A stretch of DNA of 64,000 bases from Trichosphaerium sp. ATCC 40318. Lineage: Eukaryota; Protista; Tubulinea. Shown in pieces: positions 1 to 64,000 of the stretch (its first letter is position 1; every line of letters begins with the position of its first letter). The position numbers were made by a program, and so were the translations under genes. The notes under the pieces are model-generated. The model saw only the letters and a list, made by a program, of their open reading frames with translations. It did no database searches and had not been told where the DNA came from. Location: positions 727,303 to 791,302 of the forward strand of contig JALMLS010000015.1 in NCBI GenBank assembly GCA_038496445.1, read 5' to 3'.

Positions 1-319
1 ACCTTGTATAAATGGTGATGTTCAAGTAGTAGCCAGCGATTGTGTTGGTTATGAACAGCAACGCTCTCCTACAGGTCTTGATTTGTTAATTGTCACGAGC
101 AAATGTTCTGGTGATACTACCATACCAATAGTACTTGGTGTAACTGGTGGTTTCTTGTTTGTAAGATCCACTTGGTTTCTTTTGCATTTACTTATTTTCT
201 ACTAGATTTTTGTAGCATTCATGATATCTGTATTTGTCATCAAACCTCTCAGAACAGCTATAGTACCTTGGTCATTGAGAACTAGACAAAAAGAAGCGAA
301 AATAACACCAATGAACTAA
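1..319 (+). CDS. 3' end of a type-A surface protein (TM helix + VPWSLR tail); 5' part lies outside the window
   Basis: Near-identical to 5107-5422. Reads PCINGDVQVVASDCVGYEQQRS...IPIVLGVTGGFLF|intron|IFVAFMISVFVIKPLRTAIVPWSLRTRQKEAKITPMN*. Confidence 0.85.
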
Positions 320-545
320 AGAATGCCATTACCATTTCACCACGAAAGAAAAACTTACAAGGGTAAAAACTAAATAAAGGAACGGGGTCACCGTTGGCTA
401 TATTTTACTCTAAGATTTATGTTTATTTCGCCACAAAGATATACCAGAGCGTACCTTAAAGTGCCATCCTTAAAATAGCGTCAACACGTGATAAATTACC
501 CGAAACAACACGAAACAACACGACCCTCCAAAGAACGATAAAATA

Positions 546-890
546 ATGGTAAACACAGTGGAGGTGCTGTTGGTAGTCTCAATATTGCTATTCCCATGTA
601 TGTTATTACGTTAGATGAGTTTTTCGATTCTAGTGAAATACTTGAAACACCAGACTTAAGCGTTACTTCTGCACCAGTTATGGGCGCTTTGGAAACACAC
701 AATACAACGTATTATATTTTCGCTGCTTAAGAATTCACCGGTGAGTGATTAGCTATATTAGACGACGTAAGTCTAATACAAAAACAATACTTAACATAAG
801 TACAGGTTCCATAGATGTAGGTAGAATAGGTTCAGCGTTCACAGTACTTAGTTCTACGTGTTTTTTACATGCATCAATAAATGAGATTGG
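546..890 (+). pseudogene. Truncated, internally deleted copy of the type-B gene at 5617-8380
   Basis: Same promoter and ATG as 5520-5620. Several deletions remove the first acceptor and about 500 bp of exons. Homology ends near 890, where unrelated DNA begins. Confidence 0.85.
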
Positions 891-1554
891 CTCTCATTCT
901 CATATAAGATATGTTATAAATATAAAGCCTTACTGCCAGTGTTGGCACCCAATTCACCTACGCTGTATTTACCAGTTTTCAAATGTTGAAGTTAAGGATA
1001 TTTATCCAGGAGAATCTCATTGACAGCTATAAGTTTCTCTGCATGCAGAGTTGGTTCTAATGAGTTAAAGTAAATGATGTGTAGGAAATAGTGGTATGGC
1101 TACTGCGATAGGTGTAAATTTGGTAGTGCGGCCATTGGCAATGCTGCGTTTTTGCTGAGAACTGCCAGAGATCAAAAAGTCAGCATCCAATCATATTAGC
1201 ATACTATTGGTTGGTCAGTCGGCTAAAGCTAGAGTCTGCTCCTACTGCAACAGAGTGGTGATACATAGGTCATTCAGGAAGTGCGTGTTCACAGTGTGTT
1301 GTTTTCCCGACTACGAGGTTCCGAACAGAAGGTTCACAGTTGCCAATCTCCCAGAGTTGACAGAGATTGTTCACAGCCTGCTTTACCCTGATGCCTGTGA
1401 AAAATACAAAATGGCGTATTCTGAAATGTACTTTCAACTAGCCAATGAACATTTCAGCTTCAAGCAAATGACAACACAACTTAATAAATAATTTTGGTAT
1501 TCAAAAATGGCTTGTTTTTGTTCAGTCTACTTTGCTACAGGTTAAAACTCGTGT

Positions 1555-1935
1555 CTAGTGCGACTCAGTGCACCGTTGTACTCATACAGCATTATGTTCA
1601 CAGTGGTGAGTCAACTTTAGTTCAGTCATATGCCTGAGTTGGGTTAAAATCAACACTGAGTCATCAGTCAACAGATGTATTAGTTTATTTTCACTTTCAA
1701 TCTACAGCACTTGACAACACTGACTTTGAGACTCATTGTGGTTGATGTCATGTACATGTTGAGTCAGGTGAGTCTGGTTTTGTCAGGGTTAAAAACAGAC
1801 CTGAGTGGGACTCACCCTTTATGATGGTGCTCATATGTCACCAAATAATTTCGGCTGACGGCTGACTTGACTTCAGTCGTTTAACACTATACCAAGTAGG
1901 CTCCGTTTTTAATAACTGAGCCATCAGTGGCAATG
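1555..1935. repeat. Cluster of TGAGTC/GACTCA motifs, possibly a decayed DNA-transposon subterminal region
   Basis: At least 7 TGAGTC/GACTCA copies in both orientations between ~1560 and 1815, plus CTGAC variants to ~1935. Confidence 0.45.
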
Positions 1936-1959
1936 ACTTAAAAAGGCATTGGTTTTATT

Positions 1960-2770
1960 AATTATATTGGTTGCAGAAATGGATTGATATATGGTTATTA
2001 TTTGGTTTCGAGTGGTTGAAGACGCTACGGTTAGCAAGAAAAAGCCTGGTTTTTGAAGATATGCAAGGGAGTCAAGGCCTAGACCAGTGCTTTTTTTTCT
2101 GAAACGTCTCTCAGGTTGGATTTTCCAAGGTATTTTGGCGTCTGCTCTGAGTAAGTCGGCTCCATTGCATCGCACTCTTTTGAGGATTGTTGGGTCTACT
2201 ACTGTAGCGTTGGTCACAAAGGTAATACCTAGGTTAATGACTATTTATGATTGTGGCTTTTCGATAAACATTAAATTTTCTGAAGCGGATAAGGCGAGAC
2301 CAGCTGCATGTCTTCTAGAGATTTCTTTGTTTTGTTTAGTGTTGTTGAGATTGAGGTTAATATGTATGCCTAGGTCTTTGTAGCGAGGAAGGAGACATGG
2401 TTATCACCTACTTTAGGAGGTGGGTATAGGTGGGTTGGAGCGGATCTGTTAATGTGATTTCTTGGCGTTAATTTTCATCCCATAAAAGGAGCACCATCAT
2501 TTCTTCATATGATTCTGCAATGATTTTTATATCATCATACGCTATTATAGGTACTCAGATGTTGGTGAAAGGATTTTGTAGCCACAGTTCATATTTTCAA
2601 GTTCTTTGATTAATATATTTGCAAAGGTGGAAAGTATTGGGCTGAGGCCATCGCCTTGTTTGACGCCTTTCTCAGTGTTAATGGAATTTTGCCAACTATG
2701 ATGTGGCGGTAAGACCTTTGTGCCACATTGCTGTTACGTTCTTTTTAGAAACCGTATTTGCTGTGGAATA
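1960..2770 (-). mobile_element. Degenerate non-LTR retrotransposon (LINE) reverse transcriptase fragment
   Basis: The minus strand gives KGVKQGDGLSPIL (~2635-2670), IAYDDIKIIAESYEEM (degenerate YADD, ~2500-2545), YKDLGIHIN (~2357-2382) and KSTGLGL in the correct RT motif order, with frameshifts and stops. Confidence 0.85.
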
Positions 2771-2837
2771 GTATTGACCAATCAAATACGCTTTTGGACA
2801 GCGAAGTAATTTAATTTGTATCCACGTTAACTCGAAT

Positions 2838-5422
2838 ATGGTTTGTACACTGGGTGCCTATTTAACAATATCAGCGTCATTAATATGGATAACAGGTAAA
2901 TATAGCAACAGGTGTAGTTAATTTAGTGATTTATTTTTTTTTGGTAGTGTTCGCACGTGGGGCGCTAGAAGATGAATTTTTTGACTCCAATTGGGTGATG
3001 GAAACTAAACACATAATGAGAGAAAATGGAACGACGGAAATAGGATCAATACGAACAGCAGACGCTACTTATGTCATCTTTGTGTCACGTGCTAGTAAGC
3101 GACACTAATTCAATTTGATTTTTTTCTTTTTCTGAGTGTTTCGATACTCTACAATTCTAGATATCGCATATACGCTTCAAATCGTCCAAATTCTCTAAAT
3201 TTGTTTCCTCCAACAAAATTTGAACGATATTGCTGTACCTGAGATATCTAGAATTCTAGATTATCTAGATATTTGAAAATAAGGTGCCTTTCATATGGCA
3301 TAATATACCGCGCTGTACCATATGAACGTGGTTTTGAAACGTGACTTTAATTATCTTGAATTATCTAGTTTATCGGAGATATTTAACCATCTCCGTAGCA
3401 AATAATCTAACGTTGGATGTCGGAGTCAGTATAGCAGTAACCACCATACAAGGTAATGGTTCAATCATCACTTTTAATTGGTACTAACGTTTTGAAAAGA
3501 TTGGCGTGCTGGAAGTCGAACTTTTGAACCATTATTTGTAGCGAATGCTTCACATGTGAAAGTCCCAACTTTATCAAATTTAGTACACCAACCTGAATTC
3601 GTTTCGGTGTACAAAAGTATAGACGGAAGTTTGCGAGTATTGTTTTTACGTTTGGACATAAGTACAAAGGTAGGCGAGAAGACTACGGAAACCAACCTTA
3701 CCTTTTTTTTGTGAAAAAGACAATTGAAGTTACCAACGACACTCTATTTCAAGAAGAAATGGCTAACTCGTTAGACGCTTCAAGAAACTCAATTGTAGAA
3801 TGTGCGACATACACATTCATTGTTAGCGCTAACTCCTCTTTTTAGATAAAGTGAACAAATACTTGCTTCATTGTATTGTACAGTTAGGACCTTCTTACAC
3901 TTACATTCTTGAAAATGGATTGGACCCTGTATTAATTGGATGTGCGATTCATTGTTGTTACTTTAATATATCACTGACACATTTTTTAAAGTTGATAATA
4001 CAAGTATTGTTGATAGTTCACTTGTATTCGTTAATCAAAGCTGTTTTGTGGTTGCATCAGTTCGCCAAGGAACTCTGAAATTCACATACTGGAATAACTC
4101 CCTTCCTGTACAGTTTATAATATTGGCGCCACTTATTCATACATATTTTAGGCAGTTGAACAAGATTCAATACGGCTCTCACAGGTAGCACAGAGAGTAT
4201 ATTTGAGATACAACTTGGATCAAAATGTTCTTCATTTGCGAGTGGATGATTTGAAGTACACTTACTCAGTCATAATCACATCTACATGTGGATCAGCAAC
4301 GTTTGTGCAGTCAGATATTTTCGACAGGGTTCCTGAATTATCTGCCATAAGCGTTGGATCTTCTACAATCTCTCCATTTGTCTTTCTGTATTTCTACCCA
4401 AATATGACACAAAATATTAAGTACTCATCAAATGTTACCTTGGTATGTCAGTCTTACCCTATCAGATCCCACTAATGATCTTCAAGGAATCAGTCATTGA
4501 GAAACAGTTATCGATGAACTTGCCTAAATATGCTATTAGTGGTATTATTGACAAACATAGTTGTGTTCTGTTTGTACGTTTTCAATGAGGGCAAAGCATT
4601 TGTAACAATTGATAAATAGATATTGGCGTCAGCAGAGAATATGCAATACAATGCCTTCATTAAACCTCAGGATCGTCTATTCGATTGTATACGTGAGTAT
4701 CTATTCCATAACTTAGCTACCCTTATTCATGTTCTAGCAATTACTCCAGCACCTACGAGCTCAAGAATTGTAAACAACACCTTAGAGTGTATGAATAGCA
4801 CTTGCCTACAGTGCCTTTTGGCAGAGTGTACATACAATGGAAGTATCTATATACCTAACACTGTTGCTGTACGTATAACTGAGCCTACAGTGATTGAAGG
4901 TGATTTCACAAACAATGGCGATGTGATTCTAGTGGTTGACGATGAAACTACACTTTCTGTGAAAGGTAATGATATCATCTACAACGTAGAGTTAGTGTAT
5001 TAATTATAACTTTAGGATGCTTGGTGATATTGTCTAATAGTTCATTTATTGTTGACATATCCGGTGTTGACACATCATCTGAGCAAGTAATCAATGTTAT
5101 TTCATCACCTTGTATAAATGGCGATGTTCAAGTAGTAGCCAGCGATTGTGTTGGTTATGAACAGCAACGCTCTACCGCAGGTCTTGATTTAATTGTCACA
5201 AATGAATGTTCTGGTGATACTACCATACCAATAGTACTTGGTGTAACTGGTGGTTTCTTGTTTGTAAGATCCACTTTGTTTCTTTGCATTTACTTCATTT
5301 TCAACTAGATTTTTGTAGCATTCATGATATCTGTATTTGTCATCAAACCTCTCAGAACAGCTATAGTACCCTGGTCATTAAGAACCATAGCAAGAGAACC
5401 GAAAATAACACCAATGAACTAA
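2838..5422 (+). CDS. Type-A surface protein: signal peptide, shared N-domain, Cys module, TM helix, VPWSLR tail (multi-exon)
   Basis: All exons join in frame through GT-AG introns, from MVCTLGAYLTISASLIWIT to ...VPWSLRTIAREPKITPMN*. Paralogous to 19443-22106 and 25595-28235. Confidence 0.8.
3128..3390. mobile_element. MITE-like palindromic insertion in intron 2 of the type-A gene
   Basis: The intron is ~300 nt versus ~50 nt in paralogues. It holds three ~35-bp GATATCTAGAATT(C)TAGATTATC-like units (first inverted relative to the second and third) and a TTCATATGG...CCATATGAA stem. Confidence 0.55.
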
Positions 5423-5616
5423 ATATTGTTATTACATTCCAACGCGAAAGAAAAAACTTCCTATATTTTACCCTAAGATTTGAATATGTTTATTTCACCT
5501 CAAAGTATGTACTATAAGAGCGTACCTTAAAGTGCCATCCTTAAAATAGCGTCAACACGTGATAAATTACCCGAAACAACACGAAACAACACGACCCTCC
5601 AAAGAACGATAAAATA

Positions 5617-8380
5617 ATGGTAAACACAGTGGCGCTGCTGTTGATAGTCTCAATATTGTTATTCCCATGTATGTTATTACGTTAAACTAGAAATTAACAT
5701 TGTATTACAGTGGCGTATGCGCAAACGCCGTTAGATGAGTTTTTCGATTCTAGTGAAATACTTGAAACACCGGACGTTAGCGTTACTTCAGCACCAGTTA
5801 TGGGCGCTTTGGAAACATACAATACAACGTATTATATTTTCGCTGCTGAAGGATTCACTGGTGAGTGATTAGCAGCTTTTGTTTCTGAATAAGCGTTATT
5901 AAACTAGCTATATTAGACGGGCCAATAGACGGCACAGTACTCCGAGTGACAACGTTAGATGGTAATCTTTTTTTAGTAATCTATATTTCACTGACTCGAA
6001 GTAGATTGGCTTGCTGGAAATCTAACGTTTGAGCCTTTGTTCATTCCAGGCATTAAATCCCCTGAGCTCACTCTTTCAATGGATATGAGCGATTCTCTTA
6101 CGTTTGCTATGTTACACACAGACGGACTAGAATTTAGAGTTACATTCTTCAGCCTCAATCTAGCAGCGAAGGTGCAATATCAACCTTTTTTCTGATCCGT
6201 ACTAACGTGCTTCTTTAGAGCATTTCAGTCAATTCAACAGCATTTCCAAATGTAGACTCTAGTATTGTGAAGTCACATACATTCCTCTCAAGATTTGGTA
6301 CGACAAAACTATGATTTAGGCTCTAACTGATTGCTTAGGTCAATACTTTGTTAATTTTCATTTTGTGGAAATTGGCGATTTTGCAGATACCTTTGAGTTA
6401 AGCCAAACAACAGGACCTATACTAAGTACCTCTAAAACAAAAATAATAATAATTGTATACTTAATGATTACAGGTAAGGTAGATGTGGGTAGGATAGGTT
6501 CAGCGTTTACAGTACTTAGTTCTACGTGTTTTTTACATGCATCAATAAATGAGACTGGTAAGGATATCAAGTTCACATTCTCTGAGACGTTTCTACAGAA
6601 CGTACGTGTTTGACAACTTTGTTTGATCAAGTGCTAACATTACTTCAAGAATGCTACACAATATGTATTGAATCAAACTGAGGAAATAAGAAAGATAGTA
6701 TTCCTTGACTACAATCCAGCCACGTCATCTTTGGTTATTCAAATTGATACTTTGGGTTCTACAATTACAGCACTGTTTGATGTGTCCCCTGTAACATGTG
6801 AAATGGCATTTTTTATTTCAGAGTATCAAGAATCTCGTGATACAGCACCATCAACAGCAGTAAACACGTTTGATATATCACCAGTATCTCCATTCGTGTA
6901 CTTGCGCTATGACAGTGACAACGATACAATGATATTTTCTTCTACTGCGCAACTGGTACAGCTATAACAGTAACACAAAACTAAATTGCATAGGATAATC
7001 CACTAGAAAAGAACGTACAAAGTGTTGAGACTATTTACCCGTCAGTGTTAGAAGGTATCCTTGACAGAAACCTATGTTATCTTGTCGTACGCTTTCCTTA
7101 AAAGTGATTTGTCTAACACTAAAAACAAAGGTATTACTGGCAGACCAAGAAGAATTCATTGCGTTTATTGAACCCCGTGTAGACTTATTCACTTGTACTC
7201 GTACGTAGGTTCCTTCCTTATTTGGAATATTTACATTTGCCAAGCGAATACTCCGCAGCCTACAAGCCTACCTCCTTTTACCTCTCAACCTGTTTCTCCA
7301 ACTGCTGTACCATCACCTCCTCTACCACTCATCCCTCCTATCACGCCACCGCCAACTACAGAGCCTCCAACAACGAATGCACCTGTTGTACCTCGAGCAC
7401 CTATTCCAAACCCATTCCCAAATGTACAGCAGTTTTTCCTATTGGTATTGTCACAACTTATTATTCGATAGATTGAGCCTCGACTTGATTGTATCTTGGA
7501 ATTAGGCAACACATTCACTTTAATTCTTGGATGGAACACCATGGTAACAATATTTGGTAACTAAGCTATTGACACTTTTGAAGGAAACTCAAACAATTAT
7601 GGTTGATAGAGGAGAAAATAATATGATGACTGCTGGTGGTGTATCAATAACAACTCAGCCAACTTCGTTTAATGGAAGCGCTCCTTTTTATCCTGCATCA
7701 GGACAGTTCAGATTCAACTTCTCAGGTGGATCAGGGATGTGGATTCTCGGAAGAGGAGTGATCAACTTTGACAGCTCTGATCCAGATACAAGGTGTATTA
7801 CTGATGGTACGATTTTCGCAGCATCCTTAACCTCAATACTACTTTTTAGAGGCATCAGTTGCTTTGACAATCAACGAAGCATTTCCTTTGGATGACAATA
7901 CTCTCACTGGTATTCAAAATGAAGTTTCCAAAGGAATGGGTATTGATCCAAACATTACAGAAGTAACTCAACAACCAGTTACAAACAAACGTCAGGCAAG
8001 CACGACCGTTACTGTCACTGTTGCGTGTACGTTTAATTCGCTATCACGCTTTATATTCTCACATATATATTTTTAGCAACAAGTACCGTTCAACCTACAA
8101 CTGTGGTTGCGAACTTCATAAACAACGCTACTTTGGTATCACAGACTACAACTAACATAGAGACATCAGTCAATGTTATGGTTGAGGTAGGATAAGAACA
8201 ACAAATTCGTTAACTTACGCTTTTTGTCTATAGGATGTCTCTACTCCTGAACCTTCAACGGTTGTACAAGGCACAGACCGACCTTTACCACCTGTAGCAA
8301 CACCAACGCCAAGCAGCTTTGTTGTATTGCAACCTGCATTTGTAACTATAATTATGTTTCTCATACTAGCCGTTTTGTGA
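5617..8380 (+). CDS. Type-B surface protein: shared N-domain, Pro-rich stalk, beta module, KRQ-containing module, probable GPI signal
   Basis: In-frame multi-exon model from MVNTVALLLIVSILLFP to ...SSFVVLQPAFVTIIMFLILAVL*. Hydrophobic C-terminus with no cytoplasmic tail. Confidence 0.8.
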
Positions 8381-8572
8381 ATTAAATAAACCTGCACGTG
8401 TAGAAATAACACAATTTTATTTACCTTCAAAGATTTTTCTCAGTTCATTCTGGTAGTTCCGAATCACCACATTGTCACAAAGAGGCGAGGTGTAAAGATT
8501 TCAAGAAAGCATGCCTTAACCACGTGATCTGCACAAAATTCCTTTTTTCTCCATAAAAAAACGAAGAGCACA

Positions 8573-11391
8573 ATGGCGAAGAGTGCCACCATTGTCCTTA
8601 CCTTCTCTATGTTGCTTATACCTGGTACTTTGTTTTTATGTTCGGCTAATTAACTAACGCTTGTACAGCTCTTTACGCGCAAATCTTGCCCTTTAATGAG
8701 TTTTTTAATTCAAGTGGATTAGTAACTGGACCAAACGTAGCTCAGCTTGCATTATTAGAGATGGGCGCTTTAGAAACTCAAAACACAACATATTTCATCT
8801 TTGCTGCCAATGCGAGTTAGTAATTTTTCGTTCTCTTTTACAAAAAAGGTTTGATAATTCATAATACCTAGACGAAAATGGCACAAACGGTATAGCTGTA
8901 CAAGTGACGACAATCAACGGTAATCAGCAACATGTAACAGTAATTCAGATCTAACATCCATTAGATTGGAGTGCTGGAAACCTAACATTCAAGCCTTTGT
9001 TCATTCCACAAACGAGAGATCCGAAACTGACCACTTCAATTTCTATTAACGGTTCTACAACATTTGCTATGATACACAAACCTATGTCCGCATTTAGTGT
9101 ATCGTTCCTTCAACTTAATCTATCAACAAAGGTGCTGACCACAACTATTTTCGACATTTCTCATATTTTTTCTAATCACGTTCAAGGTTGTATCGGTTTC
9201 GCAAACCTATTCGTTTGGTGGTCTAATAGACTCTCAAGGCGTAAGCAAACATACATTTACATCATACAAGGGTACAATATTTAAAGAATAAACCAACCTG
9301 ATAATAGGTAGGTAAATATTACGTTAATTTTTTTTTCAATGAACGAGAAGGTCTTGCTGAAACATACGAGCTTCAAGAACAATCTACCCCCAAACTCGAT
9401 GCCAGTAATGCGGTCCCAATTTATTTATCCGCTGATAAGTTTAGGTGTAAATCTGTTTACATTCGATGCTTGGTTCACAGTTATTGGACCAAACTGTTTT
9501 TTGCATGCCTGGTTTGACAACTTGAATACGATTTCCTTCACATTCGTTGATACATCTTTGAATACTGTACGCTTGTCAACGTTATTAAATGTGACTAATT
9601 TCCAAAAATACAAGACCACCAAACAAAAAGTGTTCAATGAAACAGCACCTGAGGAAATAACAGATATTGAGTATCTTGAATACAACTCATTCACTAACTC
9701 TTTGGTAATCCAGCTACATTTGCAAAATGCAACTATTTTTAAAGCACTATTTGAAATGGACAAACAACAACACTGTAAACATGCGAAATTCTTAGAGAGT
9801 CATCACGTGATATTCGACAATGGAGTAGCAACAGCAGTAAACACTCATGATATATCATTTATTTCTCCATTTGTTTATATGCACTATGATCCATTTCCTA
9901 ACACTACTGTGGCGTTTTCTTCAACTCCGCAATTGGTACAACAATAACATGGTAAACAGAATTTTGACCTTGTTGCATTAGGACAACCTAATAACGAAGA
10001 ATTTGCCAATAGACTCTTTTTTTGTTCGAAAAGTACAAGGCATTCTTGATAGACACCACTGCATTCTTGTTGTACGTTTAGATTTTCTAATCTTTAAAGA
10101 TTTTAACAATATTATTGAAGGCCCTGATTGGAAATCATGCAGCCCAGTTCAGTGCCCTTATTGAGCCTCATGATGACTTGTTTAATTGCATTTGTAAGTA
10201 CCAAGATTATTCTCGTATAGGCGCTTAAGTTGCTTAGCAAATACTCCTCCTCCAATCTCTCTGATGCCAATCTCTGTAACTCCTACTTTGTTACCTACCA
10301 CTACTCCAACGCCTGTATCGCCAACTGTTGCGTTTACAACCCCACCACCAACTACAGAGGCTCCAACGTCCAATCCACCTGTCGCTCCATCAGCAAATCC
10401 ATTTCCAAATGTACATTTACTGCCTTTGTAACTTTGTTGTAATTGTTATTTGTTAGATTGTACCTAGACTTGATTGTATCTTGGAATCAGGCAATGAGTT
10501 CATTGTAATTCTTGGATGGAGCACCATGGTAACCGTACTCTTCACTATTTGTTGGAAATTACTGACATGTGAAAGCGTACATTGAGCGTAAACGTTGGCG
10601 AAAATAATATGGTTAGTGCTGGTGATGTATCAATAACAAATCAGCCAACTTCATTTTCTGGAGACGCACCGTTTTACCCTGCGTTGGGACAGTTCAGGCT
10701 CACTTTCTCAGGTGGCTCTGGCATGTGGATTCTCGGAAGAGGAGTCATCAACTTTGATAGCTCTGATCCAGATACAAGGTGTATTACTGATGGTACCATT
10801 TTCCCTAACTGCACAATCTTAACCTCACTTTACTTGTTAGAGGCTTCAATTGCTTTGAGAATCAACAAAGCGTTCCCTTTGGATGACAACACTCTCACTG
10901 GCATTCAAAACGAAGTTTCAAAAGGAATGGGTGTTGATCCAAATATCACAGTGGTCGATCAGGAATCATCAAACAAACGTCAGGCAAGCACAACTGTTAC
11001 CATTACAGTCGCTTGTACGTCAATCAGTAAAATCCACTTAAATATTTATGTTTTTAGCAACAAGTACCGTACAGCCTACAACCGTGGTTGCAAACTTCAT
11101 AAACAACGCTACTTTGGTATCACAGACTACAACTAACATAGAGACATCAGTTAATGTTATGGTTGAGGTAGGACAAGAACAAATAATCATGATACCTATG
11201 AACTAATTTTGTTTTCCTTTTAGGATATATCAACTCCTGCGCCTTCAACGCTTGTACAAAGCACAGACAGGCCTTTAACGCCTGCGGAATCACCGGTTGT
11301 ATCAGAGCCAAGTAGTTATGTTGTTTCACATCCTTCGTCTCTACTTACGTTTGTGCTAATGCTGATACTTTGTATGCCTTTCCAGCTTTGA
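8573..11391 (+). CDS. Type-B surface protein paralogue
   Basis: Same exon architecture as 5617-8380. Runs from MAKSATIVLTFSMLLIP to ...SSLLTFVLMLILCMPFQL*; the C-terminal exons are near-identical in DNA to the first copy. Confidence 0.8.
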
Positions 11392-11558
11392 TAATAAACA
11401 CATACTTATCAGAATTGACATGTACTGCTGAATACACTTTAGGTGTAATGCTCAGGGTAAAAGGTGTTTACAAGAAGATTCATAATGGTATTTAAAACAT
11501 GTTTTATCACGTGGTATTGTTACAAATAATACTTTGAGTTTTTTCTGAATAAAAAAAT

Positions 11559-14500
11559 TTACAGTACAGCGTCTTTTGAGTTTGTTTCTTTAAGCGTTGA
11601 CGCTATGTAATGTATTAAAACAAATATTGTTAAGCAAGTAAACATACCATTGCTTGTGTTAGTACCAGTATGGACAGAAGACATTTTAGTACTTTGTTTA
11701 AAGCTCGCTTCTATCATGTACTTATGTCCAAAAAGAGCAATTACAGTCAAAGCTACGCGTATGTTAGAATGTTTGGCAACTCGGCACGTGGTAAATTACA
11801 TACCTGTTCCAGCCATTACAAGAAGAGAAACAATTAAGAAAGATGTAAACCTCTTGAGATTCGCAAAAGATAACCCAAATGCTATCAAAGCGAAAAAGAA
11901 GATATTGTATATTGAGAAAAATAGTACTTTTGACTCATTGTAGCGTTTAATTGGAATCATTCTAACTCGGAATGCAAGAACGCACCCAAAAAGAAGCAGT
12001 AGGGCCTGTGGTACAGTTAAAATCGGAGTAAAGTTTAAAAACGGGTAAGGAGAATTACAAAATGATGTTTGAAAACTCGGATTTGTGAACGTACGTTTGT
12101 ACCAATAATGATGTACAGGAAAATGTAGTATACAAGATCGTGATCACATTGGTAGTAGTTAAGACCGTGTCTAATCTCATCAACAACCACATACTCTGTT
12201 GTGTACTTGCCAAGAATAGTCTACAACAATAAGTCTAAAAACAAAAAAAGAATTATTACCAAAAGAGTGAGTAACACCATATGAACACCCAAAAGCGCTG
12301 ATACCCACATGAGAACTTTAAGGTTTGAAATACTGAATACAGTTGTACTCTCGTTCCTCCACAATCTCTCTATTCTTAGAGTTTTTGCAAGAAACGGACT
12401 TGACACAAGTTAGAAAAAAAACGCTTACTTTGAGTGTCTTTTTCGCACCCAAACAGTAGAATGAAACCAATATCTACTAACCAAACACGTGCTATACACG
12501 TGAATTTTGATACAATATTAGGCATAAAAAAGAAGGGGCTGAAGTAAAGTATAATGCTTCCAATGAGAATAAACAAAAGGAACAAAGGAGATGACGCCTA
12601 CAGAAGAATCATTAAGTAAAAACTCTTGATTGTGACCTACAGTAAAAAGATTCCGGGTCCGCTTTGTGAATATCATTGTAAACGTTATTAAAGCTAAGAA
12701 AATAGATAGGGCTATGCTCTTTAGAGTGAAAACAATGGCAACAACAGTTACAAATATTTCACTCCAATGACCTTTCTTCATGTTAGTTCATTCATAAAAT
12801 TACTAACTATATGGAGTTCTTAGCGTACCGTACTCTTGCTTGAAAATACGTTCTTTCCAGGTAGGCATAGGATAAACGAAATCATGTGTTTTAAGACGTT
12901 CAGGAGCAATAACTTCTCTTTTTCCGTTTATGTATTGAATAAAAACTCCTTCTCTTTGCTGAACTTGGTCTGCTCCCCATGAATAACGACCTGATATTGT
13001 ATCAAGCTTCATAGAGAATACTGCTCTATATAATTCATCTTGGAATAATCTGAACCCAGCTGTTGTAGTATTTTCCATGTCCTTAAAAATTGTTAAACAA
13101 AAATTTCTTCAACAACTCCGTACATCTTGGGAACACGTGCACTCATCTTCGGTGTCTATAAAAAGACGCCCATTTTCATCAATCTGAATACACTATTAAT
13201 AAAGTGTACTAACAAAAATAATCACGTGCATCAAGTGTATGGTGTTTTGCTACTTGTTGTATACCCTCCCGAACAAGCAACGACATCGTTAGAGCGTAAA
13301 CGTGTGCTTCCGAGACAGTGACATTGAATCGATTGTATATATCCTCACCAAACTGTTTCATTGTACCATAAGTGGTTGGCGAGAAGCTAGCACTAGGCTC
13401 GAACTAAAAGACAATATCAGCTCAACTCTAGTAGTTCCTCAAACCCGTAGAAATGTAATTATATTAACCAGAGTTCGCGAAAGAGATGTGAAGTTTGTTC
13501 TACTTCATTATGATAATCAACACAAATAACGTACCACAGCTACACCTGAGCGAAATTCCCTAAGGTCGTAATCAATGTTTTCTGCAGTCAGTGGCATTTC
13601 ACTCACAAAAGCTACGGAGAGAAAACTAAGAACAAAAAAAACCCACCATTGTACGAATATTAGAAAATAATACCTTTTGGCGTGTAGTCCATGTCTCGAA
13701 AGTAGCTTGAAAATATATTACCAGTACGAGATACAGGGTGACAAAATATCCATGCGTCTGGATCCTCAGATATTACTTCATCAGCAGTATCCGTAATATT
13801 TTTTGTATAACTCGGAGGATAGTCTGCAAGTGGCAAATCAGATCTAATACCAAAGTCTATGAACCGGGTTATGAAAGGTACATAGAAACAAAGTAATATT
13901 GTACTTCTTGTAAGAGGTATAACGTGTGTGCCAACAATCGTAAAAGCGTTATCCGCCAAGTACTCCAAAAAACTATCACTTTGGCATCTGGCAACAGCTT
14001 CTTCCGCGTAAATCAAACTAACTGTACTCGCACCAGCTAGTCGTAAAGAATTTAAAGTAATCCTTTTTGAAAGAATAAATAAGCAAGGCGATGAGTAATT
14101 TGTGACATCACGTGATAGTACGTAGTACGTAGCATAAAGTCAGAAAAAATTAAATTTACGCACCTGAACATATCTTCACTTGGCGATACTATAGAAACAC
14201 CACGCCTAGCTTTACCGAAACCAGCACCAATCCAAAAGACTATAGAGCTGTTAATATTTTCGCTAAACAAGCGAAAAACTACGCACATCCTGCTGCATCA
14301 ATTTGTTCAAGTATTTCACCAACGGCTGTAGAGCTTGGTGTACCAAAAGGACCATAGAACACTGAAACACTCGAATCATTTATGTACTTTTGATATAACG
14401 ACTTTGTAATAGTTATGTTTCCCCCATCATCCTCTATTACAAACTTGAAGCGAATATTTAAAGTGTCATTATTTTTATCGCGAACCTAACACAAAAAAAA

Positions 14501-14832
14501 TGTTAGTTGACGCTTTTTTTTTAATAGAACTTGTGACTTACAACGGCAGGGTTGGTCTCCATCCATTCTTCAACAAATTGTAGTCCATCTCTTTAATGGA
14601 AAGAGTTAATTTTCTTTGTAAGGGCAGGTGTTAGTACCTTGCTGGCTCCGCTATGCCTCCTGCAAAGATAACACTTGATAGTGGTAATGACAATCCTAAA
14701 ATTGATTATTGGTTATTCTTGAGGTATAAAATCATCGCTATTACGTATTTTGATATCCCTGTCGTACTCTTTACATGATGCTAAATAAAAACAGGCGATA
14801 CAAGCTAAGAAAATAAGGTTAGAGGCAGCCAT
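11559..14832 (-). CDS. Class C (GABA-B/Grl-like) GPCR with Venus-flytrap/periplasmic-binding ectodomain and 7TM
   Basis: Signal peptide, IEDDGG...FYGPFGTPSS, DYTPK, KLDTISGRYSW, FVYPMPTWKER, then TM motifs ASSPLFLLFILIG, CIARVWLVDIGFILLFG, FLAKTLRI, LAFRVRMIP..YNESK. GT-AG introns. Confidence 0.85.
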
Positions 14833-15416
14833 TGCCACTTTTGCAGTTTTTTTGGTTTTTTCGTGAAGCACGTGATTTACCTGCTTTTACTGCATAGGAA
14901 CGCCTGTCAATTCGGCGTAGTAGATGCCTCACTGATACCTAAAAGCTTATTTCCGTACTATAATGGAAAAACACAAAAAAAAGCATGGCGGTACTGCATA
15001 GCACTTTGGCGAACCTTCACTTTGCATTACAGGACGATGTTTCACATCAGCAACGAACCAGGATGAATAAACTTACATTGGGAGTTAACAACAATCTGAA
15101 ATTTACAATAACGTCTCACATAGCGACCAGGTCTTCATTATTGAGGTTTCGTTGTTACAAGGCGTAGTGAGAAGTTTTGAATCAGAATTGATGAAAAAAA
15201 TTCCTTCACTGGAAAATAAACTTTCCTGTTTTTGATTCTGCCTGGGTATAGCTGGCGAAAAATCGATAACAGTGTCAGGTTGTGTCTTTTGTAATTTTTT
15301 TATTTGAGCACTGTGGTAAAAGGCTGAGCGATCCCAATTTGTGATTGAGGGGAGCAGTAACAATATAAAATTTAGCCGCCAATTACCACGTGTGCATCTG
15401 CTAGCTAACGTTGTAA

Positions 15417-16446
15417 CTATGATTCAGCTAGGTCGTTAATAGCCTGAATCCATGCAATTGTTTGAGTGCACCCAGAGAACTGTACACTAGAGGCAAACCT
15501 TAGATAAAGTATGGAATCAGAAAAACAAGGTTTTCGAACCTTTTCCCACTTTCTCTCATTGTAAGCACATAATAAGGTACTCCATTAACGCCATAAGTGT
15601 TCCTAGACTCAATTTCTTGTTCTAGAATTTCTTTCTTATTTCTATCACTCTCAATGTACTCTTTGACGCCCTTGTACAACACATGAGACAAAGTTTATGG
15701 ATTCAAAAGAAATAACTATCCGTACAACAAGTCCTGCGTTTGTACCAATCTGATCAAGTACATTTGCATCACTAATGATAGCAGCATCTTCAAAATATGC
15801 TTTGAAAAGAGTATCCATCAACTAAAGTAACAACACAATGTCACAGGATAATATCAAAAAAAAAAAAGAAAAAAAAAAGAAAATTTCGTTGAAGTCTTCT
15901 AAAAAGCAGCCAAATAAACAAACAAGCTAATACATACATTGTTAAGTTTACCTTGTTCCTTAGCTAATCGTATTAAACGATGAGAGTCAAGAGTTGGAAC
16001 AACAAACCTTTTATTGTTTATCGCAATGCCAACCTTTTTACCTTTTGTCCAAAAAAAGTTAAAATCGAAGAAAAAAACTGTACTGCTTACCAGCTGTTGG
16101 TACAGGTCCATCGACGCGTGATTTGTATCCGTGAGTGGCTAGAAACATCAGTTAAAGAAGAAACGCAAGAATTTATAAAAAATTGTGTTTTTACATTTGC
16201 ACGTTGCGTACCAAGTAAGTAATCATCCAGAGGTACTCCTTGCTTTGGTACTCTACCGCGTGGTACTAAAAAGAATGGTCTCCAATCAACTTGAGCGGTT
16301 TAGAGTTAAACGGTTTTAAGTAACGTACCAGTAAAGTCATACTTGTTTTCCAGACGTTTCAGAGCGTTATCTAGATGTTTTTTGCCAATATAACACCACG
16401 GACAAACATTATCAGATATACACACTACATCGACTTTCTTGCTCAT
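15417..16446 (-). CDS. DsbA/FrnE-family thioredoxin-fold oxidoreductase
   Basis: ISDNVCPWCYIGKK, VDWRPFFL, PTLDSHRLI, LFKAYFED, YGVNGVPYY; six exons. Confidence 0.9.
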
Positions 16447-16537
16447 GTTGAAAGTTAATTAGGTCTGTTACAGGCTTGGAAGTGTAGAAAAACTTAACGA
16501 ACAGGATGTTTTAAGTCAACACCAAGAACTACATAAT

Positions 16538-16652
16538 TTATACGCCACACAGGTATTGTAATCCATCAAAGTTGGATATATCAACTCCACATTGCTTATA
16601 CGCCATACAGGTATTGTAATCCATCAAAGTTGGATATATCAACTCCACATTG
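16538..16652. repeat. 58-bp tandem duplication of the 3' end of the MORN gene
   Basis: TTATACGCCA(C/T)ACAGGTATTGTAATCCATCAAAGTTGGATATATCAACTCCACATTG at 16538 and 16596. Confidence 0.9.
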
Positions 16653-17297
16653 AGTTAATTGACCATTGTCATGCCATTCTTTGTATTCACCCTGTTTTAT
16701 GTTATCTTTGTAATGGTATTGCATTAATAACAGACCGTTGTCTCGCCACTCTTTGCATTCACCGTCACACGTCTTCTTTGAAATCACATTGTACTCGTAA
16801 TTGTCCGTTGTCATGCCATTCTTTGTATCCACCCTCTCGTTTCCCGTCCTTACAATGCCATTTTACACTAAGAATACCATTTTTTTTATGCCAATACTTG
16901 CCTTCCCCTTGTATTCGTTTATGATCATCAAAGTAATATTGCCCTGACAACTGACCATTCTCATAAAACTCTTCGCACAATCCTTTCTTGTCTCCTCTTA
17001 AGTATAGCCGCATTTTAACCTTTTTGCTGTTTTCATAAAACTCCTAAAAAAAACCGTTTTAGTAAAAAAAAGTGGGTTACGTACCTCCTGCGTAGGTATA
17101 AAATTACCAGCGTCAGTTGAGTAGAATCGCAAAGGAGAACGCAATGCCATCGCGCTTGCAGTATTTACTATGTGACGGCAATGTAATGAACCATACAATT
17201 GTAATGTTTTAGCCTTGCATATTCTAGGCTTGTACTGTGATTGCCTTATCGCAACGTTAGCTGTTAATTGTCTTAGGACACCTACTAAACGTAACAC
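16596..17297 (-). CDS. MORN-variant (YwqK-like) repeat protein with mitochondrial-presequence-like N-terminus; one frameshift near 16768
   Basis: Arg/Ser/Leu-rich leader (..MALRSPLRFYST), an intron, then GEYKEWHDNGQL-type repeats split over two frames. Start codon uncertain (ATG at 17150 or further upstream). Confidence 0.7.
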
Positions 17298-17569
17298 ATC
17301 CTAAAAACGGTGAGATATAGGCAAGCTCATTTTCTTTGTCTATTGTACGTACGTAGCAACATAACTGTAGGCCTCAGTGTTCACAAAAAAATGAGATTAC
17401 TGGAGATCCTTGCGGCTTAAGCCGTTTGGGAGATTCTTTTGTAGCTGGTAATATTTTTTAAGAGTCTATAACTCATGGCAACATACTTTGCTTACCGCCC
17501 ATTAAGGCTAGACGAAAAGTACTGTCAAACATAATCCTTAAAAACATGTGGTGTCGCAATTAAATACAT

Positions 17570-17875
17570 GCGTTGGCATCTAGTAAGTTGGTTTATATCC
17601 TTAAAGCTACAGGAAGATCCTAAAGACGTTGAAGAAACTCAAATCTTTCGAAACTCCGTCAGGGCAAAATGATGACTTCATGACATCAATGTACTGTATA
17701 TTGAAAGGATACTTTGGATTGGTTTTTGAAGAAAGACAACTCTTCTTGTGTTTTCAAATGCCAGTTGACATGTTTGTAAAGTGGTGGTGAGTACAAGACA
17801 TAATCGGACAACCTTAATGAATGGTGATTACGTGATAAAGATTTTACTAGTCCAATTGAATGGGATCAAAGTATT
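17570..17875 (+). repeat. Deletion-riddled tandem copy of 17876-18304
   Basis: Collinear with the downstream copy but 306 vs ~429 bp, with many small gaps. Confidence 0.85.
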
Positions 17876-17878
17876 GCG

Positions 17879-18367
17879 TTGACATCTAGTAAGTTGGTTT
17901 ATATCCTTAAAGCTACAGGAAGATTAGAACAGTGGGAAAATAAAGACGGTGAAGAAACTTCTGTAATATCTTTCGAAAAACAGGAGATTAAGACATTCCG
18001 TCAGCCTTTATTTGGCCGGAAATATACTCCTCAAGGTGACCCTGTACTTCATTATCGACCAGAGCATTTAAAGTATAAGAAGTATGTAAGGAACTGGGAT
18101 ATTGAAAGGATACTTTGGATTGGTTTTATGAAGAAAGACAACTCTTCTTGTGTCTTTCAAATGATGCCAGTTGAGATGTTTGTAAAGATACTAAGTTTTT
18201 GTGGTGAGTACAAGACTGGATATATCGTTGACAACCTTAATAAGAATGGTGATTACCAACGTGATAAAGACTTTACTAGTCCAATTGAATGGGATCAAAG
18301 TATTGTGCATGTTGACAACAATACAATCCAAATAAGACAAATAACATTAATGCGAAGGAAAAAGTAA
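17879..18367 (+). CDS. Hypothetical protein with an internal/C-terminal F-box-like helix (ERILWIG...CVFQMMPVEMFVKILSF); N-terminus unresolved
   Basis: 162-aa ORF containing an (L/M)PxE..x.IL.F motif. Confidence 0.55.
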   Translation: MTSSKLVYILKATGRLEQWENKDGEETSVISFEKQEIKTFRQPLFGRKYTPQGDPVLHYRPEHLKYKKYVRNWDIERILWIGFMKKDNSSCVFQMMPVEMFVKILSFCGEYKTGYIVDNLNKNGDYQRDKDFTSPIEWDQSIVHVDNNTIQIRQITLMRRKK

Positions 18368-18671
18368 AACAAAGACGTAAGAATGTATCAATAAAAAGAT
18401 CTAATACAAACACAAGTTGCTGAGAATATCCACAACAGAGCGCTTAATCCGGTTGCTTGTCCACACAAACAAACAAGTGGCTGTTTTGCGACGTTAAAAG
18501 CCGTCACCGAAAAAGTAACTTACTGATATTAGCTTTGACACGTGATTTCTAGAGATATAGCACTGAATATTTCTTGTTATTGCAAATAAAAAGTATTGCC
18601 ACCTAATAGAAAAGTGTCGGTTATTCTCACTTTTATAGCAAGTACTCGCTTGTTACAGTACATTGTTAATG

Positions 18672-19330
18672 TCATTGCTTTGCGTTATGACAAGTAACTA
18701 TAGTATGAAGAAAACAAGGATTGTTACTAGACAGCAACTCCAACATCTACCACTTCTTCGTTCAAGTCTAATTCTGTCTATTTTCTGGTCTAAATCATAC
18801 AACATGCACTTAATTAGAATGTTGTTCCTCTCCTTGGGTTCTACCTTTCTCTCTTAAGCACCAATGGGTGAAAAATACCTGGAACAAAGATACAAAGTAA
18901 ATCAGATGGCTGATGCATAGTAACAGTCGGTTTTTCCCTCTGAAGAAGCCTCTTCACAAGTTTAATGTAAGTACAAGACAGTAAACAGCGAGTAGTAGTA
19001 CCAGTGTTTATAAGATCGAGGTGTACTTTAAACCCTTCGAAAGTAAGGTTTTCAAACTCGATTGGTGCAGCAAGTATGAGCAAGTTCTATGTCGTGTAGA
19101 TTTCCAACATGTGAAATAGCTTCAACTGTCGCATTCAAAGTAGGTTTTACCTTGGAAAACTCAAGAATTTCATTAACAAACGCGTCATTGCCATCACACG
19201 CAGTGTACGCATCATAAAATGTCGGTAACACTGAGACAAGACCAGCAAAAGCTTTAGGTATGGTTAGAACTATAAAACCCAAACAGATGATTTTCACGTG
19301 AACTTGTTATGTCGGTACCTAATCCAAAGG
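18672..19330 (-). pseudogene. Multi-exon hypothetical gene lacking an in-frame start
   Basis: Exon-like segments (AFAGLVSVLPTFYDAYTACDGND..; EPKERNNILIKCMLYDLDQ..) with GT-AG introns. Upstream DNA is the 3' UTR of the inverted-duplicated type-A gene. Confidence 0.35.
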
Positions 19331-19442
19331 CAATAAAAATACGTGAAAACGTTACAATCAAGACTGACTAGAACCCTTTCTTTTATTCATCTATAAGCAC
19401 AAACCACACGTGCCTCAAAAAAAAGAAATATAAATTAAACGT

Positions 19443-22106
19443 TCAATCGTTAAGTTCAGTGCTCATCGTTTCGATTTCTTTTGGCTTTCTGAGAGACCAA
19501 GGTACAATTACCCTTCTCACAGGTTTAATTACAAATATGGCTATGATAAATATGATAAAAGTCTGTTCAGAAAAAGGGGTAAGAAAGTGTACTTGAAGAA
19601 TGACTTGAAAAGCTGTTACGTACAAATAGCACTCCAAACGTTACACCAAGCACGATTGGTAAAATACTGTCATCTGAACATTCGTCTGTAAGTAGTAGGA
19701 GAGCAAGACTTTGTAAAGTTAATTAAAAACAAATACACCTAAAACAATATGTTACCCTGTTCTCGAGAGTTGTTGTTCATGATTTACACAATCATTAGCG
19801 ATTACTTCAACACTTCCATTAATACACGGTGATGAAATAGCGTTGATGACAGTGTCAGATGATGTGTCTACTCCTGATACGTCAACAACAAATGAACTGT
19901 TTGGAAGTATCACTAAGCATCCTAAAATGGAGATTGTCAATTTGGGCACACTACAGCATGTGGTACAACTAAACAAAGTTCATACAGAACTTACCTTTTA
20001 CTGACAGAGTGGTACTTTCTTCATCATCAAACACAAGAATCACCTCACCACCATTTGTGAAATCACCTTCAATCACTGTGGGCGTACTGACACTTATTGA
20101 AATATCAGAGGCAACAATTACATCAGCTGCGATAACACATGATGTCATGGGATCACATTCAAGACAAGTGCTATCAATACACTCAATAGTTTTGTTTGGA
20201 GGTATTGGTGGAACTGATGGTTCAATTGTTGGTGAACTGACTGGCTGAATAACAGGAGCAAGTGGTGCTGGCGTATTTGTCGGTGGAAGAGTTGGAGCGA
20301 GACTAGGAGGGAGGGTTGGAGGGATGATATCTAGAAAAGTATAAGTTCTCGAATAAAAAAACAGAGTTGTTCATACAATCACAACTGAAAAGTTTACTAT
20401 CAGTGTTGATAAAAGCAGTTTGTTGATTATTGTCCGATGCCAGCAACACCTTGTAAACAAAAATGGTCAGAAACAGATTTAACATGCATATAAAACGTAC
20501 AACAAGAATGCAATTATGCCTATCAAGTATGCCACTAATGGAGTAATCTTGCACATCAAACATCATTTGTTTCTGAATACCCTAGTTAATGGTGTAAGCC
20601 AAATTGACCATTCTTTGCTTCAATGAAAGAAAAACTGAGGAAGGCTAAAAAACACAATTAACAAAACTGTAACGTACTCCTGTTAGATTATTATTTGGTG
20701 AGAAATTCATCAAGTTTACAAGAGGCGTAAAATACATGTAAACAAATGGAGAATTTAGAGATGAAGAAACACTTTCTGATGTCATTGCAGACACCTCTAA
20801 TTTTGGAAAAACAAGTTTTTCTTTTTCAGATATTGAGTCACATTGCGTGTGCTCAATTTGTACACTGAAATAGTTCAAGTCTATGTCTACTACACGCATA
20901 TGAATAATATCTTCATCTGAGTTGTATTCTAATTCCACTTCTTTTAAAACAGCACCACCAGCATCGAACATGTAAGGAGCTTGTTGCTAAAAAAATGTTA
21001 GTGAAATTATATTGGTTTCTAGTGTATTGATCGCAGGTACACTTTGTGATCCGTTCCAGAGAACGAATACTATGTTGTCCAAAGGAAAAATTGATGCTCT
21101 CAGAAAACAATTATCATTCAGGAGAACAACTGAAGTGTCCACATTTTGAGGGTTATCGGCTTTAACACGTTAGTTTGATTGTATTTTAAGCAAGCTTTGG
21201 TTTGAGCCAATCTATTAACGTACATAGATGGAATTGAGATTCTAGTCCGTTGCTGATTATAATAAGTTGTGCGCTCTGAGAGGAAGTGGAATAACAATCA
21301 ACCAAGTAATCGTTACCAACTTAATAACATTGTAAGAATGAAATTTAAACAAACAACATAATAAACGTACAAGGTATTATTGGATAGTACTTTGTAACTG
21401 TGGTCGTGTCTACGACATTAGGCTCTATCAGTGTTTTGTTTTTTAATATGATTGACTTGAAGATTGAAACAAGCAGGTTAACATGTGTTGTAAGCGGTTT
21501 TAGTTAGGTTTTAACTTACGCTGTTTAATATATCTATGTCAAAATGAAGGATGCCCAATTCTCCACTTGGAGCTCGATACATTGCAATAAATTCAGGGAG
21601 ATGTGTTGGATCTGTGGAGGTTGGCACTTTGACATCTGCAACACTTGCTACGAAAACAGGTTCAAAAGTTCTATTTCCCGCTTTCAAATCTTTCACGTGT
21701 CAGTATCACGTTTTATCAGTGGAATGTGAGTTACCTTGTATTGTCGTTACTGCTACACTTACACCTTGTATACCGACGTTCGGCATTATATTAAAAACTA
21801 AATGCTTCTTTAAATAAAAAACCACTTTATAAAATAAAACAGTCACTTACTAGCACGTGATACAAAGATAAAATACGTAGCGTCTGCTGTGCTTATTGAT
21901 CCTATTTCTGTCGTTCCAACATCTCTCGTTATGCTTTCTGTCTCCATGATCCAATTCGATGCGAAAAACTCATCTTCTGGTGGTATTACAGCGTAAACTA
22001 GCAAAAGGGTTGGTATGGTACACTAATTGGAACTCGTGTTCAATTTACCTGATATCAATAACAATGAGTAAACTATTAACAAAAACGTCAAATCTGATGT
22101 GCGCAT
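19443..22106 (-). CDS. Type-A surface protein (left arm of the inverted duplication)
   Basis: Runs from MRTSDLTFLLIVLLIVIDI to ...VIVPWSLRKPKEIETMSTELND*; exons match 25595-28235. Confidence 0.85.
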
Positions 22107-23439
22107 GTTTGTGTTTAAGATATTATGTAACCTAATTTGGCCTATGCAGAAGAAGGAAAAAGTCAACTAGGATCTAATTTCAGCGCTCTGTCAGATCTGA
22201 CGGATCTGGCACTTCTGACAGACCTTGTAAATCCCACTTTTAAAAGACCTGCCCTCGCGCCTGTCCGCTAATCCAACCGTTTCACGTGATTTAACAAACC
22301 AAATTGGTATTTACATATTAGACACTGGTGACGTGTACAAAGCCTGGAGCAACATTGGTAGAGTTTTAGGGGTTTTTTAACGTTAGTACACCTACTTTGG
22401 TGTTTGATGCTGCTAGGGCGCCTTTGTTAGCGTGGGGTAGGCGCTAGAGTAGCGCTAGTAAGTTATACACGTTGATTTTTGAAGCAAAATACAGCAAACA
22501 ATGTTGTTGATGCATTCTGACCGTCTTTGGCGGTAATACGATAGCTTTGTAGGACCATACCTTTTTAATTCGCTTTTAGCTCATCGCATACTTCCTTGGT
22601 TTGATCTCACCTTGTACGGTGTGCGTAGGTAAAACACTGTGATCACTTTGCATGGTATTAAAACTGACAGATCATTATTATTAACTTATGTGACAAAAAA
22701 AGATATCTATCAGTAACAAATTTCCCTGCTCTAATAACTCAGCGCCCTTGTTTCATTTTATTCTGATACTCCGTATATATCATGCCTAAAAGCATACTTT
22801 TGGCGTGATCATGGTTTTTGGAAACAAGCTGGCAAACTCACTTTACTGACCCATTTTAGTGAACAAGTGCAATAATATTATATCTTTTGTCCAAGCACCA
22901 CTTTCGTAGGTATAAAGGCCTAATGAAATTAAGTTAAAAGATTAAAACAGCACCTTAGTGGTGCAGAATAGTATAAAGTTGGGGTACAACAAAAGTTAGA
23001 ATTTTTTGCCTGCTTTTTCGAATTTGTTACATGCTACACAGACTCTTGAATTCAAATTATACTAAATTCTATTTGTAGGCTCTTTCTATTGCCTGAATAA
23101 AGCTGCAGACTTGAATTGAAAACTGGTAGTAGCTACAGGCATTACCATAGAAATTGTTTTTTCTGCTTCCAAATTTGGCTGACACTAGGTACTGTAGTTT
23201 TATCAAGAGTGTTATATACTTGAACAAGCGTCTGGGGAGTGTGACACTCCCCTAAACACTGCAACATTGGTAGGGGTGTACAATTGAGCAACAATTTCTC
23301 TATACAACCAATAACATAAGCACTTTTAGCTGGTAGTGTATCACTTCAGCTTAGTTTTACACTTGTCTCTGTTTGCTCTTTTAACGTTTTTTTGGACCGT
23401 TATACATCCAACAGTAGTTTTGTGCAATGCACCTCACCG

Positions 23440-23630
23440 AAAGAATAAATCCAACACCATCTAAAGCTGATGAAACTCATTAGCCCTGGCATTACCTTTA
23501 TCACTAACTCTACAGTGATGACAATATCGCTGACTTACTGATAACAGACGCTAAAATCCATGGAAGATCAAACCTGAAAGACCCTCTATCAAAAACACAG
23601 GGTTAGGGCTAGACTCCCTCATAGACCTTG
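23440..23630 (+). mobile_element. Second remnant of the same LINE family
   Basis: Translates across frameshifts as LISPGITFITNSTV..ADLLITDAKI/PWKIKPER..NTGLGLDSL, matching INLGITFVTNATV..ADLLRADAKIPWKIQPER..STGLGLDSL at ~2070-2240. Confidence 0.8.
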
Positions 23631-23735
23631 GTATTACAATGTACATTTTCACACCTTTCTTGATATGGACAATAATTAAGTTACTTAAAATAAAACACGT
23701 TGTTTATCATCAATTACTCGCAAAGTGCATCGTGC

Positions 23736-24541
23736 ATGGCAGTTAAACGAAAGGTTCCATTTCAGTTTTATGTTTTAGACGACACTAACACTAAATAGAA
23801 CGCAAAGACGAACGTAGAACGAGCATTTACAAACCTACTAGACATTCCCGTAGAGCTATTGCTTGATATCTACGATAAGGACCAAGAAGTATTCACAAAG
23901 CTACCGTTGCTTGCAAAGCTAACAGCAATGGTAACCAGATATGATAACGAGTTGAAAAAGCACAGTAAATGGATACAGCGACAACAAAAGGGAGCTTTTA
24001 TTTTACGCAAACAACGCTGGAAACACGGTAAACTTCACGGAAAGTCAAAGAGATTCTATGAGAACAGTCAACAACTATTCAAAGAAACTGATTTTGTAGA
24101 CGGTGTAAGAGAAGGAAGCCACAAGGTGTGGTTCGCAAATGGTATACTAAAGAAGCATTTACATAGTTTTTGCTAAAGTGTTATCATTACAGCAAGGGAC
24201 AGCTTGAAGGAGGTTACAAGGAATGGTATGCGAGTGGACAATTGTCCGAGAAGTGTTATTATGAAACGGGCGAAATGGAGGGGAATTATAAGAAATGGAA
24301 TGAAAATGTTCAGCTAGTGGAGCTGCGTCAATACCAATTTGGACATCTTAATGGTACTTGTGAAAGATGGGATGAATATGGCAAAGTGAAGTCACTGGAA
24401 TACAGGAATGGTCATCGTTGGAAAGCTCAAGAAAGTCTAAGTTCCAGCGAGTCTGATAGTGACAATTGGAATGATAAACAATCGGCATATGATTGGTTCT
24501 ATGGGCGTGAAGGACACGAGTGGGACACAAGCGAATTGTAG
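23736..24541 (+). CDS. Basic exon + F-box-like + MORN-variant repeat protein, frameshifted near 24165
   Basis: MAVKRK|NAKTNVERAFTNLLDIPVELLLDIYDKD..LPLLAK..TRYDNELKKHSKW, then MORN repeats in two frames. Confidence 0.75.
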
Positions 24542-24733
24542 ACTGAGAATTATGTAGTATAAGATGACACATCAAGCACTGTTGGAATGCTTTTAGTTGT
24601 AATAGCTAATGAGCTGTATTACGAAGACTCTGTACTTCAGTTCTAGAGTAATAGCAAAGACAACAGATTTTCCGTGATTTTCATGCGAGCTGCAGTGCAC
24701 TCAATTAATAAAAGAAACTTTTTCCAACTCCTG

Positions 24734-25410
24734 CCTTTTTTGCAGACGCACCAGAAACTGGTGCAATCTGTTTGTTGAGTGTAAGAGAGTACAGTAGTAA
24801 TAGTTTTAGCGCCTATATTCTACTGTTGAAAAAAACAAACGTTTTATTGCAGCTACGCTGCATATTTCAGAGAATAAACGAGTCTAAAAGACGAGTTTGT
24901 GAACGCACAAAGTGCATTCACTAATAATTATGAAGACAAGTGTATCTAAAACGCAAAGCGTTTTGGTACACGAGTAACTAACTAATAACAAATAAAACAA
25001 GACAAGTTAAAAAAGCAACGCTTTTGTAAACGAGTCGCAACACTCTTTATTCAGCTTGATAGGAATTTCTGTTACAAGATAAGAATGGTTTTCTGTTGTA
25101 CCATTCTACAAAAAGCGTGAACGCTTTTTCATATGCTGAGCGGGATTTTGTTGGCAGCAAGCTGTTTGCGGATTGGCGTAAATATTCTTCCTCCTCTGGA
25201 CTGAAGCTGCGTTCTGCAGCCATACTTAAGGGCAAAATAACTGAATTAAAGCTTAAGTTGCCAGTATTTATTTGAAATACAGCTTCTGGTGCATCTACAA
25301 AAAAGGTACCACTCGTTCAAAAAAGCTCCATTCACCACTCGTTGTTTTTAGGCCCTAATTTACTCGTACTTCGTACTCGTTGCATAACTGGGCCGAAAAA
25401 CAACTTGTGG
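24734..25410 (-). mobile_element. Crypton-like (tyrosine recombinase) non-autonomous remnant
   Basis: 27-bp inverted repeat (24734-24760 / 25280-25306, 3 mismatches) around ORF 25047-25235 (SANSLLPTKSRSAYEKAFTLFVEW, resembling a YR N-terminal SAM-like domain). An adjacent 21-bp hairpin spans 25335-25410. Confidence 0.55.
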
Positions 25411-25594
25411 CAAAAAGTAACAAAAGAAAAACTACAAGAGATTTTTGACAATACCGCGCTTATAGATTATTTAGCTATCATTAGCGGGAATGTTAAAATT
25501 CTATATCAACAATCTTTAACCCTTTTGGGATCCAAGTTGACTTTTTCCTTCGGCACGTGCCAAATTAGGTCACGTGATATCTAAAACACTAAGC

Positions 25595-28235
25595 ATGCGC
25601 ACAGCTGATTTGTTTTTGTTAATATTTTGCTCATGTGTATTGATATCAGGTAAATTGAACTAAGTTTTATAAAGTGTACCACACCAACCCTTTTTTTTGC
25701 TAGTCTACGCTATTATACCACCAGAAGATGAGTTTTTCGCATCGAATTGGATCATGGAGACAGAAAACATTACTAGAGACAATGGAACCACAGAAATAGG
25801 ATCAATAAGTACAGCAGACGCTACTTATTTCATCTTTGTCTCACGCGCTAGTAAGTGACCGTTTTTAATTACACAATGGGTTTTTTATTTAAGAAGCCTT
25901 TAGTATTTAATATAATGCCGAACGTCGGTATACAAGGTGTAAGTGTAGCAGTAACAACAATACAAGGTAGCTCACATTCCACTGATAAAAACGTGATACT
26001 GACACGTGAAAGATTTGAAAGCGGGAAATAGAACTTTTGAACCTGTTTTCGTAGCAAGTGTTGCAGATGTCAAAGTGCCAACCTCCACAGATCCAACACA
26101 TCTCCCTGAATTTATTGCAATGTATCGAGCTCCAAGTGGAGAATTGGGCATCCTTCATTTTGACATAGATATATTAAACAGCGTAAGTTAAAACCTAACT
26201 AAAACCGCTTACAACACATGTTAACCTGCTTGTTTCAATCTTCAAGTCAATCATATTAAAAACCAAAGTACTGATAGAGCCTGACGTCGTAGACACGACC
26301 ACAGTTACAAAGTACTATCCAATAATACCTTGTACGTATTTATTATGGTGTTTGTTTAAATTTCATACTTACAACGTATGAAGTTGGTAATGATTACTTG
26401 GTTGATTGTTATTCCACTTCTTCTGAGAGCGCACAACTTATTATAATCAGCAACGGACTAGAATCTCGATTCCATCTATGTATGTTAATAGATCGGCTCA
26501 AACCAAAGCTTGCTTAAAATACTATCAAACTAACGTGTTAAAGCTGATAACCCTCGTGATGTGGACACTTCAGTTGTTCTCCTGAATGATAATTGTTTTC
26601 TCAGAGCATCAATTCTTCCTTTGGACAACATAATATTCGTTCTCTGGAACGGATCACAAAGTGTACTGTCATTTCACTAGTCCCAATATATTTCACTAAC
26701 ATTTTGTAGCAAGTTCCAAATTACAACTTCAATGCTGGTTCTGTTATAAAAGAAGTAGAATTAGAATACAACTCAGAAGAAGATATTATTCATATGCGTG
26801 TAGTAGACATAGACTTGAACTATTTCAGTGTACAAATCGAGCATACACAATGTGACTCAATATCTGAAAAAGAAAAACTGTTTTTTATACATGAAGAGGT
26901 GTCTGCAATGACATCAGAAAGTGTTTCTTCATCTCTAAATTCTCCATTTGTTTACATGTATTTTACGCCTTTCGTAAACTTGATGAATTTCTCACCAAAT
27001 AATAATCTAACAGGAGTACGTTACAGTTTTGTTAATGGTTATTTTGGCCTTCCTCATTTTTTCTTTCATTGAAGTCAAGTTGACTTACACCATTAACTAG
27101 GGTATTCAGAAACAAATGATGTTTGATGTACGAGAATACTCCATTAGTGGCATACTTGATAGGCATAATTGCATTCTTGTTGTACGTTTTATATGCATGT
27201 TAAATCTGTTTCTGACCATTTTTGTTTACAAGGTGCTGCTGTCATCGGACAATAATCAACAAACTGCTTTTATCAACACTGATAGTAAACTTTTCAGTTG
27301 TGATTGTACGAACAACTCTGTTTTTTTCATTCGAGAACTTATACTTTTCTAGATATCATCCCTCCAACCCTCCCTCCTAGTCTCGCTCCAACTCCACCGA
27401 CAAATACGCCAACATCACTTGCTCCTGTTATTCAGCCAGTCAGCTCACCAACAATTGAACCATCAGTTCCACCAATACCTCCAAACAAAACTATTGAGTG
27501 TATTGATAGCACTTGTCTTGAATGTGATCCCATGACATCATGTGTTATCGCAGCTGATGTAATTGTTGCCCCTGATATTTCAATAAGTGTCAGTACGCCC
27601 ACAGTGATTGAAGGTGATTTCACAAATGGTGGTGAGGTGATTCTTGTATTTGATGATGAAGAAAGTACCACTCTGTCAGTAAAAGGTAAGTTCTGTATGA
27701 ACTTTGTTTAGTTGTACAAAATGCTGTAGTGTGCCCACAATTGACAATCTCCATTTTAGGATGCTTAGTGATACTTCCAAACAGTTCATTTGTTGTTGAC
27801 GTATCAGGAGTAGACACATCATCTGACACTGTGATCGACGTTATTTCATCACCGTGTATTAATGGAAGTGTTGAAGTAGTCGCTAACGATTGTGTAAATC
27901 ATGAACAACAACTCTCGAGAACAGGGTAACATTGTTGTCAGTTTTTTGTTTTTAATTAACTTTACAAAGTCTTGCTCTCCTACTACTTACAGACGAATGT
28001 TCAGATGACAGTATTTTACCAATCGTGCTTGGCATAACGTTTGGGGTGATATTTGTAAGTAACAGCTCTTCAAGTCATTCTTCATGTACACTTTCTTACC
28101 CCTTTTTCTGAACAGATTTTTATCATATTTATCATAGCCGTATTTGTAATTAAACCTGTGAGAAGAGTAATCGTACCTTGGTCTCTCAGAAAGCCCAAGC
28201 AATCCAGTCGATCAACACTTGAACTTGAGGATTGA
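25595..28235 (+). CDS. Type-A surface protein (right arm), 14 exons
   Basis: Full in-frame model from MRTADLFLLIFCSCVLIS to ...VIVPWSLRKPKQSSRSTLELED* using GT-AG introns. Confidence 0.88.
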
Positions 28236-28724
28236 ACATAAGAGCAGTGTAAACGTTTAATTTATAGTCTTGTTTTTTGTAGCAGAAATGTTTCAGTTCT
28301 TAAACAGTCACGTGGTTTATGCTTAAAGGTGAATAAAAGAAATGGTTCTGTTCAATCTTGATTTCTTACTAAATTTACCAGTGATGTAATGTCAAGTTGC
28401 CCATTGAAAGGGATCTGTACCAACGTCCGTTACTCGATATCTTTTTTTAGCAAGTTTCGACATTGATTTGCATTTATTTTATTTGTCATAGTATGAGGAC
28501 ACTAGCTTGATAGAATATTTGTGCCGCTACTATTGCATAGTTCCAATAAGTACTGATTTAGGCTTTCGAGTGAAAAAGTTGTGATACAAAACCATACACT
28601 TGTCACGTGTACTTGTGATACTGTGAACCGATTGATATCTCTGAAGTAAAAACACCAAGCTGACTATCTTTCAGCTTTAAAAAGTCACCACAAAATTACA
28701 GAAACTAAGATTTACTTCGTCGTA

Positions 28725-30156
28725 ATGTGGTTCTTTATACAAATAGCTGCTCTATTGCTTGTTCTGATCATTTCAATACGATACGTTTTAAAACCACGTG
28801 ATAAGCCAAGAAAACGACAAAAAGGTGATGCTGTATTCGTAACAGGCTGCGAGTAAACAACTTTGTTCCAAATGTAAAAACAACTGATATTTCTACTTCT
28901 AGCACTGGCTTTGGTAACCTCCTTGTTAAAAAACTTGATAAATTAGACTACTGTGTATTTGCTGCTTGTCTCACGGAAGATGGGGCTTCAGAGCTAAAAG
29001 AAGATACCTCAGATAACGTACATACAATACAATGCGATGTAACGAAGCAGGTACCTGCTTTGAAACTACTGATAAAACCCTAGCTAACTTTTCTTTGTAC
29101 TTTGCTTTAGGATGACATTGACCGCGCCTATGATACTGTTTGCGACGTTTGTAAGGAAAAGAAATGGCGCCTAGTCAGCTTGGTCAATAACGCCGGCACT
29201 TTACAAGGCTTTATATTTGACTTAACGCCCATCTCCATCTTTGACAGAGTCTTTTCAGGTATCCCTTTTTAAAAACCGTTCACAAAAATCTTAACACGTG
29301 ACATTGTAGTGAACTTCTTTGGGTTGGTGAAGGTTACCAAGACATTTTTACGTGCGTGAGGATATAATTAGGAAGATTTATCCTTCTCAAAGATTGTTTA
29401 CAGCTTTGATCAAGAAGACAAGAGGAAGACTTGTTTTCGTTACAAGTTCAGGCGGTTTTCAACCCCTTCCATTCTTCTCAGCGTATATACCATCTAAAGA
29501 ATGTCTGAAATATTTTTATTACGGCTGACAGAGTTACCTAGTACGCTGCAGAGGGATTTTGTGGATTGTTAAGACGAGAATTAAAGCACTTTGGCATCAA
29601 AGTGTGCATTATAAGTAAGCAAGTTAACTCTACAAACTCTAGTTACTTAACAAAGTGTTACAGACCCAGGTGGTGCGAAAACACCTCTCACAGATAGGAC
29701 GCTTGATAACTCTCTGAGAGGTACATTTAAAACATAAAAAGAGATCAAATTGGTTGGTATTTACTTCAATTGTAGCTTATGATGAAGGAGATCCTGCAAT
29801 AAAACAACAATATGGAGATGTGTTTATGGATGAAATAAAAGTACTTTTTGACCCCTCAGGGGATAGAACTGGCGATCCTAGCGTTGTTGCTGATGCAATG
29901 GTAAGTCTAAAGACCAAAATATAAAGTGATGAATTTAATCTGTTGTTAAAGGTACATGCAGTCACTAGCGAGAACCCAAAAACAAGGTAGAGCTGGATTC
30001 ACGAGTTTTTTTTAGAAAGTTGAATTAATATTTGTTAGATATGTTGTTGGGATTGATGCACATATTTTCAGAGCACTAAGTCTTCTTCCTGATGAATATA
30101 ACGATTACTTGTTGAATTTCATATTCCCAGTACCTAAACCTGCATCAGAACGATAG
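28725..30156 (+). CDS. Short-chain dehydrogenase/reductase (RDH/17beta-HSD/BDH1-like) with N-terminal membrane anchor
   Basis: VTGCDTGFG, LVNNAG, VNFFG, catalytic YIPSK, LRRELKHFGIKV, NPKTRYVVG. Requires one GA-AG intron. Confidence 0.9.
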
Positions 30157-31086
30157 AACCACGTGTCTAAACACTAGAATTCGCACTTAATAATAAAAGG
30201 CTTTACCATGATATAACCAACTGTAGTATGAGGACGTGTGCTTAAGGTAGTGACTCCACAGAGTATTTGTGGTATTCACTACTACAAGCAATATCCAATA
30301 TTATTCTAAGTTTCCTACAACTTGTGCCAGCTTAAGGTGTAAATTTAACCTAACCCCTTTTGTTTGTGAAAGTAATTATTTAAGTCAGTCTATACGTTTA
30401 CTGTACCTTTGATTTATCTTTGCAAAGGCATGTATGCAAACTCTAAAACAGACATCAAAGAGTACCAATACGGTAATAACAATTGTCATTGTAAAAATAT
30501 TGGTGTAAGTTGCTTGACATTGGTACTCTCTTGCTTCGTACTGATGAAGGCGTAGATGCTGATGAAGGTTCCATATCAGACTTGAGGCTTATTTGAGATC
30601 TCGAATACAGCAATATTATCATTTTGAAATCCATCAGCAGTAACAATATTGCCTTTTTTAGGCATTGTAGCCGGCTCAACAAATTGATAATTTACTTGTA
30701 CGATTACCTTTAGACTGTTCTAAATGACCGTTTGTTAGATTACAGTCCACACAAAAGAAGCTTGTCCTAAATCTAAGGAACCATTTCCTCAGGACTGTGT
30801 ACAACAGAGCCAAATACTTGCTAAGACAGAACTTAAGACGAGCTTTCTGGATTTGCATATGAATTTAAAGTCTATACACTTTATCATAGTAGTTTATATC
30901 TTCGTGCATCACCATCAATAGTTAAGCATTCCAAGTAATAACAAAGTAAAGTCGCTTTTTTTTTTTTGATTTGTATAGTAAGTTAGGACGTGGCAACAAA
31001 TTGCAAGAAAAGGAAGCGCTACAATTAGTTGATTAGTCATGTTTTTATTAATAATTTTTTTCTACTGTTGACAGTGGTATAGTGAG

Positions 31087-33422
31087 TTACAATGTTTCTC
31101 TATTAACTTGGCTCATAGCAACTGACTCTCTTGCTTTTCTGAGAGACCACGGTACAATTGCTTTTCGAAGAGGCTTGACAACAAACACAGCCACCATGAA
31201 GACAGCAACCAGCTATATAAACGCAATGAGTACTATGAAGTATAAAGCATCACCTACCAACAAGAAGCCAAATGTTATTCCAAGTCCTATGGCCACACTG
31301 CTACTAGAACACTTATCTACAATTAACAATAACCCAAGTCCTGTAGAAGAACGTTGTTCTTCATGCTCAACACATTCTTCAGCGATGACTTGTACAGTAC
31401 CATTGATACAAGGTGATGAAATAACATTGAGTACAGTGTTGGATGATGTGCCTACTCCTGATACGTCAATAGAGAATGAACTGTTTGGTAGTATCTCTAA
31501 GCATCCTAGAGTTAAGTAAATATTGAAAGGATACTGAGGATTGTTTTCTCAAACCTGTTACAGAAAGAAGTGTGCTTTCATCATCTACAACTAGTATTAC
31601 TTCGCCTTCACTTGTGAAATCACCTTCGAAAATTGTAGGTGTGGTTATTATTACAGTAGCATCAGAAGGAACGAAAACGTCTCGTTCAACTGAACATGCT
31701 GCGCTTGTAGGATCACATTGAAGACAAGAGCTATCCACGCACTCAACTGCAAAAAAAAGTTAGTTAAGCTGATGACTAAACGAGTACTTACGGATACAAT
31801 CAAATAAGTCATCACGTGGTTCAATAAAAGCACTGAATTGGTCAATAGTTGATCCAAGCAAAACCTAAATAAAGGTAAAAAATAGAACTGTACAAAGCAA
31901 CGTACAACAAGAACACATTTGTGTCTGTCAAGAATGGCTTGTAATACAGCATTAGAACGCTCTACAGTTGGAACTGCCTTCTGCAGGGTGTTGTTCTGTA
32001 GTAGTGGTTAAAAGTCTATTAACGTATTGTGCGTACCAAATGTGGACTTGAAGAAAACATAGTATTGCTATCATTAAACAGATTGTACTGAATATATACA
32101 AACGGAGAAACAGTTGACACATTGTAAGTGTTCGCGGCTATTGATGACCCAGTATCCGCTACCTCTGTATACTGTTCTAGGAATATCACATGTCTACAGT
32201 GTTGTTGTGTGTCTATTTCAAAGAGAGCTGTAACAATACTTCCGTTAAACATTCTCAGTCCGATTACCAGAGAGTTTACAAATGAGTTGTATTCGAGATA
32301 CTCTATCTCTGATATTTCCTCTGTTTGATCCAACCCATCTTGGGTTGTGGTCTTGTAGTAGGAATTAGTTACTGTTTGTAAAAAAGGCTGCTAAAGGTCC
32401 CTTAAATGTATTGTTAAGCGAACGTACAACATTTAATACTGTATCAGATAAAGTGAAAAAGACGCTCGTCTCGTTTATCCATGCGTGTAGAAGACACATT
32501 GGTCCAACAACAGTGAACAATGGATCACGTGTGGCACTACCAAGTAAGAAACCTGAAAAGAAATAAGAACAATATAGCAGACTTCATATGACCGCGTACT
32601 GCTAGCGAGTTTCACTTTTCTGGGGCTTAGTTGAATCTCAAATGTTTGTACAAGACGTTCATTCCGGCAATAAAAATCGCTGTAATAAATACCTAGATTT
32701 TATCAATATCACGTGCACACAAATGTGATACCTTCGAATGATACAAATGTATACGAATCTACACTTTGAGGGTCTAACGTGACCGGGATTTCAATTGGCG
32801 GATTAACATAGCTCAGCGTGGCAGACTAGAAAAATTTCTAGTAAGCTGTAGGAGAATTTGCGTAACAAGTACCTTCCGATAGGTATCAAGTACCAGAGTC
32901 GATAGAGTAAATATTCCTCCTACTCGGTGCATCATATCTACCTTCGGAGAGATGCTAAAATCAAATGAAGTAGAGGGAAGTTTCAGATCCTGATATTTCG
33001 ACCTGAACAAAGGCGCAAATGTTGATCCTCCAGCGAGCCAATCTATAAACGAAGTATTTTTGAGTGAAATGAATTAATAAAACCCGTGATTACCGTCGAT
33101 AGTTGTGACAACTATATCTACACCTGATATACCTTGTACCTCTGCGAATAGGATTAGTGGTTTGGTCAAAAACGAAGAAGATGAAGAAATAAGTACCAGC
33201 GTTAGCAGCAAAGATAAAATACGTTGTATCACGTGTTACAAGGGCGCCCATTTCTGGTGGTTGTAGAGTACGACTGGAGTTAAAAAATTCGTCGGTAGGT
33301 GGTATTTGAGCATGTACCACAACAAAATAACCGATTAGCTACAATCTTTTTATCGAGTGCTTACCTGGTAGTAAAAAGATAAAACAAGATAGAACAACAG
33401 TGATCACCATTCTCTGTGGCAT
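31087..33422 (-). CDS. Chimeric surface protein: type-B-like N-domain with type-A Cys/TM/VPWSLRK C-terminus
   Basis: EEISEIEYLEYNSFVNSLVI matches the type-B copy at ~9650; the end (CVDSSCLQCDP..VPWSLRKARES) matches type A. The first intron ends in TG. Confidence 0.8.
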
Positions 33423-34029
33423 CTGTGTAGACGTCGTTTAGTTATTTATAGCGTATGTTGTTTGATATGACCCCAAGATCAAGTGAAACTCCTTTTTGGC
33501 GTTTGGGTTAAGAAATTTGTAAACAGACTCCAAATAGTAATTTAAATCACATAGTATTTTTTTACACATTTTATTCCGTAGACATCATTAGTGTTATAAT
33601 CCGATTAGTGAAGCCTTCTCTATGAAAAATTGTATGTGCCAGCGGTTCCCTTTTTTTATTTCTGGAAAAAAATCAAGTGTTCTTCCATTTATGGCTTGGA
33701 TGATCTTTCTCTAACTCCTCATTGAGATCAGTGGTAAGAAGGTTTCCGATATCTGTCAGTTTATGCGACTTCTGATATTTGATTCCGTACACTTAACTTA
33801 ACATAGTTTAAGTCATTATTGATCTTGGCAATTTTGAGGCTATTTTATACGCCACAGAAAACAAGAGCCACACGCCCACCTTTTGGTTAACGTTAACTCT
33901 ATTTCTTTTTACTGCATCCGTTCTGAGACGATCATTGACCAACAACAAAAAGTTAGCATTAACGTTGTAACCAACGTGAGTTTGACATACATAACACAGT
34001 TTTATTTGCTAATTATCAAATAAGGCACA

Positions 34030-35157
34030 ATGGAATCGATTAAAAAGCTGAAGACTTCATTTAACGAAAACTCAGAAAAACTGCGTAAATTAGAACTACT
34101 AGATATTCCAACAGAGATTATCGCTCATTTGCTATCGTTCATCGGTGTCTCTGATCGATATCGGGTTTCTCAGAGCTGTAAAGGATTGAGTGACGTCATT
34201 CATTGCTTTATTGGATACAACCACATCAATGTTCGTACAACAGCAAGTTGTTCTCGCCTCTCTGGCAGTCCACTTTTAAAAAACACCAAAATATCACTAA
34301 AGCGGTTCTCAAAAGCAACAGACACTGATCTCGCCTTTCTGGCTGGTGTCCAGTCTCTAGAACTCTCCAGTAATAATGAAATAACAGATAAGGGGCTGTA
34401 CTCCATCTGCGGTGTCCAGCATTTAGACATACGCTTCTGTACAGGCATTACAGATTGTGGCATAGAACAGCTTGCGAAACATTTAAAGTCAATTCAGTTT
34501 TACTGCGAAAGACACGTGACAGATGTAGGTATGAAATCACTTGCTGGGGTACCTAAGATCGGTTTGGAATTTTGTAGAGTTACAGATGACGTGTTGAATG
34601 CGCTAGCTGGAGTTCATACAATTTACTTAAATGCTTGCCGACATATTACAGATTCAGGTATTTCAGCGTTAGCTGGTGTACATACTATTAGCTTAGCTGG
34701 TACTTCAGTAACAGATAAGGGCGTAATGGCCTTAGGCGGGGTACATACCATTAATATTAGTGCGTGTCATGGCATTACAGGCGCGTGTATAAAAAACCTT
34801 TCAAGTGCATATGAAATTAATCTATCGGAAACAAATGCTACAGATGATTGGCTTTGTCAGCTTTCTAACGTTAAAATATTGAGACTGGCTCACTGTGAGC
34901 TCGTTACAGATACTGGAGTTTCAGCGTTATCTGAAGTACATACGCTTGATCTAGCTTCTTGTAAAGGCATCACTGCATCATGCATGAAAAGTTTGTCAAA
35001 AGCGTATAAAATTAATCTTTCACACACAAGCGCAACAGATGATTGGCTTGCTCCACTTTCAAGTGTCAAGGTACTAATACTATGGGGTTGTTCTGGTATA
35101 ACAGATAATTGTGTAACTGAATTAAGAGATAGAGCAGTAACAGTACATAAATTCTGA
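34030..35157 (+). CDS. F-box / leucine-rich-repeat protein (single exon)
   Basis: LLDIPTEIIAHLLSFI..DRYRVSQSCK F-box followed by LAGVHTIxLxxCxxITDxG repeats. Confidence 0.9.
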   Translation: MESIKKLKTSFNENSEKLRKLELLDIPTEIIAHLLSFIGVSDRYRVSQSCKGLSDVIHCFIGYNHINVRTTASCSRLSGSPLLKNTKISLKRFSKATDTDLAFLAGVQSLELSSNNEITDKGLYSICGVQHLDIRFCTGITDCGIEQLAKHLKSIQFYCERHVTDVGMKSLAGVPKIGLEFCRVTDDVLNALAGVHTIYLNACRHITDSGISALAGVHTISLAGTSVTDKGVMALGGVHTINISACHGITGACIKNLSSAYEINLSETNATDDWLCQLSNVKILRLAHCELVTDTGVSALSEVHTLDLASCKGITASCMKSLSKAYKINLSHTSATDDWLAPLSSVKVLILWGCSGITDNCVTELRDRAVTVHKF

Positions 35158-35166
35158 AAGGTGTAT

Positions 35167-35727
35167 TTATTTCAAGTGAGCTTGTTTCTCGTAATTTTCA
35201 ATAAAATCATCAGATACCTCTGTTACACGTGTGCGAACGTTAGTATTTGACAACAAGGTAATGTCACATAATATCTGGCGCCAAATTCTTGCAGGTAATA
35301 GTCCAGCTACAGCAATAAACTGCTCTGGTGTAAACATGATAGGTATAGGATCAGGTCCAAGATAGTGTTTATAAGCCTCACGAAGGTAGTCCCATCTATT
35401 GTGAGTGTATTGTTTAATTTGTTGAGTAAGAGAATGGTTGACCATGTTTATCTGTGCTTGCACAATTGCATTTTCTAGATCTCTTACATGCCTTATAACT
35501 TTTTCAAAGACGCATATGTTAGGGCATAGGTAATAAATCTGGTCTCCGTTTGCTGCACAAGCAAAAAAAAAATCAGATTGATTGTGATATTTTGATTGAA
35601 AGGTTGTTGTACGCATTTTCATATTCATATTTTCCCCTTGTCTCAATGTAACCTCTTCTCTAAAGAAGATTTCTATCATGGTGTATGTCCTCATGCGTGT
35701 GTGATATGCGTCTGCACCTGTCAACAT
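35167..35727 (-). CDS. Hypothetical protein (a short first exon may start at 35891)
   Basis: 186-codon open frame preceded by an acceptor; no recognisable motif. Confidence 0.55.
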   Translation of the reverse strand: MLTGADAYHTRMRTYTMIEIFFREEVTLRQGENMNMKMRTTTFQSKYHNQSDFFFACAANGDQIYYLCPNICVFEKVIRHVRDLENAIVQAQINMVNHSLTQQIKQYTHNRWDYLREAYKHYLGPDPIPIMFTPEQFIAVAGLLPARIWRQILCDITLLSNTNVRTRVTEVSDDFIENYEKQAHLK

Positions 35728-36243
35728 GATTATTATTTTACAAGATTTTATTTAGATTACATACCCGCTGAGAAGCTTGGTGGATGTACAATACTACCGC
35801 TTATACAAGCAGTGTAATAGTTCAAAAGGTAATAATAATAACCATCTATTATTTTTTGTTGTGCCCGGTGGTTTTTTTTGGTGTACTCCATTGTTTTTTG
35901 AAGATGTGTTGTTGTTTATTGTTGTAATTTGAAATATATGATTAATTTAGCAGATTGATTTTTGATTGATTTTCCAAAACAAGCCAAAAAACACTTTGAA
36001 TAGTGTTGATTGAGTAAACGTGTCCACCCTAGAAGAAACTCAGTCGCCAATGTTCTACAATGGCAGCAATGAAATAATACTTTTGTGAGTTATGAGAACA
36101 GGACGCCGAAAGTTGTTTTCAATCAAAGATTGACTGTGAGAATCAATCTGTTAGACAACAGTTTAACCGCTATTTGAGTTCTTTTAGTGCGAGACCTAAG
36201 GCAGATGTGTTGTCTCATTTTTCAAATAAAACCGTAGTAAACA

Positions 36244-36873
36244 ATGGCTAGACTATACTATGAGCAAGGAACGCCTATTGATGAATTTTGTAAAGCAAAC
36301 AAACCAACAGGCACAACTGGAAACGTTTTACATGCGCATTGGATTCAAGTACATTCGCCAGTATTTTCCTGGGCGTCCATTAACTCTGAAATGATACACC
36401 AGCACACAGATTTGTTCAAACTTAATATGAAGGATATACGAGCGTTTAGAACCCGACTGGATACTCTAGCACGTAAAAGTAACTGCCGTGTCGGCAAATG
36501 GATGCTAAAAATCAACGAAAGCCAAGTAAACAAGTGCTGGACGATTATTGCCTCAGCTGTTGCTACAGGCAAGCTTGGCAGTAATATTTCAACGAAAGTA
36601 TCAACTACAAAAGGTAATAAAGCCATGAAAGAACAAGAGTATACGATATGCGTCTACACACCTGATTACTTTGATAAAAGACATGTGTTCTATGTGCGAG
36701 AACAATTACGAGGGCTTGGCGTTGACGAGATGTGCTGTGAGACAATTTACTACAAACCAGACTTGTTCACCATTCTACAAGCCTTTGAACCGTCTGATCC
36801 TAAAGGAACTACGTTTATCTATATTGATGGTGACGGTAACTCTGGATCAATGTGGTATTGCACGTGCTTGTAA
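36244..36873 (+). CDS. BLES03/C11orf68 (UPF0696, eIF4E-like fold) family protein
   Basis: GKWML, W..IA.AV..GKLG, KVST, ICVYTPDYFD...V..VREQLR.LG, YKPDLFT. Confidence 0.85.
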   Translation: MARLYYEQGTPIDEFCKANKPTGTTGNVLHAHWIQVHSPVFSWASINSEMIHQHTDLFKLNMKDIRAFRTRLDTLARKSNCRVGKWMLKINESQVNKCWTIIASAVATGKLGSNISTKVSTTKGNKAMKEQEYTICVYTPDYFDKRHVFYVREQLRGLGVDEMCCETIYYKPDLFTILQAFEPSDPKGTTFIYIDGDGNSGSMWYCTCL

Positions 36874-36977
36874 TTTGTTAAAGTTACCATAAAAGGAAAT
36901 TCCCGATAGTAAAATTAAGTCAAACAGCGTTGTTAAGGAAAGACCTTTAAAAATTCACTCAGCTAACAAAGCATAAA

Positions 36978-37891
36978 ATGTCAGATCTTACAGCAGAGGA
37001 GAAAGCACAACGCGAAGAGGCACGCATTCTTGGTTCTTTTAATCGCGCAAGGAAACGACAACAAGGGTACATTTTCTATTACTAATAGCTAGCGCACTAA
37101 ACCATGTTAGCCAAGTTAGTGCACCTACTACAAAAACTGGTGAAACTACACAAACGAGCGATAAACCGAAATTCGACTGGCGTGCTCAACAGGCGCGTAA
37201 AGAACGCGAATTAAAGGAAAGAGAAGAAGCAAGACGAAAGGAGAAAGAAGCGAAACTCGCCTCATTACCGGCAATTTCCACTGAATCAGCGCAACAAGGC
37301 ATGGACGGAGAAGAATTTGATATGCAGAGCGCAGTTGTTGAAATCAAGACGTTCGATTACCCAGAGGCTCAACCTGAGGAAGAACCTGATATAGTAGTTG
37401 TACGCTAGGCATTTTTAAATTCTCAACAACAAAACTGCAAATTATGTGTTATCTTCCGTGAAGCTAACTTACTCAATGTAGGCTAGCGAGGTATTTGGCG
37501 ACGTAAACACCGCTGAACAAGAGCAAGGCAGGCTCAACAAACATATTTACGGCCAAAAGGAAGCTCCTCCTCCAAAACCAGCACCAGCAAAGCCAGAACC
37601 TTCTCAAGAAGAGAAAGACGTAGCTGAGCGTATGCAACGAAAAGTACGTTATGATTTTAAGCAGTTTTCAACAAAGTGTAACAAACTGACATATTCTTTA
37701 GATACAAGAGCGTTTAAATAAATGGCAACAAACACAAAAGGAAAAGCCTGAACCAGAGCCTAAACCAGCATCAAACCAAAATGACACACAACTTTTTAAG
37801 TACGTCTCCACCCTTTTCGTACAAACGGTATTGATTGCGTAATAGGAAACAAGCAGCGGCTAGTAGACTCACAAACTTATTGGGTATCTAA
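36978..37891 (+). CDS. Charged coiled-coil/Pro-rich hypothetical protein, 5 exons
   Basis: In frame from MSDLTAEEKAQREEARILG via ERELKEREEARRKEKE to KQAAASRLTNLLGI* with GTAC-type donors. Confidence 0.75.
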
Positions 37892-38039
37892 TTGAAAACC
37901 AACGTAACCAAACCAAACAACGCCATCACCTGGGTTGTTTTCTAGTTCCAATGTACAATAAAAACGCAAAATGAACTATTATTGTTGACTTGTAAAAAAA
38001 TACCCAAAACTATTATTATTTCACGTGTAGCACAACACT

Positions 38040-39736
38040 ATGGCTTTTAAAAAATTCAAGCATGGCCTCAGTAAGGCAAAGGACGCAGTACGTTGATGTT
38101 ATACCCATAATTACTGAGTTTGAGAAGACTGTACACGCATTCCACAGAGGGCCTCAAGGAAAAGACGAGGAGTTCAACATACAATACCGGTTGTATAAGA
38201 ACCATTATGAAGCGCTCAAAAAATTAGACAAGCACATAACTGCCTATTCGTCTGCAGTTCAACGTATGATAACAACACAAACCTATCTAATGTAAATAAG
38301 ACATGCTTGACGCCCAAAAGCAAATTGCGGAAGATCTAAACGCGATGTTTGCTGAAGACCCAGAACAGATACACATACGCCAATTCGTCTCCCAATATTT
38401 TGAGGCGACCAGTGCAATGTCGGATGCCAAGAGAGACGTCCTTGTACGTCCGGACTATCTTTAACGTACAACAATTGACGTTTATAGGATGAAACGAATA
38501 AGACTGAAATACAGGACCCAATCAACCACTACCTGATGCAATTTCGAGAAATTGGTGTACGTCGCATAAAACCGCTAGCAAGTACCTGATTCATACTTGC
38601 AGGATCGTTGTAAGGAGCGTAACAAGCGTTATATGGATAAGCATAAGCTAGAGAACGACCTCGCAAAATACCGTGCAAAGGGTGACCCTAGAATTGCTGG
38701 TGTAAGCCACTTGCCCGCATCAAGAATTCAAGTGGATTTACAGATTTTTTTTTTAGACTGAGCGTAAACTTGAAGGCGTGGCTCAATCCTACGAAGACGT
38801 TAACCAAGAGATCATTAAAGATATCCCAATACTTTACAACGATCGTGGGGTCTTTTTGGAACCTGTTTTAGCTTTGGTGCGTACAACTAGACTGTGTATA
38901 CATGAGTAACATGACGTCATCTCATTTTATAACCATGTTTCTCATTGATTTGTTTGATCTTTTTTCTTTTGATTTCTAGAGCTGACAGGTGTACATAGTT
39001 CGTTGATGGTCAAGTAGAATTCTCAAAAGGTAAGACAATCAGTATAATTTGATATTGAAAAAAAAAAGTTCGCGAATATTTACGTTTCTTTAGTATTGCA
39101 AGAACATATGCTTCGACTCCAACAAGCTTGTTCATCAATAGATAAGCAACGTATTCATAGTCACCCGCCTGTTATTACCCCAAGAGAGAACAGTGCGGTT
39201 ACAAAAGTGTACACGACTGGACCAGGACAAGTGGACGATAATCCATTCGCAAATCAATCCGTTGCTCTACCTACTCATGGTACTGACCAACCTGCTGGAA
39301 GTCCGTACTCTAGAGCTGCACCTACTCCTCAACCACAAGGTGGTGGAAATCCTTACTCGAGAGCATCACCTGTTCCAACACCACAAGCAACTTACGGTGC
39401 ACCTGCTCCTCAACCGGGTTACTCAGCTCCAGCTCCTCAGCCGCAGGGCACAGGCAATCCCTATGGACGTGCAGTACCACCGCCGCGCAACGCTGGGCCA
39501 CCTCCACGGAGTGCAGGTGCGCTTTTTTTTTTCTTCCGAATTTGTTTTTTGTTTACTTTATCGTAGGCTTGGGTACAGCCACTGCGTTATGGGATTTTGC
39601 TGGCGTAGACGCAACCGAGCTATCATTCAAAGCCGGTGACAAAATTACAGTGCTGGAGAAGATGGGTCCAGAGTGGTGGCGTGGAGAATTGCGCGGTGCG
39701 CAAGGTCTCTTCCCAGCGAACTACGTTAAAATGTAG
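38040..39736 (+). CDS. BAR-domain + Pro-rich + SH3 protein (amphiphysin/Rvs167-like)
   Basis: Amphipathic MAFKKFKHGLSKAKD, KDEEFNIQY, YEDVNQEIIKDIPILYNDR, and C-terminal SH3 ALWDF..ELSFKAGDKI..WWRGELRGAQGLFPANYV. Confidence 0.9.
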
Positions 39737-39832
39737 AAGATTGTTATTTGAGTGTAAAAAAAATATATCGGTTTTTACCACTTTTGACTTCTGTTGCCCT
39801 GCTAGCTCAGCAATTATCAACTTGTAAACAGC

Positions 39833-40362
39833 ATGATTCGCCCTGTTATTAACGCTCTCAATAGAGCGGGTCACCAACTCACAAACGAAGCCAGGCAATA
39901 CGCAGGCGCAAAATACGGCTCCAAAGAGTTTGGTCTTTACCACATGCACTTATTTGAGGGCTCCAACCTCAGAGCAGTGGCCGACACAGTAAAATCAATG
40001 CGCAATGGTTGGCACAAAATCTTCACCCTAAACCTTACCAAGGGTGAATTCTACCTTGGCATACCTGGTGCTCTCTGTTTTACTTGGATGGGTATGATGT
40101 ACGGCTCTGCTTTGGGTGGAAGACACTTGAGAGGCTACTTAGGTACGTAATTAGCGCTAAAATAATTTAATAACGAGGTATTACAGATATTCCTGCCCAC
40201 TGGGTCACAGATAAGGAAGAATACGAGTTATGGGGTCCTCAATTGCTCCACTCCTTTCAATTTCGTCAACCGTACGCAGACGTAAACAGAGCGAGATTAA
40301 ACGACCACACTGAATACGCTGGCGCTGAAACCGCTCCAGTAGAAGCCCATGGCCACCACTAG
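39833..40362 (+). CDS. Mitochondrial membrane protein, probably ATP synthase subunit g-like
   Basis: NLTKGE + hydrophobic helix + GSALGGRHLRGY resembles the subunit g GExIG(K)R.IIGY motif. The second exon ends AHGHH*. Confidence 0.5.
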
Positions 40363-41012
40363 ACTTGTTTATCAACCTCTCAGACATTATGAACTTGATA
40401 TTCACTTTCATAAGTGTGTAGAACCGACTGTCCTTTAAAAAAAAAATTTTACTCACTACCACAATAATATCACGCGTAAGCGTTACCTTTGACGTTAAAA
40501 AGTCGTTCACTATTTTTTTTTTCTTTCAAACAATGCGCTTTTGCTTATTTCTTTTACTGACTTCACCACACGCTTTGTAAGAGACAAGGTAATCGATATG
40601 ATGCCCCAGAACACTAGAAGGACAAGAACTGCTTGCGTTTCAGATAGAGTTTTGAATTTGAAAAAAAAAACGCTGCGCAAGATAATTCTCTCGTATTTTT
40701 GTATGTACAAAGATTGCTTGGGCAGTGGTGTGTTGCATATATGAAGCGGTTGTGTCTTCATGTAGTGTGAATGTTTTTGGGTCAACAATCGGTTAAAGTG
40801 TTGACATGTACCGGAGCTTAATGCTGACGCGTTGCATTGCCTTTCTGAGTCATGTCAGTGGCGCCTGTCGACAAGACTGTGAGATAATGAATTCACTTAA
40901 TTTGTTAAGTCAGTACCGAGTGCAACTAGCTACTGCGCTTGAGTTCTGCTGAGATTTTACTACCAGCGATAAACGCGTTTAATAATACCAATCAGACCGC
41001 TATTTATTTACA

Positions 41013-42553
41013 ATGGAGCCCGCTCCAAAACAGAAGGTACAATTGCGATTTTAAAGCGCAAAGCGTACTAAATAACGTATAAAATAGATGAATACCTCTG
41101 TAGCGAGTAAGTGCCATATTTTAGACATTCCTTTGGAGTTACAACATTACATTATCGACTTGGATGTACAACGCGACCTGTTTATTGGATGGCCTTATTT
41201 ATCTAAACGTGCAGCAATAAACTCAATGAGATACGACGATGAACTGAACAAACACGGTAAATGGTTAGAATTTCGATATGAACAGGTGCGTAAGGGTGTT
41301 CCTATAAAGTTATACGTAGTAAAACAAACGTATTGGAGTCATGGTAAACTAAATGGAGAGATGAAAACGTGGTATGAGGGTGGGCTAGTGTTAAAGTCAT
41401 CATATAGTTATGTTAATGACAAAAAAGAAGGAGAATACAAGAAGTGGTCTAATAATGGGCAATTATGTGAGCGTTGCAATTACATTGATGATAAAAGAAA
41501 TGGAGAGTGTACTACATGGTATGACAATGGCCAATTGTATGTTATGTGTAATTATGTCAATGGTATACTAGAAGGAGAGTACAAGAGATGGTATTGTGGC
41601 TTGTTACAGAACAATGGATTAAAACTAGGAGAGACTCACAATGAACAACAATTGTGTGTACTAAGCCATTATTGTAACGGGAAACTACATGGCGAGCGCA
41701 AAGTCTGGTATTCGAATGGTGACCTGAAAAACAAATGTCTTTATAACCATGGCAATGGAGAAGGAGAATATAAGCAATGGCATATTGGAGGCCAAATAGA
41801 AAAGCAGTTTAACTACTTAGATGGTGAACCACATGGACAAATAAAGCTGTGGTACCAAGACGGATCTTTGTGTGAGCTAAGCACATGCATTAATGGTAAG
41901 CGTGAAGGAGAGTACAAGAGATGGACATGGATGGTTCACTAGAGGAGAAATGCAATTTTATTCGTGGTGTAAGAAATGGAGAGTACAAGATGTGGATAGG
42001 TGGTGTACTATCACACCAATGCATTTACATCAACGATGCATTGGATGGAGTGAAGAAGACATGGGAAAATGGAGTGCTGAAGAAAGAATGTAATTATGTT
42101 AAGGGTGAACGAGATGGAGTATATAAGTGCTGGTCTGAGAATAATAAAAGGGAAGAGATAAGTTATGTCAAAGGGAAACGTGAAGGAGAGCATAAAAAGT
42201 GGTCAAAAGACAATCTGTACTTTTATTGCAATTATGTTAATGACAAACTTGATGGAGAATATAAGCAATGGTATGGTAAAGTATTACATGAGCATTCTCA
42301 TTACGCTAATGGTAAACTACATGGAGAGTACAAGAAGTGGGGATTCAATGGTAAATTAAAAGTCCATTGCCATTATTCAGAAGGTGAATGGAATGGAGAG
42401 TACAAAGAGTGGCATGATGATGGCGAACTGTATATTCATTGTCATAAAATCAATGGTGACAATGAAGGAGAGTATAGAATGTGGAGAAATGGTAAATTGT
42501 GTATGCACTGTTGTTATAAAAATGGGGAAGTACAAGCAATCCATAATTGCTAA
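41013..42553 (+). CDS. Basic exon + F-box-like + long MORN-variant repeat protein, frameshifted near 41925
   Basis: MEPAPKQK|MNTSVASKCHILDIPLELQHYIIDLD..WPYLSK..RYDDELNKHGKW, then many GEYKxWxxNGxL repeats across ORFs 41088-41942 and 41921-42553. Confidence 0.85.
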
Positions 42554-42843
42554 AGGAAGCTTTTGGATAAAGAACGCAGGTTTTATATTCTTGAAATATT
42601 ACAGCATGTGCTATCTAATTTATGATTGTGAATCTATTAGCTACGTATAATAAGCAATTGCAAATACTAAAACAGTCGTATGTAATTCCGGATTTGTGAA
42701 AGAAAGACCTGTTGTAATACCTTTGATTCGAGGAAACAAACCAAATAAACTGTGTTGACTATACCTGACACTGTGAACACTGGCAAAAAACCCAGGTTTG
42801 TTTTCTTCAGATTTACAATGAGCCTGAGTTTATTGTTCGTACA

Positions 42844-43219
42844 ATGTGGAGACAGTATGCTGGTTGGTTTGATCAAATAACAAATCGCCTTCACTCTGTC
42901 CCTATGAATAAAATAGGTAATGCAGTCTCAAGTATAGCTGGGTGCCCAAAGACAGTAGCCGACAAAGCATTGACTGAGAATAAAGACGGAAATACAGGCG
43001 TTGCAAGGATATTGGTACCCATCACTAAAAAAACAGAACTAGTTGTTTCTAAATAGATTTAGGTTGATTACGCGATTGCTGCAGGGCCTGAAGAGAAGAG
43101 TATATTGCTTGCTAGAGAAGATATACCAAGACAGTGTTGAAAAAGCAACAAGCCTTATGTCAAAGGGCATTTACCAAGCTGTTGTGAACGATATGAAAAC
43201 ACAGCTTTCAAAGCTTTAG
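42844..43219 (+). CDS. Small helical hypothetical protein; apparent 4-bp duplication (TTGCTTGC) frameshift in exon 2
   Basis: Exon 1 ORF, GT-AG intron, then exon 2 reads on as LLEKIYQDSVEKATSLMSKG..LSKL* if the duplication is removed. Confidence 0.45.
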
Positions 43220-43803
43220 CTGAACAACAAATGTGTAATTAAAAATCAATTGTAAAGGACATTGTGCTTGAATAAATATACCTTCAATGTTAAACAACGC
43301 CGTCAGTAGTTTTATTTTCAAAAAAATAAGCCAAACGAGGTATCTAATCACATTTAATTGATCATTTTTTGATGTCACAACTTCAGTACAGTCAATGATT
43401 TAAGAAAGACTTCAAATTTTCAGAGCACCAATACAGCCATTTAAGCCTTGCAGGTGACCAACTATATTGAATCGTTTGCACTCATACTACTCCGCATCTT
43501 TGCTGGCACTGTCTAAACCACTATAGCCATGCGATGCCAACGCGCTACGATAAATTTTGCGCTCTTGTTTGGCATATGGCTCCGATGCGTACAAAGACTG
43601 TGATATAGATGTATTTTGGCGACTTCTGAAACCCTAGTGGTCAGCGTGACGGGTGAGAAAGAGCGTGGCAGTTTTTTTAGCTCAAAATGGTCTTATTTCA
43701 CGTGTACTCGAGACAACGCGGTCTCGTTCTCAAATTACTCGTGAATACGTTTGTATCGACTTGCAAACATAATCTTTCAACACCAAAGACCAAAACAACA
43801 ACA

Positions 43804-44471
43804 ATGACGCAACAACTTGTAATCGAAACACTTCTAGTAGTAATCTGTATTCTTGCATGTGCGCATGGATCCGAGCAAGGATTCAGCACTTCACGTCCAT
43901 CTAGACCTGTGTGTGAAGGTGATACTATCGCTCACGAGATCTACACAGTGTCAAGAACTGGCGGAAATGGCAATGGTATCTCCGATACTATAGTGTACAA
44001 CATGGGATTCTACAATGACCCAAGGATCATTGGACGTCTTACTTTTGGTGACGCTAGTGCAGACTGTTCTTCATCCACAACTGATGTCTGTTGCAATGCT
44101 GAACAATCTATTTGCCTCAGACCCGTATGTAACTTATATAATTCTTGATGGGCTGACTCGCTTTTCAATAGCATGCCTCTGCACCTTATCTCGCCTTTGC
44201 CATTCCAACGAACACTACAACATGTACTGTTTACCATTACGAAACAGATTCATTCACAAGCACTCGTGGATTATTGTTTGCAACTGATGACGGTGTATGT
44301 CTTTTTTTTTTTTTTTTGACATTGCAGTTTGTAACCTCTCTTTAGAATACTGGATGTAACGTTAACGGTGGATGGCCCTGCTTCATGATTGGTAGTTCAG
44401 ATATCCAACCAATACCTATGGGCACTTACAGTAACTACGTCATAGACTGCATCAAACCGTGTTCTTCATAG
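43804..44471 (+). CDS. Secreted Cys-rich protein, 3 exons
   Basis: Signal peptide MTQQLVIETLLVVICILACAHG, multiple Cys, two GTATGT-AG introns in frame, ends VIDCIKPCSS*. Confidence 0.75.
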
Positions 44472-44673
44472 ACAAATAAATGCCAAACTCATGGTTCCCT
44501 AAGTTCTGACTGTATGTATTCTTTCAAAAAAATGTCATTGTCACATCACCTGTTGGTGTTACTTTTTGTTTCTGGTTCAGTAGTATCTATTAATGCACAA
44601 CGATTGAAGGCAAGTTAATTTCTTTTATTATTGGTTTCTGTTTCCTTAAACTGGTGAACTGGTAAATGACTGT

Positions 44674-45190
44674 CTATTCTTCAACCTTTTTGCCATTTTT
44701 ATAAGTACATTGCACTTCTAGTTCACCGTTATAATACCAACACTTATACTCTCCATGCCGCTCGTCGTTTAAGTACAAACAATGCTCATTTAATGATCCG
44801 TCTTCGTACCACCTTACTTTACTTTTATTTGTCTACGCGCCGGGACTGACCCATTCTTATGCAAGCCTACATTGGCGCTCACTAATTTGGATTGTTTTCG
44901 TCTTCTTCGAAAAAACAGTCTAAGAATAAATAGATAACATTGTCTATTACTGTTATTGGTGTTTTAGGCATCCTGTAAACAACATGTCACAGCTTCAGGA
45001 ATATGTTTTTCGTTCAACTTGTTCCACTTTCCCCTTTTGGCTAAGTACCATGTGATTTTTAATTCGCATTGTTTTGGCGTGCTGTGTAATTAATAGCAAT
45101 TATCATAAGCTGTTAATGTAGCATCCTGAGGGTTACATAGAGGCTAATTTAACGGAATATTGGAGAACTCTAATTGAAGTGTTTATCTTT
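44674..45190 (-). pseudogene. Decayed MORN-variant repeat gene
   Basis: 44674-44815 encodes RWYEDGSLNEHCLYLNDERHGEYKCWYYNGELEVQCTYKNGKKVEE*. Upstream there are only weak traces of the F-box-like head. Confidence 0.6.
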
Positions 45191-45289
45191 GCTGTAAAAT
45201 TAGAATAAAATAAGAAAAACTGTATAATCCAGATTGTGCACAGCTACAATGCTTGTAATCCAGGTTCAATAATGGCCGATGTGCTAGTT

Positions 45290-46053
45290 TAAAGGTTATG
45301 CACTATTTCCGAGCCCATTGACATGCAAACGCTCAAACGCGAAACAAAGGCGATTGTTTCACGAATACACGCTAACCCCTTTTCGTATACTCCTACTCAT
45401 GTCTAGCACGGGCATACTTTAATTGGGGACTGTTCACGTGGCCTATTATTGACTAACCCTGAATGATTGTTTCTCAGTTCCAAATGATTTTGACGTACCA
45501 CATCCTATCAATCTTATAATAAGACCAGTTGCATTCAAATTGTAGTACTCTTCAATAACATCTACATCCCATACTAGTTTCTTATCAAGCACACATACAA
45601 AGCTAAACATTAGTTGAGTACTATAATAGTATTGTAAGGAATCTTAAAAGGTCATACTTTCCAGATATATTTTTTGAAGTTGATGCAACAATATTCACGT
45701 GTTTAAAAGGTTGATGATATCTGGTGATACATATATTGAACTTTGATCGCTTTAATATACTACAGTAAAGGCATTAGCGCTATTTGTTGATAAATCAGTA
45801 AGATCGGAGTGAATTCCTATCTTAGAAACTCAAAAAGCCCTTGTCGTTTAGCGTTACTACGCCAACAAGTCGTTTTCGTACCGTAGATTCTCCGTTTCTA
45901 TCAATAACATCCATACAGCTTATGATTGGTAAACAGCATACGAGGGCTACTACATCACGTTAGTAATAGCGTACGAGGAGTTAAGTAAATTATTGACGTA
46001 CCTAAACACGCAGCGCACCTGTTATTACACCAATGATCTTCTGAAGAAGGCAT
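45290..46053 (-). other. Probable multi-exon gene or pseudogene, product unknown
   Basis: ATG plus several GTACGT/GTATGA donors and exon-like frames (FVCVLDKKLVWDVDVIEEYYNLNATGLIIRLIGC). I could not close a clean model. Confidence 0.3.
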
Positions 46054-46160
46054 GTATGCTGTGGTACCAAAGAAGCGTGTTGTAAGTATGGGAAGAAAAC
46101 CAAAAAGTTAAGGTGACTTGCCAGAAAAGTAGAAAACGGTTTAGGAACTTTTAACGTACA

Positions 46161-47135
46161 ATGTCAGAGAATAATAATGTAGAGGCACTGAAAGCTTTTA
46201 AGAAGCATACCGATGCTCTTGTGAATACAATAACAGAGATTGGCGCTATAAAGAGACGTTTGTACAACGTGCGGTTTGATGAAGATGTAGAGACGCGCGT
46301 TACAACACGTACAATAAACGTACGCAACTACAAGTGTTTTTAAATAGATTCTATTGTTGGTGACTGTACAATAGAACCTTGTACAAGAGTTAAAGCGTCT
46401 TGAAGACGAATTCGATATATTAAGGGCAAAAGGAACGAAGGACTTGGAAAATGCTCTAGATCTTCCTGGATTAGGCTTCGATAAGCGCCATCTGACTGCT
46501 AGCGACAAGGGAAAACGTACGCGAATGTTATAGATAGTTTTAATGAAATTTCACTCTGACTTGCTGCCAGTTGCAGTTTCTGGCACCATAAAGATACCAA
46601 AAACAAGCGAGGGTACGTAGTTTATTGTACTAAACGAACTCTGTCGTATTCTGAACTAATATACTTTCATGTACAACTAACAAGCCACTATTGTAGGCGT
46701 AATTGCACTAGATAAAGAATTCAGTCCTAGGCTATTCCGTACTGAATCTACAGAGAAATTAAGCGGTAAAACACCTGCAAACAAGTGGTTGTCACTGTTT
46801 AAAATGTTCAAAGAGTGGAAGAAAGAAACATTATTTGCAAGAGCAGAAGTCATTCTGTACGAGAATTTCAACCAAAAAATAGTCATGACATGTCAATCTA
46901 CAATCTTTAAAACTGATTTACAAACAACTTAATCAATACTAGAGGTGAAGATATCTATGATCTACATAATATACAAAAGATAAGTGATCGTATACTGACA
47001 TTACGTCAAGCTATAATCACATTAAAACGTAGAGCAACAGTAACAAAATCTGAAAAACAATTACTTTTCAGACTACAAAAAAAGCTCAAAGAGATTCGTC
47101 AAAGAAAAATAGATCTAAAAAAAAGCAATGACTGA
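46161..47135 (+). CDS. Coiled-coil hypothetical protein, 5 exons
   Basis: Runs from MSENNNVEALKAF via NLVQELKRLEDEF to LQKKLKEIRQRKIDLKKSND* with canonical introns. Confidence 0.7.
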
Positions 47136-47536
47136 CATTGAAAAAAAAGAAGATCAACGAACAAAACCTGTAAACACCAAAGCAAAAACTCGAACACACT
47201 AGTGTGCCTGACTGTACAACAACAAAAAATATCAAAAGAAGTATGTCTAACTTCAGTTAATGCATTCTTTTTTTTTTTTCTACTATGTCACAAAACGACA
47301 TTTCTTGTTTATCTTGAACCAACCAAAGCGATAATTTAGGATAATTTTTTTTGTATTTTTGGTGTTTTTTCGCATTTTTTTTTCTTTTTTTTCATTTTTT
47401 TTGGTCCTAGTTTCAGTTTCTGTTACGGTGTCATCGCATGTAACTGGAACAACCGTTGATGTTTGTGACTGGGGTACTTATGTACATATACGATATTTAC
47501 AGCGAGAGCTAAGAGGAGCGACAAAAAAAAAATAAT

Positions 47537-48492
47537 TTATGACGTGTCCATGGCAAACATTTCATCGTCTAATTAAAAGATTAAAACAATTAACGGGCCT
47601 TGTTTTCAAAGCAAACAAAAAAAAAAAATGACAAAAAAAATTGAGTCAACCAAAGCGGTCCTAACGCTCATCTTTTCTGCGTTTTAATATAATGAATAGA
47701 TAACGTACCACCAGGGATATCTTTAGGTGCGACTTTAGCCTTGTCCTGCAAAAAAAAACATTATTACAGCGTTTGGTATTTTTTTAATTACTACAGTAGG
47801 CGCAGTACAAATTGATAACACGAATGTGGAATTTGTAGCCAACTTTCGACTGAAAAAAAAAAAAAATTGCTTAAACGCCTTCGATTTTACGTAAAAAACA
47901 GTTCTTTAGCATGTAGCTATTTGTGGCGAGCAAAATCGCACAACAAGTTTTCAAATCAAGTTAGTTCGTTCCAATTTAATTGTACTTGCCTCTGCATCTT
48001 CTTCCTGAGGGGTGAAATCTCGCTTTTGTTCAACGTCACAAGTCACACCAGGAATCTGTGGCAGATTAACTGGTGGGGTTCTTGACAGTGGAGAAGCTGC
48101 CAAGCGGAGCAGACGATTTCTGTCGTATACAATTCTAGTACCTACGTGGCTTGTTAGCGCATTAAAGCCACATAAAATCCAAAACATTACAAAAATTGTT
48201 TTAAATGCAAAAAATAGAAAAATAATAGCTTAGGTAGTGTCACAGTTAAAAAAAATGGCGGTTAGAGCCTGTTTTTGGCCTTTCGTTAAGAATCCCAACG
48301 AAGAGCTTCTTTTTTAATAGTAGCGAGATGGCTTTGTGCGCTTGCGATACCTCCAGGAGTGAAAGCGAAGAGGGTTCCACCAGGCGTTTGTGAAACCTCG
48401 TTTGGGCGCCAGCCGTCAGATTCCCGAGCTGGTATCTGTATTGACTGACCCGTGCTCCTACCAGCAATTTGTATAGATGTGGTTGTTGACAT
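47537..48492 (-). CDS. EIF4EBP: eIF4E-binding protein (4E-BP)
   Basis: [26 protein letters not shown] (YxxxxLphi motif), SPLSRTPP, C-terminal TOS-like FAMDTS*. Intron 2 is GC-AG. Confidence 0.93.
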
Positions 48493-48799
48493 GCTGAAGC
48501 GTTGAGAGTTTTAGCAATTCAAAGTTGAACTTAAAACCAAAAAAAAAAACCAAACTTAAGCAGCCTCATACGCATCGTTTTTGGGTATTTGAGTGCTATG
48601 TGAATCCTTTTGGGAGTTAATAAAGGGATTCTAACTTGATTTATAAGCACTTACCAAAACAAGCTAGTAATTCTTTCAATAATTGCGTAGACTTGTTAAT
48701 AGTGTGAGAGTGTGATTTATGTACAAGACACCAACATACTGGCGTCGTATTTACAACGGAAAAAAGAAATTGACGGTTTTTTTTAAAGATATCTCTTCT

Positions 48800-49494
48800 C
48801 TACTTCTCTGACGTTGTTATCTCGTGTATCCACTCGGTCCAGTCGTCAAATCCGTTATGCATTGGTTTACCCTTGAATTTCTCTAATATCTTGTCTTGTT
48901 TACGTTGCTCGAATGCTTCCTTATCCTCCCTCTTCTTACGGAAGTGGTCTCCTCTCATTTGTAGTGAGAACTTATGATCTGGAGGCGTTAGCGTCTCGAT
49001 GCCAGAGTAATCCTTTTTGAGCTGTTTGGTTCCATCCTCAATCCATAATTCCTCTCTCAAGTGCTCGTCGCCTTTCCATCTTGCAAAAGGCAAGGCTTCC
49101 ATTTTGTTAAAGCGTCTACATCATTTTTATGAGTATACAACCTATATGGAACTATTAAACGTACCTGTCTTTCAGTCTGTTGACAGGTAAGAATTTTTGC
49201 GACTTGTCAAAGTCTGTACGGCTGAATAGTGGTAATGGACTTTCTACCCTTTTTCGCTTTGTTAGAGCATAATTACGCATAAAAAACGCAAAAAATAATT
49301 GAACTAGTTCAAAATCCAACTGAGTTTACTAATACTACAGTAATGTACCTCATTAAGTGTTGTTTCTTGATATCAAACATTTTTGCGGTAATTCGCTTGC
49401 GAGCGCTCTTTCTCCCTTTTGTATCCTTCAAATGCTGTCGCACCTTCCTTGATTCGGTTAAAAGCGGCCGTAGAATCGGTTTCGATGGCTTCAT
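48800..49494 (-). CDS. Basic hypothetical protein, possibly mitochondrial ribosomal; 3 exons
   Basis: Lys/Arg-rich N-terminus, in-frame exon joins, 100-aa terminal ORF. Confidence 0.55.
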
Positions 49495-50762
49495 TGTGTA
49501 TTTAACGAAATCTACGCGTATAATACAATTTTAGGACAGATGAAGTGTTGTAAAAGTGATATTGCTACACTCGCTTAAAATCGCATTAAGTTTGGTCTGA
49601 TCTAAACATGCCATAATACCAAAACACTCATAGTCATTATTAGCGCCACTATGCGTAGTTTTTTGTGCAATTGTTTGCGTTAATAGGATAGAAGCCGCTA
49701 CAGAAAATTGGACAGTGACAGAAGACAGATTGAACTATTTAAACTGATGGTTTAGGTTTGCTTGTCTCTGTGATAAGTATAGCCATCTGTTCTTTCCACC
49801 TAGTGGTTAAAGCGTTAAAACCGGTAGAAGTTTATGCAAACTATGCAGGTGTGCTGATTGTGACGTTCCACTATTCAATGGCACGTAAAAACGAACAATC
49901 CAATCTTATTTAGCTTTTAGATTTGTATAGCAGCCTAATGGCTCAGGTATAAACAACTGTTCAAAATGCACAAATAACAGCTAACGGGAAGTTCATCAAA
50001 GAAACCTACTTCATGCAAGCACAACGGTACAAAAAACTTTCTTCTTTTTTTCTTCTTTTTTTCATAGCAAGTTTTAAGGATTATCTATAAACTAGATAAT
50101 GCACCAATATGTGGTAATTGTAAGTCTTGTATTGAAACAAGCCCTAAACACTCTTGCATGGATAAGGACCAAGTGTTAAAAGATAAACAACAGGACCAAG
50201 AAAATGAGATTGACTTACAACTTGGAACAACAAACCGCTTTGGTATTTTTGACCGTCCAGAATGACATCGATTGCTTACAAAGTTATACTCTAAAGATTG
50301 CACTTCACGGACCATGTCTCGTATTAGTGTTTGAGAGATGGTCAGGTGGCGTTTCACCAGACTATTGCCTGTAAGACTTTGGCACCAAATATTATGTGTA
50401 AGAAAACCCAAAAATGATCACATCCTTTTACTTTCAGGTTGTAATATCCCTGTAGTCACTTTATTACCCATTCATTGTTTCCATACATCATATACCGTTT
50501 GGCTAGATAGGTGTTGATTCTTCTATTTTCTTCACCAGTCAGTGCTTCATAATGATATGCCACGGCAGTTTTAAGCTTTCTTGCCCTTATTTCTCAGATA
50601 TTGTCAGCAACACTCAAAGCTGCTGGTAAATCCTAAGCCTGTTATGTTTGCTTGTATGTGAAAAAAGCTAGTGTAACATACTTGTTTATTGGAATGACGA
50701 TTTTGAACACATCTCTATTTTTTCATTCAAAGCCTTGCATCTTACTAACTTTTCGAACCAGA

Positions 50763-50888
50763 CCAAATTAGATAAAGTGATGACTCCAAATTAATTATAT
50801 AAAGATGAAGTTCAACTGGGAGGTGTAATAGGTAGCAATGCTGTGGTTCCACCGTAGCTTTATTTCTGTTGCTCACAACACGCTTCAT
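50763..50888 (-). pseudogene. 5' fragment of an F-box-like/MORN family gene (MORN part absent)
   Basis: MKRVVSNRNKATVEPQHCYLLHLPVELHLYIINLESSLYLIW matches CYLLNIPVEIHLIIIDFDLDVYLKW of 62756-63748, then homology stops. Confidence 0.75.
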
Positions 50889-51068
50889 TTTGATAGTTTA
50901 CCAAGTAGGGATGCTAACGTATGACAATAGTTTTGGTCTACGGTTATTCACATAAACTACGTTCATTATTGTCAGAATTGACCAATGGGAACCTATCTGG
51001 ATTCTTTGAGTTCAAAAGTATTGTCCGTATCATTCAAGTTTGCGACTTTGGCAGAAGTATCAAAGTGT

Positions 51069-51129
51069 AAGATCTTGCAAGAACTAACAAGATCTTGTAA
51101 GAACTAACAGAAGTTGCAAGATCTGTCAG
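51069..51129. repeat. 20-bp minisatellite (2 copies plus a diverged third)
   Basis: AAGATCTTGCAAGAACTAAC / AAGATCTTGTAAGAACTAAC / AGAAGTTGCAAGATCTGTCAG. Confidence 0.8.
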
Positions 51130-51194
51130 CCGACTAAAACGAAAACCATCACAAACAGCATAAAGTGCAAAGATTAGCTTGCATGACACGTCCC

Positions 51195-52436
51195 CGGACT
51201 AAGGCATTTATATACATCTTGTGGTACTATTACAGATAAAGGTCTTTCGTATCTGTCAGGATTAAAGAGTCTGGAACTAGGAGAGGCTGTTGGTACCATT
51301 ACAGGGGAAGGTCTTAAGCACCTGTCTAACTTGACAAGCTTGAGATTTTCTGATCTACCTGGAGTCGACTAGGATGGGTTTATACATCTTGTTAACCTAA
51401 AGGAACTATCTTGTTCTATCGGTGAAAGTTTTACAGATGATCATCTTAAGTGCTTTGAAAACCTTGAGTGTCTTAACCTATCACACAGTCACATAACAGA
51501 CCATATTAAGAAGCTAAGAAAGCTTTGTTTGTTTGGAACTATGGATTGTATAACAACAAAAGGTTTACAACATATCAAATACATTGAGGAAGGTAGCTTT
51601 CTCTTCGAAGGTGCCTTAACAGCAGACTGCTATATCTCTGGTATACGCAGATTAGATATTGTACAACAAGGTAAACACGCTATACCATGTGATGAATTAT
51701 TGAGCTACCTCGCCGGTATTGAAGATATTTGCATAGCAGGTAACCTTTTTACCATACAGGAGTGCTTTTTTAACATCATCCCCATGTGTACTTTTAGGAT
51801 TGACATCAGAAGGTATTAAGTACCTTTCTGGTGTACACACGGTTGATTTAACTAAAACTACTGTTAACGACGAACGTCTAAAATATCTCTCAGGTGCTCG
51901 TAGATTAACTCTGCATGGTACGTTATTCTTTTTCTCACACGTGAAAAAGCACGTGCATTTGAAACTGAAACGGATTTTTGTTGAGTTACTTTTTGTTTAC
52001 TAACGCTTGTGTTATTATAGCTTGCCATGATATCACTAATGATGGCTTGAAGCATCTCGCCGATGTTCCATACATCAATCTTTCTGATACTCAGATATCT
52101 GACGAAGGATTGAAGCATCTTGGCCGTGTTTCTTATCTTTATCTTGATGCTACAAATATTACTGATAATGGCATGAAATACGTCAACCCTAGATTGCTAT
52201 CTATTGTGATGACTGAAGTCACTGACAGCGGTCTTAGCGCTTTGAACAAGACCTACCTCAGATCCGTCAATGTATCTTGGGCAAGAGTTACTGCTAAAGG
52301 TATTAAGTCGTTGGCTGGTGTACCTTTTATACAAGTGAATGACAACATTGGTAAGCACGTGGATGTAGATGATATTGGAAGGTCAACCTTGCGTTTGATT
52401 GATGAAGACATGTATGGTCACTATATTATAAGCTAA
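51195..52436 (+). pseudogene. LRR protein gene related to 34030-35157; no clear start and an in-frame TAG at 51370
   Basis: ITDKGLSYLSGLKSLEL and ITNDGLKHLADVPYINLSDTQISDEGL repeats over three exons, with one premature stop. Confidence 0.7.
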
Positions 52437-52739
52437 AAAGGTGTACCCATTTACCATCAAAGGAATACCCCCTAATCACGAAGGACTAAATCTCGTCACT
52501 TCAAGTTGTTAAACATGCAAATAGAATATTTGAGTTTCAAATAAAAAATAGTGTTGCTGTACTCAAGATGCAACTTAAGCTTTCTTCTCAAAAATCACTA
52601 AGTACAAAATTAGGACTGCTTCTTTCCACCAGTTGCCAAAATAAAACAACTGTTGTTAGCTGTAAATAACAGTTCATTATTGTACGAACACTACAAAGTT
52701 CTTGCTTTGATCTTCTAGCAGTTGGGAAAATTCTTAAAA

Positions 52740-54613
52740 TTATTTTTGGTGTGCCATTACGATCCAATGCTTTTCATTTTGTACTTTACCATCAACATAA
52801 ACACCTTGACACTTCAATTGGCCATTAGAGTACCAATTCTTTTCTTCTCCATGTTTATATCCATTAACCCAAAAACAATGCCTCTTTAGTTGTCCATTCT
52901 CATGCCACATCCTTTCCTCTCCGTTTTTGTCATTTCTTACATATGTACATTGTGAGAGTATCTGACCATTAGGTGAATAATAGCGCTTTTCTTCACCTTC
53001 CTTCTTATCATTAACATAAACACATTGACACTTCAATTGTCCATTATAGTACCAATTCTTTTCTTCTCCATGTTTACGTCCATTAACCCAAAAACAATGC
53101 CTCTTTAGTTGTCCATTCTCATGCCACATCCTTTCCTCTCCGTTTTTGTCATTTTTTATATACGTACATTGTGAGAGTATCTGACCATTAGATGAATAAT
53201 AACGCTTTTCTTCGCCTTCCTTCTTATCATTAACATAAAAGCGGTGGAACTCTAGTTGTCCATTTTCGAACCAATACTTTTCCTCACCTTCTTTTCTTGA
53301 CATAAACTTTTCTTCTGAGTGGTTGGTGTCATAATGCCAAATACTTTTTAGGTTTCCATTCTCATACCAGTATTTTTCTTCTCCTTCTTTAAAAAATTCG
53401 AAATAGAAGCACTGATTTCTCAGATTACCATTCTCGTACCAACACTTCTCTTCTCCATGTTTCTTATTATTAACGTAGTGATTCTGGTGCTTCAGTTGGC
53501 CACTTGCATACCAATGTTTGACTTCTCCTTCTACCTTGCCATCAATAAAAGTACGTTGAGTTTCTATTTTGCCATTACTGTAATACAATGTCGTTAACCC
53601 TTCTTTCTTTCCTTTTCTGTAAACCATTTTTGATGCTAATGTTCCATTCTCATGATATTCCTCCTTCTCACCTTCTATTTCTCCATTGACATAAACACAT
53701 TTTTTGTGCAATTGTCCACTATAATGCCAAAGTTTTTCTTCTCCTTCTTTACTACCATTAGCATAAGAACGCTCGCTGGCTATCTGACCACTCTCGAACC
53801 AAAATGTTTCTTTTCCTTCTTTCTTGCCATTAATATAAACACGCTGACTCTTCAGTTGATTATTCTCATACCACTCCTTTTCTTCACTTCTACCATCTTT
53901 CCCTACTGGTAATAACGAATAATTTGGTTTGCCACTCTCATAAAAGTGCTTCTTTGTCATGAATCCATCAATGAAACAGTACTCACGTGATACTTGTCCG
54001 TTCTTGTACCAACACTTAATTTCTCCACTGCGCTTGCCATTAATGCAATTGTACTTCTCTTTCAGTCTACCATTGTTGTGCCACTCCTTACATTCACCAT
54101 GTACCTTCCCATTGACATAGGGTAGGAGCTTGAAAATAGAACCGTCTGATATCCTGAACATTTTGCTGTCTCCATGTCTTACCATTCTTGTAAAACCGAT
54201 GTTCCGCAAGGAATCCTTTGATCGCCCATGCCTTGTACTCGCCATCGAGTACGTCATCGATGTAATGACATTGTTTAATCTGTGAACCTCCTTTCCGCCA
54301 AGTTTTGAGAACGCCTTGTTTGAGTCCGCCAGAATAAAACCTTTCGCCTACTTTCTTACCACCGTTGTATCTCATCCATTTACCTTGTTTTTTCAAGTCG
54401 ATATCAAACCTTGAGCATAATGCGGCTTGTTTGGATAGCAACGGCCATTTAACATAAGCAGAATAATCCAAGTCCATGATATCGAGTTGTAGCTCCACTG
54501 GGAGTTGGAGAAGACTCGTTTTAATACGTTTTTGTTTGTGTGTCCTCTATTCAGCGTCAAAATATGTTAATACGTTAAAAATATATTGTACGTACTTTTC
54601 TTCTTGCCGCCAT
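52740..54613 (-). CDS. Basic exon + F-box-like + long MORN-variant repeat protein, frameshifted near 54180
   Basis: MAARRK|RTHKQKRIKTSLLQLPVELQLDIMDLD..KWPLLSK..RFDIDLKKQGKW; ORFs 54094-54498 and 52740-54257. Confidence 0.85.
52794..53239. repeat. Recent 219-bp (73-aa, three MORN units) internal tandem duplication
   Basis: DKKEGEEKRYYSxNGQILSQCTY..HGEEKNWYxNGQLKCQ occurs twice, near-identical in DNA, offset 219. Confidence 0.9.
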
Positions 54614-55797
54614 ACCGTTTTTTTGGTCGTGTTGCTGTAGTTATGAAAATTGCCTAAGAATTCGTGAGAAAACTCATTTTTTTTCATAGAGCCGCCTTTC
54701 TTGTTTTTTTCTAGTGTTAAAAATGTTCAATAGACTACTATTCGCAAATACACCTTAAAATACTCGCTCATACAATTTAACTTCAATAAATACAGTGGCG
54801 CCTAAGAAAATCTTGAGCGTGGAAGGCTTTACTTGACGTTGACAGTGGCTGGTACAATATCTTCATGCAATAACTTAAACGGTACTTATCACGTGTTAAA
54901 GGTTGGTATCGTTTCTAACGGTTTTGCGATTAGAATCCGAAAAAAATGCGAGATCGTAAGCGTGTGCCAAAGAGCATACGATAGGTACTACAACTGTGCC
55001 CAATTAGAACATTTACCATTGGTAGATACTATTGAATCTTGCAATTCATTGCGTAAGCTACGGAAATATGACACATTGAAAAATTATATAATATTCATTT
55101 CAATGAGGTTGAAATGCTTGATTGAGTATCTTATTCCAATACACAAGCTCACATATCCATTCAATGGAAAACTTGTATGCTTTTGTTACATCTCTGGTTG
55201 TACGTGATAAACACAACGCTACTGCTTGAAGATAAAAAATTTCATGGACGCACAAAATTCCTCTAATTCTAGCACTCCAAATGCTGCAATGAGGAAGTAT
55301 AGACTGTATATACGACGCTTAGCATCACTAATGTATCTGTAAAGAAAAATGAGAAGATCAAACGATGTCTGAGGTGTGCATGAGTGTGTTGTAAAAAGTT
55401 GAAATTTGTATGAGTAAGGATATTTTGTTGTATTAGGGAGGGGACTAGAGCATTAATTTACGGCTACACAACCGTTAACGGTTTAGGTTTGATAAACTGT
55501 TAAGCAACTACAATAGCGTAAATTGTTCTGTCACAACTGGGCAAATCTCAATATCTAGATGAAGTTCACCCACGAAATGCCAACTTTTTGGCCGGATTGA
55601 TGTCTATAATATTGTCTTTTTCTCTCTGATAATAATGACAATGTACCAAGTGATCAACAAGAAGGAGAAACCAACAACTAACTGTTGACGAACTCTAAAA
55701 CGGGGCAGATAAGGCGCTCCTGAGGTTAAGTCAAGAGTCTACTTTATTCAGCGTTAAATAGTTTCTACTGTCACCACACGCACCGTCATATAGTAAG

Positions 55798-56483
55798 ATG
55801 ACAGATGCCACGCTTGATACTGCAATAATGGTTAATTACGCTTCCAAATTGCTCTTTGATAAAGATTTCGCTCGTTACTTTCTGTGTGCGTACCTTCCTT
55901 TGCCGTCCGTCATTTCCGTTGGTCAATGCTCCAAAGAATGGTCTGATATAAAAAAAACAATCTCAGAGGTGGATATGCTCGTTTTATGTAACACATACGC
56001 CCTGGAATTGCTCAGGGCACCGAAAAGGTTCGTTTTGGCGCCAAAACTACCACACCCTGTCAGCCGAATTCAAGAGTCTCTCCGATTGTAAAATAGCTAA
56101 TGTTAAACAACAGAATCGTAGATGCAGTGATTGAATCAACAAGGAATCGTTCAGGAAGAGTTATACAAAATTATAGCTACGAAGAGTTTGATGAAGATAC
56201 TATCACTAGTGGAAGAGAAATGTCTAACAAGAACCTACTACAGCACATCATAACAAACTCCTTTTATACAGAAAATTTCCCATACTTGGATGGTACATTA
56301 GCAGATTACTACCCTGACAAGCTTAAATGTCAAAAATGCAAATGCTACAATTCTAATGATAAAGAAATTGTATCCTCCTCACCACGTGGGTCTCCCTCAA
56401 CAACAAACTATGACTCTGAGGAATCTAATGACTTTGAGGAATATGATTCAGAAGAATCTGACTATGGTGAAGAAAGCAAGTGA
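55798..56483 (+). other. F-box-like ORF followed by an acidic-tailed ORF; one split gene or a pseudogene
   Basis: DFARYFLCAYLPLPSVISVGQCSKEW resembles an F-box; the second ORF starts 9 nt after the stop. Confidence 0.4.
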
Positions 56484-56563
56484 TTAAACATGCTCATCGT
56501 TATGGTAACACATGTTTTAGGTCAAGCAGAATTCATTGTAAGTGAGAATGGTGAACCAGGCAC

Positions 56564-57028
56564 GTGTTTTCAAAAGTTAAACGGCTTCCATCACTGTTAC
56601 TAATGGTGATTCGAACAGTGTTGGTTTGTAATGAATGCAAAATAAAGTACTTTGGTTCAGAAGTGGAATCAAAGGAAATTGCATGTTCACGACATGTAAA
56701 GCAGAGTAGATACTGGGAAGCTAAAAGATATGGAGGGGGAAAGCCAAGATATGAATTAGAGCCAGGAAAATTTGTTTGTAAGGAATGTGCACTTGATGAT
56801 GAATTGTTTGTTTTAAGGTTGTTGATGATGGAGTGTCCTGGGTGGATAGACGAGGAGGGCGTGGATTTTTGCTATAAGATACTTGATAAATCAAAGGGTG
56901 ATACTGTGCTTAGCCTTTATGATAGACATGTTAGACTAAAAGAAGGAGAGCATTGTATAAGATTGCTTGAGTGGGAAGGAATGGACTCACTTGTAAAGTG
57001 TTCATGGGTTGGAAAGTGGTTAAAGTAG
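56564..57028 (+). CDS. Hypothetical protein with CxxC pairs
   Basis: 154-codon ORF containing CNEC and CKEC; purine-rich coding-like composition. Confidence 0.45.
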   Translation: MFSKVKRLPSLLLMVIRTVLVCNECKIKYFGSEVESKEIACSRHVKQSRYWEAKRYGGGKPRYELEPGKFVCKECALDDELFVLRLLMMECPGWIDEEGVDFCYKILDKSKGDTVLSLYDRHVRLKEGEHCIRLLEWEGMDSLVKCSWVGKWLK

Positions 57029-57329
57029 TTTGAAACAGTACATACTCAATGCTTTGGGATGAAGCGTGACTCAAAAATGTAAGATAAATTGTTTCTTTGA
57101 CAAAGACCTTGGTTTCACAAAGCTATTGGAGCTATGTGACTCAGCAACTGAGTTTCGTACTGAGGCACGGAATTTTTTACACTACTATCATCGTGTAAGT
57201 AAAAAGAGTGTACCTACGGGATATGTCTAACTACATGCTAATGAGGTTTATCGATTGGGTGCATTTATTTCTTAGTGATGGCAAGGCAATAAAGTCATAT
57301 ATTTTATTCTTCTAAATAATTTGTACATA

Positions 57330-60300
57330 CTACTTAAACCAAACGTATATATCAGGATTATTTATGATATCTTCTCCTGTGAGAGTATTCTCTGCAGTTA
57401 CTTCAACATTAAAGTATCGTTGGTTCTCTGGAATAGTAATCTTTGATATCTCTGGGACAAGCTTTGATAGCCTAATCACTATTAATTACATGTATAGTTA
57501 TGGTTTAGACATACTTTCTTGGAAGTTTCTGTGACGCTCGCTTATCGAAGATAGAGTAAATCATCGCAGTGCCAACGCCTATAATCTGTGCATCCATTTG
57601 GAAATTCTCCTGTGTACGATTAGCCTCATTTGAACAAACTCAAAGAGGATGTACCTTAAGGTGTACCAAAAACTCTTTCAATGTAATATCACCTTTCTTT
57701 ATATCAATGCGGTCCCACAGGGTGAACTCAGAGTCTCTGAACATTAACTTTTGTGGCGGCAATGGTTCAGATTGTTGGAACAAAGGCAATGTCAAATTTA
57801 CAAAAGAGTTTTTGAACGAGCTTAGTGTTTTCCCTGTTTGAAATAACTACCAAACTTGTTAGCGTATAGAACTCTCTCATTCTTAAAGCGTACCTTGTAG
57901 ATCTCTAAACAAACTAAACCAGTAACTAGAGCAGTAGTAGTGATCATAGCAGGCATAATACGACCAGCTATTAGCTTTGATTGCAACTGAGTTACCTTAA
58001 CAGAATTAGACGTAGGGACAATGAAATCACGTGATTGGTATATTTGTAAATACGTACTGGTTTGATACCATAAGCATTTGCACGGATATTAGAAGCAGCA
58101 TGAATAAAGTCAATATGAAAGTTGGTATCATCGTCTTTTTCAAATTCTACAGGATTTGCTCGGAAAGTAATTCGTTCTGTCTTAGGCAGTTTAGCTTCTA
58201 TTCTAGCTATTTTTTCATCATCATCGTTTGAGTATTGGCTAAAATATTCACATTAAGTTACTTGTCTCGTATACCATCCAAAGAGACGTACACAACTTTT
58301 GTGTTTGATTTCTCATCAGTTTCTATCTTGATTCCATCCTTTGGCTTCCATTGTGGAATTCGTACTTGTGAAGCCGCTTCGGCTATGGCGTATACTTGTG
58401 AATTAACGTCTGATGGCTTGTGCTCAGAATCAATAATATTAAGAGTGAAAGCGCGCAAGAAAGTTGCCGAAACAACAAATTTCGCGTGTAATTGATTTTT
58501 AGCATCAAACTCAACTATCTTTGGAGGTCTCTTTGAACCAGACCAGAAAGGCGCTAAAGCTGATAAGTTGTGGTGGCCTTAAGAAAACTGACTTCGATTA
58601 AAAAGCTGTCTTACCTCCGCGAGAGTCAATAAAATCAACAGGAAAATTGTAAAGAAGTTGCTTGTGTTTCCAGTTAAACAGCTTTTCAAACTCAAGTCTA
58701 GCCCATACTATACACTCTTTAAAGTCATGTTGTCTTTCTAAAATACAGCTTTCCAGTATTTCCAAGGTAGGCAGTTTGAGATTTTGGGAAACACTCTACA
58801 GAGTAAAGTAAGTCAAAAAACCGGCAAAAAAAAATGTCTCGTGCAGTCAGATAATCAGATTGCTCAAGAAAAGCGTTTGTTACTTCAGGGTGTTTAACGA
58901 AATAGCCCTCAAAGCAATGTTCCCTTTTTAGTACAATCTGTTAGGCAGGTATATGAGAACAACTAACAGTACCTTGCCCATTGTAAGCAGTGTTCGATAG
59001 TGCTTGGGAAAGAATGCAAGATGCATATGTGTGCCTCTTTTGGTGGAGGATCGCTCGAAGATCCATACGATTCTGTAGTATGTGGTACAACAACTTGAAC
59101 ATTGCCCTTAGATCCAAGTGTGCCAGAATCGATAAGAGGCTTTCTAGGCAAATTTAGAGTTGCTTATTCAAGGTTCAACTATACCTGAAGAATACGCATC
59201 TTCTGTCTATGTACAAGCGAGCTTCTATGTTATCTACAGCATTTGCTACACCATCAAGTTTTTCCCAAAAGTCATCATGGAATACATTTTCAGTTGAAGG
59301 ACCAACTTTAGTTGCTAGAGCTTCTATCTTCAAGTTTGGATTCATTTTACGAACAGCTTCACAAGCAGTCATTGATTTAAGCTTCTAAGACAGTACATAT
59401 CAGTGATGTTAATTATAGGTGCTTGTGTACCGTTACATCCCAACTACGGTACAAGAACTGCCTGTTCAAATTTGATATTTCAATCGTATCCATATCAGTT
59501 ACAGTTACTTTTCCTTTGGGTCCTATGGTGTTGCTTAATTTACAATTCATTGTATAAACGCCTGTCGTACCACAACCGATACCCATCATTGCCAAATTCT
59601 TGAGCATCTCGCAGCCAATTGCGCCAGCACCAACCACGAAGTAATTTAGGTTCAAGAGTTTCTGGGTGAATGTATTTCCAAATACAGCAATTTGACCGTC
59701 GTATCTTGTGTTTCTCTGCTAGTAGTTAAGCATTTGTAATTCTATACGAGTGAGAACATACCGGTTCAGCATCTGATTCTGATATGTCATCAGTGGGAAG
59801 ACATTCAAGGTTCTCTATGAATAAAAACTGATTGATTGGTGTGAACTTATTTGTTGTCGCTTTGAGGACTTCTTGAGTTACTATGCCTCCAAATGTAGCT
59901 GACATCGGGTTTATTGAACCCGATGACGTTTTAGCTAAGTCAAGGATTACTTTTGAAAGCGATCGTTTTACTTCTCCATCAACCTAGAATGGTTTTAGTT
60001 TTTCTGCACAAAATCGCAACAGCGTTACCTTTGGAGATTCACTGAAGTCCTTGATTGCGTAGCGTTCATCTTCTCTTAACTCGCTATTAATCTTGTGCAC
60101 CCTTTGCAACACATCTCCAGCGTCGTTCTTAGGAAAAATTAGTACTTTTATTTTTAAAAAGCTTGTTATTTTTAGTGCACTTACGTTGTTATGTGGTTTT
60201 GGGAGTCTTCCATTTTCTTTTCTAAAAGATAAGATTGCTTGTAAAAAGAGGAAATAAAGCATAGATCTGTTGGTTTTAGACCAATCAACGATTTGTATTT

Positions 60301-61499
60301 TGTCTTCCGGCAATTTCTTGCCCACGAAACTTTCCAAAGAGTCCTACGCTGTATGTGAGTGAAACTGGATGTAATCTTCTTTAAAGGATAATAAAATACG
60401 TACAAAAGAGGCGTGCACAGGTTTCTTGACTTGAACTAAGTATCCTCCTTTGAAGTAATCTGAAAACTCTGTTGTGTCTCCAATGATGAGTTGTTCTGGA
60501 CCTTTTACTTTCACTTTGTATTCCTGTCCGTTAATCTCTTCCATTCCTTTCACTTCTGTTATTCGAATATAATCGCCGTCTTCTAGGTCATGGTTTGATG
60601 TTTCAGCAACCGTAACAACAGCTTCTTTCTCCTTCCGAAAACATAAGTTAGATGAGAATAAAACAAGAATTGTTTATTGATTTGTACCTTTGTAATATGC
60701 GACAAAAACGCTGTCTTAGGTCTCTCACCATCTTTGTCAAGGATTATAAAAGGTTGTTTACCCATATCAATAAAAGTATAACCAAATAATCCAAGAACAT
60801 CAGCAGCAATAAACTTGACATTGGATTCACGGCACATTTTGTTGTACTGTAGCAAACTGTCAAATGACATATTGTTAGTGAATACAACTACCTAATACAT
60901 GCTTTAGTAAACCCTCAGCGAAACACTCTACAAAGCGTTGAGACAAAAACGACAAAGGTTGTACCGAGAACTTGCGTATAAAAGATTCTTCAATAGTTCC
61001 ATTAAACACTTCAATATTCACACGTTCATTTAGTTCCCGCAATCTACCCAGTAGTACTTGCGCTCTGTTCATACCGACATCTTCTTCACTCAAATAAAAC
61101 TAGAAAAGTTAGCGACTTAACTTGATCCAACTTGTCCACTTACGTTTGTACTCAAATCTGAAATTGTAACCGCCTCTGTATCTTGGATAACCAGAGAAGA
61201 TACTCCCATGAGAACAAGATTTTTTGCTATTACAACAACGTGAGTACGAAACTGTCTTTGATCATTCTATTAACGGGATTACCTATTTCGATACCAAGAC
61301 CTTTCAGGCCTACCAAAAATATCCGAGAGCGTTCAAGTTGTTTAAGAGTCTCAACACCATTCTCGCCAAGAGAATGAAGTAATCTGCTTGATCTTGCTTC
61401 CCACGATTGTTGACTTTCTACTTTCTGTTTGAGTTAGCGTTAGATTTGCCCTGTAATCGCTTCGTAGTGGTTGCGTACCTCAGTAGATGTGCTCTCCAT
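57330..61499 (-). CDS. Ubiquitin-activating enzyme E1 (UBA1/UBA6-like, divergent), ~21 exons
   Basis: [50 protein letters not shown], catalytic [48 protein letters not shown]. Confidence 0.93.
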
Positions 61500-62196
61500 T
61501 ACTACGTCTTGTGTGTGGCTTAGTTTTCGTTTCTTTTTTCTCGGTTCGAATGAGCTGTTTTGCATACAAGAAACAGTAGAAGAAGTGCTGCTCTCGTTTG
61601 AGTTTGAATATTATGAAAAAAAGCGAGTTTTCTAGTATTAACGAGGGTCTTTGTCGCTGTTTTTCTTACTTTGCAAGCTTGGTATTCCTTTGGTAAAGAC
61701 AAACAAGCTATCAGCTGTACAAACTAGTGGTATTCCTTTCAGTGACATGAATTCCTACGATATCTGAAAAAAAGAGTACATGTGTCGGTGGGTAAGATTG
61801 CTGTCATTGTACACGTGTATTCGAATATCATATGTAAACCGTTGAGTGTTGAATAGACTAGCTAGTCTATAATTTCTCTTGGTTATTCACTGCACAATTG
61901 AAATTATCGAAATTTCTAGTTTCAGTGTAAATATTTTTATGCACGTACAGTAATATTATTGTAGTGCTTTTTTTTTACCATGATAGCTATTAGATTGGAA
62001 CTGTGTAGTACCAGTAAACACAAACTGCGGTATATTCGGTTACCAGCTGGCTCTTTCTTGTCGCTACTTATCACTTGGTTTATAAGCGAGATACCAACGA
62101 AGTATGTTATCTGACGGCAGAATATGACAAATGATACAGTGACCATAAGCCTTAAAAAGTCAATCGGGGTAAGTTCCACTGATTTGCCCGGTACTA

Positions 62197-62502
62197 ATGC
62201 ATGCGACACAAACTACTGAAAGAGAAGTCTACTTGCTAAAACGCATACAAGATCTTGAAGCTAAAAAGAAATTCCTTATTGAAAGCATAGCAGACGTTGA
62301 AACAAAACTGAGGTTCAATTCAAAACAAGGAAGATATAACCGGCTTGATAGGTATAACTTTTCATTGTACGTGTCGCCTGAATTTCAAATACCTCTCCAG
62401 CGCATAATGGGTTACATAGACACCGCAGTGGGTATGTCAAAGTCAAGGGAAAATGGACAGTCGGGCATATTCCAGACACTTTTAAGGCAATGTTATTTAT
62501 AA
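62197..62502 (+). CDS. Hypothetical protein with a short coiled coil
   Basis: 101-aa ORF (LLKRIQDLEAKKKFL); boundaries uncertain. Confidence 0.35.
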   Translation: MHATQTTEREVYLLKRIQDLEAKKKFLIESIADVETKLRFNSKQGRYNRLDRYNFSLYVSPEFQIPLQRIMGYIDTAVGMSKSRENGQSGIFQTLLRQCYL

Positions 62503-62755
62503 GTGCCACAGCTAACTCAGGATGCTTAGGTAAATGTGAATGGCAGCCATTCAATGCTAAGTAACTGGACAGAGAGCACTGGGACGTTCGTTAATAACCC
62601 AAACGTGCTAATCAAAATGGGTTGTGAGCATAGAACACTAGGAAGTATTGACAAGAAGAAATTTGTATTATAAACAGAATAAGAAAGTTGTATTCAGTGT
62701 CAAACAAAAACTTTTAATGTTCGTTGCTAGTTTGAGTACAGGTAATTTTTCATGT

Positions 62756-63748
62756 TCATGAAATCGTACATTCTGATTGTGACTCAGGTTTGCCATCAGC
62801 ATCCCATTTTTTCTTGTCACATATTTTTCCATTGATATACGAACAGCTTTTATGCAATTGACCGTTTTCATGCCACCGCTTATACTCTCCATGGTATCTA
62901 TTATTAATGTAATAACATTGCTCCAATAATTGTCCATTTTCATACCACTTCTTACGTTCATATAGTTTGTCTTCTACTTGATGAATATGCTGATACAACT
63001 TACCACTTTCATACCATCTCTTTAATTCTCCTTGAGGTTTATTTTTTCCCATTGTGGTTATTACCATTAAATTATTATTTGGGTGCCATGCCTTGTACTC
63101 TCCTTCTAAGTTATCATCAACACAATGTGCCATTACTTTCCAAAGACCATTTCTGTACCACCTGTGAAGTTCACCTTCTCGTTTGCCGTTTACATAATAA
63201 CACAGCTCATACAACTGCCCATTTTTGTACCATGTCTTGCACTCACCTTCTTGTTTATCATTTACATACTGACAATGCCTAATAATTTGGCCACTCCAAA
63301 GCCACTCCTTGTAATCACCGTTTATTTTTCCATTAACAAAATCAGTTTTCTTTCTCAATAGACCAAATTCATCCCATACTTTACTCTCTCCATGTCGTTT
63401 ACCATGAACCATAATCTTCTGGGAGATAACTATTTTGTAAGCTGAGGTTTCAACATTTACAGCTCTTATTTTGTTCCATTTGCCGTGTTGTTTCATCTCA
63501 GAGTCATACCTCGTTGTTATTGCTGTGTATTTTGATAAAAGTGGCCACTTTAAATACACGTCTAGATCAAAATCGATAATTATGAGGTGTATCTCCACTG
63601 GGATGTTTAATAAATAACAATTTACCTAATTTATTATTTAAAGTTAATCACGTGCGTATTTTCGAGTATAACGTTTTCATACCTCATTTCCGCCCTCTCC
63701 GGATGCTGGTTTAATATTTCTTTCCATTAAACTTTGCATAAACTCCAT
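62756..63748 (-). CDS. F-box-like + MORN-variant repeat protein (the only uninterrupted copy)
   Basis: MEFMQSLMERNIKPASGEGGNE|VNCYLLNIPVEIHLIIIDFD..KWPLLSK..TRYDSEMKQHGKW plus MORN repeats in a single frame. Confidence 0.88.
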
Positions 63749-64000
63749 TCGCAGCGGTTGTGGACAAACTATTAAATGCGCTTAAGAAACTATTAAGTCT
63801 TGTTTCTGTATTACCCGCTTTGTGAACGCAATGAGATAAGTTAAGTGGTACAGGTCTTTGAGGATATTCTTCTTCATTGTTTATCTAGCTGTGTTAAATA
63901 GTACAATTGAACCTTAGGTTTTATAAAAACGTTGTGCAGTAAAGAAAACTTGAGAAATTTGTTTTAGAGGCTGAGTTCTCAAGTGACCTTATGATGTGGC

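Follow-up and report, generated by a model that had tools for sequence, protein, structure and literature searches.

We describe a family of modular proteins in the amoeba Trichosphaerium sp. ATCC 40318 in which one variable head is carried on either of two C-terminal mounts; heads have moved between the mounts, and both mounts also serve other genes of the genome. Our best explanation, held with moderate confidence, is that the proteins are probably modular adhesins or receptors and that, as their sequences suggest, the family consists of lineage-restricted cell-surface glycoproteins. The preliminary description of this DNA stands as to a modular secreted surface family in which a single variable head comes with either of two anchors, but not as to a signalling form, diversification for kin recognition or a unity of head and anchors. 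Literature searches found no description of such a family.

The window, by which we mean the whole 64,000-nucleotide stretch analyzed, holds eight copies or fragments at positions 1-33422, as first proposed; we recovered them by ORF-segment BLASTP, tblastn and our own spliced alignment, and six-frame regular expressions located the motifs noted earlier (DEFFxS, TY(F/V)IF, SPFVYxxY, GILDRHxC, AFIxPxxxLFxC and VPWSLR) at their places in these genes. Ab initio dynamic-programming models (based on codon log-odds, some also on paralogue support) had wrong exons and were replaced; the final models came from manual curation and our own protein-to-genome spliced aligner, which reproduced the manual model of the reference gene A25595 exactly. 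Most models start with a Met and a hydrophobic leader, consistent with the signal peptide originally reported, and are free of internal stops. Six intron positions in the head are common, with their phases, to 13-15 of the 15 models, confirming that introns are conserved, and the two proposed types of C terminus (type A, Cys module, TM helix and VPWSLR; type B, Pro stalk, two modules and a GPI-like end) are likewise present in the models. The head itself, initially put at ~350 aa, is larger, about 375-400 aa.

In the reference type A gene (25595..28235, forward strand; 14 exons, 632 aa; manual curation), the signal peptide (25595-25649), head exons (25704-27305), Pro stalk (27353-27492), Cys module (27493-27685 and 27760-27925), linker and TM (27970-28054 and 28116-28160) and tail (VPWSLR at 28173) follow one another on the forward strand. 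A19443 (19443..22106, reverse strand; 14 exons, 635 aa; spliced alignment) is, judged by its sequence, a diverged inverted duplicate of A25595. A2838 (2838..5420, forward strand; 13 exons, about 587 aa; spliced alignment) runs from signal peptide through head, short Pro linker, Cys module and TM to the VPWSLR tail; its exon 3 acceptor lies uncertainly at 3369 or 3399, and its in-frame 45-nt intron at 4693-4737 was modelled on the homologous A25595 intron. The window opens on the C-terminal end of another type A gene (1..319, forward strand; spliced alignment and motif match), which starts upstream of the window at C9:724,962 and whose Cys-module exon part (1-160), intron (161-205) and TM/tail exon (206-319, VPWSLR at 263) encode a product that matches the A2838 terminus by BLASTP at 85-89% protein identity. 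A31087 (31087..33422, reverse strand; spliced alignment) has a head that is nearest in the tree to that of the type B gene B8573; no AG acceptor in the right phase lies between its exon 1 (33422-33365, phase 1) and exon 2, which suggests non-canonical splicing or a decaying gene.

The type B gene B5617 (5617..8380, forward strand; 16 exons, 694 aa) encodes a signal peptide, head, Pro stalk, module 1, module 2, S/T stalk and GPI-like tail. It was modelled by spliced alignment of a public protein of 647 aa, P0001, which fits the gene over 15 GT-AG exons with 641/647 residues identical (99.1%), exon 1 being modelled separately. On this alignment P0001 is the spliced product of B5617, and it thus independently confirms both the 16-exon model and an intact type B product. 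The second type B gene, B8573 (8573..11391, forward strand; 15 exons, 698 aa), was modelled manually with introns that are all GT..AG and 43-76 nt long; two ancestral head exons are fused in its exon 9481-9935 (151 aa), which served as a search query. Its anchor cassette (10238..11391, forward strand, also from the manual model) comprises a Pro stalk (10238-10410), module 1 (10457-10528 and 10576-10792), module 2 (10841-11014), an S/T stalk (11058-11167) and a GPI-like signal exon (11224-11391) that ends ...SHPSSLLTFVLMLILCMPFQL. A type B remnant with signal-peptide and DEFFDS exons, of which a single exon aligns, lies at 546..890 (forward strand) and is probably a pseudogene. It is truncated, as had been noticed, and it also carries an internal deletion of ~580 bp, since 1-753 matches 5107-5873 (82% DNA identity) and 787-890 matches 6457-6558 (88%) while the intervening stretch is missing. 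These two matches also bear out the tandem A-then-B unit.

Genome-wide, the family extends well beyond the eight copies in the window. One array of ~90 kb (contig C9, 672-761 kb), which continues 55 kb further upstream of the window, contains about 22 members (13 genes of type A, 3 of type B and at least 6 fragments), with pseudogene fragments among them. Outside this array the head has only weak colinear relatives, very divergent members at three or more other loci (C131, C2 and C9:576-595 kb). A P0001 query against metagenome contigs, a collection that possibly lacks records of the host genome, found no relative.

The head is all-beta and Cys-poor, and each protein has 7-16 NxS/T sequons. 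Searches of Pfam, PDB sequences, the ESM Atlas and 1.84 billion proteins turned up nothing convincing apart from P0001, the sole clear match; the family was rightly called unrecognized, and the enzyme match that the preliminary description had named as evidence against its reading did not appear. Pfam scans of 10 exons and full-length P0001 gave nothing above threshold and no IPT/TIG domain, and ESM Atlas searches with the head exon and P0001 residues 1-345 gave scores of at most 0.89 and no lead. Two bacterial Ig_3/I-set repeat proteins matched the head profile (E 1e-5 and 7e-4; pairwise BLASTP E 0.009); we rejected Ig-like homology, the profile score being a two-strand motif summed over repeats, and P0001 itself matches no Ig family. 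Between exon-group profiles, hhalign searches for internal repeats in the head gave only orthologous overlap. The structure prediction called for earlier was run on P0001 with AlphaFold2 and yielded no fold for the head: pLDDT was only 48, for want of a sound alignment over the whole protein. In local tests four exon groups alone could be added correctly to the folding alignment, which covered residues 37-117, 190-291 and 505-562 and left the model poor elsewhere; a full MAFFT alignment of 82 exon fragments on P0001 scattered them along the protein and was discarded. With the model at this level, the head may harbor a cryptic enzyme or lectin fold.

The type A C terminus consists of a Cys module with seven conserved Cys, a single strong TM helix (Kyte-Doolittle 2.6-3.4) and a tail opening with (K/R)P(L/V)R..(I/V)VPWSLR. 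At 25-45 aa this tail contains the conserved juxtamembrane motif and no signalling domain, so the earlier view of type A as a signalling form is unsupported. AlphaFold2, given a 37-row alignment of the ~120-aa Cys module, predicts a disulfide-stapled right-handed parallel beta-helix, a three-sided solenoid of short strands (pLDDT 83, pTM 0.75). Pfam assigned none of the 37 sequences to an autotransporter passenger or Pmp-type family, and a PDB profile search found nothing at E below 0.2. Autotransporter beta-helix stalks (IcsA autochaperone 3ml3, pertactin, Ag43 and IgA1 protease) share 8-13% identity with the module and no Pfam membership; unlike those passengers, which are followed by a beta-barrel translocator, the module has its conserved Cys, belongs to a eukaryotic gene whose phase-1 intron is conserved and is followed by a TM helix.

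In type B, the Pro stalk and two modules are followed by an S/T stretch and a hydrophobic extreme end. The ends of B5617, B8573, m08 and P0001 have 14-16 hydrophobic residues after ...P-S-S-(F/Y)-x-x-x-x-P, and their N termini are hydrophobic; the layout of a GPI signal (signal peptide, polar spacer, small residues, terminal hydrophobic stretch) is thus present, with an atypical omega+2 residue at the likely omega site (PSS-F/Y). The end is GPI-like, and the proteins would be GPI-anchored. A search with the P0001 region 406-600 matched P0001 itself and nothing else. Module 2, only ~58 aa long, is predicted to be beta-alpha-beta-beta (pLDDT about 80-88 in the P0001 model); its scores against SEA-type and other membrane-proximal alpha-beta modules (SorCS2 membrane-proximal domain, dystroglycan, transmembrane protease SEA) are at noise level, and it has no Pfam match. 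We rejected homology of module 1 to the type A beta-helix module, for which hhalign gave a probability of 0.4%, so we treat the apparent conserved columns in their joint MAFFT alignment as an artefact.

Head and anchors had been taken to belong together, but neither anchor is specific to the family; both are stock parts of the genome, found as generic cassettes in other genes. Exon-level searches matched the Cys module 130 times, on 34 contigs, and type B modules turned up on at least 12 further contigs. The same TM with the PLRKAIVPWSLRK tail is present on C93, C131, C160, C2, C47 and C26; at about 11 loci outside the array, it is far rarer than the Cys module, so many Cys-module genes may carry other tails, and any argument for a common tail partner concerns a subset of them. 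Within the family, the heads moved between anchors at least three times, as the B anchor requires three changes on the head tree. B5617 (type B) is sister to m05 (type A) with support of 100/99, and their head DNA is about 93% identical, introns included (counted from the alignment). Their protein similarity stops within the Pro-stalk exon; one head-swap junction therefore lies inside that exon.

The heads look to be under purifying selection, both in two close comparisons (the putative m15 alleles, and P0001 with B5617) and in the paralogue pairs. Nei-Gojobori dN/dS was below 1 in every domain and pair (0.34-0.72 in the head, 0.32-0.48 in the Cys module), values averaged over whole domains, which could hide local positive selection; in the A19443-A25595 head pair, dN was 0.042 and dS 0.115. 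The putative m15 haplotig alleles are alike at all but 5-6 of about 355 head residues (pN 0.007, pS 0.04-0.06; pN/pS 0.13-0.19). Low polymorphism with uniform purifying selection had been named as the outcome that would count against the preliminary description, and in this small sample the data come close to it.

These results bear on what the proteins do. They could form a variant or protective coat, in which interchangeable, heavily glycosylated proteins, one or few of them expressed at a time, vary the cell surface or shield it from viruses, predators or the environment and bind no specific ligands. Many paralogues with conserved anchor and tail and variable heads, mucin-like Pro/Ser/Thr stalks, numerous N-glycosylation sequons, pseudogene fragments in the array and mosaics of the gene-conversion type (dS differs several-fold between domains of one gene pair) would all fit, and ciliate surface antigens and Giardia VSPs likewise combine a conserved anchor with variable heads. 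Giardia VSPs have an invariant TM, a CRGKA tail and CXXC-rich heads; they resemble the present family in the conserved membrane-proximal part, the very short tail motif, the many paralogues and gene conversion, but here the heads are Cys-poor, unlike known coat families, the tail motif is PLRKAIVPWSLRK and the host is a free-living amoeba. The purifying selection acting on the heads, moreover, speaks for conserved roles in binding or structure, and a tail motif common to receptors with unrelated heads points to coupling rather than passive coating. We consider a coat unlikely.

Less probable still, by analogy with Dictyostelium TgrB1/TgrC1, is kin recognition or allorecognition, in which polymorphic heads, some on a signalling TM form and others on a GPI form, would bind one another across cells and so control fusion or aggregation. 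Both systems are amoebozoan, with type I surface glycoproteins, clustered multigene families and divergent ectodomains, and recombination within the tgr family has been reported (PMC12745789, PMC13648343). The tandem array, its recombining members, the adjacent A-then-B units, the divergence of type A heads (median identity 27%, against 63% for the Cys module) and some haplotig regions that differ by about 5% in DNA, against 0.1% next door, are what this reading would expect. Tgr ectodomains, however, are IPT/TIG, whereas Pfam detected neither these nor any other domain in the 10 exons and P0001; polymorphism among Tgr alleles is extreme, whereas identity was 99% and pN/pS below 0.2 in the two comparisons that could be made; and the Tgr pair is not known to include a GPI form to match the GPI-like type B. 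Furthermore, the heads of the A and B partners are the same and not complementary, a signalling domain is absent from the tail and the anchors are generic to many families. The purifying selection, together with P0001 as an independent record 99.1% identical to B5617, leaves the kin-recognition analogy, and with it the ectodomain diversification first proposed, unsupported.

Surface-tethered enzymes, whose head would be a cryptic beta-propeller or beta-sandwich enzyme (a glycoside hydrolase, a lyase or the like) that attacks prey cell walls or extracellular matrix, are also very improbable: wall-acting enzymes are commonly GPI- or TM-tethered in eukaryotes, but the head matched no Pfam, PDB-sequence or Atlas family and does not look like an enzyme in its near-invariant residues (mostly F, T, G, P, S, N, C and V, Asp appearing just twice and His, Glu and Lys not at all), and its identity within the genome falls to 16-27%, unusual for a conserved catalytic scaffold.

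We therefore return to modular adhesins or receptors. The ~380-aa, heavily N-glycosylated head would be the ligand-binding part, with prey, substrate or glycans as examples of extracellular ligands. In type A, a Pro/Ser/Thr stalk, the ~120-aa beta-helix and a single TM helix would carry it above a short cytoplasmic tail that opens with (K/R)PLR(K)x(I/V)VPWSLR(K); because receptors with unrelated heads share this motif, its most likely role is to bind a single shared partner, cytosolic or in sorting. Type B would instead set the same head on the outer leaflet, without cytosolic coupling, by way of a longer Pro stalk, two small modules, an S/T stalk and a GPI-type signal. The family would have grown by tandem duplication, and recombination or gene conversion would reshuffle it, moving heads between anchors. 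The Entamoeba Gal/GalNAc lectin, an amoebal adhesin with a TM heavy subunit and GPI-anchored light and intermediate subunits, similarly combines TM and GPI components, but on different subunits rather than under the same head, and we found no sequence similarity to it. A broader reading, possible though rather doubtful, is that the cassettes mark out a so far undescribed superfamily of surface receptors, germline-encoded and about 100 or more in number, whose unrelated or fast-diverging heads are exchanged between cytosol-coupled and lipid anchors by stalk-exon recombination; this would be an exon-shuffled recognition repertoire for prey, pathogens or viruses, with the orphan-headed array of the window as its largest clade.

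Free-living amoebae must distinguish prey, substrate, kin and pathogens, and to our knowledge very few amoeba surface receptors are known outside Dictyostelium. The family adds a new all-beta head domain, whose only convincing relative among 1.84 billion representative proteins is its own product, and a concrete case of one head set on a TM or GPI-like anchor through stalk-exon recombination. Should the heads prove to be ordinary adhesins, the finding would be a well-annotated lineage-specific gene family. The juxtamembrane motif, common as it is to receptors with other heads, offers a direct handle on the cytosolic partner, and the cassette superfamily, if confirmed, would be a useful model of exon-shuffled recognition repertoires in protists.

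The window is the final 64 kb of contig C9 (791 kb), in an amoeba genome of 70 Mb and 37% GC whose introns are short and run GT..AG; there is no sign of human DNA in it. Two reference models were curated by hand: A25595 (14 exons, 632 aa), a type A gene with a transmembrane (TM) anchor, which our purpose-written protein-to-genome spliced aligner matched exactly, and B8573 (15 exons, 698 aa), a type B gene with a GPI-like anchor. The aligner supplied mostly stop-free models for the remaining members. Most models begin with Met and a hydrophobic leader, and six intron positions and phases within the head, the N-terminal domain common to the family, are found in 13-15 of the 15 models. The acceptor site of A2838 exon 3 is uncertain. 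In A31087, exon 1 ends in phase 1 and window 33365-33293 (reverse strand) contains no AG acceptor that would frame exon 2 (DEFFNS), pointing to either non-canonical splicing or a decaying gene.

The preliminary description was confirmed. A six-frame regular-expression scan of the window placed each quoted motif where it had been reported, and ORF-segment comparison plus tblastn with the two curated proteins recovered the eight copies and fragments in 1-33422. Both C termini were also as described: type A closes with a 7-Cys module, then a single strong transmembrane segment and a tail opening (K/R)P(L/V)R..(I/V)VPWSLR; in type B, a Pro stalk is followed by two modules, an S/T stretch, and, at the extreme C terminus, a hydrophobic run. 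The duplicated A-then-B unit is 82% identical (1-753 versus 5107-5873); its first type B copy is a remnant lacking ∼580 bp.

An independent check came from a public protein. We turned 15 paralogous versions of the largest head exon (alignment A2) into a profile and searched it against 1.84 billion representative proteins, where the sole real match was P0001 (E 1e-33), a 647-aa JGI protein encoded on one 2,171-bp contig. Spliced onto the window, P0001 follows 15 GT-AG exons of B5617 with 641/647 residues identical; therefore, an intron-free public product of B5617 exists. This supports B5617 expression and validates the layout of type B proteins, down to the two modules and the tail.

The array extends past the window on the upstream side; of the genes in C9:672-761 kb, 13 are type A and 3 are type B, and at least 6 fragments lie among them. 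Strong head-profile matches are confined to the array, with weak ones at C9:584-593 kb, at C2:517 kb, and on C131. By spliced alignment, the C131 relative (G000:C131:155113-157884; L031:1714-4485) is colinear over 14 exons and very divergent, and it keeps the family motifs in unchanged order together with a type A anchor (tail RPLRKAVLPWSLRKPRE). Another copy is present on C131, ∼4.5 kb upstream. Near-copies of C9:720-732 kb on C398 and C560 are 99.8-99.9% identical over A2838 and 94.6-95.7% identical over the adjoining array members m15 and m14; they could be very unevenly diverged haplotigs or a recent segmental duplication. Array member m12 (big coordinates 67596-68962; C9:717.6-719.0 kb) has a B8573-like head with in-frame stops fused directly to a type A end and is probably a recombinant pseudogene. 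Adjoining the array are intron-less genes encoding one F-box-like plus LRR_6 protein, one Bles03-family protein, and several MORN_2-repeat proteins with similar N termini (window 34030-35157, 36244-36873, and 41088-42553 on the forward strand; 52740-54257 and 62756-63598 on the reverse strand). MORN_2-type ORFs also occur among the upstream array members (big coordinates 26224-27693 and 62395-63315).

Use of the type A Cys module extends beyond the head family, with matches at 130 places on 34 contigs of the genome. The exon carrying the TM segment and PLRKAIVPWSLRK is found again in a second cluster on C9 and on contigs C93, C131, C160, C2, C47, and C26, and the type B modules have exon matches on at least 12 other contigs. 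Thus, both anchors are stock cassettes of the genome. Queries to database and fold tools were single exons or P0001 only. Sequence searches placed the Cys module in no Pfam or PDB family; its fold was modeled from an intron-less C93 copy with a 37-row alignment, A5 (pLDDT 83, pTM 0.75). The best structural matches to this model were all right-handed parallel beta-helices (IgA1 protease, pertactin, Pet, and Ag43), and Foldseek likewise returned mainly such helices, without significance. Type B module 2 is predicted to be beta-alpha-beta-beta, and its model weakly resembles SEA-like membrane-proximal domains. Cys-module families other than the head family (L017-L024; C93, C26, C20, C84, C210, C322, and C273) share a conserved phase-1 intron at G|GC that is often in frame and stop-free, such that read-through yields a single ORF for the module, with 14-19 aa inserted; this intron is missing only from the two C93 copies.

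Among type A proteins, heads have diverged far more than the anchor parts: median identity is 27% in the head but 63% in the Cys module and 60% in TM plus tail. Joined spliced models, used only locally for alignment, trees, and dN/dS, gave Nei-Gojobori dN/dS ratios, averaged over each domain, of 0.34-0.72 (heads) and 0.32-0.48 (Cys module). Within one gene pair, dS differs several-fold among domains, a signature of mosaic gene conversion. On the maximum-likelihood head tree, the GPI anchor requires three changes, and type B B5617 is sister to type A m05, an array member (support 100/99). Their head DNA, introns included, is ∼93% identical by our own count from the alignment, and their protein similarity reaches the Pro-stalk exon (…SPTAVPSPPLPxIPPIT) and ends there; therefore, the head-swap junction lies within the stalk exon. 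The preliminary description had proposed kin recognition by analogy to Dictyostelium TgrB1/TgrC1. That proposal is weakened: Tgr-type domains are missing, A and B forms bear the same head, and there is little non-synonymous difference in both comparisons at hand (n = 2; pN/pS 0.13-0.19 between putative m15 alleles). A variant-coat role is possible at lower odds than an adhesin or receptor function.

For the head itself, Pfam gave no family match for any exon tested or for P0001, PDB sequences gave no match, Atlas clusters gave a top score of 0.89, and word searches using P0001 found only P0001. The A2 profile also matched two Bacteroidetes proteins (E 1e-5 and 7e-4); we rejected such Ig_3/I-set repeat proteins as head homologues because the likeness is a two-strand motif with its score summed over repeats. 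AlphaFold2 was run on P0001 with a partial alignment only, since MAFFT misplaces exon fragments, and gave a model (pLDDT 48) that was all-beta in the head and confident only at residues 200-290, where likeness to single propeller blades was at noise level; hhalign found no internal head repeat. That the head is a cryptic enzyme is possible, if less probable than a binding role, and the near-invariant columns (mainly F, T, G, P, S, N, C, and V, with two Asp) do not look like a catalytic constellation.

The data fit a family of modular surface adhesins or receptors, in which a ligand-binding head would be carried on a glycosylated stalk. Type A proteins would be anchored via a beta-helix plus a TM helix and would carry a conserved motif for docking or sorting, and type B proteins would be anchored via a GPI-type cassette.
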